Sequence record: MN871444.1
Strand: one strand, 5' to 3'
DNA: 64,000 bases
Position numbers and translations under genes: made by a program
In this document: positions 1-64,000 of the stretch, piece by piece
Numbering within the stretch: position 1 is the first letter of the stretch
Layout of the letters: every line of letters begins with the position of its first letter
The notes under the pieces: model-generated
The model's input: the letters and a program-made list of their open reading frames with translations, nothing else
What the model was told of the DNA's origin: nothing
Database searches by the model: none

Positions 1-662
1 TAACGCAACATCCAAAATTTGTTTCTGAGCTGTTTAAGCTAAGTGATGCTCGCATGGCCGAAGCCAGTAAGGACCTGCGCATAAATCGGTCATCGTTATT
101 TATCGACCGCAGTCTTTTGTCCGACGTAAATCCCCGAACAAACTATCAATCGGTCGATAAGGATACGATCGATTCTTCGATTAATGCAAGCGTGACTAGT
201 CACCGACAACTCGGTGGGTTGTTCAACTACTATAGTGAAAGTAGTTTTTCTCCAAGTATGGCTTCTTTAGCTAGCTCAGGTAAACGCATTCCACTGGCCG
301 TTGTAGAAGACGCAGACCTCCTGTTGCGTCCCCGTTCTGCCGGTAACGCGTACATGCAACAGCTGCTGAACGAAACTGATGGCGCCAATTCCAATGAATT
401 GCGCAAAGTCGTATTTACCACCAACCAAGCATCGCTCGACGATATCGATCCAGCCCTGTATCGTGACGGGCGCTGCTTTGGCGTTATTGATTTCAGGAAC
501 TTGACCCCAGAAGAAGCGGTGATTGCTCGTAAAGTGGCTGGTCTCCCGGACTTTGAAAAGGTGCCTACCAACTCAGTGCCCCTGGCTACCGCATTGAAAA
601 AGCCACGTAAACGCCTCTACCTGAATAAAACCAAATCAGGTGTAGGTTACGTTACACACTAA
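1..662 (+). CDS. AAA+ ATPase-like protein, 5'-truncated by the window edge
   Basis: Walker B VVEDAD, sensor-1 FTTN, SRH DIDPALYRDGRCF; frame is open back to position 3; no Walker A visible. Confidence 0.7.
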   Translation, partial: TQHPKFVSELFKLSDARMAEASKDLRINRSSLFIDRSLLSDVNPRTNYQSVDKDTIDSSINASVTSHRQLGGLFNYYSESSFSPSMASLASSGKRIPLAVVEDADLLLRPRSAGNAYMQQLLNETDGANSNELRKVVFTTNQASLDDIDPALYRDGRCFGVIDFRNLTPEEAVIARKVAGLPDFEKVPTNSVPLATALKKPRKRLYLNKTKSGVGYVTH

Positions 663-665
663 CTA

Positions 666-692
666 TCGGGGGGGGGGATAATACCCCCCTCA
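666..692 (+). terminator. G/C hairpin terminator
   Basis: G-run / ATAATA / C-run directly after the stop at 662. Confidence 0.5.
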
Positions 693-718
693 TTCGATAA
701 TAATTCAGGAAAAAGCAA

Positions 719-1207
719 ATGTCGCTAATCATAAAAAGAACCGAACATGGTGGGCTGATAGATAATTTAAGAGGCCACCACATCGGGGCTAAACTGACAT
801 TAAACTCAGTACGCCATCACAACTGGGAGGCTCGACGACTTAACCTAAGAGACCTCATCACAATCTGTTTTCAAGCAGGTGATAGAACCGTGCGTATCGT
901 CGACACCACTTTATCGATTGATACTCTAACTCCCTGGCCAGGGTTTTATGAACTGCCGGCCCTCTATCTGGGAGTGGTCAGGGATGAAGAGTATTACAAT
1001 GGCTGGAACATAGCTGGGCGTTTAAGTATATTGTTGAACGTTCCACTTCCCGGTCCAAGCGGCGGCGAATATGCCTTCAATGATACCCAATACCCCTATC
1101 TGGTAACCCCGCGGGGCGACTATACTGAACTCTGCATAACCGGTGCAATCGAATGCGACAATGGGGACATCGGTCTGTATTTGCGGGATTTTCCATATTC
1201 ACCGTAA
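719..1207 (+). CDS. hypothetical protein
   Basis: 162 aa ORF, AGGA SD upstream, ends at a terminator. Confidence 0.7.
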   Translation: MSLIIKRTEHGGLIDNLRGHHIGAKLTLNSVRHHNWEARRLNLRDLITICFQAGDRTVRIVDTTLSIDTLTPWPGFYELPALYLGVVRDEEYYNGWNIAGRLSILLNVPLPGPSGGEYAFNDTQYPYLVTPRGDYTELCITGAIECDNGDIGLYLRDFPYSP

Positions 1208-1247
1208 CGGCATAGGAGGAGGCGCAAGCCTCCTCCTTTTATGTTGT
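1207..1247. terminator. bidirectional hairpin with TATGYYG tails on both strands
   Basis: ACGGCATA-GGAGGAGGC-GCAA-GCCTCCTCC-TTT-TATGTTGT between convergent genes. Confidence 0.85.
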
Positions 1248-1256
1248 CCTTTTATT

Positions 1257-1589
1257 TTATTTCGCCTCGGGCAAATCTAAAGTCTGCCCAGCAAATTGAT
1301 GAGTACAATCACTGAGATATTGAATTTTACCATCGGTAATAAAACTATGGCATACTTTATTAATATCTTTCGTCGTATCATCAAATTCATCGGGATTATC
1401 TGATGGTTCTGTCCAGGTCACTAATACTGACGGCTGGAATGTCGGTTTATCCACATCTCCATTAAACAGCCATTGTGGTTGGGTCGTACCACCGGCACGC
1501 ACCTGGTGGCGATGACCACAACCAACGCACATAAATGTGTATCCCAACATCTTACCTGTTGCATCATGGAAAGCTTTTACTCTAGCCAT
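1257..1589 (-). CDS. small Cys/His protein, DUF6527-like
   Basis: CxGCGHRH, W.FNGD.DKPTF.PS.L, CHSFITDGKIQYLSDCTH; family recognised from memory. Confidence 0.7.
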   Translation of the reverse strand: MARVKAFHDATGKMLGYTFMCVGCGHRHQVRAGGTTQPQWLFNGDVDKPTFQPSVLVTWTEPSDNPDEFDDTTKDINKVCHSFITDGKIQYLSDCTHQFAGQTLDLPEAK

Positions 1590-1607
1590 AAAACCTCCGG
1601 GAGATTA

Positions 1608-1889
1608 ATGATGTTAGAAAAATTAAAGACAATGCTATTCGGCCATAAACTTGTCACGTATTCTCCGCCAAAGTCCATTAGAATTATTACAGTAAATGAG
1701 ACCCAATTGATTGTATCCTTAGTTAGGATGCGACATATTCGTTCTAAGAGGCCTGGGGTCTATCATAATGGGGATTGGTGGCTACGAGTCCATCCTGCCA
1801 ATAATTGCGGACCTAAGATAAATTACCCCGGTTACTGGTCATCTATTCAGGCTGCTTCCCAATACTATTCAGATTATCTGGCGGAGTAA
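1608..1889 (+). CDS. hypothetical basic protein
   Basis: GGAG SD before ATG 1608, in frame with the ORF-track entry 1473..1889. Confidence 0.6.
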   Translation: MMLEKLKTMLFGHKLVTYSPPKSIRIITVNETQLIVSLVRMRHIRSKRPGVYHNGDWWLRVHPANNCGPKINYPGYWSSIQAASQYYSDYLAE

Positions 1890-1894
1890 TTACC

Positions 1895-2209
1895 ATGAGT
1901 CAGCGCACTAAAGACACTATCATTAATTTATTCTGTTTGATTTGGTTATTTTCGCTGATGTTTGTGGTGTGCGTTATGCAAAATAAATGGGGTATCGGTG
2001 TATTTCTGGTGGGTTACCTAACCCCTTCTTTATTTTTAGCTGTAGCGGGTTGGGTTGGTGGCAATAATCGGATAGATAAAATCGTGGGGTTTGGATACGG
2101 TCTCATCTATATTGGCGATTCCGCAATTATCGCGTTAGAATCTATTCGATACGATATTGCGGATTGGCGCAACACACCGAAACCCAAACACAAAAATTTT
2201 AGGTATTAG
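1895..2209 (+). CDS. small membrane protein (2-3 TM)
   Basis: long hydrophobic stretches; tightly packed with neighbours. Confidence 0.7.
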   Translation: MSQRTKDTIINLFCLIWLFSLMFVVCVMQNKWGIGVFLVGYLTPSLFLAVAGWVGGNNRIDKIVGFGYGLIYIGDSAIIALESIRYDIADWRNTPKPKHKNFRY

Positions 2210-2212
2210 CAA

Positions 2213-2788
2213 ATGAACTATGTCACCGTCGTAGGTAGTCGTGATGTAACCGTGGACGAATATCTTCTAATGGTAGAATTAGGGATGTGGCTGGCCTACT
2301 ATTATGGGTTGTATGCACGTTCCGGTAAGGCTACTGGTTCAGACCAAGCTTGGCAGCGCGGATTTGAAATCGGAGATGCTCTTCGTGGACGGAAAGGTCG
2401 ACACCAAATATTTTTGGGGTGGGCTTCTTTTGAACGAAAAAATGGCAAGACCAGTGACCGGTACGACATCGTACCGGAAAAAGGTGCTCTTTGGGATAGG
2501 GCAACAGAAATAGCATCGCGCATACATCCTGCCTGGGATAAAGTTAAACCGGGAGGCAGGTTGCAACACACTCGCAACGTGTATCAACTCTTAGGACCCG
2601 ATTTAAGCGAACCGTCAAAATTTTGTTTGTATTGTGCCGATGGCGATAAACATGGGGTACCTAAAGGGGGTACTCGAACCGCGGTAATGTTAGCTCGAGA
2701 GAATAACATACCTCAATTTAATGTCAGAGGTAAAACGCTCGATGAAGCAAAACAATGGGTGCGCAAACAACTCCCTCTAAATGCGTGA
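2213..2788 (+). CDS. SLOG/DprA-like nucleotide-binding protein
   Basis: VTVVGSR, RSGKATGSD, RNVYQLLG and GGTRTAV motifs of phage DprA/SMF-like SLOG proteins. Confidence 0.8.
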   Translation: MNYVTVVGSRDVTVDEYLLMVELGMWLAYYYGLYARSGKATGSDQAWQRGFEIGDALRGRKGRHQIFLGWASFERKNGKTSDRYDIVPEKGALWDRATEIASRIHPAWDKVKPGGRLQHTRNVYQLLGPDLSEPSKFCLYCADGDKHGVPKGGTRTAVMLARENNIPQFNVRGKTLDEAKQWVRKQLPLNA

Positions 2789-2826
2789 AAATCATCAAAT
2801 AAAATAATTATAAACCTATATCACTT
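2786..2826 (+). promoter_or_regulatory. early (vRNAP-type) promoter
   Basis: AAAATAATTATAAACC-TATATCAC; 39/41 nt identical to 9477..9517; resembles the phiKZ early TATATTAC consensus. Confidence 0.75.
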
Positions 2827-2868
2827 CGATGAATAGGTACCTTACTTTACTTTTTTGAGGAGAGCATT

Positions 2869-3282
2869 ATGTTTTATATTTTAGGTTTATTATCAATATT
2901 TGGTCTCGGTGCTATCAGCGCATATCCGTCTGGCAGTATTGTTGTGTGGGCCGTCATCGCCATGGCTGCATTGGTTTGTATCCTTTCTTTTATCCACGAA
3001 AGAAAAGAAACCGTGGCTGCAGTATGGGCGGTGCTTGACGTAGCGGTAGAGAATGAAGAACACTACTGGGAGTTCACGGAGTTTAATTTGGCTCCTTACG
3101 TCATCAATAAATTATCGGATTCTGATGCGGGGGCTAATTTCTGGTTAATGGATTATTCTTTTAAATTGAAGCCCGGGATTAATGGTGATACCACCATTGT
3201 GGAACTCACCTTAGGGCGTAAAAAATATCGTCGGGAATATCCGAGCAATTTCTTCTTACCTACTGACCTGAAACAAGCATAA
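2869..3282 (+). CDS. membrane-anchored hypothetical protein
   Basis: GAGGAG SD; two N-terminal hydrophobic helices. Confidence 0.75.
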   Translation: MFYILGLLSIFGLGAISAYPSGSIVVWAVIAMAALVCILSFIHERKETVAAVWAVLDVAVENEEHYWEFTEFNLAPYVINKLSDSDAGANFWLMDYSFKLKPGINGDTTIVELTLGRKKYRREYPSNFFLPTDLKQA

Positions 3283-3308
3283 CTCTCAGCAAAGTAAAGT
3301 AAGAAATC

Positions 3309-3331
3309 AGAGGGTGGGTAAAACCACCCTC
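3309..3331 (+). terminator. hairpin terminator
   Basis: GAGGGTGG-GTAAAA-CCACCCTC followed by ATTTT. Confidence 0.6.
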
Positions 3332-3357
3332 ATTTATAACGTTATAGGAGTTTTGTT

Positions 3358-3744
3358 ATGTTAGACGAACTGGTTATTGCGGGCGCATTATCTCGATTAG
3401 GGATTACTGGCTTTATTTCTAATTTGGGGGTCATGGCAGTACATCACAACGGGCCGACCGTTACGATTTCTCTGCCCGGTGAACAGACCGACGTTTTGTC
3501 TGGTCGGCAATTCGAAGCCAGCGTCAATGAAACCCATCTGAAAGAAACGGGGAAGCCTATTATCTTTAAAGGTCCTTTATCTTATCGTGATGGTTCCGAT
3601 GACCTAAAAGTTGTATTGTTTGAGAATACTTACGGCCATGCCCTGTTGAACGAAACACTGGGCGTGTGTACCGTATACATCCACAATACGTTGGCCCTGT
3701 CCCTCCATCGCGATAGTGATGGGTTCTGGGTTACCGTTGATTAA
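3358..3744 (+). CDS. hypothetical protein
   Basis: AGGAG SD, 128 aa. Confidence 0.75.
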   Translation: MLDELVIAGALSRLGITGFISNLGVMAVHHNGPTVTISLPGEQTDVLSGRQFEASVNETHLKETGKPIIFKGPLSYRDGSDDLKVVLFENTYGHALLNETLGVCTVYIHNTLALSLHRDSDGFWVTVD

Positions 3745-3760
3745 ACTGAAGGGGAACACC

Positions 3761-4108
3761 ATGGCAGAAGTAACTATAAAAGATCTGAATAATGAAACGC
3801 TGGATATGTTGCGGGCCGTGACCGTGTGGTTACAACGTTCGCCTTACGACCCGGCTGCACTGCATAATGCGGTCGCATTATTGTCCACATCCGTCACTAA
3901 CCTGTTTCAGTTGATCAACAAACAAACTGAGCAACATGATATCGTGGTCGAGAATATCCGGGCTCTCACCAAGAACAATCAATTGATTATAGATAGCCTG
4001 CAGTTACTGGCCGGTAACTTCGTCAATCTGGCATCCATCACAATACCGAAACCGGACGAAGAGGCGTCGGATGAAAAGCCGACATCAAATTTCGAAACCA
4101 AATACTGA
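3761..4108 (+). CDS. hypothetical coiled-coil protein
   Basis: GGGG SD before ATG 3761; heptad-like helical sequence. Confidence 0.7.
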   Translation: MAEVTIKDLNNETLDMLRAVTVWLQRSPYDPAALHNAVALLSTSVTNLFQLINKQTEQHDIVVENIRALTKNNQLIIDSLQLLAGNFVNLASITIPKPDEEASDEKPTSNFETKY

Positions 4109-4126
4109 GTATAGGAGCGACGGACC

Positions 4127-4705
4127 ATGGCTATTAGCGCAACAGCAGTTGTAAACCACAATGATAAAGAATATCACTTGGATGTGCTTCCTTTTCTTTA
4201 TGCCGATGGATTAGAAACGGCTGAATTTCGTCGGGTTATTCGACCAGAACCGGAGGGCTGCCGGTTGGGGGTTATAAGGACCTACATCAAAGGCATTACC
4301 GGTGTCGATGACGATGATGAATTCTCCATCGACATGGGGATGGTTCATCAGGATGACATTGATGCGATGATGGTCACTCACCTACCTCCGGATAAAGATA
4401 AGTATCCCTTCCAATCCAATCCGCGTATCAAAAAGCTTATTCTAAAAGAATTGGCGTATACTGGGCGTGCCGACCCAATCGGTCTAAAGCGCGAACTCGC
4501 CACTGACGGGAAACGAGTATTCACCTACGACCAAGATTTTACCGGACTGGAGCATGTCGTCTCTGCCGAAGTAAACATCTGGTATAAAGACGGGCGTCGG
4601 CCACAGGTCCACGTCATTCTAGCTAAAAGCGGCCTGCAGGCAACTCAACTGGTTGCTGCGCATCTCTATCTGGCTTACGGCACCTATCGTGCCTACCCGT
4701 ATTAA
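4127..4705 (+). CDS. hypothetical protein
   Basis: AGGAG SD, 192 aa. Confidence 0.75.
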   Translation: MAISATAVVNHNDKEYHLDVLPFLYADGLETAEFRRVIRPEPEGCRLGVIRTYIKGITGVDDDDEFSIDMGMVHQDDIDAMMVTHLPPDKDKYPFQSNPRIKKLILKELAYTGRADPIGLKRELATDGKRVFTYDQDFTGLEHVVSAEVNIWYKDGRRPQVHVILAKSGLQATQLVAAHLYLAYGTYRAYPY

Positions 4706-4717
4706 TTGGAGCGTATC

Positions 4718-4969
4718 ATGTTTAATTGGTTCACTGCTTGGAAAGATGGTCAGCTGCAGCGGTATATTTGTAAAAATAAAGCGCTTGACGGGTTAGACTA
4801 TACCGGGGTAAAAAAACCTCTTCGCATACATACCACGTCTGCCTTAGTTGATGGTATAGTAGCAGTGTGGCTAATGCGGCAATCTGTGTTTACGCGACGC
4901 TTCTACACCCCGCCCAAATTTAAGTATGTTACATCGGGCGATAAAGTCAGAATTTGCATGTATCGCTAA
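4718..4969 (+). CDS. hypothetical basic protein
   Basis: GGAG SD before ATG 4718; hairpin at 4980-5004 follows. Confidence 0.65.
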   Translation: MFNWFTAWKDGQLQRYICKNKALDGLDYTGVKKPLRIHTTSALVDGIVAVWLMRQSVFTRRFYTPPKFKYVTSGDKVRICMYR

Positions 4970-5060
4970 AGCGTACATCGGGGAGGAGCCTAGGCTCCTC
5001 CCCATACGCTGCTCATTGATTTTATTTTTTGCCATAATAAGCAACGTAGGGGGGCATACC

Positions 5061-5579
5061 GTGAGAGATAAGTTCTGGGTACCGGAAATCACCCGGGTAG
5101 TCACCCTGGGCATTAACACTCCTACTCCGCAAATAAATAATGATGGTTCTTACGATGTCGTATTAGCTAACCTGAATGCGCAGTCTATAGATGGTCAGCT
5201 TGTTATTATTGACGACGCACTGCTTAGAAATCAGATGGACTTTTTAACGGGACAACAATTAGGACAGTATAATTTTTCAGGAACGATTAACAATATCCCG
5301 TATGGGCCTACTGTAAAGAAGATGGAAGCACGCATTCCCAACCCGATGTATACCTTAAATGGCTATTCGTTACAATATCACGACGATGGTCATGTTACGG
5401 TTATGGGTAATGTCACTCCGACAAACCAAACTTTATGGGATAAACTTGCAATAAATAATCGCGGACTTTTCTTTTCTATGCGTTCGCTGATTACTATTCA
5501 TGGAGAAACCCGTGAAGTCCTAAGCATCATTTCTTTCGATATGGAAAGGCGTGTGGTGCTAAGGCGGTTCAAAGGATGA
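5061..5579 (+). CDS. hypothetical protein
   Basis: GTG start after AGGGGGG; stop overlaps the next ATG. Confidence 0.6.
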   Translation: MRDKFWVPEITRVVTLGINTPTPQINNDGSYDVVLANLNAQSIDGQLVIIDDALLRNQMDFLTGQQLGQYNFSGTINNIPYGPTVKKMEARIPNPMYTLNGYSLQYHDDGHVTVMGNVTPTNQTLWDKLAINNRGLFFSMRSLITIHGETREVLSIISFDMERRVVLRRFKG

Positions 5580-5872
5580 TGAGCAAACAAGAATATTGGA
5601 TAACATGGTTTGTGTTGGGTCTAGTGTTATTGTTTCTTGTCGGAGGGATGTGTTTGGTGGGTTATGCTGTTTATAACCGGTACGTTTCAGCGGGGTTAGC
5701 TTATTTAATTCTGGGTTTAATGGTCTACACAGTGGATCCAGGTAAATATCTTTCTCTAGATGGGCGTATTGGTACTCAACCTAGTTTATGGCCTTTATTG
5801 GGTTGGGTGGTTTATTTGCCTTGGATAATTGTACTTTGGTTTTGTTCGCCATGGTACGTATTTAGGCGTTAG
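5576..5872 (+). CDS. small multi-pass membrane protein
   Basis: three hydrophobic segments, W/P-rich C-terminus. Confidence 0.7.
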   Translation: MMSKQEYWITWFVLGLVLLFLVGGMCLVGYAVYNRYVSAGLAYLILGLMVYTVDPGKYLSLDGRIGTQPSLWPLLGWVVYLPWIIVLWFCSPWYVFRR

Positions 5873-5932
5873 GTATGATACGGTGCCAAATAGCATCTTT
5901 TTTTCTGAAGATTGAGGCAAGAGGCTAACTCA

Positions 5933-6241
5933 ATGAAAATTACTTTCTCGGAACTGTTAATGAATTGGGCACTTACCCTGGTTATTTTACTCACCCTTCC
6001 TTTGAATGCCTATATGGCTTCTCGAGGATTGGGAGCAACCAGTCAAGTGTTTATCGTGTTGTTTTATTTGTGTGGGGTGTTGTTTTCGTTTACGTTGTGC
6101 CGAAACAAATACCGCCAAGAAACCTCATTCAGCTCAGCTGTCTGGTTATCAATATTTTGGTTTGTCGTTACGGTAATCACCACCATCAGCGCAACCCGTT
6201 TCTATTTGTATCCGGTATCAACAACACAACAAATTCAGTAG
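5933..6241 (+). CDS. small multi-pass membrane protein
   Basis: GAGG SD; three hydrophobic segments. Confidence 0.65.
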   Translation: MKITFSELLMNWALTLVILLTLPLNAYMASRGLGATSQVFIVLFYLCGVLFSFTLCRNKYRQETSFSSAVWLSIFWFVVTVITTISATRFYLYPVSTTQQIQ

Positions 6242-6250
6242 TGACGAGTG

Positions 6251-6327
6251 GCTAGGTATTGGGGATAAATCTCCGATACCTAGCTATTTATGCCGTCGAC
6301 GGCATAAAAGGGAGGCCGAAGCCTCCC
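6251..6327. terminator. two back-to-back hairpins, each with its own TATGCCGT tail
   Basis: hairpin 6251-6284 + TATGCCGT (6289-6296); ACGGCATA (6299-6306) + hairpin 6310-6327. Confidence 0.85.
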
Positions 6328-6332
6328 AGATA

Positions 6333-6851
6333 TTACAGTGAGCCCAGATCGGTTTCCGGAGCTACCGAGGCAACAGTAACCGCCTGAGTTACGGTGATTA
6401 CCACAGTGCCGCTGAAGGCGTAGTTGGTTTCCGTTGCGGCTACGGTGAGGGCATACGCTTCACCTGAGGTTACCACTGCGGAAGTAATAACAACATCATC
6501 CGCGGCCAGGCCCAGACCCAGAACGGAATTAACGACCGCCAGAAGATCTTCAGCGCTGGAGGTATCGGTCAGTACCGGAGTTCCGGCCCACGCAAACGTA
6601 GCGTTAGCTACCGCCAGTACGTCGCTAACATAGGCGGCCAGACCCTTACGCACGTAGTTATACGTGGTCGGGTCTTTATACTTGGTGGTGTCCACCGGCG
6701 ACAGCACAACCGCCGCGTCGTGATTTTCGAGCGCAGATGCTTGGACCGCAGACAGAGTGAACTGGTCGCGCAGCGCATCGTAGTTCGGGTTTTTGGTCGC
6801 GATGAGGTCTTTGACGACTTCAACAGGAGATTTGGACCAGGTAATAGCCAT
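6333..6851 (-). CDS. putative virion structural protein (beta-rich repeat family of phiKZ-like phages)
   Basis: A/T/V-rich, host-like optimal codons, GAGG SD; C-terminus PETDLGSL shared with the upstream neighbour. Confidence 0.65.
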   Translation of the reverse strand: MAITWSKSPVEVVKDLIATKNPNYDALRDQFTLSAVQASALENHDAAVVLSPVDTTKYKDPTTYNYVRKGLAAYVSDVLAVANATFAWAGTPVLTDTSSAEDLLAVVNSVLGLGLAADDVVITSAVVTSGEAYALTVAATETNYAFSGTVVITVTQAVTVASVAPETDLGSL

Positions 6852-6896
6852 GATAATCCTCTTAGGGTTTATTGGTGTTACGTAAATTTATTTCCA

Positions 6897-7334
6897 CTAT
6901 TCTATTTTGCCCAGGTCGGTATTTGGGAACAGAATTGAAATGGATTGTGGGTGAATATAGTTGATGTGTAAAATGCCCGTTCCATAAAAGACCGGGTGTT
7001 TCGAACCCAGAGAATATTTTAGATCAAAACCATCATCAGTTACGACCAATTGTCCAGATACAAAATTATCTGGAATGAAAGCCACCCGCAGGTGGGAACT
7101 TAATATCTGCGATATATCTTGCAGCGTGCTTGATGCACTTAATTGGGTAACATCACCGTTAACAGTCATGGTGGTGTTGTCCCATACTTTTAGGAAACGG
7201 GATAATTTTAGTTTACCTCTGGATTTATCAATGAGGTCTCCTACTGATATATTGACCCCGAAGAAAATGACCAGAAGCGTTAATACAATCACGGCGATAG
7301 ACAGCGCCGTCACTGCAAGGCTTACATCAATCAT
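6897..7334 (-). CDS. membrane-anchored paralogue of 6333..6851
   Basis: N-terminal TM helix; FYGTG and PNTDLG motifs shared with the neighbour. Confidence 0.6.
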   Translation of the reverse strand: MIDVSLAVTALSIAVIVLTLLVIFFGVNISVGDLIDKSRGKLKLSRFLKVWDNTTMTVNGDVTQLSASSTLQDISQILSSHLRVAFIPDNFVSGQLVVTDDGFDLKYSLGSKHPVFYGTGILHINYIHPQSISILFPNTDLGKIE

Positions 7335-7338
7335 TGCA

Positions 7339-9420
7339 TCACCATTCAATTGAACGTGGAGTTGGACGAGTTACAATCCCAGAGTACTCAGGTCCATCAA
7401 TGAAATTATTAAAAGTATTCAATACGATTTGCCAGTCGTCGCTGCGGGCCATTTCGCATAATTCTTCCACGGATGTATTTTCAATGTCCGGTAAATCATA
7501 CCCCATGATAGATGCGACTTGTTCTTTGGACCATTGAACAATTTCTGCGGCGCGTGTTGAAATATTGGGTTTATTACCCGTATCCAACAATACATTCCAT
7601 ACTTCAACCTGGGTATCTTGACCAATCCGGTCTGCTCGACTGATAGCTTGTAGTCTATCATGTTCGCGGAAAGGCTGGTTCAGCAGGATAACTGTATTTG
7701 CTACCGTTAATGGGACTGCGGTTGATAAGGAAGGGAAGGTAGCGACCAGAGGGTTGGCTCTAGGGTTACTTTCGAACGTATCAACCAACTTCGGCAAATC
7801 TTTATTTGTTTCTCCATAAACCAATACCGGTTGGAATCCGTTCTTTTTAAGATAGGTATTAGTTTGTTGTAGCACTTCCACATAACTGGTGAAGATGAGT
7901 GTTTTTTTCTCCGAATTAGCAATGATCTTCGGGAGTCCAGCATATTCCACCAATGCCGCATTACACTCCGCACGCCGTTTACCCAACACCCTACCCAGTG
8001 CTTCTCCCGCCACTTTCAAATTCAAATACTTCAATACCGACCGACAATCTTTGAATTGGTTACGTAACGGCTGTTGCAATACCGGCATGATAACTTGACG
8101 CTCAAACTTATTGCAAAGTATGGCTTCTTGCTGCATCTGTTGTGGGTCGTACCCTTTACGGATGGTGGCAAATGCTCGCTGGTATTCTTTAAAGTTTTTC
8201 TTTTGGTCTGGCGTTGTGATGTGTTTTCTATACTCATCTAATCCTTGTTCGTATATCTTTTCATACATCTTCATATTCTTTTTGTAGTAAGCCAGTCGTT
8301 CATCAATGAATTTAGTCATATCCATGCGGACATAATCCAGGGTATATTTATTACCCGTTGGAATTTTGACTTTAACCTCGTGTTCTTCTGGCACCATGTC
8401 CGTAAATTGCGATTTGGGAATGCGCATTGAAACCAATCCGATTCGATTACGCAAGATGTCGATAGCCTTGGTGCTAGATTTCCCAAATATCTTCTTAAAT
8501 CGGGTTTCCACATCTGCGGTAAAGAATGGGTCTATTGTGCTGATAAGCGGAATGGTTTCATACCCCATGGCTTTTATTGGCGTCCCTGATGCCCAAATAA
8601 CGTGTTCGGCTTTTACGTTGCGACAAAACTCAACGGTGAGTTGTGTGCGCTTGGCCGAAGTTTCATTAAGGTTGTGGGATTCGTCAATAATAACCACGAT
8701 TTTACGTCCACCCATCTTAGACGCCAGTTGTCTTAGTGGCTCTAGATTTTCGTGGTGGAAAATGTAATACTTGTAGTCATTGATATTGGCTGGGAGTTTT
8801 TGTTGTGCATCCCAAACAAATGCCTTTTGAGGTTCTTTGTACTCTTCAAGTAATGTTTTTTCCCACACTTTATATATTGCCTTCTTGGGCGGGAGCATCA
8901 CTACAAAATCGGGTTCTACACATTCGGCGACATAAAGACTATTTAGTGTTTTTCCTGCCCCGGGCTCAGCAGCCAGCAAATATCCCCGAAGATGGTACTT
9001 CGGCACCATTTCGTTATACCGGTGTAAAAACTTGGTCTGGTGTTCCAGAGGGGGTTTCTTGAATAGGTTGAGTTTACTATAATTGAGGATGTCCGGGTGT
9101 TCTAGTGTGATATCTTTTAACCAGGATTCTTCCAACAACGCATCTATTGCTTTTTGCAAAGCCCGTTTGTTGACTCCGTGCTTAACCGGGGCATCCATAA
9201 GTTGCTGGAGCATATACAGCACTTCTACCGCAAAGAAGCTATCGAAACTTGCTTTCATTGTGGTGAGCTGGGTGAACATGTAACTAGCTAGTTTATTCGT
9301 CCCCCACGTTTTGGTGATGTCTTTACCGAACGTATTCCCAGGCAACCCCTCAAGGCTGATTGTTGTGGGCGTTTCCCGGACGGTAATATTACCCAGTAAA
9401 CGGTTGAATGCAGAAAACAT
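7339..9420 (-). CDS. SNF2-like SF2 helicase
   Basis: EPGAGKT (I), IIDESH (II), SGTP (III), QAISRADRIGQ (VI). Confidence 0.9.
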   Translation of the reverse strand: MFSAFNRLLGNITVRETPTTISLEGLPGNTFGKDITKTWGTNKLASYMFTQLTTMKASFDSFFAVEVLYMLQQLMDAPVKHGVNKRALQKAIDALLEESWLKDITLEHPDILNYSKLNLFKKPPLEHQTKFLHRYNEMVPKYHLRGYLLAAEPGAGKTLNSLYVAECVEPDFVVMLPPKKAIYKVWEKTLLEEYKEPQKAFVWDAQQKLPANINDYKYYIFHHENLEPLRQLASKMGGRKIVVIIDESHNLNETSAKRTQLTVEFCRNVKAEHVIWASGTPIKAMGYETIPLISTIDPFFTADVETRFKKIFGKSSTKAIDILRNRIGLVSMRIPKSQFTDMVPEEHEVKVKIPTGNKYTLDYVRMDMTKFIDERLAYYKKNMKMYEKIYEQGLDEYRKHITTPDQKKNFKEYQRAFATIRKGYDPQQMQQEAILCNKFERQVIMPVLQQPLRNQFKDCRSVLKYLNLKVAGEALGRVLGKRRAECNAALVEYAGLPKIIANSEKKTLIFTSYVEVLQQTNTYLKKNGFQPVLVYGETNKDLPKLVDTFESNPRANPLVATFPSLSTAVPLTVANTVILLNQPFREHDRLQAISRADRIGQDTQVEVWNVLLDTGNKPNISTRAAEIVQWSKEQVASIMGYDLPDIENTSVEELCEMARSDDWQIVLNTFNNFIDGPEYSGIVTRPTPRSIEW

Positions 9421-9476
9421 CAGATGCTCCTTTTATCCGCAATAAATTAAAATAGATTCAAATCATAATCGTTTTA

Positions 9477-9517
9477 TGAAAATCATCAAATAAAATAATT
9501 ATAAGCCTATATAACTT
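9477..9517 (+). promoter_or_regulatory. early (vRNAP-type) promoter
   Basis: AAAATAATTATAAGCC-TATATAAC, near-duplicate of 2786..2826. Confidence 0.75.
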
Positions 9518-9564
9518 AGGTGAATAAGGACCACTAGACCATCTGACATTACGGAGTAATTGAC

Positions 9565-10050
9565 ATGAGCATGATCGATTTTTTACTTGAGCAAAATTAT
9601 CAAGTTACAGTTACTAAAGACCGCGTGGTATTAAAAACACCCGATGGCAAAAATAAAACCATCAATCATAACGGGGACTACGATTCAGCTATTCGTGAAT
9701 GGCTATCTACCCAAGAAGTCATGGGTCCGGAAATCGCAGCAATCGTCGACCATGTAAAGCACATGTTAGAAGATGGAGGACATTCCTCGAGCGCCACATT
9801 CGAATATAAAGAGGCATTATGCCTAGTCAACATACCGACTACCCATAAACCGCGAGCTGTGGAAGACGGTATTAAAATTACCGTACAAACAAACATGCGG
9901 GTGTTAGACGACACCACGTATGAACCACGTCTTGAGGAAATTATCTCGGCGATAAGTAACACGGCCTGCGATTATACCTGCGTGATTAACAAATTGCCTA
10001 CCGTCGTAGGTGGTACGTATCGTTTCGAATGCATTTTTAAGAAAAACTAA
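9565..10050 (+). CDS. hypothetical protein, shared N-terminal module (copy 1)
   Basis: GGAG SD; LLEQNYQVT...KTPDG..KT...GDYDSAI. Confidence 0.75.
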   Translation: MSMIDFLLEQNYQVTVTKDRVVLKTPDGKNKTINHNGDYDSAIREWLSTQEVMGPEIAAIVDHVKHMLEDGGHSSSATFEYKEALCLVNIPTTHKPRAVEDGIKITVQTNMRVLDDTTYEPRLEEIISAISNTACDYTCVINKLPTVVGGTYRFECIFKKN

Positions 10051-10071
10051 CTAGTTATGAGGATTAAAGAA

Positions 10072-10509
10072 ATGACACTGCAAGATAAAATGAACAAACT
10101 GTTTGCTGCCGGTTTTACTATCACCACTGATGGGAAGAAAACAACGTTTACCAAAACGGTGGAAGGTGACTTAAATGATGCGATCGACAATCTTCTGAAT
10201 ACGGGTTTCGTACAAACGAATTCTCCAATCTATGAGGTGCTTTGGGATAATTATTGTTCAGCATTAGTACCTTGCATAAAACAGTTGTTTGGTAGCAAAC
10301 ACGAGACAGCGCCAACGTTCGAGTTTACTTGTAAGTTTGGGTGTTACGAGGCCCTCCGTAGAGGTGATTTGGTTTACCTAATAAATAAATTTCCTACCGC
10401 TTACGACAGTGAAAAGCAATTTGCCGAGGAACTACACAGAGTGTTACCGTCAGAGTACTATATTGCTGATATTATCAATAACACCATCCGTATTGCGCAG
10501 GCGGCATAA
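10072..10509 (+). CDS. hypothetical protein, shared N-terminal module (copy 2)
   Basis: GAGG SD; NKLFAAGFTIT...KTVEGDLNDAI. Confidence 0.75.
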   Translation: MTLQDKMNKLFAAGFTITTDGKKTTFTKTVEGDLNDAIDNLLNTGFVQTNSPIYEVLWDNYCSALVPCIKQLFGSKHETAPTFEFTCKFGCYEALRRGDLVYLINKFPTAYDSEKQFAEELHRVLPSEYYIADIINNTIRIAQAA

Positions 10510-10533
10510 AAGGGAGGGGCTAACCACCCCTCC
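10501..10533. terminator. hairpin with minus-strand TATGCCGC tail overlapping the stop codon
   Basis: GCGGCATAA-AA-GGGAGGGG-CTAACCA-CCCCTCCC. Confidence 0.7.
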
Positions 10534-10726
10534 CGGTTTTACGAACGTTTCGCATCCCGACACATTAGTCGGCACCGCAGTTCCAGTTTCACGACAACCA
10601 CGTACATTACGCCAGAACAACAGCAATCTCGGTGAAAGCTAGGTTCGGCTAACTCACACCTCAGCATACTACTGCTGATTAGTGTAATTTTTAACAGATA
10701 ATCTCAACAATAGAGAGACATCAAAA

Positions 10727-11224
10727 ATGAACAATCAATTATTTAATCAGCTTCTTAATCGCGGATACCGCATTACTTTTACGAGCAGTCAGGTCATGTA
10801 CACGACCCCCGAAGGAGTTTCCAAAACACTCCAATATGCTGGGGACCCGGATGACACGCTACAGGCAATCTCTAACGGGTTGGAAAATAAAATCCCCGAT
10901 GAGGCAACACTGGGGCTTTGGAATCAGATTGTGGGTAACTTTAAAAACCCGTGGGCGGCGGTTCTTCAACTTACCTGTCCATTGGATGGTGGTCTGGTCA
11001 AAGTAGGTCCGATTCAGCCGCTATCACAAATAAAAGATTTGAGTATTGTTTTTGAAAATGTCAGTAACGTTCGAACTCATGGCGACGCACTGATTCAACA
11101 GTTACAATTAAATGGCATTCAAACCGCCTGGGTATTGCATGCCCAATACCCGACACTGTTAGCAATGACTAGTGGGTTTTGCCCAACCGGTAATTCATCC
11201 GGCATGCCGTTTGGCGTATATTAA
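10727..11224 (+). CDS. hypothetical protein, shared N-terminal module (copy 3)
   Basis: NQLLNRGYRIT...TTPEGVSKT...GDPDDTL. Confidence 0.75.
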   Translation: MNNQLFNQLLNRGYRITFTSSQVMYTTPEGVSKTLQYAGDPDDTLQAISNGLENKIPDEATLGLWNQIVGNFKNPWAAVLQLTCPLDGGLVKVGPIQPLSQIKDLSIVFENVSNVRTHGDALIQQLQLNGIQTAWVLHAQYPTLLAMTSGFCPTGNSSGMPFGVY

Positions 11225-11238
11225 AACAGGATTAACAA

Positions 11239-12048
11239 ATGACTACTGAATTCATCAACAAACTTATTGCGGCCGGTTTTGATGTACAAACACAAAACCA
11301 CGGCACTACGGTAACAGTTAGTTATACCCAGACTGGTTCGTCTCTCGATTCTAATCTAAAAGAAATCGAAGAAAAATTCAAGTTGGTCAATGGTGACAAT
11401 ACCCCTGTCGATTTTTATTCAGGTGTAACCACTCTGATTAAAGAGGCGCAGACTAATCCCAATGTAGCAAAAATTATTCGTGACCACACCCACGGGGAAT
11501 CCAATGACGCGGTTATTGCCGGTGACTGTGACTACATAGCCACATCACTACGTTCAGGGGCGGACGCCAACAATGTTATCACCATTGGTTCCCGGGAATG
11601 GTTTATAGCTGGTAGGAATAATGAGTATCGACTGACTATAAATCCCGACAGCACAATATCGATTGATGAAATGCTGCTGGTTCGGGATGCCCTGAACGCC
11701 CATCTAGGTGAACCGTGGATAGTTGTCTTCGTCAATCGCGTACATGGCATCGAAATCATCAAACCCGACTATCATGCCATGTTCTTTACCAATCTAATCA
11801 ATGCGCTACCGCATTATGAATCGCTGTCTTTTACTATCTTTGGAACGAAATGGACATTATGCCAAAGGGATGAAAAATATCTTTTCCAGCCCAGCCAACT
11901 CTCCACATTGGAGCCCGGAGGGGTGGTTGATGCAGTACATACTGCCATCCAGCGCGAATTAGAGTCAAGTGGGCTATACGAGGTTGGCCTCATTTGTACT
12001 CCGCTCGGGCCGTGCATTGATGTAGTCAAAAAAGAGAGCACTAAATGA
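11239..12048 (+). CDS. hypothetical protein, shared N-terminal module (copy 4)
   Basis: AGGA SD; NKLIAAGFDVQT. Confidence 0.75.
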   Translation: MTTEFINKLIAAGFDVQTQNHGTTVTVSYTQTGSSLDSNLKEIEEKFKLVNGDNTPVDFYSGVTTLIKEAQTNPNVAKIIRDHTHGESNDAVIAGDCDYIATSLRSGADANNVITIGSREWFIAGRNNEYRLTINPDSTISIDEMLLVRDALNAHLGEPWIVVFVNRVHGIEIIKPDYHAMFFTNLINALPHYESLSFTIFGTKWTLCQRDEKYLFQPSQLSTLEPGGVVDAVHTAIQRELESSGLYEVGLICTPLGPCIDVVKKESTK

Positions 12049-12320
12049 AATCGATTAAAGTTACTCGTGGTGAATACCACAACGAAGGAAAGAATGCTGC
12101 GGCCATCGCCGAAATGTTTGGCGTAACGCCAGATCGCTTTGAGGCCTTTTGTCGTCGGGGTCATTTCATTAAACCCTTCGGCGTATTACCTAATACCGAC
12201 ATGCCGGGTTGGCGTACCCTCGATGTACTGAAATGGGCGGCCAATCAAGCTGGCGTTAATCTCGGTACCGCAATCAAAAAATATGAGGCAGGTAAACTGC
12301 GTCAACTCATCACTCTTTAA
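12045..12320 (+). CDS. Xis/AlpA-like winged-helix DNA-binding protein
   Basis: IAEMFGVT..F.....GHF.KP......GWR..DV..W pattern. Confidence 0.65.
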   Translation: MKSIKVTRGEYHNEGKNAAAIAEMFGVTPDRFEAFCRRGHFIKPFGVLPNTDMPGWRTLDVLKWAANQAGVNLGTAIKKYEAGKLRQLITL

Positions 12321-12335
12321 CTCAAAAGGTACGCT

Positions 12336-12512
12336 ATGGAATCTTTGGATAAAATCACCATTAAGCAGTTAGCGACTCATCTGGGCATCAGCGTTTCCAC
12401 CGTGCGTAATCGACTGTCGAAGGGAAAACTCCCTAACCCAACTGAACGACGCGGTGATCAGTTGTTCTGGAATAAGTATGATTTACTGGGTTGGGGGATT
12501 GATATCCAATGA
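12336..12512 (+). CDS. AlpA/excisionase-like HTH protein, 58 aa (below the ORF-track cutoff)
   Basis: MESLDKITIKQLATHLGISVSTVRNRLSKGKLPNPTERRGDQLFWNKYDLLGWGIDIQ; AAGG SD; TGA overlaps the next ATG. Confidence 0.8.
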   Translation: MESLDKITIKQLATHLGISVSTVRNRLSKGKLPNPTERRGDQLFWNKYDLLGWGIDIQ

Positions 12513-12940
12513 CGCTTTTAATTAGGCACGGCGCTGGCACTGATGTTGTATTAAATTACAACACGCCGGACCGCATGTTTCAAGTAATCATGGAAGAGTC
12601 TGATGCGGGCGATGTGGTTTTCAAAACCGACAATCGGTTGCGGTGCTATAATTACCCGTCAACCGTGTCCTTCGGCGAGAAGGCACTTATTCAACAAGCA
12701 CTGGATGAATGCGTTCATTATGAAGGGTTAGGTGTCCCGCAATTCATCTGCCACTCTCTCGATGCGGGTGGCATAAAGCTTGAACGATTCCCTTCAAGTC
12801 TTTTGACTGCGTATTGGTCGGTATTTGACGTCAACCTTGTGGTTATCGTCAATTACAGTCATTACGATGCTGATGGTATTGTTGAGCCGTCATTGGCGGG
12901 TCGACTAAATACTTTACTGAAACCCCACTTTATTATGTAA
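12509..12940 (+). CDS. hypothetical protein
   Basis: ATGA overlap with the upstream gene. Confidence 0.7.
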   Translation: MTLLIRHGAGTDVVLNYNTPDRMFQVIMEESDAGDVVFKTDNRLRCYNYPSTVSFGEKALIQQALDECVHYEGLGVPQFICHSLDAGGIKLERFPSSLLTAYWSVFDVNLVVIVNYSHYDADGIVEPSLAGRLNTLLKPHFIM

Positions 12941-12945
12941 TTTGT

Positions 12946-12978
12946 AAGGGTAGGGATGTCCCTACCCTTCTATGCTGT
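12946..12978 (+). terminator. hairpin + TATGCTGT tail
   Basis: AAGGGTAGGG-ATGT-CCCTACCCTT-C-TATGCTGT. Confidence 0.75.
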
Positions 12979-12995
12979 TAAAAGGAAATCTTACT

Positions 12996-13442
12996 ATGCA
13001 CGTGAAACTTGTTGAAAAACCAGTAAGCGTTAAGAAAGCCTATTACGCACTGATGGTGCGCAGCGCCAATAACCGGGTCGCCAAACACCAGTATGTGATT
13101 GTCCAAATCACAGACGTCCCTAAAGATGCTAATTTGGCATCTATTTATCTGGAGTTTAACCAACATCCGGATAAACCAAAAGGCTATACGACCGACGCCA
13201 CTAAATTCGGGTTGGCTACCATCTTGCCAGTACCGGGGTTATCGTGCGCTGCACTGTATATCGGCATGACCGAGGTCGCTCGCATTTATAGTCAGCCCAC
13301 CATCGGTTCTACTGCAGTGGACTTGGCAATCAAAACCCTCTATATGACCCCAGCACCAAATATGGCGCTGAGACCAAATGCCATTGAACAACTAGCCGCA
13401 TTGGGTGCTTTAGTTGCTCCAGGTGCCGTGTGGCGTTTTTAA
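12996..13442 (+). CDS. hypothetical protein
   Basis: AAGGA SD before ATG 12996. Confidence 0.7.
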   Translation: MHVKLVEKPVSVKKAYYALMVRSANNRVAKHQYVIVQITDVPKDANLASIYLEFNQHPDKPKGYTTDATKFGLATILPVPGLSCAALYIGMTEVARIYSQPTIGSTAVDLAIKTLYMTPAPNMALRPNAIEQLAALGALVAPGAVWRF

Positions 13443-13468
13443 TATCTTACCTTACTGAGGATAGTACC

Positions 13469-13591
13469 ATGACTAAAGTACAGCATCTTGCGATTTGGAA
13501 TACTGTGGCCTGGATTGTTTTAGCCGCCCTGGTGACAGGGGTGTGGCATGCATACCCCTACGTCGTCGCTGCATTAAAATACTTGTTCTAA
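13469..13591 (+). CDS. 40 aa membrane peptide (below the ORF-track cutoff)
   Basis: MTKVQHLAIWNTVAWIVLAALVTGVWHAYPYVVAALKYLF; GAGGA SD; terminator at 13606-13632 follows. Confidence 0.65.
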   Translation: MTKVQHLAIWNTVAWIVLAALVTGVWHAYPYVVAALKYLF

Positions 13592-13672
13592 TAATACGAG
13601 ATCCGTAAGGGGGTAGGCATTAGCCTACCCCCTCGACCAGCTCTTTAATTTTTTATTTTTTTGGAGCCTAAC

Positions 13673-14188
13673 ATGCACCAATTCGTATTAGTGGGTGGGC
13701 AGTGGGTGCCCGTCAGGTCAGACGCCATGCAAGCTATGAATGATGCCTGTTCGACAGCGGGGCAAGTACTCAGAACGGATACGTCAGCGACGCCAGTTAA
13801 ATTTTCCGGTGGGTTCATCGTCAACGAACTAAGTATCGTGGTTAATTCGACAGAATTGGCGGCACAGCAGACGGTTAACGCAGCGTCAGATTTAATTTCT
13901 CCGGTCATTAACATTCAAACGAACAGTGTTTATAAGTATAACACTACCACCTCAACCTGGGCCATCGACGCCACTGACTCTATCGCCAATTACCTGTCCC
14001 CAGGACTACACTACCATAATGACACCACAGGTCGGTTGTTTTTTGCTTTGGATAATACTTCCCTGGTGTATATTGGTAACCGGGGCGTCGCAGCTGCGAC
14101 GGATGCTGAAGCCATCGCCGGTACCCGAACGGATGTCGCCATCACTTCCACCCAAGCAAAACTGGCTTGGACTACCTGGGGGGTATAA
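13673..14188 (+). CDS. fibre/decoration-like paralogue 1
   Basis: VYKY..STW, PG.HY and a C-terminal ATDAEAIAGT repeat. Confidence 0.7.
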   Translation: MHQFVLVGGQWVPVRSDAMQAMNDACSTAGQVLRTDTSATPVKFSGGFIVNELSIVVNSTELAAQQTVNAASDLISPVINIQTNSVYKYNTTTSTWAIDATDSIANYLSPGLHYHNDTTGRLFFALDNTSLVYIGNRGVAAATDAEAIAGTRTDVAITSTQAKLAWTTWGV

Positions 14189-14193
14189 TACTC

Positions 14194-14697
14194 ATGCCTG
14201 TTTATAAATCGATTAAATATGGCTCTTCGTTTATTTCGGTCAGTTCGGATACGCTCGCGCCACTAAATGCGTTGTATGCGACCAGAACATACGGGCTATT
14301 GTTTAAAGATAATAGTTTGTCTTTTCTGCAATATACCCCAGAACGGTTGTACAATACCGCACCCTACGTGGTTGATACGGCATCTGAATTGAGTGCGGTC
14401 CAAGCTGCGGCAACCACAGGTTATATTGTCAACATGAACACCGCAGAAGTATACACCTATAGTGGTGGGAGTTGGACAATATCGACCGATAACACGTTGT
14501 ATTTGTCTCTGATTAAGCCTGGGCGGTTATATCGCAATACCGTGACTAAATTCACGTTCTATGCGAATGCTAACCAAACTCTGTTTAAAATGTTGGGCGT
14601 CGATCGAGGGATGGCGTCACAGACAGACGTAACTAACGGTACTGGCACCCAATGGGTATCACCACTAACATTGGCCAACGCACACAGGAGCTGGTAA
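14194..14697 (+). CDS. fibre/decoration-like paralogue 2
   Basis: VYTYSGGSW, IKPGRLY, ASQTDVTNGT..VSPLTL. Confidence 0.7.
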   Translation: MPVYKSIKYGSSFISVSSDTLAPLNALYATRTYGLLFKDNSLSFLQYTPERLYNTAPYVVDTASELSAVQAAATTGYIVNMNTAEVYTYSGGSWTISTDNTLYLSLIKPGRLYRNTVTKFTFYANANQTLFKMLGVDRGMASQTDVTNGTGTQWVSPLTLANAHRSW

Positions 14698-14700
14698 GTC

Positions 14701-15186
14701 ATGGCTGAGATTAATGAATTCGTTAAGTATGGTAGTGGTCGCCAGCAAGTTATTTCTCCGGATACTTCGGGTCTGAATGCTTTGGCCACGACCAATCATT
14801 CTGCGGTTATCACGGGAACCAGTTCTGTTACCCCAATAGCGCTCACCGATATTGCTGACGACCTGCTTATTGTCCCCGCTTCTGGGGTTACAGCAGCTCA
14901 ATCTGGAAATGAAGACTTCGTGGATGCCGACAACCTTTTACTCTACGTTTATGCCAGTTCTGGTTGGAGTACGGTTGCATTGCCTACGGCGTCCATTCGT
15001 CCGGGGAAACATTTCTATAGCACCACATCGAAAAATATCTACTACTATGACCCTGCAACTGCTGGCATGGTTTTGATTGCCTCTATGACTCCGGAGTTTG
15101 CGACAACTACGGATATCACTGCAGGCAGCGCAGGTAATTTACTCATTTCCCCTTACCTGTTGCGTTATGCGTACGACCATCGTTAA
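14701..15186 (+). CDS. fibre/decoration-like paralogue 3
   Basis: LYVYASSGW, IRPGKHFY, ATTTDITAGS..ISPYLL. Confidence 0.7.
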   Translation: MAEINEFVKYGSGRQQVISPDTSGLNALATTNHSAVITGTSSVTPIALTDIADDLLIVPASGVTAAQSGNEDFVDADNLLLYVYASSGWSTVALPTASIRPGKHFYSTTSKNIYYYDPATAGMVLIASMTPEFATTTDITAGSAGNLLISPYLLRYAYDHR

Positions 15187-15206
15187 TCCCGCGTAGGAGT
15201 TATCCC

Positions 15207-15815
15207 ATGACTGACATCAGTAATCAATACAGACCTATGGGCATTACCGTAATCAACCCACATACCGAATATCGATATTTTGAGGTGGGTGGGTATCCAC
15301 TAATGTTAGTTATGCGTGATGGGATTGCCGTAGGGCAATTAGAGTTTGATGTGCTGCCTCCGTTTGGTGAATATACCCGCGTAGTATTAGATCCTAGCGG
15401 TGAAGGAAACTTCACAATCATGTTTATGTCATGGATGCACTTGGACGAAGGGGCTTTAGACGAAGATGAGTTGTGTGCCGCCGAACTTCATTTCATGGAC
15501 CTGCTGGGATACCCTGAAGATGCTCCGACCTATGCAGGGCATTTGGACTGGGCCTTTGCCTCACCCAGTGAAGCCATCATCTATGTTATCGAAAACCCCG
15601 ACGACCCAGAGTGTATCGGTTCGCTGATTATGAAGTATGAAGTTCAAAACACAGACGTCCACATGTTTTATCAGCCTGCTAAGAAATGGATACCCTCGTT
15701 CATGATGGAGGTTAATTCTACCAACACATTGCGCGGCTGGTGTGTCAACACGGCCAGCCAAATTCAAGATTTAGCCGTAATGCATTTTCCCGGTAGTGGG
15801 GAAACCATTCACTAA
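15207..15815 (+). CDS. hypothetical acidic protein
   Basis: AGGAG SD, 202 aa. Confidence 0.7.
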   Translation: MTDISNQYRPMGITVINPHTEYRYFEVGGYPLMLVMRDGIAVGQLEFDVLPPFGEYTRVVLDPSGEGNFTIMFMSWMHLDEGALDEDELCAAELHFMDLLGYPEDAPTYAGHLDWAFASPSEAIIYVIENPDDPECIGSLIMKYEVQNTDVHMFYQPAKKWIPSFMMEVNSTNTLRGWCVNTASQIQDLAVMHFPGSGETIH

Positions 15816-16162
15816 ATCCGGCGGGGTGCAGGGTATAATTTCGTATAACAGATCTAAAAGGGTAAACCTATAACGTGGTTATTTTTATAAAAATAAAACG
15901 TTATGGCTTTTTCAATCCTGGGAGAGCTTTTGCTCTCCCATTTATTTTGTCTTCCCTAAGTCATAAAAAAATACTTCGCTTATATATAGAGTGAGCCGCT
16001 ATGCGAGCGAACGATAAAGACCCTTAGAAATAAGGCCGTTATCCGAAAACACCCAAAGGGTTTTCGGGGGAAAGGGGGTTTAAGAAATTGGGAAGGGAAA
16101 GGATTGTTAAGGAAAGGGGAACCTTTTTGATCGTATTTATTCATTGAGGGGGGTAATACGCC
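15816..16162. other. structured non-coding locus (palindromes, TA repeat, G-tracts)
   Basis: palindrome TATTTTTATAAAAATA inside ATAACGT/ACGTTAT arms (15870-15904); hairpins 15919-15940 and 16043-16067; G-runs 16066-16119. Confidence 0.55.
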
Positions 16163-16510
16163 ATGTATTCTAGATTTATTGAAGCGGATAACAAATGGGA
16201 TTTTCTTAAATCCATGCCTGAGGTGGTAGAGATCTTACCAACAGACTCCCAAACTAGGGCCCGATGGTATACTGACGTTAAATTGTTTACGACAGACCTT
16301 ATTGGTGGATATACCCAAAACCCATGCCTGGTCATTCCTGCGATGAAGTATCCAGTTTTTGAAGCGAAACGAGGGAAATTTTTAAGAGAATACTTTAACC
16401 TTCGTTTTGTTCAAGTAGGGAACTTATGCGTTATTACTACCTGCGCCAGTGATTATCCGCCCACTTACTTTTGCGATGTCAGTGAGCGTTGGAAACAATT
16501 ACATCACTAA
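16163..16510 (+). CDS. hypothetical protein
   Basis: GAGGGGGG SD, 115 aa. Confidence 0.65.
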   Translation: MYSRFIEADNKWDFLKSMPEVVEILPTDSQTRARWYTDVKLFTTDLIGGYTQNPCLVIPAMKYPVFEAKRGKFLREYFNLRFVQVGNLCVITTCASDYPPTYFCDVSERWKQLHH

Positions 16511-16550
16511 CAGCATAAAAGAGAGGCCGTCGAGCCTCTCCCTATGCCGT
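16510..16550. terminator. bidirectional hairpin with TATGYYG tails
   Basis: ACAGCATA..GAGAGGC..GCCTCTC..TATGCCGT between convergent genes. Confidence 0.8.
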
Positions 16551-17393
16551 CTATCGTTGGGTACCCATGAAATTACGAATGTGTTTGACATGTGCAGACT
16601 GGGATTGCATCATGGCAACTTTGTACCAGGTATTTTTCAGGTAATCTTTGTAATTTTGGTTAGCGTCACTATAACCTTCAATAACGCTTTTAAAGATACC
16701 AAAATCAAAACCACCGACGATTTCACCTTCGTTAAGTTTAACGATAAGGTGTTTATAGATAAACGCTTTAGTCGCATATTCGACCAGTTGCGCAAACTCG
16801 CCATACACCGCAGGTCGAAGGGTGGACAATTCGTCATCGTAAGACAACCAGCAGAATAGCCAACACCGGTCAGGGATACGTACCTGGTCTTCTACCAGCA
16901 CGGTATTCACGTTTACCAGAGATACGCGCGCAGTCCCGACAATCGGCATGTTTGCATAAGCGTTCCACAATGCAGCACCGGTCACCAACACCCCGGCATT
17001 ACCGGACCCTTTCTGTTGCATTTGGTCAAACCACGGGTTATAGTTAGAATACGCGATGGAATAACCATAGCCGTAGGATACCGATTCTGGAGAAATGATT
17101 TGGCGCCCTTGGAGGTATTCTGACGGGATGATGTACAAACTGCTACGCTCGTCAGGGATTTCTCGCGGAATGTTTGTAAGGTTGATTAAGGCCCTTTCAG
17201 AGTACTTTAAGTTAATGTCTCGCATCACCCTGGAGCGAATCACTTTAGTCTCAATGAAGTGATCGATGTCTGGGACGACGTGAGAAAACAATCGGACATT
17301 ATCCAGGAAAGCACGCTCCAGGATTTCCTCGGGGATGTCTGAATTATGTAAGCTATTTAAGGCGTAGCTAATCGCCGACGAAGTGGCTGGCAT
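16551..17393 (-). CDS. conserved jumbo-phage protein divergent from phuZ (possibly structural)
   Basis: 280 aa, AGGAGG SD; position and sequence style typical of phiKZ-like core genes. Confidence 0.75.
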   Translation of the reverse strand: MPATSSAISYALNSLHNSDIPEEILERAFLDNVRLFSHVVPDIDHFIETKVIRSRVMRDINLKYSERALINLTNIPREIPDERSSLYIIPSEYLQGRQIISPESVSYGYGYSIAYSNYNPWFDQMQQKGSGNAGVLVTGAALWNAYANMPIVGTARVSLVNVNTVLVEDQVRIPDRCWLFCWLSYDDELSTLRPAVYGEFAQLVEYATKAFIYKHLIVKLNEGEIVGGFDFGIFKSVIEGYSDANQNYKDYLKNTWYKVAMMQSQSAHVKHIRNFMGTQR

Positions 17394-17486
17394 AGAAGCC
17401 TCCTGGCGTTGGTAAAAAAATTACGTGATGGGATGACAGTATGTCGTTGCACCACATTTTAACTAGACTATTAGGGACCACTACAA

Positions 17487-18458
17487 ATGACTGAACGCAC
17501 TCTTTCCTTGTATGGCGCCGGCGGCGCTGGTAGTAACCAGGTAAAACCGTTTATTGGTGTAAGCACCCTACCGGGTTACGCCAAAATGGCCTGTACTCTT
17601 ATCGACACCAGTGATAGCAATATCACCGATGGCGTACCGGAAGAAAACGTATTTATCCTGGACGGCGTGGATGGCTCCGGTAAAGTTCGCGCCCAGAACT
17701 ACGAAGTTATTCTCAACACCACGCGGCAGATTCTCCTGCAACATCCTTTTGGTGACGTTGCAGTTATCGTATTCTCCGCAAGCGGCGGCTCCGGCTCAGT
17801 ATTCGCGCCAATCATCATGCAGGAAGCAATTGCTAAGGGCATTCCTATCATCGGTATTGTTATTGGCACTCACGGTACCGCTAAAGAAGCAGAGAACACG
17901 GTTAATACGCTGAAATCCATGGACAACATGGCGCGTAAAAACGGCGTACCTTTCGTAATCATTTACGAACGCAATCGCCGCGATTACGGTCGCAAAAAAG
18001 TAGATGAAGCAATCCGTGCGGCCATCCTGCAAATTTCATTGCTGGTTGGCACCATGAACAATAACTCCGGCCTGGATAGCGCCGATATTAAAAACTGGGT
18101 TTATTTCCAGTCGGTGACTGATGTTCCGGCACAGCTTGCCTTGCTGGACATTATCCTTAACGAAGACAGTGCCAAAGATATCAGCGATCCTATTTCGGTA
18201 GCCAGCATCTACGATGAAGGTCACGATGCTGAATTCCCGTTTGCCTCGGATTACGGCTGCGAAGGCTTTAAAGCCAGCGGGATTGCCCCGGAACACAAAG
18301 AAGTTCATTTCGTGATTTCTATCAGCGACGTCCCTCAACTGTTCGGTATGGAAAAAGAACAAGTTGACCGCTACCGTGAAGTTAAAAACTCCAGGGTGGT
18401 TCAATCATCGCTCACGGATAAGAACGATAAAACCACCGATGACGGCATGGTTCTTTAA
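17487..18458 (+). CDS. phuZ: tubulin-like spindle protein PhuZ
   Basis: GAGGAGSN, IDTS, tubulin signature ASGGSGS, C-terminal DDGMVL tail. Confidence 0.95.
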   Translation: MTERTLSLYGAGGAGSNQVKPFIGVSTLPGYAKMACTLIDTSDSNITDGVPEENVFILDGVDGSGKVRAQNYEVILNTTRQILLQHPFGDVAVIVFSASGGSGSVFAPIIMQEAIAKGIPIIGIVIGTHGTAKEAENTVNTLKSMDNMARKNGVPFVIIYERNRRDYGRKKVDEAIRAAILQISLLVGTMNNNSGLDSADIKNWVYFQSVTDVPAQLALLDIILNEDSAKDISDPISVASIYDEGHDAEFPFASDYGCEGFKASGIAPEHKEVHFVISISDVPQLFGMEKEQVDRYREVKNSRVVQSSLTDKNDKTTDDGMVL

Positions 18459-18475
18459 AACGCAATATAAACCAC

Positions 18476-18510
18476 AGGGAGAGGCGTTTAGCCTCTCCCT
18501 TTTATGTTGT
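18476..18510 (+). terminator. hairpin + TATGTTGT tail
   Basis: AGGGAGAGGC-GTTTA-GCCTCTCCCT-TT-TATGTTGT. Confidence 0.8.
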
Positions 18511-18599
18511 CTTACCAACCACTAATAATTAATCAGAAAGCGTTTTAGAGTAGTTAAAAAAGACATATCCGATTAATTGTAGGACGGATACAAAAACTC

Positions 18600-18616
18600 T
18601 TTACATTTATATTACT
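18600..18616 (+). promoter_or_regulatory. early-type promoter (TATATTAC)
   Basis: exact TATATTAC at 18608-18615 in an AT-rich intergenic region. Confidence 0.6.
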
Positions 18617-18652
18617 ACAATGATTACCAGTCATAAATTCCTGGAGTACGTA

Positions 18653-19048
18653 ATGTACATAAATGATAACAGAAGTTATCGGGCAGTTTATTTGTTTGAC
18701 GTTAGCGAATCATTGCGGGACTTGGATGATATCATCGCCACCAACTTTCAAATGCCTGATGACAGGATGCGCGGACAAATCATAATTTTGGGTATTGTCC
18801 AAGCAATGAAGCAATGGGGTTTGCCTGGTCTGAAAATAAATCCATCAACCTATATTCAAGGAGAGGAATGGTTCCATTGGGAAGCCCTTGGCGAATCCAT
18901 CATTGATTTACTAAACGACATGTCTCTTTATTTTCGAACTCGACATGGCCAGACACTGTATCGGTATTGTTCTTCCATCCCGACTTTAGAAATCGATGAT
19001 ATTATTCTGGATGAAGGAAACATCTTCTTCTGCTTTGAGGCAATATAA
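18653..19048 (+). CDS. acidic alpha/beta paralogue-array member 1
   Basis: GGAG SD; N-terminal strand VYLFDV, C-terminal hairpin IDDIILDEGNIFFCF. Confidence 0.7.
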   Translation: MYINDNRSYRAVYLFDVSESLRDLDDIIATNFQMPDDRMRGQIIILGIVQAMKQWGLPGLKINPSTYIQGEEWFHWEALGESIIDLLNDMSLYFRTRHGQTLYRYCSSIPTLEIDDIILDEGNIFFCFEAI

Positions 19049-19611
19049 TGGAAAACACCAACGTATTACTCGCAACAGGCGTGGTTGCCGATAACATCCG
19101 ATATCAATCAGAGCTTTTATTCCAACCAGTAGGGCTGGCACCGCTGACTCAACAAGAAGCCATCGCTATCGTGCACCGGATGATGGGTGAACTCATCGAA
19201 GTTACGCAGGCGTGGAGTCGTCGTCAGATGATATCGTGGCCCACCATTTTAGAAGTTTGTCGACCTGAGTTATTACATACGCATTTGGAAATCCTCTGGC
19301 CAACCAACTGGACGCCAACAAATGAAGACGATGAGCCTCCATACTGCCCCCTGGCCGATGTATTTGTTTCGGAGATACTGGGAAGCGCAGTGAATGTGCT
19401 GGACCATCGTATCCTGCGAGCTATTGTGCGGGACACAAAAAGCTGGGATGTATTTACATTAATTCCGATTGGCGATACTGGTGACCTCATCTTAAAAAAT
19501 GAGGGGGATTACCGCATCATGGACTGGATGCAACGATATCAAAATATTGAAGACGAAAAAGCTCGTAGAGAGGCATTGGCCTGGAGTAAACGTAATGGGT
19601 ATGGACTATGA
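19048..19611 (+). CDS. conserved hypothetical protein (array member 2)
   Basis: 1-nt overlap; WDVFT..DLILKNEGDYRI.DW C-terminus. Confidence 0.75.
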   Translation: MENTNVLLATGVVADNIRYQSELLFQPVGLAPLTQQEAIAIVHRMMGELIEVTQAWSRRQMISWPTILEVCRPELLHTHLEILWPTNWTPTNEDDEPPYCPLADVFVSEILGSAVNVLDHRILRAIVRDTKSWDVFTLIPIGDTGDLILKNEGDYRIMDWMQRYQNIEDEKARREALAWSKRNGYGL

Positions 19612-20056
19612 AGAGTTTGGGGAGTTACTGGATAAACTAACTGGGCCTTCCGTTGACCCAGAGCCGGAGCCACCGAAACCAGCATCAGTTTGTTTGTCAT
19701 TTGAAGACGTCATTGAATATGCCAATTTAGAGTTGGAGCGCATCAATGACGTAGCGGCCATCGCATTTAATGCTCAATCAATGTTGTTGCCCATTCTAAC
19801 CGAAGTATTTTATCCGGAAAAAACACGGATGGCTGGAAGAATGCGGACGATTACTGAACTTGAGCATTATGGTCTTCCGACTCTAGTCGCTGAATCGTTT
19901 TATAATGACTGCCGCGATCGGGTTTTAAATAAAGTATTGATGTATTACCCGGATGGAGTACATCAAGTCAATACTGGATTTTCGTTCATGTCGCCTATGG
20001 ATGTTTTATTTATGCCGGTAAGATTATCGGAGGTAAAGCATGGTCGTTGGGGATAA
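19595..20056 (+). CDS. array member 3
   Basis: GGAG SD before ATG 19595; overlapping genes. Confidence 0.65.
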   Translation: MGMDYEEFGELLDKLTGPSVDPEPEPPKPASVCLSFEDVIEYANLELERINDVAAIAFNAQSMLLPILTEVFYPEKTRMAGRMRTITELEHYGLPTLVAESFYNDCRDRVLNKVLMYYPDGVHQVNTGFSFMSPMDVLFMPVRLSEVKHGRWG

Positions 20057-20522
20057 ACCGCATTGTTGGATCACGACAGTACAGCCCACGGACGGGCTGT
20101 TTGACTATCACTGTTTACTCGCACTTACGGGCTTCGCCATCGGTTCTACGGAACTCATGGCTGAAGCCCTGCGTTATGCCCTGGCCATGGTGAATCCATT
20201 GGAAGATGAGCCGGTAGACGCAGAAGCGCTTTGGGAAAATATAGTCGAGTATATTCGTGAGCTTTCGCCTGAGGTACTGGAACAATACCTCTATCTGCGT
20301 CGTTGTAGCTGGTTTGATTTTGTACAATTAGAAGCAGATGCCATTACGCGGGCAGTGGTCGCCGTCGCACAGGAGTACAGCGAAATTATTAGGCCCATGA
20401 TTGACTGTGGGGTGATTCCAAGAAGCATCACTGATATCATCGTTATTGCTGATACTGCGTACATTTATTATTACCCAGAGGTAACGTCTAGGGAAACTAA
20501 CCATCGGATACTTACGCCATGA
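20040..20522 (+). CDS. array member 4
   Basis: GGAGG SD; C-terminal ITDIIVIADTAYIYY. Confidence 0.75.
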   Translation: MVVGDKPHCWITTVQPTDGLFDYHCLLALTGFAIGSTELMAEALRYALAMVNPLEDEPVDAEALWENIVEYIRELSPEVLEQYLYLRRCSWFDFVQLEADAITRAVVAVAQEYSEIIRPMIDCGVIPRSITDIIVIADTAYIYYYPEVTSRETNHRILTP

Positions 20523-20887
20523 GGCCAAATACTGTTATCTTAAATCCCATTTTTATCCCAGGCGTGGTGCCCCACCTGTTACGTGATTCCAGGATTTATG
20601 TTCAGGAGCTATTCAGTGTGGTGAATATGTCCGAACAACAACATCAGTGTTGGGACCAGTGGGAATCGGTAAACCAAGCCATCGATGAACAATATCCGGA
20701 TTTAGATTACGACATAATCGGAGACATCACCAATGAAGTCATTAAAGGTGCAATAAATGAATTCGACCAGCTGAAATCCATAATGCGTGATTTGGAACAA
20801 AAAGAAGGCGGGTATTGTGATTTCGTTGTTATGGTGGTCGACCCCACCTGTATTGCGGTGGAGGTAACCATGTATGCGCCGTTTTAA
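20519..20887 (+). CDS. array member 5
   Basis: ATGA overlap; TVILN strand, EQYPDL motif. Confidence 0.75.
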   Translation: MRPNTVILNPIFIPGVVPHLLRDSRIYVQELFSVVNMSEQQHQCWDQWESVNQAIDEQYPDLDYDIIGDITNEVIKGAINEFDQLKSIMRDLEQKEGGYCDFVVMVVDPTCIAVEVTMYAPF

Positions 20888-21233
20888 TATTGTTTATCCG
20901 TCGACATTGGGGCTTTTGGACTATTACCCCAATATCGGTTCTAAAACGGCCTTCATTAATTTGATATTTTGGATTATTCAAGACCTCACATTAGAAACTC
21001 CCGAAGCCTTGGACAAACAAGACATCGTGGATATTCTAGAGTGGGATTACCCTGATTTACCCCCACATCAAATTGAGGTGTTGGCCCAATGTATTCAACA
21101 TACTGTTTTGCTTTTTTGGAATCGTTATCGTCCTTGGTTTGTTGAAATAGGAAGGATTCATCGTGATAGCATCGTCCGACTCAATGAAGTTAATCGCCAC
21201 GCCACCATTTTCTCAGTCACCCCGATACACTAG
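20874..21233 (+). CDS. array member 6
   Basis: GGAGG SD; WDYPDL motif, C-terminal NRHATIFSV. Confidence 0.75.
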   Translation: MRRFNIVYPSTLGLLDYYPNIGSKTAFINLIFWIIQDLTLETPEALDKQDIVDILEWDYPDLPPHQIEVLAQCIQHTVLLFWNRYRPWFVEIGRIHRDSIVRLNEVNRHATIFSVTPIH

Positions 21234-21591
21234 AGTAATTATCGATACTCCGGCAGAAATGGTGTTTGATTGTCCAAATGGGGTTGCTTTTGACAAATTC
21301 ATCGATACGGTATTGGTGATCATTCAACTCGCCAAAAGTAAGTACGTGCTGGCGGCGCATCCAGAAAAAATTACAGCGCTTATTCTTAAGATATATCCTG
21401 AATTCGGTAATCATTATTGTGAAATGATCAGTAAAAGAGTATTGGCCGCAGCCACGGTGCACTACCACACCCTTAAACCAATACTGCCCACCGATATAAA
21501 TCTGGACACGATATATCGCGTCGCAGCCATGGATAAACATGCTACGGTATTGGTGCCAAGAGGAATTCAAAATGATTACTTACGTCTTTGA
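21163..21591 (+). CDS. array member 7 (start uncertain)
   Basis: GTG with AGGAAGG SD; KIYPEF motif, C-terminal DKHATVLV. Confidence 0.65.
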   Translation: MIASSDSMKLIATPPFSQSPRYTRVIIDTPAEMVFDCPNGVAFDKFIDTVLVIIQLAKSKYVLAAHPEKITALILKIYPEFGNHYCEMISKRVLAAATVHYHTLKPILPTDINLDTIYRVAAMDKHATVLVPRGIQNDYLRL

Positions 21592-22018
21592 ACTATATCC
21601 GTTTGTCGAGGCTAATCCCGATGTCGCCATTGGGGTATACCCTTATCATGTTTTTCTCCGGGATGTGATCTGGCTATGTCAAGAACCAGAGATGAAAGCA
21701 TCTTCGGAGCTATACCAATCTATATTCGATGTAATGGAAATCGTCGATCCCACTGTTTCAGTGTCAAAAGTAGGGGATGTCCTAAGATGCATATGTCAGA
21801 CAGCAGAGAAATTAAAACCATGGCTAAGCCCCACACTAAAAACATTCGGGAGCGAACCAATTCCGCTATCGCGACTCGAGGTGGTATCGGTATCGGTAAC
21901 CGGGGGGGTAATACTACAACTGCGGAATACGGATGGATCATCTTATCCGTTGGAGAAAAGATGGCCATTCTGCGAGGAATCCTCAACCTCCCGGCCTTGT
22001 ATTTCGACGATGCCTTAA
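21572..22018 (+). CDS. array member 8
   Basis: GAGGA SD; YVFEL strand, LEVVSVSVTGGVILQL hairpin. Confidence 0.7.
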   Translation: MITYVFELYPFVEANPDVAIGVYPYHVFLRDVIWLCQEPEMKASSELYQSIFDVMEIVDPTVSVSKVGDVLRCICQTAEKLKPWLSPTLKTFGSEPIPLSRLEVVSVSVTGGVILQLRNTDGSSYPLEKRWPFCEESSTSRPCISTMP

Positions 22019-22362
22019 CCTTAACCTGTACGGGTTGGGAAAATTACTATGTGCAACACCGCCAGGAAACAAAACAGTTTCTCTTTTATGACGTGGAAGA
22101 ATTATTGTCTGCCGCGATAGAAGAGTGCTTCGTAGACCAGGCGGAATACGACACAAGTAGTGCTGCCTTTAATACAATAAGTCAGGTGCAATTCATCACG
22201 GATCATCTGTATGATGCAATGCAGTTACTCGATGATACACTTACCACTAATCTTAGCGATCGCCTGGATGATCAACACCAGATTGGTCTTGTGCGAACGG
22301 TTGGCGAAGATTTAGCCATAAGGATAGACCGTGTTTGCTACTTTGACAAAAACAGAAAATAA
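21961..22362 (+). CDS. array member 9
   Basis: GGAG SD before ATG 21961; IGLVRTVGEDLAIRI hairpin. Confidence 0.7.
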   Translation: MAILRGILNLPALYFDDALTLTCTGWENYYVQHRQETKQFLFYDVEELLSAAIEECFVDQAEYDTSSAAFNTISQVQFITDHLYDAMQLLDDTLTTNLSDRLDDQHQIGLVRTVGEDLAIRIDRVCYFDKNRK

Positions 22363-22681
22363 ATGGTTAATCATAGACCTCTGTGGACTTATCCAGGAGG
22401 TCGCGGATAGAGTACAACGTTTTAAGATAGACCCGGATAAGCTTATATCAATCGCTGTGTTTCACCTTAACTCACGAGAAAGCCCGATTGTGGTAGACCC
22501 CGTGTTTGAAGACATGGATGATGAAGTGCTCACCAACAATGATGCATGGGATTTGGTTGAGCGGCAAATAGCATTGTTAACCCAAGAACTAGAAGTTCGG
22601 GTATCATCCGATATTTCTAATATAATGCAATATGAGTACTTGGAAGATGGCCTAGCCTTAAAGTACTGCTGCGAGAATTGA
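22331..22681 (+). CDS. array member 10
   Basis: GTG with AAGGA SD; LIIDL strand, YEYLEDGLALKY hairpin. Confidence 0.7.
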   Translation: MFATLTKTENKWLIIDLCGLIQEVADRVQRFKIDPDKLISIAVFHLNSRESPIVVDPVFEDMDDEVLTNNDAWDLVERQIALLTQELEVRVSSDISNIMQYEYLEDGLALKYCCEN

Positions 22682-23055
22682 TTATGACTACATATGTCGT
22701 CGATGAAACATCTTCTCGAGATGTTATTGAGAAAACAATGGCATTGTTGTTTGACCCCGACGAATGCCTAGCGTGGGAACATATTAACTTGGCAATAAAA
22801 ACAGCCAATAATGTCATCCGTGCTTTTTTTACTGACCCCGGCGACATATTGAGCGTAGTTAAAGGGGCTGTCGGCATCTACGATGAGAGTGATGATTGGT
22901 TGACTGAAGACCATCCTCAGTTTATCGAATTGATAGAGGCCTGCGATGAACTAGTCATGGCGGTTGATGTACTGGTGGATGACCTACAACTACCTAGCCG
23001 TATCAGCAAAGTCAAAATTGGTGATAATGAAGGCATGGTACTCATTATTGTTTGA
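22678..23055 (+). CDS. array member 11
   Basis: overlap with the upstream stop; YVVDE strand, ISKVKIGDNEGMVLII hairpin. Confidence 0.7.
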   Translation: MIMTTYVVDETSSRDVIEKTMALLFDPDECLAWEHINLAIKTANNVIRAFFTDPGDILSVVKGAVGIYDESDDWLTEDHPQFIELIEACDELVMAVDVLVDDLQLPSRISKVKIGDNEGMVLIIV

Positions 23056-23085
23056 TGATATAACTCTTCTCTGGAGCTGACCCCC

Positions 23086-23514
23086 ATGCCACAAATTCTT
23101 AATAAAATGGACATTGGCGATACCGTCACCTTCGACGTTTATCCCGCTGCCATTCTAGGCACGCAGTTTAAAAACTGCACTATCTTAGCAATCCTCGACT
23201 ACGATACCGTTAAGTTGATGAACATCGACCCTGACGCCATGCATGCGAAAGTGGTCGGGTATCTTCCAGCGGCACAAAAACAGGGTAGCTGGGCTAAAGC
23301 TACCGGTTACCCTTGGATTCGTATTCGTTTAGCGAATGGCACGGTAACTGCTATCGGGCAAACCTGGATTAATGCCGACACTATCGTAATCAACGAATCA
23401 CTAACCATCACGCTGGTCTTAACAGACGCCAATCAAACGGATATTGATAAGCTCTCGGTTATGATGTCGGCTAACGGCTACGACGCCACCAAGTATTCGA
23501 TTACCAGTAGTTAA
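23086..23514 (+). CDS. conserved jumbo-phage protein (possible SH3-like fold)
   Basis: GGAG SD; IGDTVTFDVYP..ILG N-terminus; directly upstream of the DNA polymerase as in phiKZ-like phages. Confidence 0.75.
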   Translation: MPQILNKMDIGDTVTFDVYPAAILGTQFKNCTILAILDYDTVKLMNIDPDAMHAKVVGYLPAAQKQGSWAKATGYPWIRIRLANGTVTAIGQTWINADTIVINESLTITLVLTDANQTDIDKLSVMMSANGYDATKYSITSS

Positions 23515-23602
23515 AAAAATACTGAGCTACCCTATTGTTTAGTAGGTCCCAGGAAAACAGTACTCATGCGTAGTGCACCATTTTTATCCCCTAAACTTAT
23601 TT

Positions 23603-23628
23603 GCCTCTCCTTCGGGAGAGGCTTTTTT
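23603..23628 (+). terminator. canonical intrinsic terminator
   Basis: GCCTCTCC-TTCG-GGAGAGGC + T8. Confidence 0.9.
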
Positions 23629-23698
23629 TTCGCCTTTTTATTTTTTTACTTCACACATACATCCTGTACTAGATAACGAATAAATAGGATTGTGAAAC

Positions 23699-25933
23699 AT
23701 GCGCTCGCCATTCCTTTATCCTGAAGACGCGGATTACAAACGCGATTTTGCTATTTTTGGCAGGTATATTAAAGACGCTGCCTTTTTACTGCACAAGCAA
23801 ACGGGGTACGACTTAGAGTACTGTACGGATTGGGTACGTAAATCAATCAACAAGGGTGGGAAGCACGAAGCAAAAAACCCCAAAGCGTTCATACTCAATT
23901 CCGAAAATAATGGTAATCGCAAACGCCAGGTGACGACGGTTACCGAATACATTGCAAATATTGTTAAGAACAATAAAATTGTTGCGCCGTCAATGACGGT
24001 GTATTCGCACCCGAAACAGAAAAAATCATTACTTGCTGAATTTATTTTGCATAAACTGGACATGCGTAAGAAAGCCAAAAAGGAAATGTTCCTGGCTGAA
24101 AAACAAATGAACGAAGCAAATAGGCTTGTAAAAGAAGCAACCGCGAACAATGATACCACGATGGCTTCGCAACAAGCGATTGTAGCGGCAACGATGTCCA
24201 CAGAAAAAGCGTATTTCAACTGTTTACAGACATCAGCAAAAATTGCAGCAAACAGTTTATCTGGAACCTTTGGTTTTGCTGGGACCGTGTTGTTTAATAA
24301 GACTGCCCACTCGTCACTAACTTCCATTTGTCGGTGTGCGGCAAGTAATGCCAATGCGAACAATGAACGGTTCCTATCGGGTAACCGGCATTACTGGTCT
24401 CTGGAAGTCACGTTAAATAACATCGTTAATATCCTGACGACGGTAGATTGTAATCGGGTTCGCGAAATCGTAGAGCGCTATGGTTTAGTTTATCCTACAG
24501 TCGAACAAGTGGTTGAAGCTATTAGGGGATGTACTGATTATTACTGGAGTAAAAGCAGTCCTGCGTTATTTCAAAAAGTGGTGAATCTCGTACAGACGCT
24601 GACCCCAGAAGAACGCGCAGGCTACCTCTATAATCAAGACGCTTACCACGTGATGAAATGCAACGACGGTTTCTTTAGGACGTTGGTTGCTAAGATGATT
24701 ACCATCCCTGATGAATTACCTGACGATCCTAAATATTGGATGGATCTCATGGATGAAGATATTCTTATGTTTGCATCGCGGCTGTGTAGCCCATTTATGT
24801 CGGGTAAATCAGTAAAGGATTTAGAGAACGCTTATAATGAAGGAAAAAATAAAGATTATCTGCGCTTCGTTGCCGTCGTCAAAAATGTATTGGTGAACTT
24901 GCAGGATTACGCCGATTTCATTCAAACCTTCTGGGCCACGTCGAACCCACCTATGAGTTTGGCTATGATTCCGACCATGATGCGGCGATGTGCGGTATTG
25001 TCGGATACAGATTCTACTATTTTCACTACTCAGGATTGGACTACCTGGTACCAAGGCAAATTGGATTTCACGTATGAATCAGAATCCGTTTCCGCCTTGA
25101 TGGTTTATTTTACTAGCTGTATGACCACTCATTTATTGGCCATGCATTCATCCCAGATGGGTGTGGACCGTGAGCAGCTGTATACGCTGGCCATGAAATC
25201 AGAATTTGCTAACCCGTTATTAGGTCTCACCACCCGAGGCAAACACTATTACTCTTACGTCAGTGCCAAAGAAGGTAACGTCTATAGCGAATATGTTTTG
25301 GATATCAAAGGAGTGGGGTTACGTAACTCGAAACTACCACCTAACATCCGGGAATCTAGCGATGCACTTATTCGACATGTCATGGACACCATCATGAAAG
25401 GTGAAAAACTATCTGTTCATGAAATACTTACTAGAGTAGCCGATGAAGAACGTGAAATTATTCGTTCCATACATGCCGGTGAACCTACATACCTGTCGGT
25501 AGCAAAGATTAATACCGCCGATGCGTATAAACAAAAAGAGATGAACCCGACCTACCAGTTATACGGATTATGGGAACAGGTATTTGCACCCAAATATGGA
25601 CATGCTCCATTACCGCCATTTGATTGCGTGGCCGTGAACATTGACGCCAGCAATAAAACGGATATGGCCGCTTGGTTGAATGGTTCCGGGGATGAACAAT
25701 TTGCCCAACGATTTAGAAACTGGTTAGACGCAACGGGTAAAGATAAAATAACGCGCATTTTACTGCCTACCGAAATACTGAGAGTACATGGGTTACCTAA
25801 AGAAATTATTAATGCGTTAGATTTACGCAAAGTACTAATGAATTTAATGGATGCACACTACCTGATTTTGGAATCATTGGGTATCTTTATTCGCAACCAG
25901 CGCATTTCCCACCTCGTCTCTGATACTTATTGA
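23699..25933 (+). CDS. family-B DNA polymerase, C-terminal (fingers/palm/thumb) subunit, phiKZ gp50-like
   Basis: motif B KIAANSLSGTFG; motif C LSDTDSTIF; KHYY and KGVG palm/thumb motifs. Confidence 0.9.
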   Translation: MRSPFLYPEDADYKRDFAIFGRYIKDAAFLLHKQTGYDLEYCTDWVRKSINKGGKHEAKNPKAFILNSENNGNRKRQVTTVTEYIANIVKNNKIVAPSMTVYSHPKQKKSLLAEFILHKLDMRKKAKKEMFLAEKQMNEANRLVKEATANNDTTMASQQAIVAATMSTEKAYFNCLQTSAKIAANSLSGTFGFAGTVLFNKTAHSSLTSICRCAASNANANNERFLSGNRHYWSLEVTLNNIVNILTTVDCNRVREIVERYGLVYPTVEQVVEAIRGCTDYYWSKSSPALFQKVVNLVQTLTPEERAGYLYNQDAYHVMKCNDGFFRTLVAKMITIPDELPDDPKYWMDLMDEDILMFASRLCSPFMSGKSVKDLENAYNEGKNKDYLRFVAVVKNVLVNLQDYADFIQTFWATSNPPMSLAMIPTMMRRCAVLSDTDSTIFTTQDWTTWYQGKLDFTYESESVSALMVYFTSCMTTHLLAMHSSQMGVDREQLYTLAMKSEFANPLLGLTTRGKHYYSYVSAKEGNVYSEYVLDIKGVGLRNSKLPPNIRESSDALIRHVMDTIMKGEKLSVHEILTRVADEEREIIRSIHAGEPTYLSVAKINTADAYKQKEMNPTYQLYGLWEQVFAPKYGHAPLPPFDCVAVNIDASNKTDMAAWLNGSGDEQFAQRFRNWLDATGKDKITRILLPTEILRVHGLPKEIINALDLRKVLMNLMDAHYLILESLGIFIRNQRISHLVSDTY

Positions 25934-25987
25934 CGGCATAGGAGGAGAGGCTTTTGACCTCTCCTCCTAGGGGGGCTTTTATGCCGC
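25933..25987. terminator. bidirectional hairpin with TATGCCG tails
   Basis: ACGGCATA-GGAGGAGAGG..CCTCTCCTCC..TATGCCGC. Confidence 0.8.
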
Positions 25988-27064
25988 TGAGAAATACGGG
26001 GAAATATGTTCTAACAAATCCTGGTTGATATACCCAGAATCATCTCCGCGAATGCCAAGCAGCAATCGTTCTTGGTCGATTCGTTTGAGTGCAATCTGAA
26101 TATCGACCTCAGCATGCTTGTTGGCAACATGCCCAGTACCCATATCAAGCACTAGCAGTGTTTCCAATAATGGGGTTTCTCCGAACGTGGTTATCCATTT
26201 ATCCTGAGTCGTAGGGAGGACCCCAGTCAGCACTGTTTTCCTAACATCCTGAGAAAACGCCTGCGGAAAAACATCCAAAAGCCCAGAAAAACTTCTAGGT
26301 TTGACGGTGGACCATTCCACATAAGTAGAAATAACTTTGTCTACGAAGGTATACGGCGTAGCCAAATTGACAATCAGTTTCTTCTGTATGGGCAACGCAT
26401 CGATCCCGACTACCTGCTTCCGCACCAAATTAATAAATGCCACATCACATTGCGATGGAAGCATTCCTGGAAGTACATACTGATAGATAAAGTTAGCCGG
26501 GGTACCACGCATCCCTTCCGGCCGTTGGAGTTGGTCGCGTAGCCACATGCGATACATGAGTCCAAGTACTGGGACGTCAATACTAAATACGGCATACCCT
26601 GCAGAATAACCGTGATTGTCTGGAAGATGCAGATCTAAAGAAACGTAATCATTTCTAATGACCTTTACCGGAGATTGGGATTTCCAATCCTGGCTTACTT
26701 TATTTGGGTCTATAAATGATTCCACGGCAATATAGGCTTCTTTAGATGACCGCCCATAAAAACTTCCAGTGGAAGGAATATAACCACGGTTTGTTGGGGT
26801 AGTGATGCCCACCGCACGACAAGCGGCGTCATATCGATCCGTGATTAAATCATAATAAACTTCCGCCGGATGATACCACCCATCGGATAAATTATCTAAT
26901 AACTTAATTAGGATGTGTCTGCTATCGACCCAACCACCTGACTGTTGATAGTACTCCCGCATGCGAATGAAGTTGTTATTCAGCCTTTCTTTTATATAGC
27001 GCAACGGGGTTAGGGTGGGTCCGCCCACCTGTGGGCCTTGTACCGCCAAGACGTCCGTAAACAT
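25979..27064 (-). CDS. conserved virion-associated protein (phiKZ gp52-like by synteny)
   Basis: GGAG SD before ATG 27064; lies between polymerase and chimallin, opposite strand. Confidence 0.7.
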   Translation of the reverse strand: MFTDVLAVQGPQVGGPTLTPLRYIKERLNNNFIRMREYYQQSGGWVDSRHILIKLLDNLSDGWYHPAEVYYDLITDRYDAACRAVGITTPTNRGYIPSTGSFYGRSSKEAYIAVESFIDPNKVSQDWKSQSPVKVIRNDYVSLDLHLPDNHGYSAGYAVFSIDVPVLGLMYRMWLRDQLQRPEGMRGTPANFIYQYVLPGMLPSQCDVAFINLVRKQVVGIDALPIQKKLIVNLATPYTFVDKVISTYVEWSTVKPRSFSGLLDVFPQAFSQDVRKTVLTGVLPTTQDKWITTFGETPLLETLLVLDMGTGHVANKHAEVDIQIALKRIDQERLLLGIRGDDSGYINQDLLEHISPYFSAA

Positions 27065-27209
27065 GGGTCGGCTCCATTTAATGTAAAAAAATACACGGTT
27101 ATACATATACTGTAGAGGAAGTACCAACGACCTCTACGATTCCACTCGGAGTCGGAAAGGGTTGTGATGTCGTTTGGTTATCTTGGTATCGGTATGGGCT
27201 AAACCAATC

Positions 27210-27237
27210 CAAAATAATTAAACACCTATATCATTTT
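27210..27237 (+). promoter_or_regulatory. early-type promoter 1 upstream of chmA
   Basis: AAAATAATTAAACACC-TATATCAT. Confidence 0.65.
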
Positions 27238-27296
27238 TACGCATATCTATCGTGATGGCAAAACGCACTCCAAAAAATCGTGATTGTAAATTTACA

Positions 27297-27318
27297 TAAA
27301 CGTATATTACTTAGGTGA
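27297..27318 (+). promoter_or_regulatory. early-type promoter 2 upstream of chmA
   Basis: TATATTAC-TTAGGTGA, same downstream context as the 9477 promoter. Confidence 0.7.
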
Positions 27319-27439
27319 TGGGGGTGCGGTAGATTTTCTACAGCTCATCCGAACATTGTGTTCCAAACCGTCAATGGCGTCTTGGCCCGACGCAAAACAA
27401 CATTGACTCTATCTACTCCTTATAAGGGAAAATTAAATT

Positions 27440-29326
27440 ATGGGTATTAATGACGCTCGCAATACTGGTAACAACGACGCAGCTCAAGAACGTGCGCAGT
27501 CTGCAGCTCCGCAGTTCGACGAATCTCAAGTACGCCAGGCAGCTCCGCATCGCAAAACCATTACCGGTAAAGGCGGTGTGAACGCACTCCTGTCCCGTCG
27601 CCTGAACCGCGTGGGCGGTAACGAAGACATCAGCAAAATCGCTGAAATGATGCGCAGCTATCTGCGCAGCCAGCTGGACGAAGGTTACGTTCCGACGTTC
27701 GTTATTGTCGATGGCGTGACTTACGAACTGGCGGTATCTGCAATCGTTCCGTCCGTGATGCTGACTGCTCGCGGTGTTAAAACGGTGCTGGCCTATCCGA
27801 TTCTGGTAGAGCCGCGCGACCGTTCCATGGACACTGTCCGTACCGTTCGTGAAGCTGGCCGTGAACTGTCACTGCCGGTAGTAACCTCCGATTTCTACGA
27901 CGCGCGTACCGAAGAGCAGATCCGTAACGCTATCGTTCGTCAGTTCGGTCTGAACGCAGCAGATAGCGATATCAAACTGGTCGGTTACTGCACCCTGCCG
28001 GTAGAAGTATCTTCCGACGACAAAGGCGAAATCGAAGACCTGGCCGCCAACGTATTCTCGGCGCTGGAATCCTGGGTTCGCGAACAACCGGGCTCCGAAG
28101 AGCCGCGTTTCAACCTGGCAGAAATCGACAACACCCAAACTCGCTTCACCGGCAAACTGGACTTCTCTCCGGCGCCGATCAAAACCCTGACCGGCCTGCC
28201 GGTGCGTAACGACGTGACCATCACCACCAAAATGCGTGATATCACGGTCGACAGCCTGCACAGCCAATCCGGCGTTCTGTCCGAACTGAGCGGTTACGTG
28301 GACCTGATCTACGTTGACCCGCAGCCCGAACAAAACCCGTACACCCGTCAGATGTATCTGAACCCGGCGTGCTATCTCCCGAACTTCGTGATTTCGCATC
28401 AGGAAATTCTGGTTAACGCCGTGACCCCTGAACTGGTCCTGTTCGGCCTGGCATCTGCACGTCTGATGCAACAGCCGAACAACGCATTCTACAATGCGTT
28501 CAAACCGCGCCATGGCGTCAAAAACGATACCCGTGATATCGGGGCTATCGGTTACGAGTTCGATCCGACTGGCGAAGGCAAAGGTCCGAAAGCGCCTATC
28601 GATACCGCAGATTCCACCTTCAACCTGCAGACTCTTCTGAGCACTGCATTCCGCCCGGGCCTGCTGTACAGCCTGGACGTGGTAGATGGCGGTGAGTATT
28701 CCTGGGTATACGAAGCGCTGCTGTACGCTGCTAACGGCGATGCCGCGGCAGAAAACGATGTGATTCAGTATGCAGATAACCTGACCAACGGTCATTTCCG
28801 TCAGCTGTGGAACCCGGTCGAAAACCGCGTTGCGGTAGACTCCGGCGACCTGATTCCGATCGGTTACTACATCGATCCGGAAGGCCAACGTAAAGACCTG
28901 CGCGATATCGACTATCTGGCACTGCTGAACATGTTCGGTGGCAGTGATGCGGAACTGGTTTACCGCTGGTCCGAAACCTTCGGTAACCCGAACCAATCTC
29001 CGCAGCAACGTCTGGATGCACGTGTACGTATCCTGAAATCGCTGCTGAGCAACAACCTGTTCATCAAACGTATCGCACATCGCATCACCCTGACCCCGAC
29101 CTTCATCGACGTGCTGGCCACTGCCATCTCCAAAGCGGGCATCACGATCGTTCCGGAAACGGTGTTCAGCGAACAGCAGACCTATACCCGTGGGTCTACC
29201 ACCCTGGCTAACTACGCTCTGACCGGCGGTCAGTCTCCGCTGTTTGCAGGTATGCAGCAGCAGACCGTTGCCGGTTACAACACCGTATACCAGCCGCGTG
29301 GCGCAGGCAGCCGTTTCGGCGGCTAA
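27440..29326 (+). CDS. chmA: chimallin, phage nuclear shell protein
   Basis: 628 aa; LLSRRL.R, G.PVRND.T, L..GYVDL.Y, LDV.DGGEYSW, IP.GYY....G..KDLRD.D motifs; directly upstream of nvRNAP beta'. Confidence 0.92.
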   Translation: MGINDARNTGNNDAAQERAQSAAPQFDESQVRQAAPHRKTITGKGGVNALLSRRLNRVGGNEDISKIAEMMRSYLRSQLDEGYVPTFVIVDGVTYELAVSAIVPSVMLTARGVKTVLAYPILVEPRDRSMDTVRTVREAGRELSLPVVTSDFYDARTEEQIRNAIVRQFGLNAADSDIKLVGYCTLPVEVSSDDKGEIEDLAANVFSALESWVREQPGSEEPRFNLAEIDNTQTRFTGKLDFSPAPIKTLTGLPVRNDVTITTKMRDITVDSLHSQSGVLSELSGYVDLIYVDPQPEQNPYTRQMYLNPACYLPNFVISHQEILVNAVTPELVLFGLASARLMQQPNNAFYNAFKPRHGVKNDTRDIGAIGYEFDPTGEGKGPKAPIDTADSTFNLQTLLSTAFRPGLLYSLDVVDGGEYSWVYEALLYAANGDAAAENDVIQYADNLTNGHFRQLWNPVENRVAVDSGDLIPIGYYIDPEGQRKDLRDIDYLALLNMFGGSDAELVYRWSETFGNPNQSPQQRLDARVRILKSLLSNNLFIKRIAHRITLTPTFIDVLATAISKAGITIVPETVFSEQQTYTRGSTTLANYALTGGQSPLFAGMQQQTVAGYNTVYQPRGAGSRFGG

Positions 29327-29346
29327 GTCTGATGTAATGCCATAAC

Positions 29347-29376
29347 AGCGGGAGGGGTAAAACCCTCCCGCTTTAT
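29347..29376 (+). terminator. hairpin terminator after chmA
   Basis: AGCGGGAGGG-GTAAAA-CCCTCCCGCT-TTATTT. Confidence 0.75.
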
Positions 29377-29419
29377 TTCCCACAGCTTCTTTTTTTAGTT
29401 AAGCAACCAAAGGGTAATC

Positions 29420-30739
29420 ATGGAAATAAAAGAATTCATTCCTACGAAACGTGCCCCGTATGGGTATGCGATTTCGACGGGATGTGATATCTATTATGAC
29501 CCCAGGAGGAAAGGTGTTTATCCGGAAATAGCGAATCACGAAGCGACATTAGCGCGGTTACGTGGTACCCCTATTTTCATTAACGATATCGACACCTCTA
29601 CAGCCGAAGGTCAAGATAAACTTGATTCTCTTCTATACACCAAATACGACGGCGGGAGCATCAGTATCCTCCCTAGTTGTGAATGTGGGGAAACAACTAC
29701 TGTATCCAAACTGAATACCTATTGTCCTAACTGCTCCACGATCGTAGTGCCACCGTCTGAGCGCCCAATAGAATCGAATCTCTGGATTCGAGCGCCGGAT
29801 GGGGTAAAGGCATTAATCAATCCCCAAATGCTTATCATTTTGTCGAAAGCATTTACCATTAATGGCTGTAACTTCCTGGAATGGTTGTTAAACCCCACGT
29901 ATAAAAATGGGACTCACAACAACCTAAAGTTAGAACTCTTCAAAGCGTATAACTTTCCGCGCGGCATCAATGCTTTCTATGATAACTTTGATGACATAGT
30001 CACTGCGTTATTGGACCGTTCCATTTTCAATGGCAACAACGCCAAGCGCTTAGAAGTGAAGCTGTTTATCGAACAAAATAGAGACAGGGTGTTTACTCGG
30101 TACATCCCAATACCGAACCGCATTTTGTTCATCACGGAAAAAGCAATCACCGCAACATATGCCGACAAACACATGGCCTCGGCACTTGATGCAGTACGCA
30201 CTATTTCCGATCTTAACCAACACATGGAACCTCCATCGATCCGTAGGCGTGAATATGCTGCAGCAAAAGCCTGTCTGCAATTAGCGTCGTATTACGTGAT
30301 GCAATATAAGAAGATCATCGGCGGCAAATATGGGTTCTTGCGAAAACACCTGTTTGGTACCAGACAGGCGTATAGCTTCCGGGCAGTTATCAGTAGTCTG
30401 CACGAAGCCCATCGCATGGATGAACTTCATATCCCGTGGGGGGTGGCGGTAGGGGTATTCAGGAAACATCTGGAGAGCAAATTGCTGAGGCGGGGGTATA
30501 CTCCGAACGAGGCGGTAAAACTATTATTCGATCATACTCTGACCTATCACCCGCTGCTGGATACGTTGTTCAAAGAAATTATTGGTGACCATCCTTCCGG
30601 GAAAGGGTTTCCATGCTATTTCTTACGAAATCCAACGCTGGATAGATTGTCGGGTCAACTATTCCACATTACGTTAGTCAAACCAGATCCAAACATCAAA
30701 ACGGTGAGTCTATCACTAAACGTCATCGCGCCAATGAAT
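29420..30739 (+). CDS. nvRNAP beta' N-terminal subunit, exon 1 (phiKZ gp55-like)
   Basis: Zn ribbon CECG..CPNC; G.LRKHLFG.R..YSFRAVIS; RNPTL; ends ...VIAPMN. Confidence 0.9.
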
Positions 30740-31218
30740 AAACTTGCGTGGGTTGATTCACGCATGTTCCTTCCAGTAGAAATACTGGTCGAACACTCTC
30801 CTAACTGCTGGGAACTCCTGTTAAAAATACTTCTACCAACTTAAGCTGGAAACAGACTTGAGGGCTAGGCTTGAACCCTAGGTATGGTGAAAATGAAGTA
30901 GTTGGGACGATCAAGCAACGAAGCTCCTACCGGCGCAAGCCCACGGAGTGAGTCCAACGACTATCGAAAACTACATCGGTTAACCGACTAATGACATTCG
31001 TATAAAGTCGAATGGTTGCGTAAGCAATTAAAGTGAGTAGAGTAGGGCCAAGTGGTGTGAGGCATGGCAATAAGTCCTCCCTAGCAATTGATGCTAGCCG
31101 AAACGGAGAGCACCTGACCGGGTAAAGCCGAAGGTGATGAGATAGTCTTGTATCCGACTGTAATGGTCGGGAAGTTCTAAGAGAACTGCGTAGCCTAACG
31201 ACCTACGTGAAAGTAACG
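30740..31218 (+). mobile_element. group I intron, 479 nt, no homing-endonuclease ORF
   Basis: exon ends in U (30739), intron ends in G (31218); P3 CTCTCC 30796-30801 / GGAGAG 31105-31110; P7 GACTA 30959-30963 / TAGTC 31143-31147; P8 CACCT..AGGTG; removal restores in-frame N-ADFDGD. Confidence 0.92.
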
Positions 31219-31458
31219 GCTGATTTTGACGGTGACGCCTTGGGTGGATTACTCATACTCGATAAAAAGATGTATGAGCGTTTTGAACGAACTTCCCAAC
31301 ATACCGGGGTTCTTGATCTGCAAAAAGCCAGAACACTATCCGGTAAAATAACTTTACCGAAGCCCGTACTGGCGATTTATGCAAGTTGGATGCATGAACC
31401 ACCGGCTGATGTAGAAGAAGCTAAGCTGTTCAAGAAATTGTTAGGGCAGCATGATTAA
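31219..31458 (+). CDS. nvRNAP beta' N-terminal subunit, exon 2 (catalytic ADFDGD)
   Basis: begins GCT GAT TTT GAC GGT GAC; spliced product about 519 aa. Confidence 0.9.
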   Translation, partial: ADFDGDALGGLLILDKKMYERFERTSQHTGVLDLQKARTLSGKITLPKPVLAIYASWMHEPPADVEEAKLFKKLLGQHD

Positions 31459-31467
31459 GGAGACAAC

Positions 31468-32115
31468 ATGGCACAACTGATATCTGGTGGTCCGAGTACG
31501 ATGGCGGCCCACCTGTTCGGTGAAAACCATCCCAACGTACAAACTTATTTAGAAACAGCGTATCAACAAGCCCAGGAATCTATTACCGATGTTGGTCGGG
31601 CAATGATTCAAGCCGGGCGGCAGTTGGCAGAACGCACAATCAATACCGGCGCTTTCCGTTTAGCCCGTGCAGCGTTACGTAAGGTGGGATCTCTCGGGGT
31701 GCAGGATACCATCCAACCACTCGAGACCATCGGTTCGTTACAACATGCTCCCACGGCGATGATTCCAATCATCATGAGCCACCCTGAAATAAAATCCCGT
31801 TATCTAATGGGCCGCTGTGAAGGGTATGGTGATGAGTGGGTTAATCCTACTGGGTCTGCGGTTGCTGGAAGCGACCCACTTTATCGAGCAGTCATGCATG
31901 CTGCCGTGATTGAACCCGATTCTGAATACGCTAAATACGATCCGATTTTAGCAGAAGAAACCAACTGGGGCGCATGGCAGTATTGGGATGATGCTTCCGA
32001 AGAGGTAGGGTTGACCGAAAGCAACCGGTTGGATGGTCAGATTACCTATGACGCATTGTGGTTAGCGGTAAAAGGTGTAGACGATCCAACTTCGCGGTGG
32101 AACGCTTCATTGTAA
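31468..32115 (+). CDS. conserved jumbo-phage hypothetical protein
   Basis: AAGGAG SD; C-terminal DPTSRWNASL. Confidence 0.8.
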   Translation: MAQLISGGPSTMAAHLFGENHPNVQTYLETAYQQAQESITDVGRAMIQAGRQLAERTINTGAFRLARAALRKVGSLGVQDTIQPLETIGSLQHAPTAMIPIIMSHPEIKSRYLMGRCEGYGDEWVNPTGSAVAGSDPLYRAVMHAAVIEPDSEYAKYDPILAEETNWGAWQYWDDASEEVGLTESNRLDGQITYDALWLAVKGVDDPTSRWNASL

Positions 32116-32125
32116 TGGTGTGTCT

Positions 32126-32156
32126 GGGAGGAGGAGCTTAGGCTCCTCCTCTTTTT
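32126..32156 (+). terminator. canonical intrinsic terminator
   Basis: GAGGAGGAGC-TTAG-GCTCCTCCTC + T-run. Confidence 0.85.
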
Positions 32157-32194
32157 TACGGATTACCTTTATTTTTTGTCTGTGGAGCGTACTT

Positions 32195-32596
32195 ATGGCT
32201 AAAACAATACCGGTCCCTAGTTTATCTGTAGATGGTTGGATTATAACCCCGACCAAAAAAGTGGATAAATTATTGTGTTATTATTTTTTATCTGAACCTT
32301 CACAAAGTCAACTATATACCGTCATATCGCTTCCTTCGGAAATTGCGAAGAAAGGAAACTGGCCAAATCAACTTAAAGAATTGGTCAGTAATGATTTACA
32401 AACTTTCTTTAGCGCTTATTTCACGGAAGGGGTCAGCGTATATGTAGAAGTAAAAGATACCGATAGTAGCGGGGGACAAATATCGCAATACACGATATAT
32501 TGTCAGGTTATTGTCACCATTGATGGTGCAAAATATTCCGTAGCCAAAATGGCGTCCGTATTAAATTCTCAGATTGTCAAATTGGCAGATGCATAA
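32195..32596 (+). CDS. conserved protein, possibly T4 gp25-like baseplate/sheath initiator
   Basis: GGAG SD; helix plus strand pattern (L..FFSAYF..V.VYVEV) reminiscent of the gp25 fold; inference. Confidence 0.5.
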   Translation: MAKTIPVPSLSVDGWIITPTKKVDKLLCYYFLSEPSQSQLYTVISLPSEIAKKGNWPNQLKELVSNDLQTFFSAYFTEGVSVYVEVKDTDSSGGQISQYTIYCQVIVTIDGAKYSVAKMASVLNSQIVKLADA

Positions 32597-32610
32597 TGAG
32601 GTAACTAAAA

Positions 32611-33201
32611 ATGGCAAGTAAAGAAGATATTAGACTGGCGGTAGACCTTGGACTTAAGGCCGCCAATTCATTAATTGAATCGGCTGAAGGAATGCGTCGA
32701 GGTATTTTTATCGATGAATTCCGCCAACAGTATTTGCCTATTTTAGCTACCCCCGGATCTGACTGGTCACCGTGGTTTCGCTTTGTTACCGACCCTCGGG
32801 CAGTCACAGATGTTTATGACCGGTCAGGTAAATTAATGTATACGGTTCCGGCGATGGCAGTACCCATCGGTACTCAGATTAGTAGCAAGCGGGGTGAATC
32901 GTATTACGATAAAATCCAAAGGGCCATGCTGGTTGCGAGAAACAACCCTAAAGCTGCTGAAGCGATGCAGCAGCAGGCAATGCATGATGCCGTCGTGGGT
33001 GGTGGGAATAAACATATTCTGGATAATAGAATTCAGCTCAATAAGATTCTGGTAGCTGAAGGGTATCCCCCACTACCCATCCCCGGAACAAATGGGTTTA
33101 CTGGCGTGACTGGAAAAGAAACAATAAATGACGCTGGTGTGCCAACAAAAAACGAAAGCTTAGCTAAGGCCAAATACACCGATGAGTACGACGAACTCTG
33201 A
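32611..33201 (+). CDS. conserved hypothetical protein
   Basis: GAGG SD, 196 aa. Confidence 0.75.
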   Translation: MASKEDIRLAVDLGLKAANSLIESAEGMRRGIFIDEFRQQYLPILATPGSDWSPWFRFVTDPRAVTDVYDRSGKLMYTVPAMAVPIGTQISSKRGESYYDKIQRAMLVARNNPKAAEAMQQQAMHDAVVGGGNKHILDNRIQLNKILVAEGYPPLPIPGTNGFTGVTGKETINDAGVPTKNESLAKAKYTDEYDEL

Positions 33202-34315
33202 TACCACCATCGCTTCATTTCACGATGTCCATTTTGGGCACCCCAATACCCGCTATGACAACATCATTCGCGGAATGGAAAAAGATATTTGCGCCACCGA
33301 CCCGTTTATTCGCAATCTAACTTATTTGTTCTATCCTGGTGATGTTTTCGATCGGTTATTGATTCTACCTGAACAAGGAATCCCGGCTATTCGCCGGGAG
33401 TTCAGACGTCAGTTGGAAATATGTCAAGCTTACGGCATCTCTGTTCGTGTATTGGAAGGTACTCCATCTCACGATTGGCACCAGTCTAAGTTGATATTGA
33501 GTGTGGCCGAAGAAATGGGGTTTACTGGGGATTTAAAATACATAGATACTCTCTGTGTTGAAATAACCCCAAAAGGACACAGCATTTTATACATCCCCGA
33601 TGAATGGCGCACTGACCTCCAACAAACTTATTTGGAAGCACTGGAGGCCATTAAAGTCGCTGGATTGGAACAAGTGGATTATTGCTTATTTCATGGTCAA
33701 TTCACGCATCAGTTTCCACCAGAATGGCAGGTGGGATGCCATGATGCTGATGCTTGGCAGTCGTTAGTGAAGCATTATCTTTTTGCAGGGCATATCCACA
33801 CCCCATCCCAAAAAGGAAAAATTCTGGTGGCTGGGTCCTATGACCGGTTGCGCCACGGTGAAGAACACCCGAAGGGCCATTATCGGGTAACGGTTAAAAC
33901 TGATGGTGATGACATCATTGAGTTTGTTGAAAATAAAGAAGCTAAAATTTATTTGACCCTGGATGTCAGTGGTCAGAGCGTAGAATCTATTTACGGCTAC
34001 GTTGAATCAAAGATACGTGGATTGCCGGTTAATTCATTTATTAGACTAAGTGGTAATCGAGACCAAAGCTTAAGAATGGTCAAGAAAGCCCTTAGCGATA
34101 ATTATCCCGAATATAGATGGGATATTATATTTGAAAAAACAAAAAAACAGCCAAGGACAGTAAGTTTAGATTCTACACCAATACAGAAAACAACCGTAAC
34201 ACTCGGCGCCTTAGAAGATGCGATACTGTTGCGGCTAGAGCAGTCGGGCCTATCGCCCCAAGTGATAGACCACGCTAAACAACTTTATAAGGATAGCAAA
34301 CATGAGTTTGCGTGA
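33182..34315 (+). CDS. SbcD/Mre11-like metallophosphoesterase nuclease
   Basis: DVHFG, GDVFD, EGTPSHD, FHG, GHIH. Confidence 0.9.
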   Translation: MSTTNSDTTIASFHDVHFGHPNTRYDNIIRGMEKDICATDPFIRNLTYLFYPGDVFDRLLILPEQGIPAIRREFRRQLEICQAYGISVRVLEGTPSHDWHQSKLILSVAEEMGFTGDLKYIDTLCVEITPKGHSILYIPDEWRTDLQQTYLEALEAIKVAGLEQVDYCLFHGQFTHQFPPEWQVGCHDADAWQSLVKHYLFAGHIHTPSQKGKILVAGSYDRLRHGEEHPKGHYRVTVKTDGDDIIEFVENKEAKIYLTLDVSGQSVESIYGYVESKIRGLPVNSFIRLSGNRDQSLRMVKKALSDNYPEYRWDIIFEKTKKQPRTVSLDSTPIQKTTVTLGALEDAILLRLEQSGLSPQVIDHAKQLYKDSKHEFA

Positions 34316-35120
34316 TTTTTCTTTGCGGGAGATGGGGGCGATTCCCATCTCCATTGGGACGAGTTTGGCTATAGAGGCATTACGACAACCCAATGTACCG
34401 AACTACGACGCGCTCTGGGTAAATCTAAGAACCCTGTTTCGTAATTTGATGTCTTGCGTTCCTACCCACGTTCGTGATGATGCTAACGATCGTGAGACCG
34501 CGGAGGTACTCGAAGAAGAGATGGGGCATATTTCTGAGGCAGTATCCATCTTAAGTAATGGTACTAAACCGGTCAAGTGGTATATTACCAAACCGGAAAC
34601 CCTGAGTAAGATATTGCCCGACGCCATTATTCGAGCACCCAAGACCCCCTTGCAAAAATCTCAGGCAGCGTTATGTGACGCTGCCCTTGGTCGATTGCTG
34701 GCGAAGTACCAAAAAGAGATTCAAGTATTTTCACCGATTATGTATGGTCAGGGTAAAGCTATGGTGCTGACGCATTTCCCTGAAGATTTGCTGAGTCGCA
34801 AACATTTTGCCGAAATGTACCTGCTAGAATCCCATACCGGTAAAATAAAAGAACATGACGCGTTTAATACAAAACTAGGGGATATCGATCAATTCCCTAA
34901 ACTTCCATTCAATGGATTTACTTTAACAGTATTTGGTGATAAGCAAGTACTCATTTATCAAATGCCAAATAAAATCCGTACCATGGTATTGGAAGTTGCT
35001 AAGAAAGCAGGCTGGACGCCTATGACTACTAAGGACAGAATGTTATTAACCCTAAACAACATAAAGAATCAATACGACCGAGAAGTTCTCAAAAGCATTC
35101 TTATGAAATGCAAGTATTGA
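34302..35120 (+). CDS. conserved jumbo-phage protein (possible PIN/5'-nuclease-like fold)
   Basis: core synteny; DALWVNLRTLFRN and THFPEDLL motifs; fold is inference. Confidence 0.65.
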   Translation: MSLRDFSLREMGAIPISIGTSLAIEALRQPNVPNYDALWVNLRTLFRNLMSCVPTHVRDDANDRETAEVLEEEMGHISEAVSILSNGTKPVKWYITKPETLSKILPDAIIRAPKTPLQKSQAALCDAALGRLLAKYQKEIQVFSPIMYGQGKAMVLTHFPEDLLSRKHFAEMYLLESHTGKIKEHDAFNTKLGDIDQFPKLPFNGFTLTVFGDKQVLIYQMPNKIRTMVLEVAKKAGWTPMTTKDRMLLTLNNIKNQYDREVLKSILMKCKY

Positions 35121-35182
35121 TTTTTTACTGCAGATAACCATCATTTGTACTGTTGTCAATATAACTAAGGAACTACACTACC

Positions 35183-35869
35183 ATGGCCGACCAACCAGTT
35201 AAACGCCAAACCTACCTCGATGACTTGCGCGCTAAGCTTTTCGCTAAGCCTCTGCAGGGGGGTACTAAACGTCCTATTCTGACTTTTGGTTTTGTTACAC
35301 GTAAGTACGATACCAACTGCGCAGAAATCAAAATCAAAACTAACGTCCCGAACGATGCCGACAACGGACAAATTAAAGTGGTCGTGCCGATGCCGGACTT
35401 GTTCGGGTATTTCCGAGCTATCCAGAACATGGCAACGCAGTCCGGGAAACAGGAGCGTAGCTTCCGGGTATATGCTACTTTCGCAAAAGGTGGGAAGGTA
35501 GATCCCTATCCGGCAGCGATGATTCACCTGGGTAAAGAAGACGACGGACGCATGTATATCGCGGTGACCAAAAAGAACCGCCCAAACATCAAATTCTACA
35601 TGTGCCCAGACGAAATGTATCGCCTGGTCGTAAACGGTGAAGAACTGACCACCGAGCAAACTTACGCTGAGTACGCTCTGGGGTACATCGACATGATTCG
35701 GGGTATTTACCAAACGATCATGGACCGTGACTTTGTACCGTGGGAAAACCCGCATAACAACGGCGGCGGTCAGCGCGGCAACGGCGGCGGTAATTGGAAC
35801 GGTGGTGGTAATTCCAATTCCGGCGGCGGTCAATCGAACAATAGTTACGATGATGACGTGTGGGGTTGA
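35183..35869 (+). CDS. conserved protein with G/N-rich linker and acidic-aromatic tail (SSB-like architecture)
   Basis: AAGGA SD; ends NNGGGQRGNGGGNWNGGG...SYDDDVWG. Confidence 0.75.
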   Translation: MADQPVKRQTYLDDLRAKLFAKPLQGGTKRPILTFGFVTRKYDTNCAEIKIKTNVPNDADNGQIKVVVPMPDLFGYFRAIQNMATQSGKQERSFRVYATFAKGGKVDPYPAAMIHLGKEDDGRMYIAVTKKNRPNIKFYMCPDEMYRLVVNGEELTTEQTYAEYALGYIDMIRGIYQTIMDRDFVPWENPHNNGGGQRGNGGGNWNGGGNSNSGGGQSNNSYDDDVWG

Positions 35870-35879
35870 CACCATAAAC

Positions 35880-35909
35880 GGGAGGGCGAAAGCCCTCCCA
35901 ATATGCCGT
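35880..35909 (+). terminator. hairpin + TATGCCGT tail
   Basis: GGGAGGGC-GAAA-GCCCTCCC-AA-TATGCCGT. Confidence 0.85.
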
Positions 35910-35979
35910 ATTGTTGCAAAAGGTAGTTTCTTACAGATGGTCGCCATGTTATACGTAGTAAAAGAATGGATTCAAAAAA

Positions 35980-35998
35980 CTTAAAAGCATATATTACT
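35980..35998 (+). promoter_or_regulatory. early-type promoter (TATATTAC)
   Basis: TTAAAAGCA-TATATTAC at 35990-35997. Confidence 0.65.
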
Positions 35999-36027
35999 AC
36001 CATGACTATCTGCATAAGGGGATATCC

Positions 36028-37575
36028 ATGCAAATGACATTAGCTCCGTATTCTAACGGAGTGTCTGAAATAACAGTCAGTCATAGGCAACAATCCATCA
36101 CGTTTAAAGGTACGACCTATAATCGTACCATCTTGAAAGAAAAAGAAGCTTTCTTTCAAGACATTAATGCGTATTGGGATAGTTTGCCCATGTCGACCCA
36201 AGATGCCATATGGGCCACGTATTTGGAGCTGGACCGTGCGTTTGTTTCAGAAGAAGGTACCAACAGTGTACACAAAACACTTCATCAACTACTCCTGCAA
36301 TTGTATCAATATCACAGCATGGACAGCTTTCGGTACTGGATACGTTTCAAGTCCCGCGTCAAATATCCCCCCGATTTAAAAGAAAAATACAGTCCGGAAT
36401 ACCCCAAAGAAATGACCTATTTGCTGGAAGACTATCGCGGTCTACTGGCGTTGACTTTGGGTCTGCGGATCGTACTGCCGATCGTATTGCGCTATACCCT
36501 GGCGGTAGAACGCGAACAAAAGGGAAAGTATAAAGAGTTCATGTGCCTCAAGTTACTTGAAGGCACCGAGTTAATGAACTCTCCGGAAATGGCCCAGATT
36601 AAAGGGTACGTTACCGCTGCAGCTAACGTTAATGAAAAGCCTCCATCAATGTCAGCAATCCTGGGTGGTTTAGGGTCTACTCAGATCCCCATGTTCTTCC
36701 TGGCACATGCTATCATTCGGCGTGTTATCGTTAGTGAGCTGAAAACTGAAGGCGAACCAGTTAACATTGTTTCGAACGTCTGGAACTTTGTTTCTCAAAT
36801 GGATTTAGACAAACGTTTCGGCGGGGCCACTAAGGATAAGAACCCAACTGGGGCAGTGGCTGAAGATGATAAACAATCGGTTGCGGAGATTTACAAAAAT
36901 AAGGAACGTATTTCTGCATCTTCCCCGGTAACTGAAACTGTGTTTGTTGGCATGTATTTGAGTGCCAAGAAATACATTGACCCGACTATCGACGATGCAT
37001 TAGCTGAGATGCTCTGGACGCATCACAAGCAACTCAAATCCTTCGATCCCGAGCCATGGCAGTTGGTATTGATGGGGTGGGTGTTGGCACCACATGTAAC
37101 GTTTAAAACCAGGGACTATTTAGAACCTGAAGATCGCAATCGGGGGATTGCTATCGCACAAGCGTTATTGTGGCATTGGGGGTTCCCGCAACTTGCGGCC
37201 TTGCTGACAGCTACTCGGGCAGCACCAATCCATTTTGAAGGGGCGTCACAATCCAGTACGCAGGTTTCATTGATGAAGCGTGCTTGGCGGGGGCCTACCG
37301 AAGAAATGGTGCGTGAAATTAATGAACAGTATCCCCACCACAAACTCATTCGCGGTAAGTTCGATCCTAACCAATCGAACTTCGCAGTAGTTGCCATCAA
37401 TGAATTGTTTTCCATGGTGGTGTCCGGGGACTGGGATTTAAACTGCCCAAGATCGTTGATTGATGTTTGTGGGATGTCTGAAGATTTATCGGGGTATGCG
37501 CCTCCCACTGATTTGAAATATCAGCTGTATGATTTTGTTATAAAGAACAACCGCCGTAAAAGCGGAAAACAGTAA
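36028..37575 (+). CDS. nvRNAP sigma-like specificity subunit (phiKZ gp68-like)
   Basis: 515 aa, helical; FF..IN.YW and AQ.LLWHWGF motifs; canonical position before picA. Confidence 0.8.
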   Translation: MQMTLAPYSNGVSEITVSHRQQSITFKGTTYNRTILKEKEAFFQDINAYWDSLPMSTQDAIWATYLELDRAFVSEEGTNSVHKTLHQLLLQLYQYHSMDSFRYWIRFKSRVKYPPDLKEKYSPEYPKEMTYLLEDYRGLLALTLGLRIVLPIVLRYTLAVEREQKGKYKEFMCLKLLEGTELMNSPEMAQIKGYVTAAANVNEKPPSMSAILGGLGSTQIPMFFLAHAIIRRVIVSELKTEGEPVNIVSNVWNFVSQMDLDKRFGGATKDKNPTGAVAEDDKQSVAEIYKNKERISASSPVTETVFVGMYLSAKKYIDPTIDDALAEMLWTHHKQLKSFDPEPWQLVLMGWVLAPHVTFKTRDYLEPEDRNRGIAIAQALLWHWGFPQLAALLTATRAAPIHFEGASQSSTQVSLMKRAWRGPTEEMVREINEQYPHHKLIRGKFDPNQSNFAVVAINELFSMVVSGDWDLNCPRSLIDVCGMSEDLSGYAPPTDLKYQLYDFVIKNNRRKSGKQ

Positions 37576-37601
37576 AAAATACTGATCCTGGAGCTATAAA
37601 A

Positions 37602-39122
37602 ATGAGAGTACTGAATTTCTTCCTAATGCATACTGGCACGCACTCTGACGCAATGTTGCGTTCCTACGACATTTCGGTGACTCAACAAAACATCGATGCC
37701 GTAAGGGAAACAACTTTGCGAGGTGCCGTGACGGACATGCGGGCTATTGCAAATGGGGTGACTGAAATAGCTGCCTCAGTAATGCGCCAGAAAACAACTC
37801 CAGATGCAGTGATATCCATCCCGAACGGCATGGGTGAACAGCGGTTACGTTTCTGGCTGGAAGTAGAAACCGACAGGACCAATCTCACCACCAATCGGCA
37901 AATCATCACCGGGTTCACCGACCACCTCGGTTATAATGACCACATGGGCCGCGTGAGTATCGATCCTAACATGCAGTATTATCCCAACAGCATCGTCTGC
38001 TTGCGCGACCAAATCACGCATGACCACGTTCGCGGGGTCAACGTGACGACCACGGTGGTAAGTGATAGCTCCCAAATCCTCCGTGGCGATTGCCTGGTAG
38101 TTAACCCAGGGGTGGTTCAAGCACCAATGCAAGACGTCTGGGGGCACCCAATGCCCATCAAACCGATCGCAGCTGGTACGGTTAATCCGAACGATGTTTA
38201 TGCGGTTCGCCCGCAGGACGTATTTCGGCATAAGGCGGCCACTGAAATGGTGCGTCAGCACGGGGGCGGCAATACTACCGACAAACGGCTGAGCTTCATG
38301 GACGGGGTTCGTAAAAGTAACGTTGATAATGCTAATGGTACCCGATATCTGGCTAAGACCCTGGCGGCCATGAACCAGGCGTCCTTAATGGATGATGCCG
38401 ACGCAAATTACGTTACCACGCTCTACTCCCAAGCTGGTAGCCTCATTGGCGATGCCACCATTGCCCAGGACCGGTTCTTAGGTATGTTGAATTCCGGTGG
38501 AGGTTTTACCCAGCGCGGTTTCTTCACGCATCGTGAACTGTTGGCGCACGTTCCGGACGCGGAGAATATTGCGGTTATCATGAAGCCGACTACCCCTACC
38601 GAAATCCGGGAGCTGTGTAACCGCGGCAATACTGATGGCTGGGGCGGTGGTAACTGGGAAACTCTGATTGCCACCCGCCTGTGTGCGGCCACTCCGGGCA
38701 TCATGATGGAATCCTCAATTTCCAGAATTTGGTTTGAGGGAACCAACATGACCCATGATGGGCGTTTTCAAATCAACATCATGCCTGACCATTTCGCCAT
38801 GATGACTCAGGTTGCTGACGCCGAGGCGCTCATCACTCGATTCAAAATCAACATGGTTACCCAAGTATTGCCCGGCATGATGCCGAATAACCACATGCCG
38901 GTTACGGTTACTGCGGTTATGGACTGGGCTGGTGAATCCCGCGTATGGGTTAGTGTCGATGGCAATCCTCCAGTGCCGTTCGAACATGCTAACTTCTGCG
39001 ATGGCTTAAGTTCTCCGGTTCTCTGCGCGACTCCAGAAGCTGCATCACATATCTCCACTGATTTGGTCAACCTTGCTGAATTAGCGCGCCTACCTTCTCA
39101 CAACCCGATGGGGAATTACTAA
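37602..39122 (+). CDS. picA: nuclear protein import factor PicA/Imp1 candidate (phiKZ gp69-like)
   Basis: 506 aa; H..A.LRSY, RLRF.LEV, RPQDVF and F.DG..SP motifs; synteny between the sigma-like subunit and betaC. Confidence 0.75.
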   Translation: MRVLNFFLMHTGTHSDAMLRSYDISVTQQNIDAVRETTLRGAVTDMRAIANGVTEIAASVMRQKTTPDAVISIPNGMGEQRLRFWLEVETDRTNLTTNRQIITGFTDHLGYNDHMGRVSIDPNMQYYPNSIVCLRDQITHDHVRGVNVTTTVVSDSSQILRGDCLVVNPGVVQAPMQDVWGHPMPIKPIAAGTVNPNDVYAVRPQDVFRHKAATEMVRQHGGGNTTDKRLSFMDGVRKSNVDNANGTRYLAKTLAAMNQASLMDDADANYVTTLYSQAGSLIGDATIAQDRFLGMLNSGGGFTQRGFFTHRELLAHVPDAENIAVIMKPTTPTEIRELCNRGNTDGWGGGNWETLIATRLCAATPGIMMESSISRIWFEGTNMTHDGRFQINIMPDHFAMMTQVADAEALITRFKINMVTQVLPGMMPNNHMPVTVTAVMDWAGESRVWVSVDGNPPVPFEHANFCDGLSSPVLCATPEAASHISTDLVNLAELARLPSHNPMGNY

Positions 39123-40516
39123 TGAGTTTACATGATGAACTGGTCGAAAAGTATAAAGACCTACTTACCGGCATGGGTCTGATTGTCGATCTGCCCTACG
39201 TTCGTTTAGCGGAAAGCAACGGCGTTGAAACGCCGATTACGGTTCACGACAAGCCGCTGGTATTGCCGACCCGCGACCTTCTGAAAGAAAATAACTGGGA
39301 TAGCCTGCAGCCATTTCACCCGCTGGCCGAAAACCCGCTGCGCGGCGAATCAGTTATTCTGAAGAAGCTTCGGGTATTGGTGGCGTTTCATGCCACCAGT
39401 GTTGTCCTTACGCTGGCTGAAGAACTGCTGAACATCGCGGCGGATGGTGCACTGCAAGCGAAACTGTCACCTAAAGCCAGTGAATTCCTTTCTCACGTGG
39501 GTGATGTTGATGCCAAAACCCTGAAAGCGATGGACTCAGTTCGGAAGAAAATCACCGTACTGGGTGACCATCGCCTGGTTGGGTTTTACTTCAGCCGTCC
39601 TGGTGACCAGCGTAAAGATAGCTATACTCGACTGTGTCGTGTCGATTTCCCCATCTTTGATGCGCTGGCGGATAAAGAACCTACCATCTTCGGCGTGACT
39701 ATGCGTCATCGTGATAAGAAAGCAATCCTGGGTGTTTTGGATTGGCTAATCTATCCGAAACATGATGAAGATGCCGATCTGGCTGGTTTCTATAATGCCG
39801 GTACTCGCACCTTAAGCGCGCCGTACTTCGTCACTCTGATGACGGCGTTCAAAAAGCTGATGCATGAACTGAACAGCAAGATCAAGCTGTTCAAGAAAAC
39901 CATCCCGGACGTGGTAGCTGAAACACTGACCGATCTGAGCTGGTTCGATATCGTTGACGATATCGACCATTATCGCGACATCATTCCGGCGTTACCTGGA
40001 AATGAAGGCGTTGTATCCAGCCATCCGAAAAATGACGGTGCTGAAGTAAAAGGAACCCCGATGCTGAACATCAACACCCCGCTGGGTGGTCAGCGCGATG
40101 AACCGGCCCCCGCAGTAGCGGCACCTCCGGTTATCCGCCCGGCTCAACCAGTCCAACAAACTGCCGATGAAAATGATGATGGGTACATCGTCAATAGCCT
40201 CGGCATTCGCATGCCCAAATCACCTAACCTGACCGCAGCTCGCGTACCGATGCCGGTTCAAGCACCGATCCCGCAGGTACCACAAGTTCCTGTGTACGTT
40301 GCACCTCCGGTAGTGCAGACCCCGCAGGTACAAACGCAAGTGCAATCCAACGGTAAAGTGCGCATGGGTGACCTCATGCCTGGTGCCGCACAACAACCTG
40401 CAGGCGGATATCAACCACCACCGCAGCCACTGACCGGCCGACAAGCATTCCGGGCGCAACAAGCTGCACAACAAGCTATAATCACCCCCGGGTTCATCCC
40501 GCCGCGTCGTTGGTAA
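39122..40516 (+). CDS. conserved protein with P/Q-rich disordered C-terminus (phiKZ gp70-like)
   Basis: PLVLPT, F.PLAEN..RGES..L.KL, IP.LPGNEG; low-complexity tail. Confidence 0.8.
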   Translation: MSLHDELVEKYKDLLTGMGLIVDLPYVRLAESNGVETPITVHDKPLVLPTRDLLKENNWDSLQPFHPLAENPLRGESVILKKLRVLVAFHATSVVLTLAEELLNIAADGALQAKLSPKASEFLSHVGDVDAKTLKAMDSVRKKITVLGDHRLVGFYFSRPGDQRKDSYTRLCRVDFPIFDALADKEPTIFGVTMRHRDKKAILGVLDWLIYPKHDEDADLAGFYNAGTRTLSAPYFVTLMTAFKKLMHELNSKIKLFKKTIPDVVAETLTDLSWFDIVDDIDHYRDIIPALPGNEGVVSSHPKNDGAEVKGTPMLNINTPLGGQRDEPAPAVAAPPVIRPAQPVQQTADENDDGYIVNSLGIRMPKSPNLTAARVPMPVQAPIPQVPQVPVYVAPPVVQTPQVQTQVQSNGKVRMGDLMPGAAQQPAGGYQPPPQPLTGRQAFRAQQAAQQAIITPGFIPPRRW

Positions 40517-40520
40517 TCTA

Positions 40521-40552
40521 ACGGCATAAAGGGAGAGGCTTCGGCCTCTCCC
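40521..40552. terminator. hairpin with minus-strand TATGCCGT tail; identical 32-mer at 48059
   Basis: ACGGCATAAAGGGAGAGGCTTCGGCCTCTCCC. Confidence 0.85.
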
Positions 40553-40577
40553 TTCCACCACTTTCATTATTTCTTTT

Positions 40578-40922
40578 TTACACGCTACCGAATGTCGTGT
40601 TATAAGCGGAGGCCAACTGCTGCAACGTAGTTTGGTTGGGTACGTACAGCGTGCGCACCGATGAGTTAAAATCCCTAAAATGATACATGTAATTTAATCG
40701 CATAATGAACCAATACATGTAGGGGGAATACCCCAATGACTTCAGATAAAGTTCAGGGCGGTATTCATAGGTGTAAGCATCTTCGGGAGTGATGGAAATG
40801 ATAGCAGTCGAAGATAAACCGCGAATCCATTCGATATGATCTTCAAATAACCGTTTGTACCCCAGTAGGTAGTAAACGTCATTTCCTTGGTCAGCTGCTT
40901 TACTGATAAGGGATACGGTCAT
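40578..40922 (-). CDS. small LysM-like/T4 gp53-like baseplate wedge candidate
   Basis: YEYRPE.......Y.P...WFIMRLN....F.......LYVP pattern. Confidence 0.55.
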   Translation of the reverse strand: MTVSLISKAADQGNDVYYLLGYKRLFEDHIEWIRGLSSTAIISITPEDAYTYEYRPELYLKSLGYSPYMYWFIMRLNYMYHFRDFNSSVRTLYVPNQTTLQQLASAYNTTFGSV

Positions 40923-40939
40923 GAGTGCCTCTCGATAGC

Positions 40940-40966
40940 CAAAATAATTATAAACTTATATCATTT
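40940..40966 (+). promoter_or_regulatory. early-type promoter
   Basis: AAAATAATTATAAACT-TATATCAT. Confidence 0.75.
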
Positions 40967-41011
40967 AATTGCAGTACCACAATAAAATTGATAGAGTCAT
41001 AGGATAAAAAC

Positions 41012-43078
41012 ATGGTAGAGTACATCCATAATGAGTTAACCGTTGAAAACCTAGGTGGTATATCCAGCCTTCAGGTTTTTCCGGGGAATAACTCAAGTCC
41101 GCGTGAACAAATGGCTACCAGCCAAATAGGTCAATCACTACTCCCGTACGGTTGTGCAGAAAGGTTTCTACAAACGGGAGATGAATTTCAGTATGGGACA
41201 TGTACTTTCAACGTCAACATTCCGGTGGATGCCGAAATTATCGATGTCGTACATAAGGTCAATACCGCAGTACATCACGGTAAAATCAAAGTCAACCCGG
41301 TAATGTCCGTGATTTGGCGAGATATCGATAAAGTGTCTGTATTCGGCGTAACGCACATTGAGCGATATCATGCCGCACATCAGGCTTTCGGTATCCGTTA
41401 TAAAGAACACAAAACCAACATGGCCAAAATTAGGCCAGGTATGGGGGTTGAGTGCGGCACGGTACTGATGCAGTCTCCTGGCATTTCTGAAAATGGTGCT
41501 TATGCCTATAGTGTCAATGCTAACGTGGCTTTTCTATCAGTCCCTGGGGTAGATAACGATGGGATTATCATGGGTAGTCAACTCATCCGTGATTTTACCG
41601 CAACTGGGATCGTTAGCCTAAATGCAAAATGGGGTTCAGACAAATATCCGTTAAATTTGTACGGGACAAAAGATTATTATCAGCCATTTCCAAATATTGG
41701 TGATAAAATTAGGCCCGATGGTTTGGTCATGGCGTTTAGGGAATACGACGTCTTTAGCGCTGTCGTGGATATGACACCAGAAGCGCTGATGGAAGTTGAT
41801 TATACTTGGGATACCTGCTATTACGGTAAGCCCAATGGCGAGGTTCTGGACATCACGGTATTGCATCAAAATACCCGCCCCGAAATTACCCCAACGGGAA
41901 TGTCTGAACAAGCACGGATGTATTTCAACGAATCTCAGCGTTATTATGGTCAGTTAAGAAATACTTACAATGAATTACGTCGTAAGTATCGCAACCCGAC
42001 ACTGACCCCGGCGTTACAAAATTTGCTGGTGCGGGCGGAAGCTGAAAATCCAGAGCAGCAAAGTAATGTCCAAAAAACAATGCATAAAGATTCACTCGAT
42101 GACTGGCACGTGTATCTCACTTTCGCGTATGATGTCGTCCCCTCCATCGGTTCAAAGTTAACGGACCATCATGGTGGTAAGGGCGTCATCGTAGGTATTT
42201 GGGATGAGCAGGATATGCCCATCGATGAATGGGGTACTCGCGCAGGCCTCATCATGGACCCTGAATCTACCATCAACCGCATGAATTTGGGTCGTATCTA
42301 TGAGCACGGCACAAATTGGTATTCCGCCAGAATAATCAATCGATTGATGCATCTGCGTGAAACTCGACCCACCACATTCTATCAGGATGCCTGGGCCGAA
42401 TTGATGCAGTACTACAAAACAGTGTCTATCAGACATTATCGACTGATGGAATATCATTATCGCGATGATAAAGATATTATCAACCACATCAATTACGTCA
42501 TGCAGTTTCGTGATGGCATTCACCTCCACATGCCGCCGGATCGTGAAGATGCGGGATATCCATCTTATTGCAACCTCAGAGAAACCTATCCGGAATTCAA
42601 GGCCGGACCTGTCGAATATAGGACGCGTAAAGGTCGCTGGATAACCACCAAAAAGCCAGTCAAGATTGCCAGTATGGCGATTATCCTGCTAGAGAAAACC
42701 GGGGAAGATTGGTCAGCGGTATCCACGCCTAAGATGCAGCATTATGGCATTCCCGCAATGGTTACGAACGATGACAAGTATTCCACTCCCGGTCGCGAAC
42801 AGGCAGTTAAATTGCCTGGCGAAGCTGAGACTCGACTGCTTGGTTCTACCGTTGGTGGTGATGTGACTGCTGACCTGGTCGATCTTCCGAACATTCCTGG
42901 AGGACAAAAACAAATTGCGAAGACATTGCTATTAGCGGAAAACCCATCTGACGTTGGGGATATCCTGAATAAAGAACAATTCCCTGATGGTTCCAATAGG
43001 GCGCTGCAGCTGAACAAGCATGTTCTGCTGTGTTCCGGTATCACGTTTGCTTCTGAAGGTGACTCATGCGACAAATAA
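41012..43078 (+). CDS. nvRNAP beta subunit, C-terminal part (phiKZ gp71-73-like), uninterrupted
   Basis: NSSPREQM, GSKLTDHHGGKGVI, INRMNLG.IYE, GEAETR. Confidence 0.9.
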   Translation: MVEYIHNELTVENLGGISSLQVFPGNNSSPREQMATSQIGQSLLPYGCAERFLQTGDEFQYGTCTFNVNIPVDAEIIDVVHKVNTAVHHGKIKVNPVMSVIWRDIDKVSVFGVTHIERYHAAHQAFGIRYKEHKTNMAKIRPGMGVECGTVLMQSPGISENGAYAYSVNANVAFLSVPGVDNDGIIMGSQLIRDFTATGIVSLNAKWGSDKYPLNLYGTKDYYQPFPNIGDKIRPDGLVMAFREYDVFSAVVDMTPEALMEVDYTWDTCYYGKPNGEVLDITVLHQNTRPEITPTGMSEQARMYFNESQRYYGQLRNTYNELRRKYRNPTLTPALQNLLVRAEAENPEQQSNVQKTMHKDSLDDWHVYLTFAYDVVPSIGSKLTDHHGGKGVIVGIWDEQDMPIDEWGTRAGLIMDPESTINRMNLGRIYEHGTNWYSARIINRLMHLRETRPTTFYQDAWAELMQYYKTVSIRHYRLMEYHYRDDKDIINHINYVMQFRDGIHLHMPPDREDAGYPSYCNLRETYPEFKAGPVEYRTRKGRWITTKKPVKIASMAIILLEKTGEDWSAVSTPKMQHYGIPAMVTNDDKYSTPGREQAVKLPGEAETRLLGSTVGGDVTADLVDLPNIPGGQKQIAKTLLLAENPSDVGDILNKEQFPDGSNRALQLNKHVLLCSGITFASEGDSCDK

Positions 43079-44997
43079 AAGCCAGGGACCTACTCAACCT
43101 CACCCGTGAAGAACTCAATCACGATGAGCAATTCATGTTGGAGCTTGAGTTTGATGATGGCGTGTTGGTAACTTCCTGGCGTACCACGCTCTATAGTTGG
43201 TATATTTGGGAGTTTCAACGACGGTATCCAAAAGCGCCGTTGTTAATGCATCACCACGTGGGGAATCGTCGATTCAATAAAGGAACTACGAATAAGACGA
43301 TGAACCTGTGTTTCTGGGATACGTTCAGCGCATATGGTGGTGAACTCCATCCAGAAGATTTATCCAAAACCGTCGATGATATTCGCCAGCAGTTGTTTAA
43401 TGACGTGGAATATGTTGAGGAATATGTTCCAACATTAGACATCGATGATTTCATTGGGGTGTTGGACCACCCCAAAATTAAAGAAATCAATAATGCCGTT
43501 CAACCGAATGAAACCAGCATCCAACAAGCCTACAAAGCAATTACTGTGGTATTAAAGGATGAGGATGAATTACGGGATAATGAATTAGCTGAAGCCATTA
43601 AATCAGAGTTTCCTAAAGTGGGTCAGGCGCTTCAATGCGTTGGTCCCCGTGGTTATCTGACTGATATGGATTCTCACCGGTTCGATTTCCCGATCCTGGC
43701 GTCGTATGGTAGCGGCATATATACCCTGGCCGAATCATTGATTGAATCGCGGTCAGCAACTAAGTCCCTTATCTTTAACAAGGAGCTTATTAAAGAAACC
43801 GAATATTTCAACCGTGAGATGCAGCTTCTGTGTCACGTCATGGCTGGGCTGTCGGGTAAGGACTGCGGTACTACTCGAACATTACCGGTGCGTATACGGA
43901 ACAAGGATGACCTGAAAACGTATAACGGCAAATATCGGGTTACTAGTAATGGCTTGGCGGCCATCAAATCAACCGACACCCAACTGATTGGTGAGATTGT
44001 TCGCATCAGGGCGGTAAGTTGTTGTGAGGAAAAAGCCAGGGGATATGTGTGTCCGGTGTGTTATGGTGATTTGCATTTATCGGTCCCGTATGGTTCCAAT
44101 ATTGGCCATGTTGCAGCTACTGAGATTTGTCGTGAAATCACTCAGAGGGTATTGTCGAATAAACACCTCGACCAATCTTCGATGATTGAACGAATTAGTC
44201 TATCTGAATACGATGCTAAATTCCTGGCAGTCCATCCCTGCGGGTCTAAGCTGGGACTTGCTCAGGGGATTAAACCAGGAAGCGTCCGTATCCAGTTTAG
44301 CCGTAAATGTGCGCCGTATCTGGCCGACATCCGGGGCATGGATGAAATCCCAGAACACAACCTGGCCCGGTATTCCCATATCGATAGCGTGATTATGAAT
44401 ATCGATCGTCCTGGGGAAGTTACGCTATCGGTCCCCATCACGGTAGCCATGGGTTCCCGTATTGGTTATTTCACCAGCTCGTTCTTGAAACATATGCGTG
44501 CAAGCGGCTGGTCTATGACTGCAAACGGGGACTATGAGGTTTCCCTGACGGGGTGGGATAGTAAGCGACCAATCTTTGCGCTGCCGATGAAACAAATGAA
44601 CATGCTTGATTTCAAGCAGGAGTTCGAAGCACTCATCAAACGCTCCAAGAAATATGGAACCGGTCGTCAGTCCCCGGATCTCAATAACCCAGAAGTAATG
44701 GCACAGGAAGTGCAAATTATGGCGGACCTCCTGAACTCCAAGATTTCGACAAACGTAGTCCACGTTGAAATCATGTTGCAGGCCACTATGGTGATATCTG
44801 AAAATGACCGGGATTACAGAATCCCACATCCTACAGAACATCGCGAATATGGTGGGTTCAATAACCTGATTAGATTCAGAAGTATCTCTGGTGCGTTGGC
44901 CCATGAAAAACAGGCCGATACACTGAATACCATGAGTTCTTATCTGGTGACAAACAGGCAGCCGCATCCGGTGTATGACCCGTTCTTACGGGTATAA
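43066..44997 (+). CDS. nvRNAP beta' C-terminal subunit (phiKZ gp74-like)
   Basis: Q..GPRGY.TD, ESRSA.KSL, EYFNR..QL, DCGT, C..CYG, TQ..LS.KH. Confidence 0.9.
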   Translation: MRQIKARDLLNLTREELNHDEQFMLELEFDDGVLVTSWRTTLYSWYIWEFQRRYPKAPLLMHHHVGNRRFNKGTTNKTMNLCFWDTFSAYGGELHPEDLSKTVDDIRQQLFNDVEYVEEYVPTLDIDDFIGVLDHPKIKEINNAVQPNETSIQQAYKAITVVLKDEDELRDNELAEAIKSEFPKVGQALQCVGPRGYLTDMDSHRFDFPILASYGSGIYTLAESLIESRSATKSLIFNKELIKETEYFNREMQLLCHVMAGLSGKDCGTTRTLPVRIRNKDDLKTYNGKYRVTSNGLAAIKSTDTQLIGEIVRIRAVSCCEEKARGYVCPVCYGDLHLSVPYGSNIGHVAATEICREITQRVLSNKHLDQSSMIERISLSEYDAKFLAVHPCGSKLGLAQGIKPGSVRIQFSRKCAPYLADIRGMDEIPEHNLARYSHIDSVIMNIDRPGEVTLSVPITVAMGSRIGYFTSSFLKHMRASGWSMTANGDYEVSLTGWDSKRPIFALPMKQMNMLDFKQEFEALIKRSKKYGTGRQSPDLNNPEVMAQEVQIMADLLNSKISTNVVHVEIMLQATMVISENDRDYRIPHPTEHREYGGFNNLIRFRSISGALAHEKQADTLNTMSSYLVTNRQPHPVYDPFLRV

Positions 44998-45004
44998 AAG
45001 CGTC

Positions 45005-45040
45005 TGGGGGGTGGGTAAAACCACCCCCTAATTCTGTTGT
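45005..45040 (+). terminator. hairpin with degenerate tail (TCTGTTGT)
   Basis: GGGGGTGG-GTAAAA-CCACCCCC. Confidence 0.65.
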
Positions 45041-45098
45041 GATTTTTACAACACCCCATAATTGTAGGACGCTATGCTTCAATGAGGATATTCTTAGC

Positions 45099-46658
45099 AT
45101 GTCAACGCCTAAGCTTGCTCAAATTGAAATATTCTCGCATGGGGTGCGTATATCCAAAGTCTCTCCAGAGATAGACCACATCATCCGAGAATTTTGTCAC
45201 ACCTTCATCCAATATAAATTAGAGAAAGTCAATGGGCGGTGGGTTAAGAAACAGGACAAGATATACGGTTACATCAATAAAGTAGACCGGACACTTCTTT
45301 TCCATCGCAACCAGTTCCACGATTTTGTTAATCGCTGTAAATTAAGCGGGTACGACATGGAACGATTCGATCTCATTGAATATGAGATTGAACCTGGAGT
45401 TGATACCTACATCAAAATGAAACCTGAGTTTACCCTCAGGGAAAAACAAATACCCGCAGCCAACTGGTTACGTGAGGACAATCGCATCCGTACGGCTGAA
45501 CTCCAGACAGGGTTTGGTAAAAGTTTTCTGTATTGTAATGAGGTAGCCGCATCGGGCAAAAGGGGTGGGTTGGTAGTGCTTCCCCGGTATATCGATAAGT
45601 GGTATGGTGACTTCGGTAAGTACTACGATATCGAACCTGAGGATATATTGCTCATCAAAAACGGCAAGACGTTGATGAATGCCATGATGTTGCTGCGTGA
45701 TGGTCGGCTACCTGATTTCAAAGTAGCGATGTTCTCTTTATCCACCATTAACAAATTCATCGAGCATTTCGAATCCTCGGATGCAGAAACCTACATGTAT
45801 CCCTTTACGCCGTTTGAGTTCATGCAGCTCTTGGGTATTCACGTATTGGGTTTCGATGAAGTGCATCAGTGTGCGTTGCAGGTATTTACGACCATCATTC
45901 ATTTTCACGTGCCTAAACAGGTATATCTGTCAGCCACCCTGGTAAGTGATGATGACTTTACATTGCAGATGTACAATGTTGCCTTCCCTAACGGTGAACG
46001 ATTCAGGACCGTAGATTACAACAAGTACATTGATGTGGTCGCTATCGAATATGGGATAAGGGAACCCAGAAAGATACGGTGTTCGTACCGTGGGGCAGAA
46101 TACAACCACGCTGCTTTCGAGGACAGCCTGCGACGTAATGGTAAATTGTTTAAACAGTACCTCAACCTCATCTGGTCAATCGTCAAACATGATTTCCTGA
46201 CGATGCGCACTCCAGGGATGAAGATGCTTATCTTTGCGGCCAAGAAAGAGACCTGTGATGCGATTGTAGGGCACATCAAGAGAAAGCTGGGAGATAACCC
46301 CGCTAATCTCAGAGTGTCTAAATACGTCGCTGAGGACGCGTATGAGGTATTGCTGGAATCGGATATTACTGCGTCCACCTTGGGTTCATCGGGTACAGCT
46401 GTCGATATTCCGGATCTCGTAAAAGTGTTGATGACTAACAACCTGGCGGCGATTGCTGCAAACATCCAGGCTGTCGGTCGTTTACGCGAGTTGAAGAAAT
46501 GGCCTGATGTGAAATTGGAATTCTTCTATCTGTATTGTAGAGACATTCCAAAACATGTCGAGTACCATCGTAAGAAAATAGGTGATCTGAAAGGACGGGT
46601 ACGGAGTCATCGAACTCTGGTTTCCCCGGTTACCCTGGATGTGAACCTGCCTGCCTGA
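45099..46658 (+). CDS. SF2 (UvsW/RAD3-like) helicase (phiKZ gp75-like)
   Basis: LQTGFGKS, FDEVH, LSAT, GTAVDIP, QAVGRLR. Confidence 0.9.
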   Translation: MSTPKLAQIEIFSHGVRISKVSPEIDHIIREFCHTFIQYKLEKVNGRWVKKQDKIYGYINKVDRTLLFHRNQFHDFVNRCKLSGYDMERFDLIEYEIEPGVDTYIKMKPEFTLREKQIPAANWLREDNRIRTAELQTGFGKSFLYCNEVAASGKRGGLVVLPRYIDKWYGDFGKYYDIEPEDILLIKNGKTLMNAMMLLRDGRLPDFKVAMFSLSTINKFIEHFESSDAETYMYPFTPFEFMQLLGIHVLGFDEVHQCALQVFTTIIHFHVPKQVYLSATLVSDDDFTLQMYNVAFPNGERFRTVDYNKYIDVVAIEYGIREPRKIRCSYRGAEYNHAAFEDSLRRNGKLFKQYLNLIWSIVKHDFLTMRTPGMKMLIFAAKKETCDAIVGHIKRKLGDNPANLRVSKYVAEDAYEVLLESDITASTLGSSGTAVDIPDLVKVLMTNNLAAIAANIQAVGRLRELKKWPDVKLEFFYLYCRDIPKHVEYHRKKIGDLKGRVRSHRTLVSPVTLDVNLPA

Positions 46659-46751
46659 TTCTGGCTTAAAGAATCTGGGGCATCCAATTAGAGGTGCCCC
46701 ATACTCCGTGGCTCATTAACGCCACACCACACCTAAAGAAAGGTAAATAGC

Positions 46752-47669
46752 ATGAATGTACAACACGATGTAATCTCTACCTATATCCAGCCTCTGATTA
46801 ATACGTTTTCAGTATTTTCTCTGCGTTCCCGCAAAATAGACGGCGTCGGACAGTTTAGTGTAAAAATGAGTTATGCTGGAGATGGTGATGATTACGCTCA
46901 TCAATTTTTCCCAAGTAAAGTTGTATTGGCTGAAGTTATCGAATCATTGACTTATTTGATTGACAAAACAACTTCTCTGGGTGAAATTGAAGTCCGAAAT
47001 ATTAATACCAGATATTACCTACAAATAAACAGAAAACAAACGGCTAAAGGGGTAAAAGATTTTACGCTCGCACTGACCTCCAATCGTGGAACAACACACC
47101 CCCTGTGTAGTGTCGTTGTAGGTCCGGAACTTGTCGGTTCTCGTTACGATATTGAGCGTTATGCGCATGATGAAATCAAAAAACAGGTAGTCAAACTACG
47201 TTGGTGGTTGGTATCGGCGTTGATTGCCATCACTACTCCAAACAAAATTGGCTTGCCTCCAACCGTTCTCGAACACACTGATTCCCAACGTTACATTTCT
47301 CTCCTGGGGGAGATTGGCCAGCGCGGGAGTATTGTCAATTATGTTCATTTTGACAAAATCACAAAGGTTCTAACGGTAGGTAGTCCTCGCGGTAAGTTCA
47401 CTGCTAAATTCAGTGAGCATCAAACGTGGCTACTAAAAAATGCTATTGCCGATATTTCGACTACGCCCGATAAACAGATTACTCTAGATGTAGAATCTAA
47501 CTTCTACATCCGCCGGATAGATGGAATGGAGGGAACCACCATTAAACGACTCATCATTAATTCCGATGTGTTCGGGGGGAATGGTAAAGTCATTTTCATC
47601 ACGAGAGATATGGCCGAATTATTACGTCATGTCTATGCCGCGTTAGACACCTGTTCTAAACTGATTTAA
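46752..47669 (+). CDS. hypothetical protein
   Basis: AAGG SD, 305 aa. Confidence 0.7.
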   Translation: MNVQHDVISTYIQPLINTFSVFSLRSRKIDGVGQFSVKMSYAGDGDDYAHQFFPSKVVLAEVIESLTYLIDKTTSLGEIEVRNINTRYYLQINRKQTAKGVKDFTLALTSNRGTTHPLCSVVVGPELVGSRYDIERYAHDEIKKQVVKLRWWLVSALIAITTPNKIGLPPTVLEHTDSQRYISLLGEIGQRGSIVNYVHFDKITKVLTVGSPRGKFTAKFSEHQTWLLKNAIADISTTPDKQITLDVESNFYIRRIDGMEGTTIKRLIINSDVFGGNGKVIFITRDMAELLRHVYAALDTCSKLI

Positions 47670-47688
47670 TCATTTTGGGGTTACGCAC

Positions 47689-48054
47689 ATGTCAAACGAT
47701 ATTACCGAACAAGATTGGAGAGCAGTTGATGTAACGACAGACCGCCTTGCTGCAACGGCCTGCCCGGTGGATGATGACCTTTACGATGAAATCGAACATT
47801 TCATCGAATTCATCAAACCAATAGCCCACGCCAGAACCCCATTCCGGTTGGGTTCATTATACCGACAATGGCGGGATTATCGGGGGGAAGATATCATCTA
47901 TTCTCTTTCCCTCAACGAGGTTAAGCGTATCTGGACCGCCGTAGCTGTGGTTTGTGACTCTATGTCCTTACCGGCGTATTGCGGTCAAATACCTCAACAA
48001 TGCATTCTTTATGATAATGCAACTCACCGTATTGTTCGGTATCTTAAAGATTGA
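47689..48054 (+). CDS. hypothetical acidic protein
   Basis: GGGG SD, 121 aa. Confidence 0.65.
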   Translation: MSNDITEQDWRAVDVTTDRLAATACPVDDDLYDEIEHFIEFIKPIAHARTPFRLGSLYRQWRDYRGEDIIYSLSLNEVKRIWTAVAVVCDSMSLPAYCGQIPQQCILYDNATHRIVRYLKD

Positions 48055-48058
48055 TGTG

Positions 48059-48102
48059 ACGGCATAAAGGGAGAGGCTTCGGCCTCTCCCTGTTTATGTT
48101 GC
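48059..48102. terminator. bidirectional hairpin with TATGYYG tails
   Basis: ACGGCATA..GGGAGAGGC-TTCG-GCCTCTCCC..TATGTTGC. Confidence 0.85.
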
Positions 48103-48106
48103 CTTT

Positions 48107-48595
48107 TTATTTTTTGGCCTTTTTCTTCTCTTCCGCCAGTTTTCTTTCAAGCTTATCTTGTTCATTTTCAGCTTGATTGATGCCTTCTGCGTTTGCCAAT
48201 TCACATTCTTGCAGTATCCACTCGATCATGTGCCTGGGCAGGGCCATGAACTCAGCGAACCCCAACCCAAACAAATCCCATACTCGATTAGCCCTATACT
48301 CACGCATCCTCAATTGCCATCCAGTATGCACCCCCAAGGCCTCCCCAGGATGTACTAGTTGACTGGCAAATGGAGGTATCTTACCAGACCTATCATCAAA
48401 TAACCCATAAGTTGTATCGTAGGCTTCCATCATGGTAACCTGTAATGCAATCGAGTTATTGATGGTTGGTTTGATTTTCTCAAGCGCAAGTAAATCATTG
48501 TGAACCCCCCTAGGCGGTAAACCAAACCTGGGGTGGGTGACATGTCCGGCTACAGCAGAATTTTCTGGAGTCGATTGGATACTAGGGTAAAAAAA
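48107..48595 (-). CDS. -1 frame extension (GT/E'-like part) of the putative tail/baseplate assembly chaperone
   Basis: frame open from 48607 to 48107 with no ATG/GTG/TTG until 48433; contains FGLGFAEFMALP. Confidence 0.7.
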   Translation of the reverse strand, partial: FFYPSIQSTPENSAVAGHVTHPRFGLPPRGVHNDLLALEKIKPTINNSIALQVTMMEAYDTTYGLFDDRSGKIPPFASQLVHPGEALGVHTGWQLRMREYRANRVWDLFGLGFAEFMALPRHMIEWILQECELANAEGINQAENEQDKLERKLAEEKKKAKK

Positions 48596-50217
48596 GTGCT
48601 CACCACATCAAGCGGCAGGATGATCTGTTCTTTTGCATCTGGTCGCAATTGTGTTTCACCGCAACGTTCACAGGCATAGTTAACAATACCAATTACTGTG
48701 GTGGTGGCGTCTTCCACAAACTGATTTACACTACCGACGATGAGGTCTACAATATCGCGGTCCGCTGAGAAGGTGCGAGACAGCTCTTCCAGCGTGGATA
48801 CCGAATCAATAACGGACTCTGACATCTCTCCCGCATCGATAACAATCCGACCAAAATACATGCTGTAGTTTCGCAGAGTTTCGACGGTGGCCAGCTGTTG
48901 GATGTATACGTCGCGGTCAGTACCATGCAATACGGAACCGAAGGTTGCATCTGTCTGTTCCACGATACCGTCAACCCAACGCAGGCCGGAGTCTTCATAT
49001 TCGGCATAAGTGGGGACGGTCAGTTCCATAGTCATCTGGTTACCTAAATCGATGGTAGCCGACTCAGGAACACTAAAGCGGGACTGCATGGCCTTAACTT
49101 CGTCCAGCTTCATGCTTGCGCCTTGACGGTTTTTACTCATGAACCGACGTTGTTCTTCAGTAAACCGTTTACGGTCGACAAACAGGAGTTTGTTTAAATC
49201 GACAATACCCCGGTTGACGTGATTACATTTGCTCAAATCAGCAGTACATGGCTGCGACAGCGGGTAGCCGTTGGGGTAAATACAGGACGCAAATCCCAGA
49301 ATCATGGACGGGATATCCGTGATCAGCAGATGGTCTTTAATAGCCTGGCGTTTACCTTCTTCACTGGCGTATTCCAGAGAAGTATCATCTACATGGTCAA
49401 GGATAAGATCCATGACGTACTTGATGATATAAATGCGGTCGTTATCAAATACCGCCCCTTTGGTCTGACGCCCTAACTTAACTTTTTCAGTTTGGATACG
49501 ACGATCCAGTTCAAGGAGGGCGGCTTCTTGCGGCGGAATGAAGGTTACCCAGAACATCGAATTGTACATCGGCCACTGCGCATGACCGCCCAGAGACATT
49601 CTGGCTTGAACGCGGCGGATAGCTGCCTGCCCGGACAATTTAGGGGCATTGCTTTCCTGAATTTTGGGTCGACCTACGCGAACTCGGTCAGCGCCATGAG
49701 TTAAATATTGCGCCCAATCGCGGCCAGACTGCCAAGCGGCGTAGGTCACGTCTTCTTCGTCTGCAGGTGACATGAAGTTAGCCGCACTCGCTGCTGCTAA
49801 GACCCATTCCGCGCTGGATTCTGGGTCCGGCAAACCGCCTTTACTTTTTACGTTAGCAGTAACGTGCGCAATTTGTCGGTAGGTTGCAAACAGCAGGTTG
49901 ATAGAATCTGCCGAGGTGATGGCTTTTTTCTGTTTTTCACCTACGTCCTTAAACAGTGGCAGTTCTACGGTTGCGTTTGGTGGGAACTCTCGCAGGTCGG
50001 GACCCGGATCATAAACGCCATCATCCGTTTCGTCATCGCCTGCCTCTGGACTCGCATCTGGAATAGCAGCCCCCTCTTCCACCGAGCTTTCATCCTGGGG
50101 TTCCTGTGGAGTCGCTGACTGTTCAGTGAGACCGGCGTTATCAAACTCGTCCCACGCAGATTTGCCTGGGGTGGGTTCGTGCATAGGAACGTCATTACCG
50201 ATGTTGTTATCGCTCAT
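48550..50217 (-). CDS. putative tail/baseplate assembly chaperone (T4 gp26/gp51-like, G part)
   Basis: acidic N-terminus; C..C motifs (CTADLSKC, CERC); ends ...LDVVSTFFTL on ACT TTT TTT. Confidence 0.7.
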   Translation of the reverse strand: MSDNNIGNDVPMHEPTPGKSAWDEFDNAGLTEQSATPQEPQDESSVEEGAAIPDASPEAGDDETDDGVYDPGPDLREFPPNATVELPLFKDVGEKQKKAITSADSINLLFATYRQIAHVTANVKSKGGLPDPESSAEWVLAAASAANFMSPADEEDVTYAAWQSGRDWAQYLTHGADRVRVGRPKIQESNAPKLSGQAAIRRVQARMSLGGHAQWPMYNSMFWVTFIPPQEAALLELDRRIQTEKVKLGRQTKGAVFDNDRIYIIKYVMDLILDHVDDTSLEYASEEGKRQAIKDHLLITDIPSMILGFASCIYPNGYPLSQPCTADLSKCNHVNRGIVDLNKLLFVDRKRFTEEQRRFMSKNRQGASMKLDEVKAMQSRFSVPESATIDLGNQMTMELTVPTYAEYEDSGLRWVDGIVEQTDATFGSVLHGTDRDVYIQQLATVETLRNYSMYFGRIVIDAGEMSESVIDSVSTLEELSRTFSADRDIVDLIVGSVNQFVEDATTTVIGIVNYACERCGETQLRPDAKEQIILPLDVVSTFFTLVSNRLQKILL

Positions 50218-50713
50218 TGTTTTCTCCGGATTGCTCTCTGGTGTTTCCCATCAGATTAGAAAGTTCTAGATAGGTGGGGATGACGTCAGTGGTCCAATCA
50301 CTTTGCCAGGCGTAAAATGCTTCGCCCATCGGGATGGTATTAAACTCAATACCATCCATTTGGCGGGTGATGCTGACAACTGCTTCTTTATTACCTGCTT
50401 TACGGTGGGTTTTCAACTCAACCTTTAGCGAGTCCCATTCCGTTTGCAGCGCAGTGTATTGCCGGCATAGTTCTTCTACCCGGTCCGCCATATTACGCGA
50501 TTTTACGTTGAGATCTTTACTAAGGCGTAGAATTTCGGCATGGTTGGGGGAACCGACCCCGAACATTGGAAGCTTTAGTACTGAACCAATTTCACATACC
50601 GCGGCAATCTGATTAAGGCACGCGCGATATAGTGCATCTAATTCTACCCAGGTTTGTCCCGGAGCTTGTCTCGCATCAGCCCGCGATTTGCGGGGGGCTT
50701 TTGAAGTTGGCAT
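50207..50713 (-). CDS. hypothetical coiled-coil protein
   Basis: 168 aa, overlaps the downstream start; AAGGGA SD. Confidence 0.75.
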   Translation of the reverse strand: MPTSKAPRKSRADARQAPGQTWVELDALYRACLNQIAAVCEIGSVLKLPMFGVGSPNHAEILRLSKDLNVKSRNMADRVEELCRQYTALQTEWDSLKVELKTHRKAGNKEAVVSITRQMDGIEFNTIPMGEAFYAWQSDWTTDVIPTYLELSNLMGNTREQSGENNER

Positions 50714-50800
50714 ATTCGATTCCCTTTTAGGTTAAGTAAAATTTACACCAAACCGTATGTATCCTGTGTTAATAATTACTGACCCTCACAAGGAATAACC

Positions 50801-51664
50801 ATGTTTGATGATTTAGAGCATTATCTGGTTACCATCTGTAGCCAACAAAGGGTGGACACCATTATCCGGTTGCTTGAAGCATTAGGAGGCATGGTTGGTG
50901 TCGAGCATGTGTTGCCTATGAGTCAATTCTCAATTGGGTTACCTGATGGGATTGATACCGCGGAGTCCATTTCAAGACTCGACGACTCTCTCGTAGATAT
51001 TAGTCAGGCATGTTTTTCTGAACTTGGTATTGTATTAAATGAAGATAATATCGACTCTACCTCGTTCATTGCCATCGAAAAGATGGTGCATGCCCTGACC
51101 CACGCACCGTCCTGGGAAGACCCGGAAAGACTATTGGGTTTTTTGACTGCATCGGATGATCGGGAAATGGGGCTGGCTGAGGTCATTGGAGAAATCAACA
51201 GTGACGATGCTGGGCAATATGCATTATTACTAGAAAGCGTATCACTTCCTTTCTATAATAATCTCATAGAAGCCATTGAGGTCTCATTGGAAGCCATGGT
51301 GGCCAAAGACCCGGATAATTTAAAAGCACCTCCCGACCGGATGCGTGCGTTCTTTAGTCCACTGCCCGATGAACAATTTGTTAAACGTAGTATTCTGGAT
51401 GGTAGTTTTGCGTTTAATTTATCACTGGAAGTTTACGAGGGGCTTTACGCTAACGTGCTCTACGGCTTAGAACCTACGGCCGTGCCAGATGCATTATTAA
51501 GTCTCGCGGTATGTAGCGATCTTAAAGATACGCAACTCTTCCCAGAAGTTATCGCCGCTTTGGACAAATACATTGAAACCCCCGAAATCGGTATCGCCAT
51601 GAAACACCGAGTTGGTGAATTAAAAGCACGTTACCCGGAGTGGAATAACAATGAAAAAGCATGA
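50801..51664 (+). CDS. conserved acidic hypothetical protein
   Basis: AAGGA SD; overlaps the vRNAP subunit. Confidence 0.75.
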   Translation: MFDDLEHYLVTICSQQRVDTIIRLLEALGGMVGVEHVLPMSQFSIGLPDGIDTAESISRLDDSLVDISQACFSELGIVLNEDNIDSTSFIAIEKMVHALTHAPSWEDPERLLGFLTASDDREMGLAEVIGEINSDDAGQYALLLESVSLPFYNNLIEAIEVSLEAMVAKDPDNLKAPPDRMRAFFSPLPDEQFVKRSILDGSFAFNLSLEVYEGLYANVLYGLEPTAVPDALLSLAVCSDLKDTQLFPEVIAALDKYIETPEIGIAMKHRVGELKARYPEWNNNEKA

Positions 51665-52961
51665 TTATTTCTTCAACGCCTGTAATGCCGGTGCGTATCG
51701 CTATCGCGAATGGGTCTTGGATTGTTTTTCTGCGGGTGGCGTCATTACTACAGAAAACGAAGCCAATGAAAGCGATACGCAATATCCGTATCAGTTACGT
51801 TTGCAGGAAAACGGCAAAGTTGAATTTATTGATGAGCATGGTGAAAGGGGTACGTTGGACGACGCAGTGCAAGGTGAAGCTCTGTTTGAATTTAAAACGG
51901 TGTTTACCTTAGAGCCCAACGTAATGCCCAACCAAACCACAGAGGTAGAAACAACCTATGGTGAATGCTACATCAACTATTTGATTTTGGTTTATCCATT
52001 TGGCACTAGAGTGCCATTTACCCCAGGTAAAGTAAAACCAACCAAAGTCATCACTTCTCTGCTACCAAAAATTAACGACGACCCGGAAGGTGAAATTCCC
52101 GATGACGGTAAACTGTACGTCAGCCATCTAACCACGTACATCGAAGCCGTAATGTCTACCCTGGGCATAGTACCATTAGCGGTCCCTTCCGCAACGCCGT
52201 ACACCATCACGACCGACCCCAAAATCAGAGAACGTCGTGACGAGCTGTTGACTCAGTATGCTGACCGCCTACATGACCCGGCGGTGATTGCGAACATCGA
52301 TAAAGAATTAACCCAGATGGACCGGGAATGGATTGCCAAAGATCCAGATGGTGGTTTTTATTATAAAGACAAATCGTTCGATGTTACCCGTAAAAAGATG
52401 CATCTGTTTCATGGGGCTGAATCCGGGTTTAGCGCTGATGGGTCCATTACGGTTATTCGTAACTCACTGGCAGAAGGGTGGGATATGGATAAATTACCCG
52501 CCATGGCTAACTCCATGCGTGAAGGTAGCTTCTCCCGTGGCGCTGAAACCGCATTGGGTGGAGAGGCGGTAAAATTCTTCCAGCGCGTATTGCAAAACGC
52601 GGCCATCACGATTACTGATTGCGGAACCTCATTGGGTTTACCTACCCATATCACCAAAGATAATGTCATGGATTACGTTGGTCTATACATGAAGATTGGC
52701 GATGAGTGGAAGTCATTTGACGAGGAGGGGGTGACTCAGTTTATCGGAAAAGAAATGATCGTCAGGTCCCCGTTGTTCTGTAAAGCAACAGAAACTGATT
52801 TCTGTAAACACTGCATGGGAGATAAACTTTCATTATCCCCTAACTCACTGGCTTCAAGTGCGTCCCAAGTAGGTTCGGTATTCCTTAATACCTTTATGAA
52901 ACGCATGCACGGTACCGCACTTAAACTCGCCCATTACGACTATACAAAGTCACTAACATAA
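51651..52961 (+). CDS. vRNAP beta' middle subunit (phiKZ gp80-like)
   Basis: SL.EGW, NS.REGSFSRG.ETA.GG, DCGT, RSP..C....FC..CMG, F...F.K.MHG. Confidence 0.88.
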   Translation: MKKHDYFFNACNAGAYRYREWVLDCFSAGGVITTENEANESDTQYPYQLRLQENGKVEFIDEHGERGTLDDAVQGEALFEFKTVFTLEPNVMPNQTTEVETTYGECYINYLILVYPFGTRVPFTPGKVKPTKVITSLLPKINDDPEGEIPDDGKLYVSHLTTYIEAVMSTLGIVPLAVPSATPYTITTDPKIRERRDELLTQYADRLHDPAVIANIDKELTQMDREWIAKDPDGGFYYKDKSFDVTRKKMHLFHGAESGFSADGSITVIRNSLAEGWDMDKLPAMANSMREGSFSRGAETALGGEAVKFFQRVLQNAAITITDCGTSLGLPTHITKDNVMDYVGLYMKIGDEWKSFDEEGVTQFIGKEMIVRSPLFCKATETDFCKHCMGDKLSLSPNSLASSASQVGSVFLNTFMKRMHGTALKLAHYDYTKSLT

Positions 52962-52974
52962 ATAAGGTTGAATC

Positions 52975-53580
52975 ATGTCTGAAGATGTAAAACTCACCGT
53001 TACGGATGACCTCTCAACAGCTGCAGGCCAAGACGTTGTCCAGGAAGAAACTACAATCATTAGTCCGGCCAGCGTAGCCCCGGCTTCGACCATGGTTAAA
53101 GTAATGACTGCCGAGCCGGCAGCTGTTCAACAGGTCGGCTCCATCATTCGTCTCACTGCAGAAATGGCGCGTTACGAAGAAAGCATGAACATTCGCCGCA
53201 GCATTGACCCAGTCGAGGGCGGTAAAAGCCAAGTCAAATTCATGCGGGCCATTCAAAATCTGGTATACACTCCAGATGCTTCTGACTTTGTGGTGGGTAT
53301 GGATTACCTGATGAAGAAGATGACAGAAGATGCCGACGGTTTATTTAACGACCGTACTGCTTTTCGCTTCTGGGACCAAATGAAGTTGGCCCGACTTGAA
53401 CGCCAGGAAATAGAAAATCTTTGGCGCCTTCTGGTGTCTTTAGCTCAAGCTAAAGACCGCAAACATATTCTTCAAAAACACATCGATCTGGATAAAGCCC
53501 TCGGGTATATCAAAGATTCCAAAGTTAGTGAACGCCTCCGTGCGTACGTTACCAAAATTAGTAAAGTTAATTTTGGGTAG
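52975..53580 (+). CDS. conserved hypothetical protein
   Basis: 201 aa, helical, AAGG SD. Confidence 0.75.
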   Translation: MSEDVKLTVTDDLSTAAGQDVVQEETTIISPASVAPASTMVKVMTAEPAAVQQVGSIIRLTAEMARYEESMNIRRSIDPVEGGKSQVKFMRAIQNLVYTPDASDFVVGMDYLMKKMTEDADGLFNDRTAFRFWDQMKLARLERQEIENLWRLLVSLAQAKDRKHILQKHIDLDKALGYIKDSKVSERLRAYVTKISKVNFG

Positions 53581-53621
53581 TCAGCATAAAAGGGAGGGCG
53601 AAAGCCCTCCCAATATGTTGT
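53581..53621. terminator. bidirectional hairpin with TATGYYG tails
   Basis: TCAGCATA..GGGAGGGC-GAAA-GCCCTCCC-AA-TATGTTGT. Confidence 0.85.
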
Positions 53622-55357
53622 TAGTTTTTGTGGTCTTCTTTAAAGGATTCTAATAAGTGGTCGAGCGTAGGCAGGCCAAAAAGAGTGCAGCATAACTCCA
53701 CTGCATTAACTTGAGCCGACATTAGGTTAATACCGGCGCGGCGCTGTTCTATTTCTTCCAACCCTTCGATTCCACACAACTCCCGTTCAGTGGTGTCCTT
53801 GGAAATATTCCCCAACAACACCCCATTAGGGTAGCTAGACCTTACGTCCAAATCCGCGATATGCGCACGTAAATACGATAATAGCTCGGGTAAATCTTTA
53901 AATACGGGTATGCCATTATCTACCATCATGTAGGTAGGTAGCATAACAATCCACCCGGTCAGGTCCAGCGTGTCATCATCCAACTCCGTTTTTACTGATG
54001 AAGAACTGGTTCCTATGACCTTACCGTGTCCGAGATAGAAGAAGTGAAGATCATTTACCAACATCACAGGCTGCCGGTTGTACTGGGAGTACTCGGAAAT
54101 ACCCACTAAGGTTGGTAACATCTGACTGATGTCTTTAATGGTCTCATCTAATATTTCGGTAACCACGTCATCGAATAACGCGTACGCACAATAAATATCG
54201 CGATAATGCGTCTGCATGGTTTCGTGCCATTTGGCACTACCATCTTCTATGTCTTCCAATAAAGGAAGCTTGACATACAGCTTACCTATCTTTGAACCTA
54301 CCTCACGTTTAACGACATCATCCAAACCATATGAGAAATCCTGACCGCCCGCAAGACGAACTCGACGGTAGGTACACATACCACAGATGATGGTAAATGA
54401 AGCAGTACAGTAAAGCATGTGCCATTGGTCTGCTGGTTTAACTGTTACCTCTCGACCAGAAGCCGCTTTCTTACGTTTAGTCCCTTGTTCGTATTTACAT
54501 TTTCTGAAATTCTTAGGTACCCTAGGGTCACACAGAACATCTTTCGGGTCTACACCAAAGTCTTCCAGTACCCGCATAATAATGGGAACGTCGAAGTCCT
54601 GGTTCCAGATTTCAATGATGTCTGGTTGCCATTGGTGAGCACGTTCAAATAGGGCCTGAATAATTTCAACAGGACCATTGACCATACGCACCTCAATATT
54701 TTCTAATGGGATGCGTTCTTTAATTTTTGGTCCTATCTCTGAATCGTCATATAGGTGCTTTTTAATCGCTGCTCGAATTTCTTCTTCGGCGTTTGGTGAT
54801 GCTCCATACCACCCACGGTCTACTGCCAGAATTGCCTTATCCTGGAACGACAACTGCCCAGTAATCGGGTACTGGTCTTCAGTAAACATGTTGGTTTCTA
54901 AGTCGAGTACCGCAACGGTATTGTTGCTGCGCGCTTTTGGCCACTGTTGCTGATAGTTGTGTTTCAGAATGCAGGTGGTATTGATATCTGCGCCGTATAA
55001 AAAGGGGGATTGCGCTAACTTGCGCAGACCGCCACTGGGGTCACCATACCCCAATGCCTGAACAATGCTTCTAGGCATGTTAATTTGGGTGGTAGAAAAC
55101 TCATTACATTTTTTACGTTCTTCAAATTCTTTTTTGTCTGAGTAATTCTGATATTCTTTTTTGGTAACCCAAAATTTACGTTTATAATCACCCCAAAAAC
55201 TTAAACGATCTTCGGTATGACCATCTTCAAAAAACAACCGTTCTTTAATGGTCAGTAAATCGTGCGGAGTCCCATCTAAAGCTTCGCTATAAACGACATG
55301 TTTACATTCGTAACCAATTACCCCAGGAACATCAAATCTTGGACGTGGTGGTGCCAT
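53621..55357 (-). CDS. family-B DNA polymerase N-terminal/3'-5' exonuclease subunit incl. motif A (phiKZ gp82-like)
   Basis: ExoI VLDLET, ExoII WNQDFD, ExoIII YALFD, motif A DLDVRSSYPN. Confidence 0.88.
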   Translation of the reverse strand: MAPPRPRFDVPGVIGYECKHVVYSEALDGTPHDLLTIKERLFFEDGHTEDRLSFWGDYKRKFWVTKKEYQNYSDKKEFEERKKCNEFSTTQINMPRSIVQALGYGDPSGGLRKLAQSPFLYGADINTTCILKHNYQQQWPKARSNNTVAVLDLETNMFTEDQYPITGQLSFQDKAILAVDRGWYGASPNAEEEIRAAIKKHLYDDSEIGPKIKERIPLENIEVRMVNGPVEIIQALFERAHQWQPDIIEIWNQDFDVPIIMRVLEDFGVDPKDVLCDPRVPKNFRKCKYEQGTKRKKAASGREVTVKPADQWHMLYCTASFTIICGMCTYRRVRLAGGQDFSYGLDDVVKREVGSKIGKLYVKLPLLEDIEDGSAKWHETMQTHYRDIYCAYALFDDVVTEILDETIKDISQMLPTLVGISEYSQYNRQPVMLVNDLHFFYLGHGKVIGTSSSSVKTELDDDTLDLTGWIVMLPTYMMVDNGIPVFKDLPELLSYLRAHIADLDVRSSYPNGVLLGNISKDTTERELCGIEGLEEIEQRRAGINLMSAQVNAVELCCTLFGLPTLDHLLESFKEDHKN

Positions 55358-55463
55358 GTCAATTACTCCAATTCGTTTTAGTTTTGTGCCTAATTACATC
55401 ATCGACATCGCTCGTGATAAATTACTCCGTTGAATTATGTGTCGGCAGCCTGAGGAAACCACC

Positions 55464-56819
55464 ATGTCCATGAAGTCATATGCCCGTGTTAGCCTTGAAG
55501 CGCTAGCACCGCAAAAAGAAAATAAATTCGGTGCATTCGCCGTTCCACTACTGCGGCAATGGCGAGATTATAGTGATGGCGATTACACGACCTCTTTTCG
55601 TAAAAGCGTTGCTCCGATGTTGGTCAAACTCATCAAAGACACGACCGGCATGCCTGTAAAATTTCGTATCGTGCAGGATGCTTCGGAGGCTTACACCTGC
55701 ACCATTATGCCGGGTGTATTTACGGAGAAGCACCCGTTACTATTTGAAGTATTGGGTAATCGGTCACACACACCAGCATTCATCAATCTCGTAAGAAAAA
55801 TGCGAGAGGATAAAACAAATATCCTTGAGGGTAGTGTGGACCAACGTACCGGTAAAGTGGGGGGTATTTTGGCTGAAGTCGACCACCTCATCACCATCGG
55901 TACATCCATCTTGGAAAATGATACCTTTACACCCGAGTGGATTGTGGGGTTGATTGGTCATGAGTTAGGCCATGCGCATAGTTTCTTAGTATCTCTGGCG
56001 TATCGTTCAACCACAGCCTGGGCTATTCGTACGGCCATTGAAGCACTCCATGGGACTAACAGTGACACCAAGGGATTTGTCATCACCATGGATGCCATGG
56101 CGGATTACTTGAATCTCGATGCCCTGCAACGTAAAGCCCTGGCTGAATCAAAAGCTAAAGATGAAGCCATGACTTTAATTGTTCTAGATAAAGCCGCAGA
56201 AGCAGCAAAGTCTGAGTTGGGTACTTCCTTAGCAGACCGCTCAGGTACCGAGTTTCTTGCCGACCAATATCTCGTCCGGCTGGGGGTAACTCGCGGTTTC
56301 GCGGAGGCGTATAACTTTATTCAACGCCAACGCGAGCCGGGGTATTATTACAGTACCCACAAATTTTTGTTTGTTGAATCGGTAAAAGTCGCTTTAGCTG
56401 GTGCGGGCTGGGTTGTTGGTTCTGCTCTTACTGGCAGCATTGTCGCAGGCGAACTTCCAGTAACGTTAGTGGTTTCAGCCTGCGTGTCTATGTCGGCGGA
56501 TAAAATCATCGAAGCTACACATGCCGATCCCTATAGTCGGCTGACCCAAATGCGAAATGATTTAATTCAATCGACTAAAGAAGTTGACGACCCTGCTATC
56601 CGCCACCGACTTCTGTCGGACATTGATTTTGTGGATAATCTATTGAAGGATATGAAACCCCACAAAAGCATCGTACAAAAATTAGCTGGGGTGTTCGTAC
56701 CTAACGTTCGCACACTGAACAAACAGCAACAGCATCTTTCGATGCTTGAAGCGTTGTTCAATAACCCGTTATACCTTCGTCAAGCCCAACTTAATCAAAT
56801 TGCCAATCAACCCGAATAA
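55464..56819 (+). CDS. virion protein with zincin HExxH motif
   Basis: GHELGH followed by E.LADQY; N-terminal SLE (S-x-E) site. Confidence 0.8.
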   Translation: MSMKSYARVSLEALAPQKENKFGAFAVPLLRQWRDYSDGDYTTSFRKSVAPMLVKLIKDTTGMPVKFRIVQDASEAYTCTIMPGVFTEKHPLLFEVLGNRSHTPAFINLVRKMREDKTNILEGSVDQRTGKVGGILAEVDHLITIGTSILENDTFTPEWIVGLIGHELGHAHSFLVSLAYRSTTAWAIRTAIEALHGTNSDTKGFVITMDAMADYLNLDALQRKALAESKAKDEAMTLIVLDKAAEAAKSELGTSLADRSGTEFLADQYLVRLGVTRGFAEAYNFIQRQREPGYYYSTHKFLFVESVKVALAGAGWVVGSALTGSIVAGELPVTLVVSACVSMSADKIIEATHADPYSRLTQMRNDLIQSTKEVDDPAIRHRLLSDIDFVDNLLKDMKPHKSIVQKLAGVFVPNVRTLNKQQQHLSMLEALFNNPLYLRQAQLNQIANQPE

Positions 56820-56825
56820 GGATTC

Positions 56826-57344
56826 ATGACCATGGCCAATTATGCACTGACCCAACTGGCACGTAAACTGTTGACCCTGGCGGGTTCAGCTCCGAAAGAT
56901 AGTCGTTGGGCCTCTAACGAAACTACCACCACCGTGCGCGATGAAAATACTCGCATGGAAAACTTACTGGCCGCGGGCATCGCTTATAGCCTTCCGCTAC
57001 CGCCGGATGCAGTACCGTCCATCGATGTATTTTTCGGTCAGGTTTATGGTACTAAACTCACCGCGCTTATTTCGGAAGTTTGTGAGCAGCGCGTGCTTAA
57101 CCCGGAACTGATCATCCTGGCGGTAAAACAAGCCTGGAGTTTCCGTTATGCTCAGGCGCATGACGCCAATATTCTTCTGCTGAACGGCCTGATGAAGTTT
57201 AATGCCATCGGTGGACTAACTTCTACCTACGAATATGCGCTGGGTGAGTATCAGACCGATTATTCGATGCTGTTCACCATCCTCAGTCAGATCAAGGCGG
57301 CAGTACAGCCGTATTTCGCCGAGGACAACCAAGATGCAGAATAA
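56826..57344 (+). CDS. virion structural cluster protein
   Basis: AAGGA SD; position in the structural operon. Confidence 0.75.
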   Translation: MTMANYALTQLARKLLTLAGSAPKDSRWASNETTTTVRDENTRMENLLAAGIAYSLPLPPDAVPSIDVFFGQVYGTKLTALISEVCEQRVLNPELIILAVKQAWSFRYAQAHDANILLLNGLMKFNAIGGLTSTYEYALGEYQTDYSMLFTILSQIKAAVQPYFAEDNQDAE

Positions 57345-58617
57345 TGACATTTATGGGTTTTCTGAAACTATTTCCATGGAATCATTCGATAACATGGGTG
57401 GATTCGAAACCCTCGAAGCCTCGTCATCGCTTAACGAATTGATTACCACCGCTAATCAGATTCAGGGTATCCGCGATACCATTCTCGGTGATGGTGTATC
57501 TAAAACTGATGCGATGGCACTGGAAAGTTTAGTTCCAGATTTCTTTCCGCAGCATATCCCGATGCATTCTTTCACCCAGATGCGAACCCACACGAACCTG
57601 ACGGTTACGCTGGAGTCCATCAAATCGTGGACGACGATGTCAATCGCAAATATGGTCAAGGCGTTATATCGTTTTCTGTTGACTTGCGTAAACTGGGTAA
57701 AAAATGCAATCAAAGGTTTCTTCGGTGCCGGTAAAGATGTCAAGCGTGTAATTTCCAATACCGAGGCTACCGTAAAAGCCACCGACGAAATCGTTACCCA
57801 GATTCGTGGCGTCACGGACAATAAAACGGAAGACGCCATCCATAAAGCCAAGGAAAAAGCAAAGCTGCTGATTGCGGATCACTATACCCAGCTTATGCGT
57901 CGGATGGTAACTGACCGGGGTACTGAAAACATGGTCAGGCATTTGCGCAGTCAGCTGCATACTGCCTACGCTAAACTGGATGTGTTAACTGAAAAATACG
58001 TCCACGCTTTAGAGATCTCCAGTAAAGGTGAGATTAATTACCAGGAAGCCAATAGCATTTTTGCTGACCTGGCTAGCTTTAATCCGGGTAGTTTACTTGA
58101 CCTGGACCTGGAGATGTCTTATTTTGACTTAAAACAAAAACTGTCACATCTCGACGGTGCAGCTTCGGTTCAGTCACTATGGGACTCTCTGAAACAACAA
58201 AACATGAAACGTGCCTCATGGGAAGTTAAGACCAGCGATGTTATTTCTGGCATGCTGCAATTAACTACCCGTCTGGAAGAACTGGCTGACGATATTATCG
58301 ACCCAGAACTGGATACTACGATCCCTACCGTGGTTGATTTCTCCAGCAAAGTGCGCAATGCGCCGGAAGGAATCACACCCAACCTGGCTTTGGCCAGTCA
58401 ACGACTGACCGAAGGGTTTACGGTAGCCCAGCATGGTATTGGGATTTATGTTGAGTTGTTAAAAGCGTTTATCACCCTGACGGATTTGGGGTGGAAAGCA
58501 TCAAAAAGCATAATGGGTGATATCGCCACCAGGGCTAAGACAGACTGCAAGGATTACGCTGCGGTTATTAAAGATATCGAACAGCGGTTAAAATCCACGC
58601 TACAAAAACAAAGTTAG
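57334..58617 (+). CDS. inner-head/ejection-type protein with S-x-E propeptide sites
   Basis: GAGGA SD; ISMES, ALES, TLES; DA.ALE....F.....P..SFT pattern of giant-phage head proteins. Confidence 0.75.
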   Translation: MQNNDIYGFSETISMESFDNMGGFETLEASSSLNELITTANQIQGIRDTILGDGVSKTDAMALESLVPDFFPQHIPMHSFTQMRTHTNLTVTLESIKSWTTMSIANMVKALYRFLLTCVNWVKNAIKGFFGAGKDVKRVISNTEATVKATDEIVTQIRGVTDNKTEDAIHKAKEKAKLLIADHYTQLMRRMVTDRGTENMVRHLRSQLHTAYAKLDVLTEKYVHALEISSKGEINYQEANSIFADLASFNPGSLLDLDLEMSYFDLKQKLSHLDGAASVQSLWDSLKQQNMKRASWEVKTSDVISGMLQLTTRLEELADDIIDPELDTTIPTVVDFSSKVRNAPEGITPNLALASQRLTEGFTVAQHGIGIYVELLKAFITLTDLGWKASKSIMGDIATRAKTDCKDYAAVIKDIEQRLKSTLQKQS

Positions 58618-58658
58618 ACAACATATCGGGAGGGCTTTCGCCCTCCCTTTTATGCCGA
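58618..58658. terminator. bidirectional hairpin with TATGYYG tails
   Basis: ACAACATA..GGGAGGGC-TTTC-GCCCTCCC-TTT-TATGCCGA. Confidence 0.85.
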
Positions 58659-61616
58659 TGTGGTGCTAGCAGTGCTGGTTAGATGGTTGTAGAAGTTTAC
58701 AGTGATGTCGTCCTGAACTTGCAATGTACCGTCGGACAATGTTGTCAACTTGCGTTTGATGGATGGCCTGGTGACGTTGTCTTGGGCCGTAAAGACAGTA
58801 ATATCTTTATCTGGACCAACAGGATATACGTACACCGCCAAAGCATCTTCACCCAATGCTGTTCCAATGTCAGAACCAACGGCATCAATACTGAACGTCG
58901 CGTCACTAAGCGCAGTATAGATAACCGAATGCACTTTATCTTTCATCGATGCAATCAGGCTTTCACTATTGTAGTTTGTGGAAGTCAAATAGACATCTAC
59001 CTGGAAAGACAAGTTACTGTCGATGGTTCGGGTTTCCCCAGCACCAACAATAACCGTAGTATCCCCCAGGGTGGTTTGGGGAATGTAGTAAAGCGCGGTA
59101 TTTTCCAACAGCGAATCGTTCAGGCTGGTGATGGTTTCCAAATAAGCCAGAACAGAGGTCGGCAAGGACTTCCGATACGCTACGCCATTAATGTCGGTTG
59201 CAAAATAGAACAACCCATCAACCACACAAATGTCGATTTGGCGAGCGATTGCCCGAACACCCAACTCTACTGGGGACCCGTTGACCTCCACGACATCTGT
59301 CGCTTCATGCAGTACGATGCGGTTCCCTGCAGAATCAAGTACGTAATCACCTTTGCGATGCAGAATTTCAGCAAGATAAGATCCATCTGATTGCTGTACC
59401 AGCTCAATATCCCCGGCTGAGTTGGTAAGATAAATATCTTCATCGTAAGTTGAATACACCGTAATACCGTACGTCTGGTATTGGATGGAGTCTTTGACTG
59501 TCCTGGAAGACCGCCACAAATAAGTCATAGCGGTACCAAATTGCAGAGCCACCGATTCTTGCACTACGCCTAAGGTAGTACTCGGCACCTGTTCAGTGTA
59601 AACAAAATTGTCAATATCTGAACCGGTTATGGTTGATGTGTCTAAACCAGACAACTCCCACACTAAATAAAAAGTCTGGGTTAACGTCGCCATGGTTTTG
59701 ATTATTTCACCATTGTACATACTAAATCCAGTCATTTCCATATTGTCATCGGCATCAATATAAAAAGTAGGATTTAGTTGGAACTGCCAGCAGCGCTCAC
59801 CATTAACGGTACCCATCAACGTACCAGTCATATACGCGTAATCAGATTCACCTACCGGCAAATAAGCTAATTGCAGATGACATTGGTCGTCACTTAGATT
59901 TTTATAGTTGGCATCCGATGCTGCAACTACGGTGAGTGTGTACCCCGTAGACGACCGGCTGATTGCAATACTTCCAGTTGCAATGGAGTACGCAATTGTC
60001 GCGTTTTCAGCGATAAAGTTCCTGGCTGAAATTGTTGGGGAGTCGAGATAATAAGGCCGCAACGCAAAAGTATTATTCGCGGTATCCAGGACATAGTGCC
60101 ATGGAGTATACACAACCTTACCCATATCGACCCCTAAAGCCGCAACCAGGTCATCGTACGCTTTATTGTTCCACAGAGAAATGTACGATTGATAGTCTGC
60201 CTCAGGCAGCATTGTCAGTACGCCATTTGTAATCCTGAATAGCGTGGATGGCGTAATGGTGATTGAAGTATTGTTGTCAATCACAGTGCTACGGGTAATC
60301 AGTGAGTCCATGGTATCTTCCATGGTGTACACTGCCGCCCCAGCACCTGACTTAAGAACCGAAGTGTCGTCGGGAGTAGGCAACACCCTGGAGGCTGCGT
60401 AGGTACGGGATGTAATAATGTCCTTTGTTTTGATGACGTTAAAATCATCTAATGTCAATGCAGTTTCCAGCTGACCAATGGTGATCGGCGTGTCGACTTT
60501 GGTATTTTTCATGATGACCTGCTCACGTAAAGTATCAAAGTTGAGTGGTGCCGTCCCACCTGAGGTGGTATCATCCGAATAGATTGGTGTGTCTATGCTC
60601 GCCAAAGGTGCGGTGTACACCGTGTCGGTCGCATCATAATCGTTGAATACGGCACTAAAGCTGGAAGTGCTGTAGTTCGATAGATTGATGTTCGATGGCC
60701 CTTTGGTGGTATAAATGTCAACGCGGATTTGACTACCAACTAATCCGGTGGTCTGATAAATCTGCGGAATGCTAACTTGTAATTTATTGGTCCCTACTGA
60801 TAACACCGCAGTTACTGTAGAGGCATCAAATACCTGGTCAGAATGTGTGGTCTGGTACTCGGTCCAGGTAGTCCCATCAGTGGAGCCATAAACACGACAA
60901 TAATAATAATTATCGGTTAGGGTGTAGGTCTTATTAAACGGGGCCGAGGAAGTCATCTGAGATTTAAAATGACTCAAGGTAAACTGTTTGAGTGGTACGA
61001 CGATATCAATCCAATCTTCGTAACTGCTATCATCGCCGCTTTTCAAACTTTTGATTGACCACGATACCAGGTTAGATACCAAAGATTCCATCGGAGAGAT
61101 GATATCGTTAGTATATACGACCTGGAAGCTCCCATGAGGCATCAAACGAATATCAATGGGATATTCAAGGCCGAAGTTATAGGAGTCCACTGTGACCTGG
61201 GTATTGCGTGGGATAACGATTTTTGATACACCCGTATCCCCGACGGCTACCACGTTTTTCTTGACGCTTGCCACTTTCAGCAGAAAATGGAATGTCGCAC
61301 TATCAGGAGTACTAAACCGATTAAGGTAGTCGGTATCGGTCATGTGTAAATAAAGATCTTCCTGTGTAGTGGCCAATGCCGGATACAGCTTACGGTAGAC
61401 GATATCCATTTCATTCATACATGCTGCGGTTGAGCATGCATTTGCCTCCAGCAAAAAGACAAATGGATTTGTAGCATCCACGATGTCAATGTCACCGTCG
61501 TAGGCAGCTTCAACAGCATTTAACTGATACTGTTGCACCATCGCGGGATTACTTCTCACGTTGGTGATGTTGGCGATTAGATCGCTTGCTTTATAAGACA
61601 TAAGAAAACGCTCCAT
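58650..61616 (-). CDS. large baseplate wedge protein (T4 gp6/baseplate-J-like, phiKZ gp87-like)
   Basis: 988 aa, T/S-rich; D.TNPFVFLLE; SGG....FD.LRE.V motif of baseplate-J/gp6. Confidence 0.7.
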   Translation of the reverse strand: MERFLMSYKASDLIANITNVRSNPAMVQQYQLNAVEAAYDGDIDIVDATNPFVFLLEANACSTAACMNEMDIVYRKLYPALATTQEDLYLHMTDTDYLNRFSTPDSATFHFLLKVASVKKNVVAVGDTGVSKIVIPRNTQVTVDSYNFGLEYPIDIRLMPHGSFQVVYTNDIISPMESLVSNLVSWSIKSLKSGDDSSYEDWIDIVVPLKQFTLSHFKSQMTSSAPFNKTYTLTDNYYYCRVYGSTDGTTWTEYQTTHSDQVFDASTVTAVLSVGTNKLQVSIPQIYQTTGLVGSQIRVDIYTTKGPSNINLSNYSTSSFSAVFNDYDATDTVYTAPLASIDTPIYSDDTTSGGTAPLNFDTLREQVIMKNTKVDTPITIGQLETALTLDDFNVIKTKDIITSRTYAASRVLPTPDDTSVLKSGAGAAVYTMEDTMDSLITRSTVIDNNTSITITPSTLFRITNGVLTMLPEADYQSYISLWNNKAYDDLVAALGVDMGKVVYTPWHYVLDTANNTFALRPYYLDSPTISARNFIAENATIAYSIATGSIAISRSSTGYTLTVVAASDANYKNLSDDQCHLQLAYLPVGESDYAYMTGTLMGTVNGERCWQFQLNPTFYIDADDNMEMTGFSMYNGEIIKTMATLTQTFYLVWELSGLDTSTITGSDIDNFVYTEQVPSTTLGVVQESVALQFGTAMTYLWRSSRTVKDSIQYQTYGITVYSTYDEDIYLTNSAGDIELVQQSDGSYLAEILHRKGDYVLDSAGNRIVLHEATDVVEVNGSPVELGVRAIARQIDICVVDGLFYFATDINGVAYRKSLPTSVLAYLETITSLNDSLLENTALYYIPQTTLGDTTVIVGAGETRTIDSNLSFQVDVYLTSTNYNSESLIASMKDKVHSVIYTALSDATFSIDAVGSDIGTALGEDALAVYVYPVGPDKDITVFTAQDNVTRPSIKRKLTTLSDGTLQVQDDITVNFYNHLTSTASTTSA

Positions 61617-62755
61617 TAAGAGGTGGAGGTAGTCGTCGTAATCGACTCATATTCGGAGGGGGTTAACCACCAGGTTAATTCGTTCGTGGCCAGGTTGATG
61701 TATGGAAGCGCCATGTAGTTATATTTCTTAACTTCATCGGTGGTCAATTGTTTTAGTGTAGACGGTCCGGTTAACTCACCGGTAGTCATGTTCACCGTAA
61801 TGTTTCCCATTGGAGAATACCAGTCAGCAACCAAGTCATTAAACTCTTTCAGTACAATGGGGTCATTGTACTCTGCACCAATGCAGGTAAAAGGAACAGA
61901 TATTTGTTGGTTGTTGAAGTTATACGGTCGGGTGGCATCGAAGTTAAATGCCGCACCCATTGGTGTCGACGTAGGGAACGCTGCGCCGGTGTTTGCCCAC
62001 TTCTGAATATACCGGCGACCAGGGTCTAAAACGAACATATAGATACGAGTTTGGTAGTCAACCTCATTATCCACGACCTGGTCTGGGTATGGTGTCATGA
62101 TATTGTTGTAGATATTTGAGGCGTACGTACACCAGGAATCAATCAACAATGATATAGGATCTCCCGGAACGTTTGTGAAGTTGGCCTGGAGGTTAAAAAC
62201 TCCTAGCTGTTTATAGATCCCGTCAACCTGGGCAGTTGATTCACGCCAGATGCCTGAAGGAGACGTCCAGTAATCTAACACTGGGTCCGGCCATCCTGAT
62301 AACGATATCAACGTGTTGGTTAATAACGGCATAAAAGGAAGTCGTGGGTCGACCAGTGGGGTAGTAACTCCGCGAGCGACTTCTCCGACGTGGTCTAGAT
62401 AACAACGAACAGCACGCTGTAGCGTCATTGGTTCGTTAGTACCTAATTGGGACATCTTTCTATCTTGTCCCAGGTTATCGTACGTTAGACAGCATCTCGG
62501 GCGGGTCATAAATGCAATCCCAGAGTTGTCCAGGTTGGAAACAACGGGGTTGCCCATGCCTCTGAAATTCAGACCACGCATGAGATACATATTTGAGCGT
62601 TTAAGGTCGCCATAGCCACTTTCACGGGTAATAGACTCTACTTCTTTCAACCAGTCTGTCTGAATTGTAGTCTGGTTGACATCAGTACGGTATACACCGG
62701 TAGTATCTTCGGCCGACGTGTACGCAGTCAAGGGAAGTGTTCCTGAATTTGCCAT
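61616..62755 (-). CDS. virion protein, tail-tube/hub-like fold (phiKZ gp88-like)
   Basis: F..PR..L, SGWPD, DY.TRIY..VLD, AAFP, ISVPF. Confidence 0.7.
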   Translation of the reverse strand: MANSGTLPLTAYTSAEDTTGVYRTDVNQTTIQTDWLKEVESITRESGYGDLKRSNMYLMRGLNFRGMGNPVVSNLDNSGIAFMTRPRCCLTYDNLGQDRKMSQLGTNEPMTLQRAVRCYLDHVGEVARGVTTPLVDPRLPFMPLLTNTLISLSGWPDPVLDYWTSPSGIWRESTAQVDGIYKQLGVFNLQANFTNVPGDPISLLIDSWCTYASNIYNNIMTPYPDQVVDNEVDYQTRIYMFVLDPGRRYIQKWANTGAAFPTSTPMGAAFNFDATRPYNFNNQQISVPFTCIGAEYNDPIVLKEFNDLVADWYSPMGNITVNMTTGELTGPSTLKQLTTDEVKKYNYMALPYINLATNELTWWLTPSEYESITTTTSTS

Positions 62756-62795
62756 CGATAAAACCTTTTCTTTTTTGACTATAAGGGGTTACACC

Positions 62796-63911
62796 ATGCC
62801 ATTACCACTCTTGCCCGCAGTGGCGGGTGCCGGTTCCATGATCACAATATTGGGCGCTATTAAAAAGGCCATGGCAGCCGGTAAAGGCGTTTTGGCGGCA
62901 AACGCTAAAGAGACGAGCCTGGTCGAATATACGCGCGGTACTCGTGCTGAATTCGTTACTTTATTAGAAGACAGTTTGTCCGCATTGCCGTACATCGACG
63001 TCATTTTACAGAACTCGCTCAGCCTTTGCACCGCGTACTACCTTCAGGCTGCTGCCGTGGACACCACAGTATCAGGCGTCCGCGTAGTTGATCGTCTGAA
63101 CAAAATCAACCCTAACCGCTACGGTAGTGTGGGTAAAGTTATTTCGGCCACAATGGAAGGAATCGACGAAGATGCCGAACTTCCGAACTATCTTTCCATG
63201 GAAGCTGCGGGTAGCCCGGCTGCTAAAGTAGAGGGGTACGGTGGCGTTGTTGGCGGCAAACTCGGCGATACCATCAAAGCTTACGATTCGATGCTCGTCG
63301 GTAAGAACGTCGAAGTATCGATCATCGAAAACGGCCAAAAGGCAGTTATCCCGGTTACGGTACGACTCAACGTTCTGGGTGCGTCAGGTAATGAAATTAC
63401 CGATATCCTGGCGTTGGCCTCGGGTGACGTGGCGAGCAAAGTTTACAACTACCGCTTCCGCCCAGGTACGCTGGCTGCCATTCGTGAAATGCTGCTTTGC
63501 GACAATCAGGTCAACCTGCATCGCAAAACACTGCTGAAAGAAAAATCCGGTTTTTATGCTGCGACCTTAAAACGTCGTGCAGAAAACAAACTCGCGGCTC
63601 TCGCATCTGGCGAAGTATCGTTAGCTGCGGCCAGTAGCATCATCATCATTAGTAAAGAAACCCAGCTGAAAGTTGAAGCGGCTCTGGGTGGTAAACTGGA
63701 CAATGACCGCATCCGTGAAATCATTTTCCAAACCACCTCGTCCATGATTCTCGCTGTGGTAGATACCAAATGGGAAGAGGTCACCATGTACGTTAAGTCG
63801 CAAGACCTGCCGTACGAAGCACCGGTCTCTCGCCTGAAACAGCTGAATAAAGATGGTGGTGAAGGCATTCTGGACGCCATGCAGAAACTGCTGGCCGGCA
63901 AACCGCTCTAA
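62796..63911 (+). CDS. inner-body/head protein (phiKZ gp89-like)
   Basis: SL.EYT...R.E...L, YLQA, LSME (S-x-E), VGK.VEV, IPV..RL. Confidence 0.75.
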   Translation: MPLPLLPAVAGAGSMITILGAIKKAMAAGKGVLAANAKETSLVEYTRGTRAEFVTLLEDSLSALPYIDVILQNSLSLCTAYYLQAAAVDTTVSGVRVVDRLNKINPNRYGSVGKVISATMEGIDEDAELPNYLSMEAAGSPAAKVEGYGGVVGGKLGDTIKAYDSMLVGKNVEVSIIENGQKAVIPVTVRLNVLGASGNEITDILALASGDVASKVYNYRFRPGTLAAIREMLLCDNQVNLHRKTLLKEKSGFYAATLKRRAENKLAALASGEVSLAAASSIIIISKETQLKVEAALGGKLDNDRIREIIFQTTSSMILAVVDTKWEEVTMYVKSQDLPYEAPVSRLKQLNKDGGEGILDAMQKLLAGKPL

Positions 63912-63924
63912 GAGGTTAACGGAC

Positions 63925-64000
63925 ATGAGCTTATTTGATTTTGTAAAAGGCATCACCCAGAAATTTGAGCGTAATGAGGTCTATGATGATATCGACCAGT
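63925..64000 (+). CDS. next head protein, 3'-truncated by the window edge
   Basis: GAGG SD; MSLFDFVKGITQKFERNEVYDDIDQ. Confidence 0.6.
   Translation, partial: MSLFDFVKGITQKFERNEVYDDIDQ

Follow-up and report, generated by a model that had tools for sequence, protein, structure and literature searches.

What could the word TATG-Y-Y-G be doing just 3′ of GC-rich hairpins, time and again and on both strands, in a phage genome? The window studied here is the terminal 64 kb of the genome of Serratia phage KpGz_1 (269 kb; the match to MN871444.1 is 100%). A sequence-only reading had listed 10 sites on the plus strand and 9 on the minus strand with TATGYYG 0-10 nt 3′ of a GC hairpin. All of them were found again, each behind a GC-rich hairpin (the earlier minus-strand coordinates are one base low, an 8-mer having been counted). 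We consider it very probable that these sites are chimallivirus transcription terminators of the type mapped in phiKZ, i.e. a kind already known, met here in a distant Klebsiella/Serratia relative. For this assignment the motif, its position, statistics and conservation and the identity of the phage come from the present analysis, and the RNA 3′ ends from published phiKZ data.

The phage and its transcription genes

The deposited record of MN871444.1 carries no annotation, and the gene calls used throughout are heuristic ones made for this analysis. The public runs that contain KpGz_1 DNA are metagenome contigs. The genes that identify the phage are the following.

27440-29326 (+), chimallin (nuclear shell protein) gene; phrog_4795, E 1.8e-87
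29420-31458 (+), gene for the nvRNAP beta′ N-terminal subunit, phiKZ gp55-like, interrupted by a group I intron of 479 nt (30740-31218)
36028-37575 (+), gene homologous to phiKZ gp68, the sigma-like subunit of nvRNAP; tblastn E 7e-33
41012-43078, in 41012-44997 (+), homologue of the C-terminal part of nvRNAP beta, gp71-73-like
43066-44997, in 41012-44997 (+), homologue of the C-terminal part of nvRNAP beta′, gp74-like

The chimallin gene places KpGz_1 among the nucleus-forming phiKZ-like phages and, judged by gene content, it is a jumbo phage of that kind (a chimallivirus). There are homologues for all five nvRNAP subunits (phiKZ gp55, gp68, gp71-73, gp74 and gp123); together with chimallin, they give KpGz_1 the chimallivirus RNA polymerases of its own that go with the phiKZ-type terminator class. 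The two phages are nevertheless far apart in host and clade, their chimallins being ~27% identical over the aligned part and their GC contents 46% versus 37%.

The box is attached to intergenic hairpins

The window contains 57 copies of TATGYYG versus 36.4 +/- 6 in shuffled sequences, none of 100 shuffles reaching 57, and the surplus equals the number of hairpin-associated copies. The motif had been proposed to act genome-wide, and this holds for the entire 269 kb: among 125 strong hairpins (86 intergenic and 39 intragenic), a TATG starts at offset 0-5 after the stem in 77 of the 172 intergenic flanks, for 3.6 expected (Poisson P ~1e-72), whereas a single such TATG was counted around the intragenic hairpins. 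The association of hairpin and TATG-Y-Y-G is thus real and far above chance. The box is not obligatory, as about half of the intergenic hairpins have none, which counts against the terminator reading. Of the 245 genomic copies of TATGYYG, 55 stand behind a hairpin.

The stems are of 7-12 bp with loops of 4-7 nt and dG values from -11 to -23 kcal/mol, in keeping with the GC-rich, short-looped stems of about 7-10 bp of phiKZ-type terminators. The offset of TATG from the stem peaks at 2-3 nt, and the 77 tails give the consensus CC-(T/A)2-3-TATG-Y-Y-G-T; in the position matrix T or A at -1 and TATG are followed by Y, Y, G (61/77) and T (52/77), which reproduces the (Y)TTAT-K-YY-GT that immediately follows the stem in phiKZ-type terminators. 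In one quarter of the boxes the preceding base is A (AATATG, GATATG) and not T.

The U-tract of canonical Rho-independent terminators, i.e. about 5 or more U in the 8 positions right after the stem, does not characterize these tails. At least 5 T in the first 8 nt are present in 29 of the 77, fewer than 5 in 48 and at most 3 in 25, and the longest T-run is 2 or less in 42. The box often stands in place of the U-tract.

Sites in the window

The putative terminators of the window, with two ordinary hairpins, are listed below.

1207-1247 (both strands), two-faced terminator; tails TATGTTGT 1240-1247 (+) and TATGCCGT 1207-1214 (-) on either side of hairpin 1214-1237, dG -20.6; flanking convergent genes 719-1207(+) and 1257-1589(-)
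6251-6327 (both strands), two separate hairpins whose tails face each other head-to-head, namely 6251-6284 (+ tail at 6289-6296) and 6310-6327 (- tail at 6299-6306); flanking convergent genes 5933-6241(+) and 6333-6851(-)
10501-10534 (-), hairpin 10512-10534, tail TATGCCGC 10501-10508 overlapping the Ala-Ala-stop with which gene 10072-10509(+) ends; GGTTTTACG stands on the sense (+) side, the box facing antisense in a tandem context
12946-12978 (+), hairpin 12946-12969, tail TATGCTGT 12971-12978
15919-15950 (+), hairpin followed by TTTATTTTGT, which fits the published phiKZ consensus YTTATKYYGT with K=T
16510-16550 (both strands), two-faced terminator; tails 16543-16550 (+) and 16510-16517 (-) on either side of hairpin 16521-16540; flanking genes 16163-16510(+) and 16551-17393(-)
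18476-18510 (+), one-sided terminator with tail TATGTTGT 18503-18510 after hairpin 18476-18500, behind the PhuZ-like gene 17487-18458(+)
23603-23632 (+), ordinary hairpin with a T8 tail, no TATG box
25933-25987 (both strands), two-faced terminator; hairpin 25939-25969, tails 25933-25940 (-) and 25980-25987 (+), the latter 10 nt past the stem; flanking genes 23699-25933(+), for DNA polymerase, and 25979-27064(-)
32128-32160 (+), ordinary hairpin with a T6 tail, no TATG box
35869-35909 (+), hairpin 35880-35899 (GAAA loop), tail TATGCCGT 35902-35909, upstream of the gp68-like gene; a weaker mirrored TATGGTGT at 35869-35876
40521-40554 (-), hairpin 40529-40554, tail TATGCCGT 40521-40528, serving the small gene 40578-40922(-); no box on the + side
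48059-48102 (both strands), two-faced terminator; tails 48095-48102 (+) and 48059-48066 (-) on either side of hairpin 48068-48091, which has a UUCG loop; flanking genes 47689-48054(+) and 48107-48307(-)
53581-53621 (both strands), two-faced terminator; tails AA-TATGTTGT (+), which has no U-run, and TTT-TATGCTGA (-) on either side of hairpin 53592-53611; flanking genes 52975-53580(+) and 53621-55357(-)
58618-58658 (both strands), two-faced terminator; tails 58651-58658 (+) and 58618-58625 (-) on either side of hairpin 58628-58647; flanking genes 57334-58617(+) and 58650-61601(-)

Several smaller observations of the sequence-only reading were borne out as well. Canonical U-tailed terminators are a minority, the hairpins at 23603 and 32128 with their plain T-runs being examples. 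Two genes, 10072-10509(+) and 25979-27064(-), end in GCG GCA TAA; the present analysis adds a third, 58650-61601(-), which ends in TCG GCA TAA. At 6251-6327 each of the two hairpins has its own 3′ tail and a far side devoid of the motif, and the tails together form the palindrome TATGCCGT-CG-ACGGCATA.

The orthologous sites of phage Eowyn keep TATG while spacer, YY, loop and stem vary, some of the stem changes being compensatory. The site at 10501-10534 is identical there; at 12946-12978 TATG is kept with compensatory stem changes, and at 16510-16550 TATGCCG is kept and the hairpin differs. The counterpart of the 18476-18510 tail is CATATGCCGC, and that of 35869-35909 is TTTATGCCGT with a different loop. 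Since the Eowyn orthologue of the gene following the 12971-12978 tail begins about 25 nt downstream, the ATG within that tail is probably not its start codon.

Orientation with respect to genes

The boxes lie at gene ends and in intergenic regions, are oriented with transcription and pair up at convergent genes, as phiKZ-type terminators do. Tails on both sides occur at 13 of the 26 convergent junctions versus 8 of the 59 tandem ones (Fisher P 7e-4), and one-sided sites number 24/59 and 10/26 in tandem and convergent contexts, respectively. In the 59 tandem contexts the tail is on the sense side 25 times and on the antisense side 15 times. That the motif is a directional 3′ tail, as had been suggested, is borne out by this bias and by the concentration of two-sided tails at convergent junctions. 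The 15 antisense-side boxes, which in 7 tandem hairpins are the sole box, count against the terminator reading, as they need antisense transcription or some other role.

Comparison with phiKZ and other relatives

In phiKZ, 61 terminators were mapped by ONT-cappable-seq, with the consensus 5′-BCCYCCCCHWWDGGGRRGGBYTTATKYYGT-3′ (Putzeys et al. 2024, Microlife; PMC10914365). Of the interpretations offered earlier, that of a termination signal peculiar to phage transcription is therefore supported, and such a signal is already known. KpGz_1 shares with phiKZ the GC-rich stem-loop followed by TTAT-K-YY-GT, the location at gene ends, often as bidirectional pairs, and membership in a family with its own multisubunit RNA polymerases; it differs in that the first arm on the coding strand is G-rich, whereas that of phiKZ is C-rich. 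When the published termination sites were placed on phiKZ DNA, the 3′ end at TATG-type terminators (n=10) fell at UAU/G in 5 cases and 2-3 nt further in the other 5, it being understood that termination and processing look alike in ONT 3′ ends. The box is thus at the release site and not within a 3′ tag. By analogy, RNA 3′ ends would be expected at the KpGz_1 boxes as in phiKZ.

Enrichment of TATG behind hairpins in relatives, which had been put forward as a check, was found in Eowyn, phiKZ, RAY, Proteus phage 10 and LucasX, and to a lesser degree in RSL2, Goslar and 201phi2-1 (4/20 flanks, P 4e-3, in 42 kb scanned); in the hairpin-flank scan it was absent from BONAISHI and AgentSmith. For 201phi2-1, a terminator motif (A) resembling that of phiKZ and a second one (B) that elongates the terminator hairpin have been described, and a terminator-trap assay of eight terminators is reported to have confirmed that they function (PMC11512511). 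The mirrored CRRCATA flank of KpGz_1 recalls motif B.

With canonical Rho-independent terminators the KpGz_1 sites have in common a GC-rich hairpin near the release site, placement at gene ends and bidirectionality at convergent genes, but their tails carry a conserved non-U word instead of the U-tract. Short DNA words also act in other systems: T7 RNA polymerase has the class II termination signal ATCTGTT, and the bacterial elemental pause is G-10 Y-1 G+1. The likeness (a short conserved word at the active site, a pyrimidine at the 3′ end, an incoming G) is one of resemblance only, since KpGz_1 has no G at -10, unlike the bacterial pause, and those enzymes are unrelated or distantly related to the phage RNA polymerases.

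Alternative explanations

TATG is, as had been stated correctly, the core of the phiKZ late promoter, with G as +1 and no conservation downstream (PMC4666361), and so the box could be a late (nvRNAP) promoter, either a terminator-reinitiation switch restarting at G or an antisense promoter. The TATG-reading pocket of gp123, 10 of whose 14 residues are conserved in KpGz_1, and the position of tandem sense-side boxes upstream of the next gene would suit this idea. We nevertheless regard it as very improbable. Late promoters are placed upstream of a same-strand gene and lead into it, which boxes at convergent junctions do not; at the 13 two-sided ones both boxes would fire antisense into a gene. 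At six phiKZ TATG-type terminators the published promoter table lists no start site within the same ten-base span, and the YYGT conserved in the box, like the hairpin in front of it, sets it apart from phiKZ late promoters, which need other downstream sequence. A start at the G of the 12971 box would, moreover, drop the called start codon.

The word might instead act in RNA, a 5′ CRRCAUA pairing with the 3′ UAUGYYG to form a long helix that would direct processing, stabilize the RNA or be a tag bound by a phage protein. Two-sided sites can indeed form such a lower stem, the folding energy becoming 2-15 kcal/mol more negative with 12-nt flanks, and there is the hairpin-lengthening motif of 201phi2-1. 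But one-sided sites are many, YY/RR mismatches between the sides are frequent (e.g. CAACATA versus TATGCCG), and at two-hairpin sites the box is confined to the 3′ side of each hairpin. With phiKZ 3′ ends between UAU/G and +3, much or all of GYYGT would lie outside the released RNA, which would lack most of the 3′ half of the helix; the 3′-end tag for mRNA handling is disfavoured for the same reason, and an RNA-level role seems to us very improbable. Hardly credible is a DNA-level role unrelated to transcription, with a palindrome or cruciform to which a phage protein dimer would bind for replication, packaging or nucleoid organisation. The overall arrangement is an inverted repeat and the 18-nt palindrome TATGCCGTCGACGGCATA occurs at two loci, but box-to-box spacing ranges from 2 to more than 40 nt, many sites are one-sided, all are restricted to gene ends with an orientation that tracks gene direction, and the phiKZ sites coincide with mapped RNA 3′ ends.

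A possible mechanism and its implications

Each site consists of a GC-rich stem-loop followed by 2-3 T/A-rich bases and the box TATG-Y-Y-G-T. Under the terminator reading, transcripts would most likely leave the phage multisubunit RNA polymerases at the U/G step of the box or shortly past it, which would put the box at the release site, often in place of a proper U-tract. At convergent genes, one hairpin boxed on each strand, or two hairpins tail to tail, would allow stopping from both directions.

The terminator box has the same four letters as the phiKZ late promoter, where a pocket in the beta-lobe of the beta-like nvRNAP subunit GP123 binds non-template TATG from -3 to +1 and the start is set at G (PMC4666361; PMC12809450). 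The pivotal G is common to both: it is +1 at phiKZ promoters, and in half of the mapped phiKZ terminators the RNA ends one base before it. We tentatively propose, as a possibility with the odds rather against it, that TATG punctuates both transcript ends in chimalliviruses through this single pocket. An elongating enzyme reaching TATG just past the hairpin could bind the word again in its promoter register, U being then the last base of the RNA and G the next to enter. It would then pause and release without a U-tract, YYGT tuning the downstream fork. The 3′ ends at UAU/G in phiKZ fit this proposal, as does the identity of 10 of 14 pocket contact residues in KpGz_1, where gp123 is 32% identical overall (binomial P 0.003). 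So do the changes at otherwise invariant pocket positions in BONAISHI and AgentSmith, which encode chimallin and lack the box; these two are also the most divergent overall. We found no paper linking the beta-lobe TATG pocket to hairpin-TATG termination.

The box provides a simple and specific rule for terminator placement in chimallivirus genomes; most KpGz_1 sites would escape the standard programs, which look for a U-tract. It persists across clades whose chimallins are less than 30% identical and whose hosts span 37-55% GC, and this survival suggests that a conserved phage component recognizes it, beyond what the folding of the RNA would explain. Should the late-promoter beta-lobe pocket be that component, start and stop selection would share one mechanism in non-canonical RNA polymerases.

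Hairpin-associated TATG boxes in the KpGz_1 genome

All 19 TATGYYG sites listed by the sequence-only reading are present, each 0-10 nt past a GC-rich hairpin, and the motif occurs 57 times in the window for 36 expected. A scan of the whole MN871444.1 GenBank record, accepting only perfect stems of at least 7 bp with at least 5 GC, returned 125 hairpins, 86 intergenic and 39 intragenic. TATG lies 0-5 nt past the stem at 77 of the 172 intergenic hairpin flanks (3.6 expected, P ~1e-72), with a sharp peak of the offset at 2-3 nt; only one TATG tail accompanies the 39 intragenic hairpins, which served as a control. Chance or base composition as the source of the boxes is ruled out by shuffles and by this control. 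The position matrix of the tails reads CC-(T/A)2-3-TATG-Y-Y-G-T. Since only 29 of the 77 TATG tails have at least five T in eight nucleotides, and the T-run never exceeds two in 42 of the 77, a standard U-tract is often missing from them. The plain poly-T hairpins that had been noticed at 23603 and 32128 are also found.

The same reading had pointed to genes ending in GCG GCA TAA, and such genes exist. Genome-wide, 19 of 343 genes have GCA as their last codon, which makes it the second commonest, CA-TAA ends 22 genes and, in another 25, CRRCATA, the mirrored box, lies within 6 nt past the stop. The GCA codons and CA-TAA ends result from an overlap of the mirrored box, CRRCATA(A), with the stop codon; as this overlap explains the codons, an ssrA-like Ala-Ala degradation tag was dropped. 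The called start of ORF 12972-13442 is the ATG at 12972, which belongs to the tail TATGCTG; the annotated start of the Eowyn orthologue lies about 25 nt downstream, after a AAAGGAAAT ribosome-binding site, so that the real start is probably downstream of 12972.

The phage and its transcription genes

Serratia phage KpGz_1 (MN871444.1, 269,351 bp), a 100% match to window 1-8000, has Klebsiella pneumoniae as host and was deposited without annotation; among annotated relatives, Klebsiella phage vB_KvM-Eowyn is the closest (DNA identity about 83%). The window is the final 64 kb of the KpGz_1 record. Genes for a DNA polymerase and for several split subunits of RNA polymerase are also present in it, and tblastn with phiKZ protein queries found homologues of all five subunits of nvRNAP, the phiKZ-type late multisubunit RNA polymerase.

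27440-29326, chimallin gene (phrog_4795, E 1.8e-87)
within the window, homologues of gp55, gp68, gp71-73 and gp74 (tblastn)
genome 24747-26372, homologue of gp123 (tblastn)

The chimallin gene and the five nvRNAP homologues therefore identify KpGz_1 as a nucleus-forming phiKZ-like jumbo phage. The phage sits on a deep branch: close relatives excepted (Eowyn, 94.5%), its chimallin shares less than 30% identity with that of any other listed chimallivirus. Rfam at gathering thresholds and ARAGORN gave no matches in the window. DNA of KpGz_1 or of a relative is contained in 24 public runs, all metagenomes or wastewater RNA libraries, as contigs; the four that were mapped yielded neither molecule ends nor strand information and so do not bear on transcripts. 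Close relatives (95-99% identity over window 12900-18600) come from freshwater, surface and wastewater metagenomes of at least 11 studies. Contigs from two of the runs (X18 and X11) have one T fewer in the spacer at 18500, directly in front of the TATG box.

The gene of the nvRNAP beta' subunit (phiKZ gp55-like) is split by an insertion that is absent from Eowyn.

30740-31218, + strand, 479-nt insertion within the catalytic NADFDGD codons

The last codons of exon 1 are ATG AAT (to 30739), and exon 2 opens with GCT GAT TTT GAC at 31219. The insertion is preceded by U, has G as its last base, contains no ORF and matches the full group I intron model of Rfam (RF00028) at 40.2 bits (E 8.7e-9), below the gathering score of 50. 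At this position the annotation of the Goslar orthologue shows a group I intron together with an HNH gene.

Correspondence with mapped terminators

In phiKZ, 133 termination sites were mapped by ONT-cappable-seq, and 5'-BCCYCCCCHWWDGGGRRGGBYTTATKYYGT-3', in which a TTAT region comes after a stem-loop, is common to 61 predicted intrinsic terminators (Putzeys et al. 2024, PMC10914365). The hairpin with TATGYYG is this published terminator motif; the K=T form of the consensus is seen in KpGz_1 at 15919, where TTTATTTTGT comes after the hairpin. The main terminator motif of 201phi2-1 resembles that of phiKZ, a second motif lengthens the hairpin, and eight terminators of this phage were assayed by terminator trap (PMC11512511). 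The box is thus an already known type of element, here in an unannotated Klebsiella/Serratia chimallivirus.

According to our own heuristic gene calls, two-sided tails are found at 13 of 26 convergent gene pairs versus 8 of 59 tandem junctions (Fisher P 7e-4), and in tandem contexts the box is on the sense side 25 times versus 15 on the antisense side (15 versus 8 for strict TATGYYG). The head-to-head two-hairpin site at 6251-6327 is present as claimed, and at two-hairpin sites the box stands solely on the transcriptional 3' side of each hairpin. The 3'-side-only position, the sense bias and the convergent pairing together make the box a directional 3' element, and many sites look palindromic because two directional boxes share one hairpin. 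Two tails facing each other across a GTCGAC core form an 18-nt palindrome, TATGCCGTCGACGGCATA, that two unlinked double-hairpin sites have in common (window 6289-6306 and genome 103,376-103,399).

Seven tandem hairpins, e.g. 10501-10534, have an antisense-only box, the sense side being usually T-rich. In this example (region 10501-10726) the antisense-facing box (10501-10508) overlaps the Ala-Ala-stop of gene 10072-10509, and the hairpin is followed by a gap of about 190 nt in which no gene is called and which is conserved, in Eowyn too; a small transcript of the - strand could end at this box. Several tandem-context terminators are followed, 10-25 nt further on, by a T-rich block of the form CTTTTTATTTTTT (13640-13660, 23625-23650, 29375-29400, 32152-32180), which may be part of the promoter of the next gene; in phiKZ, early promoters lie similarly close behind terminators.

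Three readings had been put forward for the box: a phage-RNAP-specific termination or processing signal, a terminator-reinitiation switch, and a 3'-end tag for mRNA handling. The phiKZ TTS coordinates of the bioRxiv supplement were placed on 73 kb of phiKZ DNA. In a sample of 10 TATG-type sites out of 61 terminators, and at nanopore 3'-end resolution, RNA ends at UAU|G in five cases, one base past the G in three and two bases past it in two. The box therefore brackets the release site in phiKZ, and much or all of GYYGT is outside the released RNA, which speaks against a 3' mRNA tag and favours an effect on the polymerase or on the DNA bubble. Re-initiation is disfavoured as well, since for six of these ten sites the supplement lists no TSS in the same ten-base span and since boxes at convergent junctions point antisense. 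Of the three, only the termination signal is supported; for the KpGz_1 boxes this role is probable, by analogy with phiKZ.

The box in the family and the promoter pocket

In ten other phages, the same hairpin scan was run over the chimallin gene and its surroundings, about 42 kb each (24 kb in RSL2).

Hairpin flanks with TATG in relatives of KpGz_1
Eowyn, 12/36, P 2e-9, enriched
LucasX, 14/48, P 5e-14, enriched
Proteus phage 10, 12/32, P 2e-8, enriched
RAY, 9/30, P 2e-7, enriched
phiKZ, 8/26, P 3e-5, enriched
201phi2-1, 4/20, P 4e-3, weak
RSL2, 3/14, P 3e-3, weak
Goslar, 3/16, P 1e-2, weak

The enrichment across relatives that had been suggested as a check is thus seen in Eowyn, LucasX, Proteus phage 10, RAY and phiKZ; it is absent from the ~42 kb scanned in BONAISHI (2/34) and AgentSmith (0/6), neither significant. 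In KpGz_1, Eowyn, RAY and LucasX, no other 4-mer is as enriched as TATG. At orthologous sites of KpGz_1 and Eowyn, TATG is constant, while spacer (TT to CA, AA to TT), YY (TTG to CCG), loop and stem vary, the stem changes being partly compensatory.

TATG is also the phiKZ late promoter, with G as +1 (PMC4666361), and in a 2026 structure GP123, the beta-like core subunit, has a pocket beneath the beta-lobe that binds non-template TATG (-3 to +1) (PMC12809450). The IUCrJ paper describing this structure makes no mention of termination, and we found no literature link between the terminator box and the GP123 pocket. Of the 14 named contact side chains, 10 are conserved in the gp123 homologue of KpGz_1, at an overall identity of 32% (binomial P 0.003); this homologue carries Y406W. 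Among 11 phages, S144, F151, K/R158, H331, S334, Q466 and an aromatic residue at 406 are nearly invariant, and several such positions are broken in the box-less BONAISHI and AgentSmith; the least conserved pockets (4/14 and 6/14) are those of these two phages. However, BONAISHI and AgentSmith are also the most divergent overall, which confounds the comparison by relatedness, and the box is present in RAY, Proteus phage 10 and LucasX although just 6/14 of their pocket residues are identical, so that the comparison is not decisive. For an elongating enzyme reaching TATG, the promoter register would be regained exactly as the RNA ends in UAU; rebinding of TATG could then cause a pause 4-6 nt past the hairpin, and hence release without a U-tract.

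Follow-up and report, generated by a model that had tools for sequence, protein, structure and literature searches.

A predicted early operon between phuZ and the DNA polymerase of phage KpGz_1 contains a tandem, fast-diverging family of small acidic proteins

Chimalliviruses have a conserved slot that separates phuZ from the divergent DNA polymerase, and in phage KpGz_1 it is filled by a run of small genes that raises two questions: are these genes copies of one another, and what do their products do? The window analyzed here (64,000 nucleotides of sequence record MN871444.1) belongs to KpGz_1, an Eowynvirus, i.e., a nucleus-forming Klebsiella jumbo phage (chimallivirus), and encodes chimallin, PhuZ, and an Imp1/PicA homologue (37602-39122; BLASTP 9e-32 against PhiPA3 gp063). 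A preliminary description, based on the sequence alone, had reported eleven consecutive, overlapping genes for acidic proteins. We confirmed that the array consists of 11 consecutive genes that occupy exactly 18653-23055, with overlapping or abutting junctions (1-58 nt) in nine of ten cases (Table 1). The genes g01-g11 correspond to gp074-gp084 in the Eowyn annotation, and all eleven have one-to-one orthologues in five relatives (Eowyn, KpHz_2, and three metagenome contigs). dN/dS across the array genes is 0.01-0.24, and these low values support that g01-g11 are real coding genes; purifying selection acts on all eleven. The proteins are indeed acidic, with a pI of <5 for 9 of the 11 and a median pI of 4.40 compared with 5.78 for a set of 35 small genes elsewhere in the window (Mann-Whitney P = 7e-4). 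The array had been placed between phuZ and the DNA polymerase; the slot is right, but a twelfth gene of the operon, g12, sits before the polymerase. g12 adjoins the polymerase in all chimalliviruses examined and is the final gene of the operon, outside the g04-g08 paralogue family described below.

Table 1. Features of the array locus in the KpGz_1 window (array genes in order; sizes in amino acids)
Feature	Coordinates	Strand	Size (aa)	Remarks
Intrinsic terminator, upstream	18476..18500	+		Stem of 10 pairs, 7 G-C, then T run; closes phuZ unit
TATATTAC, early promoter core, phiKZ-type (virion RNA polymerase)	18608..18615	+		Exact match; A-rich stretch upstream
g01	18653..19048	+	131	pI 4.40; conserved orthologue, sister-clade s05
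g02	19048..19611	+	187	Most conserved array gene
g03	19595..20056	+	153	Orthologues beside gp43-like gene in distant chimalliviruses
g04	20040..20522	+	160	Most divergent family member
g05	20519..20887	+	122	Family member; motif EQYPDL; alignment A1
g06	20874..21233	+	119	Family member; AlphaFold2-modelled
g07	21163..21591	+	110 (up to 142 with upstream start)	Family member; start uncertain: GTG 21163 (142 aa), ATG 21184 (135 aa), or ATG 21259 (110 aa)
g08	21572..22018	+	148	Family member
g09	21961..22362	+	133	pI 4.31; conserved orthologues sister-clade s14, L022
g10	22331..22681	+	116	GTG start; conserved orthologues s15, L022.03
g11	22678..23055	+	125 (TTG 22678) or 123 (ATG 22684)	pI 4.05; orthologues s16, L022.04
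g12	23086..23514	+	142	SH3DP domain protein, PF20287 E = 1.9e-29; orthologue of phiKZ gp49
Intrinsic terminator, downstream	23603..23622	+		Stem of 8 pairs, 6 G-C, then T8

The two intrinsic terminators are the upstream and downstream boundaries of the array operon, and g01-g11 together with g12 are predicted to form one early transcription unit that runs from the TATATTAC motif at 18608 to the terminator at 23603. The motif lies 38 nt ahead of g01 and belongs to a class described for phiKZ-type early promoters (PMC7058600; PMC7598289). It occurs four times in the window versus 2.7 expected, a count that is not significant; three of the four copies are intergenic and located 31-130 nt upstream of gene starts (P about 0.002). 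The motif also precedes chimallin (27303) and the gp68-like nvRNAP gene (35990). Four close relatives (L001, L002, L003, and L007) have kept it ahead of their g01 orthologue, as have the sister-clade loci L019-L021, for which the DNA polymerase identity is only 57%. Thus, the exact match, the intergenic bias, and the cross-clade retention support the proposal of an early promoter of a class shared with chmA and the nvRNAP genes.

The array had also been suggested to represent one fold, amplified and diversified. This idea holds for g04-g08, based on profile-profile links and Foldseek, but is not supported for g01-g03 and g09-g11; likewise, profile comparisons gave mutual links within g04-g08, whereas the six other genes stayed at shuffle level against the family HMM. 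Among the family members, g06-g07 was the best-scoring pair in every test, g06 and g08 gave reciprocal HMM matches, and g04 matched the family profile with an hmmsearch E-value of 5e-4 (database of 230) and in hhalign (78.5%, P = 1.7e-5), with a colinear alignment that spans the long helix, x-P motif, and C-terminal hairpin. After the sister clade was added, hhalign links of 6e-7 to 1e-3 were reached in the two-clade network (S11-S13, 6e-7; F05-S12, 3.7e-6 [4e-6 when rounded]; S10-S12, 2e-5; F05-S11, 4.4e-5; F07-S11, 4e-4; and F06-F07, 1e-3), together with F08-S13 at P = 0.005. All motif strings quoted in the preliminary description are present in the sequence, and the four YPD/E-like motifs map to g05-g08, where alignment A1 has an invariant Pro. 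The VIIDT strand is present in the DNA but precedes the annotated start of g07 and is part of the protein only with the longer ORF. The Eowyn annotation uses the equivalent of the ATG at 21259. In five genomes, the reading frame stays open and conserved upstream of this ATG, and this extension holds the expected first strand.

The comparison of copy numbers across phages, as proposed earlier, gave five copies of the family in KpGz_1 and six in the sister clade. dN/dS is 0.07-0.24 for g05-g08 and 0.10 for g04 compared with 0.01-0.02 for phuZ, g12, and the polymerase. Outside the clade, an exhaustive HMMER search detected no relatives from which an annotation could be drawn. We conclude that g04-g08 form a family that arose by tandem duplication, diverges fast, and has a new small fold and that, as judged from sequence comparisons, only these five genes are demonstrably copies of one such predicted fold.

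The AlphaFold2 model of g06 (pLDDT, 83.6; pTM, 0.74) has a strand at residues 4-9, helices at 13-16, 24-36, 48-58, and 64-95, and a hairpin at 99-106/110-117, i.e., a predicted fold in which a first strand and a helical bundle are followed by a C-terminal hairpin, which completes a sheet of three strands. The shared layout of strand, helical middle, and hairpin that was described for most of the array is accordingly supported for g06 (by the model) and for g04-g08 (by homology) only. Using Foldseek, this model retrieved g07 and g08 orthologues with TM scores of 0.51-0.59 (0.51 for Eowyn gp081, the g08 orthologue) and no relative in the PDB, DNA mimics included. In the BFVD viral structure library, the matches were almost only small jumbo-phage proteins; they include three Noxifer proteins and one 201phi2-1 protein, the lengths of which fit the slot genes gp037, gp040, gp041, and gp78 (assigned by length only).

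Are the remaining six genes paralogues that have diverged past sequence recognition, such that all or nearly all of the eleven share one fold? By eye, 10 of the 11 translations close with an amphipathic helix and, after it, a hydrophobic pattern suggestive of a hairpin, and acidity is common to most of the proteins. The AlphaFold2 model of g11, although of low confidence (pLDDT, 58.6), shows its elements in the same order (a short first strand, then helices and a C-terminal hairpin), and one g06 Foldseek match is as long as Noxifer gp037, which is a g03-like gene. There are also weak reciprocal signals: g11 shares short motifs with g05 (alignment A4; phmmer g05-g11, 0.012-0.016), g05-g10 gave an hhalign value of 6e-4, although the links of g10 to g05 are weak and not significant, and g10-s16 gave 0.01. 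Moreover, F03, F09, F10, and F11 aligned colinearly with the family (hhalign P = 0.045-0.083), while four of six reversed decoys were at 0.36-0.67.

On the other hand, no single comparison of g01, g02, g03, g09, g10, or g11 with the family profile was significant (hhalign P = 0.013-0.6 for the five genes other than g02, with g01 at 0.5-0.6, g03 at 0.013-0.069, and g09 at 0.083-0.089), and the family HMM scores of the six genes were no higher than those of composition-matched shuffles (P = 0.07). The Eowyn orthologues of g01-g05 and g09-g11 were absent from the top 50 Foldseek matches of g06, and Foldseek with the g11 model returned only its own orthologue. Also, g01-g04 and g09-g11 have stable one-to-one orthology across clades, unlike the middle block. 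Finally, g02 has a different relationship: it matches the phiKZ gp43 family in hhalign (93% probability, P = 3.5e-7, 119 columns), aligning to residues 30-148 of a family of about 340 aa that includes PhiPA3 gp039, 201phi2-1 gp75, and Noxifer gp036. We therefore consider a single fold for all eleven improbable; the array is a mixed unit and not eleven copies of one gene.

By sequence, g02 is homologous to the first ~150 residues of the gp43 family, its N-terminal domain. Similar to the genes of this family, it lies downstream of phuZ and upstream of a g03-like gene; unlike those proteins (337-365 aa), it lacks the C-terminal half. g01 was ruled out as the missing half (P = 0.41). g02 is 98-99% identical to its Eowyn orthologue, with a dN/dS of 0.01, and g03 has orthologues in pEa_SNUABM_54, Noxifer (gp037/038), Moabite, L023, and L024. 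The head genes g01-g03 are old and conserved; conservation of the tail genes g09-g11 is confined to the KpGz_1 lineage and two neighboring clades.

Given the homology of g02 to gp43 and of g12 to gp49, g03-g11 occupy the position of phiKZ gp44-gp48. This interval includes Imp2 (orf47; PhiPA3 gp044) and Imp4 (orf48). Both are small import factors that are specific for particular cargo and restricted to a lineage (bioRxiv 10.1101/2024.03.27.586873), and their genes are without transposon insertions in phiKZ (PMC12676376). We suggest, with a probability of roughly 0.3-0.4, that the small acidic early proteins, at least g04-g08, may be cargo-specific nuclear-import adaptors. In the manner of phiKZ Imp2 and Imp4, each adaptor would bind one or a few client proteins in the cytoplasm and hand them over to Imp1/PicA, the import factor on the chimallin shell; through duplication and divergence of the adaptors, the range of imported clients would be broadened or retuned.

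In several respects, the array resembles the known system. Like Imp2 and Imp4, the array genes lie between a gp43 homologue and SH3DP/DNA polymerase, their products are small (115-170 aa) and acidic (Imp2 homologues have a pI of 4.4-4.75), and the phage encodes an Imp1/PicA homologue; like those of Imp2, the sequence relatives are confined to one sub-lineage. Structurally, the link is a weak, marginal Foldseek match of g06 to PhiPA3 gp044 in BFVD (E = 0.098, TMq 0.41, TMt 0.32, probability 0.60, rank 40). By contrast, the KpGz_1 family has no detectable sequence or profile similarity to Imp2: hhalign of the family against Imp2 and the gene at the Imp4 position gave P = 0.29 and 0.69, respectively, no better than reversed decoys. 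Also, KpGz_1 has five tandem copies, whereas PhiPA3, 201phi2-1, and Noxifer have one recognizable Imp2 homologue per slot. The import-adaptor idea of the preliminary description is thus favored by the shared interval and the g06-gp044 match and disfavored by the Imp2 profile comparison. Location in a variable slot is weak evidence on function, and acidity and an early promoter are compatible with many other early-gene roles.

One such role, which we regard as rather unlikely, is host takeover or anti-defense before the nucleus closes, in which the proteins would be small acidic inhibitors of host enzymes or DNA mimics and the paralogues would be engaged in an arms race. Consistent with this possibility, the array has an early-class promoter, its products are strongly acidic, as are Ocr/ArdA-type anti-restriction DNA mimics (also small, early phage proteins), the g04-g08 block evolves fastest and varies in copy number between clades, array segments have been exchanged mosaically between relatives, and the lack of homologues found beyond the lineage is typical of accessory counter-defense genes. 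However, Pfam and PHROGs gave no matches to anti-restriction or other families, and PADLOC gave no defense-system match except a weak one of g04 to the ZorF/DUF2894 model (E = 0.033). g06 has no relative among solved structures, and its predicted fold is a compact alpha/beta domain rather than an elongated DNA mimic of the Ocr/ArdA type; for the acidic DNA mimics suggested earlier, nothing speaks except acidity. Moreover, dN/dS is far below 1 throughout the array, and the slot with its run of genes is retained beside core replication and shell genes in every chimallivirus examined, which points to a role connected with the nucleus-based life cycle and not with particular hosts.

It is also improbable that the proteins are instead accessory factors of replication or nucleus assembly (chaperones or scaffold subunits) acting with SH3DP, the DNA polymerase, or the chimallin shell: they share an operon with SH3DP, which as a domain is defined by association with phage DNA polymerases, the gene order phuZ - array - SH3DP - polymerase - chimallin does not vary across the family in the genomes examined, g02 and g03 are conserved well beyond the KpGz_1 lineage, and phiKZ Imp2 itself enters the nucleus by import (bioRxiv 10.1101/2024.03.27.586873), but a core replication part would vary less in sequence and copy number than the middle block does, and this block resembles no replication protein family.

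Tandem paralogy of small genes is found elsewhere in KpGz_1. Adjacent duplicated ORFs are present at 13673-15186, 9565/10727, and 6333/6897, and these sets are unrelated to the g04-g08 family HMM (E > 0.6; databases of 230 and 261). Some of them also lie behind related promoter-like motifs, and they are much less diverged than g04-g08 (phmmer 4e-11 to 2e-4).

The window matches Serratia/Klebsiella phage KpGz_1 (MN871444.1) at 100% identity. It shares approximately 82% DNA identity with KpHz_2 and Klebsiella phage vB_KvM-Eowyn (genus Eowynvirus), and its hallmark genes follow the order found in every chimallivirus examined, i.e., phuZ, small genes, the SH3DP gene, the DNA polymerase gene, a minus-strand gene, chimallin, and nvRNAP. 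Eleven small genes (g01 to g11) separate phuZ from g12 and the DNA polymerase gene; they are consecutive on the plus strand and fill 18653-23055 exactly. They correspond one-to-one to Eowyn gp074 to gp084, all of which are annotated as hypothetical. At nine of the 10 junctions, neighboring genes overlap or adjoin (1-58 nt), and a GGAG-like ribosome site accompanies most starts. None of the eleven genes is missing from Eowyn, KpHz_2, or three metagenome contigs, where their order is unchanged and protein identity is 68%-99%. Because dN/dS is 0.01-0.24 across the eleven genes, with the middle genes g05 to g08 evolving fastest, each of them can be taken as a genuine gene subject to purifying selection. 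The preliminary description had reported an array of acidic proteins, and both points held: the array is real and beyond chance, and pI is <5 for 9 of the 11 proteins (median, 4.40 versus 5.78 for 35 other small genes in the window; P = 7e-4). A search of IMG/VR with PhuZ returned no relatives.

Features of the array and its surroundings; positions are those of the window, except for the three sister-clade loci
Feature	Position	Remark
PhuZ	17487-18458	chimallivirus hallmark
Strong terminator	18476-18500	ends phuZ unit
SH3DP protein (g12)	23086-23514	PF20287
Next strong terminator	23603-23622	T8 tail, 3' of g12
Divergent DNA polymerase	23699-25933	PF20286
Chimallin	27440-29326	chimallivirus hallmark
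phiKZ gp68-like nvRNAP subunit	36028-37575	behind TATATTAC at 35990
Imp1/PicA homologue	37602-39122	full-length match to PhiPA3 gp063, 23% identity, BLASTP E = 9e-32
Sister-clade locus L019, extra genes	1603-3950	514+242 aa
Sister-clade locus L020, extra gene	668-3928	one 1086-aa fusion
Sister-clade locus L021, extra genes	1934-3366	209+228 aa

Because the next strong terminator comes after g12, the transcription unit comprises g01 to g11 and the SH3DP gene, the product of which scores 102 bits against the PF20287 model (gathering cutoff, 25) and which adjoins the divergent DNA polymerase gene. As proposed in the preliminary description, the early-class promoter TATATTAC at 18608, consisting of the core and an A/T-rich upstream stretch, lies ahead of this operon. 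TATATTAC is the phiKZ promoter motif (PMC7058600) and falls into a class of short A/T-rich motifs that precede early operons and are read by virion RNA polymerases (PMC7598289). The motif has four copies in the 64 kb, which is no excess over chance; three of these are intergenic, at distances of 31-130 nt from the genes that they precede, namely, g01, chimallin, and the gp68-like gene (P about 0.002). The copy upstream of g01 is shared by four close relatives and also precedes the g01 orthologue in a sister clade in which the polymerase is only 57% identical. We infer that the operon is expressed early. In the sister clade, extra genes of variable size, which have no counterpart in the window, are located between PhuZ and the array promoter.

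The eleven genes had been proposed to be paralogues with one fold. In comparisons of single sequences or shallow profiles, the only links were weak ones between g06 and g07, g06 and g08, g05 and g07, g05 and g10, and g05 and g11. In an all-against-all comparison of 47 proteins, all pairs with E < 0.02 were between neighboring genes, including three other paralogue sets. Profile-profile comparison with close orthologues alone gave signals that were too weak and became informative once sister-clade loci were joined. These loci were found in a search with the DNA polymerase, which identified the sister clade at 56-58% identity as well as more distant clades, all with the same slot in their loci. 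Orthology to the sister-clade genes (s05 to s17) is clean at the front end (g01 = s05, g02 = s06, g03 = s07, and g04 = s08) and at the back end (g09 = s14, g10 = s15, g11 = s16, and g12 = s17); in the middle, four window genes face five sister-clade genes (s09 to s13) with weak cross-matches. Using two-clade profiles in hhalign, the middle genes formed a connected network (6e-7, 4e-6, 2e-5, 4e-5, 4e-4, and 1e-3 in 136 comparisons). The joint profile also picked up g04 (hmmsearch E = 5e-4; hhalign 78.5%, P = 1.7e-5), which aligned colinearly across the long helix, the x-P motif, and the terminal hairpin, and one same-slot gene of Xanthomonas phage RTH11 (E = 1e-3). By profile similarity, g04 to g08 and s08 to s13 thus belong together, at a pairwise identity of 11-22% among g04 to g08. 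The proposal of eleven paralogues was about half right. The remaining six genes (g01, g02, g03, g09, g10, and g11) had no significant similarity to the family profile (P between 0.045 and 0.6) and HMM scores against the family no better than those of their own shuffled sequences, and iterating the profile with g04, RTH11_6408_6803, and three genes from more distant loci (L023.09, L024.06, and L023.11) gained no further array genes.

Scans of the array proteins against Pfam, PHROGs, and PADLOC gave nothing above noise. A word-index protein search with g06 returned three close clusters only, and an exhaustive HMMER search of 1.84 billion representatives with the g05-g08 profile returned only the four subfamilies themselves and one repetitive 5443-aa protein (P0076). 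In P0076, 14 stretches match positions 34-78 of the profile (E = 8.6e-10), and this match is probably an artefact of repeats or composition. We consider it very likely that the anatomy of the unit and the five-member family are as described here. The g04-g08 proteins are a new, chimallivirus-restricted family with a predicted small fold that was tandemly expanded between older conserved genes.

The AlphaFold2 model of g06 computed from the g05-g08 alignment (pLDDT 83.6, pTM 0.74) has a strand at residues 4-9, helices at 13-16, 24-36, 48-58, and 64-95, and a hairpin at 99-106/110-117. The layout proposed beforehand, i.e., a first strand, a helical middle, and a C-terminal hairpin, is thus present in the g06 model; the order of elements is similar in the g11 model, which is of low confidence (pLDDT 58.6) and for which Foldseek returned only its own orthologue. 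All sequence motifs listed in the preliminary description are present; VIIDT falls upstream of the annotated start of g07. Ahead of the start annotated in Eowyn, the g07 frame continues for a further 32 codons without a stop (21163-21259), and the protein sequence of this extension is conserved in five genomes. The extension reaches up to 71 nt into the end of g06, and every one of the five genomes has the GTG at 21163. Because the extension provides the first strand found in every other family member, the longer g07 is probably correct.

Using Foldseek, the g06 model had no match in the PDB (best E 0.45, TM ≤ 0.37), and the family profile had no hit among PDB sequences. Against BFVD, the top match was the Eowyn orthologue of g06, and the Eowyn orthologues of g08 and g07 were at ranks 4 and 9 (TM 0.51-0.59). 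The other matches were almost exclusively uncharacterized small proteins of jumbo phages, namely, Desertfox, RisingSun, Joad, PhiEaH1, RP12, EL, Noxifer, Phabio, SL2, PS119XW, 201phi2-1, and PhiPA3; the BFVD matches include the entries A0A8E5NQ14, A0A7D3UCU4, and UPI001F1316E0. Three Noxifer matches equal the slot genes gp037, gp040, and gp041 in length, and the 201phi2-1 match equals slot gene gp78, with these gene assignments being made by length alone. The PhiPA3 match at rank 40 is "protein 044" (gp044; E = 0.098, probability 0.60, TMq 0.41, TMt 0.32).

The slot in phiKZ contains gp39 (PhuZ), gp43, gp47, gp48, gp49 (SH3DP), and gp50 (polymerase) in this order, and the PhiPA3 genes gp039, gp044, gp046, and gp047 have a matching order. 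g02 matched residues 30-148 of the phiKZ gp43 family (hhalign 93%, P = 3.5e-7, 119 columns; reversed decoy, P = 0.27) and single homologues in four other phages. Thus, at the sequence level, g02 is clearly a homologue of the gp43 N-terminal domain and distinct from the g04-g08 family, although at 187 aa it differs from the full-length architecture of ~340 aa. We ruled out that gp43 is split between g01 and g02 because g01 did not match the remaining part of gp43 (P = 0.41); g03 did not match this part either (P = 0.052). Orthologues of g03 directly follow a gp43-like gene in pEa_SNUABM_54, Noxifer, Moabite, and two more distant loci (L023 and L024). Pfam searches with gp43, Imp2, and neighboring proteins of PhiPA3, 201phi2-1, and Noxifer returned nothing. 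Serratia phage Moabite gp030 (6667-7146 in its locus, L015) is annotated as "thymidylate kinase-like protein" from a weak HHpred match; this annotation is doubtful because hhalign (69%, P = 4.6e-5) places the protein on the C-terminal part of g02 and the gp43 family.

Because g02 is a homologue of gp43 and g12 of gp49, g03 to g11 are located in the interval occupied by Imp2 and Imp4, i.e., like Imp2, they lie between a gp43 homologue and the SH3DP and DNA polymerase genes. phiKZ orf47 (Imp2; PhiPA3 orf44) and orf48 (Imp4) are cargo-specific import factors of the phage nucleus that act with Imp1 (Kokontis et al., bioRxiv 10.1101/2024.03.27.586873). At the sequence level, both are restricted to Pseudomonas phages, and for the Imp2 family, the cargo-specific requirement and its own import through Imp1 were reported in phiKZ and PhiPA3 only (bioRxiv 10.1101/2024.03.27.586873). 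A later preprint uses the term "adaptors" for Imp2 and Imp4, and a transposon study recovered zero insertions in their genes (PMC12676376). In a comparison for homology to phiKZ gp47, PhiPA3 gp044, or 201phi2-1 gp79, the family profile did not match an Imp2 alignment (hhalign P = 0.29, equal to the reversed decoy; hmmsearch E = 0.18-0.97), nor did it match the gene at the Imp4 position (hhalign P = 0.69). Because this comparison is negative, we do not assign the family to Imp2 and limit our proposal to proteins that may work like Imp2 and Imp4. The 272-aa gene at 34302-35120 did not match PhiPA3 gp061 (ChmC/Imp6), and JADA, the trigger of Avs5, was ruled out as a slot gene because it is phiKZ gp124. 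The RAY core-genome paper, the Annual Review, and the antisense-oligomer paper do not treat these array genes.

Based on synteny and the one weak structural match, we tentatively propose, at a probability of roughly 0.3 to 0.4, that g04 to g08 encode import adaptors. In this proposal, the early operon would supply a set of small acidic proteins, and the duplicated g04-g08 fold would bind individual client proteins and deliver these to Imp1/PicA, the gate on the shell. The operon could instead encode early anti-defense or host-takeover inhibitors; this is possible but rather unlikely, and the scans of Pfam, PHROGs, PADLOC, and the PDB gave no match to families or solved structures of DNA mimics or anti-restriction proteins. 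A broader version of the adaptor proposal is still more speculative, and we regard it as improbable: in all Chimalliviridae, the small genes lined up from phuZ to the polymerase gene would derive from one ancient fold, also ancestral to Imp2, and form an evolving panel of cargo adaptors for Imp1/PicA, with five to six recognizable copies, possibly nine or more, in Eowynvirus and the sister clade, such that import selectivity would evolve via tandem duplication of adaptors. That the proteins are accessory factors for replication or nucleus assembly, tied to the SH3DP protein and the polymerase with which they share the neighborhood, seems quite unlikely. Equally doubtful is that all eleven genes share one fold and have diverged past recognition, for which the order of elements in g11 speaks and the profile comparisons of the six other genes do not; being a claim about ancestry, it is compatible with any functional reading.

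Among the factors by which the phage nucleus selects proteins for entry, the known cargo-specific adaptors Imp2, Imp4, Imp5, and Imp7 are seemingly orphans limited to Pseudomonas phages. If the g04-g08 family and its same-slot structural relatives are adaptors, then such proteins would be a duplicating, family-wide gene class and not a peculiarity of phiKZ. Each nucleus-forming phage would then have a defined list of candidates, and a "hypothetical" early gene block would be annotated in Klebsiella and Serratia phages considered for therapy. If the function differs, the family would still be a new chimallivirus-restricted small fold without a solved relative.

The array itself is mosaic. g01 to g04 are nearer to Eowyn and KpHz_2 (86-99% amino acid identity) than to contig L003 (74-89%), g05, g06, g08, and g10 are nearer to L003 (80-91%) than to Eowyn (68-79%), and g07 and g09 are about equidistant from the two. 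These mixed affinities along 18653-22681 to the loci L001, L002, and L007 versus L003 imply recombination inside the array. The slot has also been rearranged around the phiKZ gp42 orthologue, a DUF7484 (PF24302) protein encoded on the minus strand at 16551-17393, because this gene is upstream of phuZ in the window but lies among the small genes of the slot in PhiPA3, 201phi2-1, and Noxifer.

Elsewhere in the window, three other tandem or near-tandem sets of small paralogous genes are unrelated to the g04-g08 family. These are located at 13673-14188, 14194-14697, and 14701-15186 (phmmer 4e-11 and 4e-8), at 9565-10050 and 10727-11224 (7e-7), and, on the minus strand, at 6333-6851 and 6897-7334 (2e-4). 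Two nearly identical promoter-like stretches at 2792-2836 and 9483-9527 have the cores TATATCAC (2817) and TATATAAC (9508), each preceded by an identical 25-nt A/T-rich sequence. Each stretch lies 45-50 nt ahead of a run of small plus-strand genes, and the two may belong to a second class of promoter or be a variant form of the early type.

Follow-up and report, generated by a model that had tools for sequence, protein, structure and literature searches.

In the 64,000-nt window of MN871444.1 (the whole stretch of DNA that was analyzed), which comes from Serratia/Klebsiella phage KpGz_1 (Chimalliviridae, related to Klebsiella phage Eowyn), a gene encoding 555 aa and ending on TAG (50217..48550, minus strand) is followed on the same strand by a 108-aa ORF called by gene finders (48433..48107, minus strand; compare Eowyn gp105). 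The locus raises the question of whether these are two genes or a single one read in two frames. The initial annotation had predicted a programmed -1 frameshift on a U-run near the end of the first ORF, with products of about 555 and 703 aa. After comparison with related phages, the best explanation is, in our estimate with a probability of roughly 0.78, that a single recoded gene comprises the 555 codons and the frame that follows them, and that its products would act as an assembly factor.

At the putative slip site the 0-frame codons read AGC ACT TTT TTT ACC. The last base of ACT and the two TTT Phe codons make up the slippery heptamer U_UUU_UUU (48595-48589, minus strand), in the X_XXY_YYZ phase of a recoding signal. 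This T7 run is located 12 sense codons ahead of the 0-frame TAG (48552-48550), the heptamer being placed 40 nt before the stop. In the -1 frame, a TGA at 48610-48608 is followed by 166 open codons up to the TAA at 48109-48107, and no ATG, GTG or TTG occurs until the ATG at 48433, which is in frame with the 108-aa ORF (48433..48107). Every coordinate of the initial annotation was thus confirmed, namely those of the 555-aa ORF, the U7 run (48589-48595), the TGA (48608-48610) and the start-less -1 frame extending to 48433. The extension that would be translated after the slip comprises 160 codons and a TAA (48107..48589, minus strand), and the 108-aa ORF corresponds to its C-terminal two thirds. 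Its initial 13 codons share a dual-coding overlap with the final 12 sense codons and stop of the 0 frame (48550..48588, minus strand). A mostly unannotated, start-less stretch then lies between the 0-frame stop and the earliest -1-frame start codon (48434..48549, minus strand). The predicted products are a short form of 555 aa and a long form of 543 + 160 = 703 aa. Upstream, a 168-aa gene in the position of phiKZ gp78 (50207..50713, minus strand) belongs to the same strand and transcription unit and shares 11 nt with the beginning of the 555-aa gene. Directly past the end of the -1 ORF, a GC-rich hairpin of 10 pairs located between convergent genes (48068..48091) is likely the end of this transcription unit.

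The gene at 50217..48550 is the orthologue of phiKZ gp77 (phrog_4585 match, E 1.5e-102), and gp077 is listed as Chimalliviridae core gene cg18 under the product name “hypothetical protein”. Homologues were detected by tblastn in 205 phage records. The assignment of the window to the Chimalliviridae, made at first from the sequence alone, is borne out by the Eowyn orthologue, which bears the note ORF077 in a genus (Eowynvirus) belonging to this family, and by synteny with the phiKZ gene order gp78-gp77, gp79, gp80. In both the window and phiKZ, the neighbors include gp78-like and gp79-like genes as well as genes for a virion RNA polymerase subunit and a helicase. Members of the phiKZ gp77 family from Chimalliviridae and from related jumbo phages keep the two-frame arrangement, phiKZ itself and one Bacillus phage among them. 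In phiKZ gp77, the same heptamer is found 40 nt before the stop, and the end of the 171-codon -1 ORF is the annotated 80-aa PHIKZ076.4. Eowyn and KpHz_2 (~80% nt identity) retain both the heptamer and the open -1 frame.

To compare the slip site across relatives, 75 related loci were grouped into 44 clusters at <=50% aa identity with one representative each, and locus-level counts were made on 71 distinct loci; two loci, L067 (whose frame tblastn had mis-set) and L046 (at a contig end), were excluded from the counts. An in-phase U_UUU_UUU or U_UUU_UUC was present in 63 of the 71 loci, the remaining 8 having imperfect heptamers such as G_UUU_UUC or G_GUU_UUU. The wobble base 5' of the Phe pair was T in 40/44 clusters, in a codon that encodes 11 different amino acids, against a background T share of 0.31 at 4-fold sites. 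The first Phe codon was TTT in all 42 of 42 clusters, compared with a background TTT share of 0.35. In Bacillus phage AgentSmith the second Phe is replaced by Leu, yet a slippery U_UUU_UUA is retained. Judged from these frequencies, the nucleotides of the heptamer are conserved more strictly than the encoded protein demands.

Elements that could stimulate slippage were sought on both sides of the heptamer. The region 3' of it folds no better than shuffled sequences in the window (z = -0.32), and no conserved downstream RNA structure was detected in the family (mean z = +0.52 relative to gene-internal windows). Shine-Dalgarno-like 4-mers were found upstream in 4/71 loci, for a background of 0.07. 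The GC stem proposed earlier does exist (48533-48507, minus strand; 7 pairs, one bulge), but a role as a stimulator was not supported: at 55 nt 3' of the heptamer it is too distant, its stability is ordinary and no structure 3' of the heptamer is conserved. Since no conserved stimulatory element was found, slip efficiency could be very low.

A homopolymeric slip site could also act at the level of transcription. The phage or host RNA polymerase would then stutter on the T-run, and mRNAs of altered length would join the two frames and yield the same protein products. Chimalliviridae transcribe their genes with their own unusual multisubunit polymerases, a subunit gene of which adjoins the locus, and both the lack of a conserved ribosomal stimulator and the length of the run in most loci (7 T in 41/71 and 8 T in 15/71) would suit such a mechanism. 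However, the run is reduced to 5-6 T in the other 15/71 loci, and the U_UUU_UUC and U_UUU_UUA variants shorten it while retaining the logic of the heptamer. The run is moreover fixed in one codon phase, with T at the wobble base before, and not after, the Phe pair (40/44 clusters). This phase counts against polymerase stuttering, because it is relevant to tRNA re-pairing and not to stuttering. We therefore regard transcriptional slippage as improbable, and slippage of the ribosome as the preferred reading of the site.

The initial annotation had called for a search for a conserved heptamer and an open -1 frame in orthologous loci, and the outcome was strongly positive. Between the slip site and the stop of the 0 frame, the -1 frame was free of stops in 44/44 clusters. 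As controls, an equal number of -1 codons directly upstream of the slip site was stop-free in 15/44 clusters and closed in 29/44, and the +1 frame across the overlap was stop-free in 17/44. By these comparisons the -1 frame is open beyond chance. In distant relatives (28-45% aa identity) as well as in 67 IMG/VR loci, the ORF downstream uses the -1 frame without exception and stays open upstream past the heptamer. Among KpGz_1, Eowyn and KpHz_2, whose genomes are ~20% divergent, the overlap is nearly invariant, with 1-2 differences over the 13 -1-frame codons counted from the slip site (39 nt, 48589-48551). The start-less stretch, which had been described as protein-like, does evolve as coding sequence in the -1 frame: relative to Eowyn, 14 of 20 differences fall at -1-frame third positions, and codon changes are 13 synonymous for 3 non-synonymous. 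It also contains the best-conserved N-terminal residues of the family, and in 48/71 distinct loci no ATG, GTG or TTG is located ahead of the best conserved of these in the -1 product, F22 and G23.

These observations bear on a second explanation, in which the locus consists of two ordinary genes. The downstream protein would have its own initiation, at a canonical start codon or a rare one, or through re-initiation past the 0-frame stop, and the heptamer would be the footprint of a Phe-Phe motif. Annotators and gene callers keep the pair separate. In roughly one locus in three, a GTG, TTG or ATG coincides with the conserved N-terminal motif or precedes it, so that separate initiation is possible there; in several loci this is a GTG at conserved V17, directly past the 0-frame stop. 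In the window, a weak AGGU is located 7 nt 5' of ATG 48433, and a separate, weak initiation of the 108-aa ORF at this position is possible. However, the window and Eowyn encode V17 by GTC or GTT, and neither the coding-like evolution of the start-less stretch nor the 48/71 loci with no start ahead of F22-G23 fits an independent gene. A Phe-Phe motif leaves unexplained both the invariant TTT of its first codon and the wobble T held across 11 amino acids, and the -1 overlap that is never closed, when matched upstream spans are closed in 29/44 clusters, is not accounted for either. Two independent genes thus appear very improbable. A homopolymer sequencing error, to which such runs are prone, in a record devoid of annotation (MN871444), or a recent mutation that broke up one 700-aa gene by a frameshift, has a negligible probability, as the two-frame layout occurs in more than 75 independently sequenced genomes and metagenome contigs, phiKZ included, and the downstream-piece cluster representatives are all 91-180 aa long (145/145), which leaves 0/145 with a single-frame fusion.

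The uninterrupted -1 frame, the conservation of the heptamer at the nucleotide level and the start-less beginning of the -1 product therefore provide strong support, from comparative sequence analysis, for the predicted programmed -1 frameshift with its products of about 555 and 703 aa. The initial annotation was not aware of any such event in Chimalliviridae. Our search likewise found no report of a frameshift or trans-frame product of this gene in the literature, and none in six annotated GenBank records. The recoding signal thus seems to have escaped annotation and description so far.

We then considered what the two products could do. The 555-aa protein has an acidic N-terminal part of ~130 aa modeled with low confidence, four co-varying cysteines (324, 331, 516 and 519) and a terminal FF motif. 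Its structure model has a low overall confidence (pLDDT 52) and was built on an alignment of 7 sequences, because protein searches, even those run with profiles of 7 and of 61 sequences, yielded no homologues beyond these 7. The likeness to T4 gp26 and gp51 noticed in the initial annotation from the cysteines and the terminal FF was recovered by profile comparison. An hhalign run of the family against nine gp26 orthologues gave 82% (E 1e-5), over a region spanning the Cys pairs and the terminal FF. The value was 33% against T4 gp26 alone, and adding gp51 to the gp26 alignment lowered it to 41%. Foldseek matched the model to a “T4-like baseplate hub assembly protein” (E 4.5e-3), and the gp77 and gp26 families were adjacent in the ranking of a local HMM search. 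T4 gp26 and gp51 both matched Pfam PF12322 (T4_baseplate; E 8.8e-64 and E 3.9e-52), while this profile had no match at E <= 0.01 among 61 members of the jumbo-phage family. The 555-aa protein is therefore probably a distant relative of the T4 gp26/gp51 hub-assembly chaperones, with a profile probability of 33-82% depending on the alignment.

The -1 extension is predicted to be helical, with a long C-terminal helix, and was modeled confidently (pLDDT 85). Its conserved positions include H16, V17, F22, G23, Y57, E83 and P118. The downstream part had been proposed to resemble T or E' tails, and this did not hold: the fold of the model matched unnamed jumbo-phage proteins only, and comparison with named T or E' domains gave no likeness. 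Counterparts in T4 gp51, gp28 or gp25 were rejected (probability below 1%). Neither piece had a match in Pfam, NCBIfam or PDB sequences, or by Foldseek in the PDB, and no chain in solved structures, virion chains included, matched either product. In phiKZ, gp77 carries no “structural” note, unlike several of its neighbors (gp79-81 and gp83-87).

The following model can be proposed from the sequence. Most ribosomes would reach the 0-frame TAG and release the 555-aa protein. A minority would slip back by one base with two Phe-tRNAs on UUU UUU, both of which could re-pair perfectly, and would go on to read the 160 -1-frame codons, giving a 703-aa protein whose first 543 residues are those of the short form and are followed by an additional helical domain at the C terminus. 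As neither a conserved helper RNA structure nor a Shine-Dalgarno-like element was found, the heptamer alone probably fixes a low ratio of long to short form. The protein may be a non-virion morphogenetic factor, a distant kin of the T4 gp26/gp51 baseplate-hub assembly chaperones. By pure analogy with lambda G and GT, one assembly partner would interact with the part common to both isoforms, and the extension carried by a minority of molecules would bring in a second one.

Such a mechanism would add a recoding event to core gene cg18 of the nucleus-forming phages, for which phiKZ, PhiPA3, 201phi2-1, Goslar, RAY and PCH45 serve as models, and with it a predicted protein of ~79 kDa that is absent from the six annotated records inspected. 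It would also explain an oddity of annotation, namely that the ORFs called downstream (77-182 aa) have starts that do not agree, and that “intergenic” gaps show the evolution of coding sequence. A putative assembly factor with two isoforms in a fixed ratio would be the first functional handle on cg18, and would connect T4 gp26/gp51 with the frameshifted tail chaperones in a way that is open to test. The site itself may represent a clean natural case of a stimulator-less U_UUU_UUY, found in phages of hosts ranging from Pseudomonas to Bacillus.

A single gene that yields two isoforms at a set ratio through a homopolymeric or near-homopolymeric heptamer is familiar from E. coli dnaX (tau/gamma) and the T7 capsid proteins 10A/10B. 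Those systems have known stimulators or other outcomes, dnaX shortening its protein, whereas the gp77 family has no conserved stimulator and its product would be lengthened by a 160-aa domain predicted to be folded. Closer in layout are lambda G/GT and P2 E/E', which belong to the conserved tail assembly chaperones that long-tailed phages make by frameshifting (Levin et al. 1993; Xu, Hendrix and Duda 2004; as summarized in PMC5009743). There, as is predicted for this gene, a -1 slip when only a few codons of the first ORF remain leads to a short and a C-terminally extended form with the N-terminal part in common, and the layout is conserved well past sequence similarity. In lambda G/GT-type systems, the common part binds the tape measure and the extension binds the tube protein, and these proteins are absent from virions.

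The initial annotation had described the locus as a G/GT-type pair. The arrangement of a short and a -1-extended form supports this description, but membership of the family is not supported, and neither adjacency to a tape-measure gene nor a match in sequence or fold was found. At 555/703 aa, the protein is about four times the size of the lambda G/GT-type chaperones. The genes for the latter lie between the major tail/tube and tape-measure genes, whereas this pair adjoins neither a tube nor a tape-measure gene and has helicase and virion RNA polymerase subunit genes as neighbors. Searches of Pfam, NCBIfam, PHROG and PDB for tail assembly chaperone families gave no match for either piece, and Foldseek comparisons with tail assembly or tape-measure chaperones were weak (E 0.09-3). 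With no homology to these families found, the G/GT-type label is used here as a working analogy only.

T4 gp26 and gp51 are baseplate hub assembly chaperones of Pfam PF12322 (PMC3004832). The profile-profile alignment with the jumbo-phage family spans the C-terminal two thirds of gp26 and takes in the first of the Cys pairs, the CPxCG near the C terminus and the Phe-Phe close to the end. Like gp26 and gp51, the jumbo-phage protein would be an assembly factor and not a resolved part of the virion. T4 gp26, in contrast, has 208 aa where the jumbo-phage protein has 555/703, and ends three residues past its FF. This FF is encoded by TTC TTT, which is non-slippery and has no extension behind it, gene 25 coming next; these codons and the stop immediately after them led us to reject a slip from gene 26 into gene 25, even though gene 25 occupies the -1 frame. 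T4 gene 26 does have a second, shorter product, annotated internally (26'). We tentatively suggest, as a possibility on the doubtful side, that the gp77 family is the long-missing G/GT counterpart in giant contractile-tail phages, with T4 gp26/gp51 as its frameshift-less descendants or cousins. If so, the rule of frameshifted chaperones would reach Chimalliviridae, and the T4 hub-assembly chaperones, whose action has been obscure for decades, would be tied to the well-understood mechanism of lambda.

The window region matches Serratia phage KpGz_1 (MN871444; host Klebsiella pneumoniae; record unannotated) at 100% identity, and Klebsiella phage vB_KvM-Eowyn and KpHz_2 at about 80%. A Chimalliviridae setting, as proposed in the initial annotation, is supported by the assignment of Eowynvirus to this family (current NCBI taxonomy) and by a gene order matching that of phiKZ: a gp78-like then a gp77-like gene on one strand, with a gp79-like gene and a gene for a gp80-like virion RNA polymerase subunit on the opposite strand. 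The 553-aa Eowyn orthologue of the gp77-like protein is annotated “ORF077”, and phiKZ gp077 is listed as core gene cg18, “hypothetical protein”, in a core-genome study of nucleus-forming phages (PMC10299810 supplement). Elsewhere in the window, a GTG ORF of 504 aa (27869..29383, minus strand) lies almost fully antisense to a 628-aa ORF (27440..29326, plus strand); one of this pair (27440-29383) is probably spurious.

The 0-frame ORF encoding the 555-aa upstream protein occupies 50217..48550 on the minus strand and ends with a TAG at 48552-48550. Within it, a T7 run at 48595-48589, read as ACT TTT TTT ACC, forms a U_UUU_UUU heptamer in X_XXY_YYZ phase. The -1 frame on this strand is open from a TGA at 48610-48608 to a TAA at 48109-48107, where the -1 ORF ends, and its first ATG, GTG or TTG is the ATG at 48433, the start of a 108-aa ORF detected by the gene caller. 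Re-checking confirmed all these sequence statements of the initial annotation (ORF, T7 run, stops, open -1 frame and first start). A slip on the heptamer is predicted to yield a product of 543 + 160 = 703 residues. No terminator-like or promoter-like signal was found between the two frames. A GC-rich hairpin of 10 pairs (48068-48091), which may be a bidirectional terminator, lies beyond the end of the minus-strand -1 ORF, between it and the convergent plus-strand ORF 47689..48054.

Eowyn and KpHz_2 both keep the heptamer and the open -1 frame. Between the slip site and the 0-frame stop (13 -1-frame codons, 39 nt), there are 1-2 differences between genomes that are about 20% divergent. Over the 39 codons from the 0-frame stop to ATG 48433, 14 of the 20 differences from Eowyn fall at -1-frame third positions, with 13 synonymous and 3 non-synonymous codon changes; the annotated 108-aa part gave 34 and 8 in the same comparison. 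Because the differences favour -1-frame third positions and are mostly synonymous, this “intergenic” stretch reads as coding in the -1 frame, though without a start codon.

The comparison of orthologous loci called for in the initial annotation revealed a conserved slippery heptamer and an open -1 frame across loci. Four metagenome homologues (28-45% identity) carry an in-phase U_UUU_UUU or U_UUU_UUC, followed by a -1-frame gene whose reading frame extends upstream through the heptamer without a stop. Gene callers start this gene at a GTG, which encodes the Val conserved in a Gly-His-Val motif; the Val codon is GTC in the window and GTT in Eowyn, and therefore cannot be the start. In the 45%-identical metagenomic relative (locus 5453-7192), a gene for a 579-aa protein, located two genes beyond the pair on its downstream side, matches LAGLIDADG_3 weakly; it may represent an inserted homing endonuclease or intein that the window lacks.

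We extended the survey with 67 further loci from an IMG/VR scan and, from GenBank, phiKZ, PCH45, pPa_SNUABM_DT01 and the Bacillus jumbo phage AgentSmith; survey counts cover 71 loci with distinct downstream products. The in-phase heptamer is U_UUU_UUU at 40 loci and U_UUU_UUC at 23, while the remaining 8 of the 71 carry close variants (G_UUU_UUC, G_UUU_UUU, G_GUU_UUU or a T5 run). The -1 extension, that is the product of the -1 frame beyond the slip, measures 151-201 aa (median 168), and the two frames overlap by 24-132 nt (median 45), counted between the end of the run and the 0-frame stop. In phiKZ gp77, U_UUU_UUU lies 40 nt upstream of the stop and a -1 ORF of 171 codons opens inside the gene (NC_004629 71442-71957, minus strand); the RefSeq CDS PHIKZ076.4 corresponds to only the last 80 of these codons and is separated from gp77 by a 218-nt unannotated gap. 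AgentSmith (MW749006, locus 3568-4068), which has a Gram-positive host, also has a 171-codon -1 ORF, with its first start about 90 codons past the slip. Its slip site is U_UUU_UUA, with Leu replacing the second Phe, so the nucleotide pattern is better conserved than the amino acid. In Erwinia phage Deimos-Minion (NC_041972, locus 2532-3080), the downstream ORF is annotated from a start 136 nt within the upstream gene. Annotated lengths of this ORF range from 77 to 182 aa across records, which suggests that the actual N-terminus does not lie at a start codon.

To reduce phylogenetic redundancy, one locus was kept per 50% amino acid identity cluster (44 clusters). Between the slip site and the 0-frame stop, the -1 frame contains no stop in 44/44 clusters, compared with 15/44 for an equal number of -1 codons directly upstream and 17/44 for the +1 frame across the overlap. 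The codon preceding the Phe pair ends in T in 40 of 44 clusters, across 11 amino acids (T, V, I, L, A, G, S, N, H, Y, E), whereas T accounts for 0.31 of four-fold third positions in the rest of these genes. TTT encodes the first Phe in 42/42, although its share elsewhere is 0.35. At the N-terminus of the -1 product, the best-conserved positions are H16 (76%), V17 (61%), F22 (97%) and G23 (79%), and 48 of the 71 loci have no canonical start upstream of F22-G23. In a library of 1.8 billion proteins, the downstream piece has 145 cluster representatives, all 91-180 aa long, and none is a long single-frame fusion.

These results strongly support the programmed -1 frameshift on the U-run predicted in the initial annotation. 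The main rival is transcriptional slippage on the T-run, which would yield identical proteins; it is made less likely by runs of just 5-6 T at 15 of 71 loci and by the conserved codon phase. The phase-locked heptamer points instead to tandem tRNA slippage, which would take place on the ribosome. Two ordinary genes, the downstream one being independent, are very unlikely given the combined open-frame, wobble-T, TTT, start-less N-terminus and fusion results. Sequencing error as the cause of the split frames is excluded by the same body of evidence.

No conserved helper element for the slip was found in downstream folding or upstream Shine-Dalgarno-like tetramers. In the window, shuffled sequences fold as well as the 99 nt past the heptamer (z = -0.32), which does not support the GC stem put forward as a stimulator (48533-48507, beginning 55 nt past the heptamer). 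Averaged over the family, the 70 nt past the site form weaker structures than gene-internal windows do (mean z = +0.52), and the tetramers occur at background frequency (4/71 loci vs 0.07). As no helper element is conserved, the predicted ratio of long to short form is probably low.

Neither piece matched Pfam, NCBIfam or PDB chain sequences. In PHROGs, the upstream part belongs to families 4585 and 8054 and the downstream part to families 12109, 7580 and 13274, all of unknown function. A 7-sequence alignment gave an upstream-protein model of low overall confidence (pLDDT 52), with a core at residues 210-500 reaching 70-88. It has no structural neighbour in PDB. Beyond its own family, it matched in BFVD a “Baseplate hub assembly protein, bacteriophage T4-like” (E 4.5e-3) and two “Baseplate protein” entries, with tail assembly and tape-measure chaperones only at E 0.09-3. 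Several GenBank submitters named orthologues gp26-like. With hhalign, a 61-sequence gp77-family alignment matched an alignment of T4 and eight diverse gp26 orthologues with 82% probability (E 1e-5, 136 columns), spanning the first Cys pair, a conserved Arg/Pro region, the C-terminal CPxCG and the terminal Phe-Phe; the probability was 33% with T4 gp26 alone and 41% with gp51 added. When 90 window ORFs served as decoys in a local HMM search, the top 21 non-self matches of the gp26 model were all gp77-family proteins, and likewise in reverse, none being individually significant. The four Cys (324, 331, 516 and 519; gene 48553-50217, minus strand) occur together in 52 of 61 members and are jointly absent in the other 9, a pattern that would fit one four-Cys metal site lost in some lineages.

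T4 gp26 and gp51 are hub-assembly chaperones (PMC3004832). Encoded by divergent neighbours (NC_000866 115802-117228), both are covered from end to end by Pfam PF12322 matches and are therefore paralogues; the PF12322 model does not match the jumbo-phage family. T4 gp26 ends three residues past its Phe-Phe (codons TTC TTT), so the T4 protein stops where the jumbo-phage proteins shift. T4 gene 25 lies in the -1 frame of gene 26 and begins on the final base of that gene's stop codon. The likeness to gp26/gp51 noted in the initial annotation thus holds, and homology of the upstream protein with these chaperones is probable.

The -1 extension was modelled confidently from 74 sequences (pLDDT 85) as a small helical bundle with a 40-residue terminal helix, the first 30 residues being poorly ordered. 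Its structural matches are limited to unnamed jumbo-phage proteins (e.g., from Goslar, Psa21, Phabio, RP12 and PA7), and the T-domain likeness suggested earlier was not borne out. T4 gp51, gp28 and gp25 were considered as counterparts and rejected, as it resembles none of them.

Neither piece matched solved-structure chains in a PDB copy that may not include the phiKZ virion baseplate, an indirect and slight hint that the gp77-family protein is a non-virion assembly factor. According to the Goslar virion paper, the Goslar baseplate closely matches a recently published phiKZ virion baseplate structure. No report of frameshifting in phiKZ-like phages was found in the full-text literature, a coverage that leaves out subscription-only papers, notably a 2004 tail-gene frameshift survey. 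Six annotated records (Eowyn, phiKZ RefSeq, PCH45, DT01, AgentSmith and Deimos-Minion) contain two separate CDS or an unannotated gap, and no joined CDS. The frameshift is thus likely previously undescribed, and it would add a recoding site to one of the core genes of a phage family under intense study.

The accessible part of a review (PMC5009743) describes a -1 slip with short and long forms for lambda and P2, and makes no mention there of a jumbo-phage or baseplate case. As in lambda G/GT, the slip would occur shortly before the end of the first ORF, the predicted short and long forms share their N-terminal part, the layout is conserved well beyond sequence similarity, and the products were not found in virion structures. 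Membership in the G/GT family is nevertheless not supported: there is no homology, the gp77-family protein is four times larger, and the pair is not located between the tube and tape-measure genes. By descent, its closest relatives are probably the T4 hub-assembly chaperones gp26 and gp51, which are made without a frameshift.
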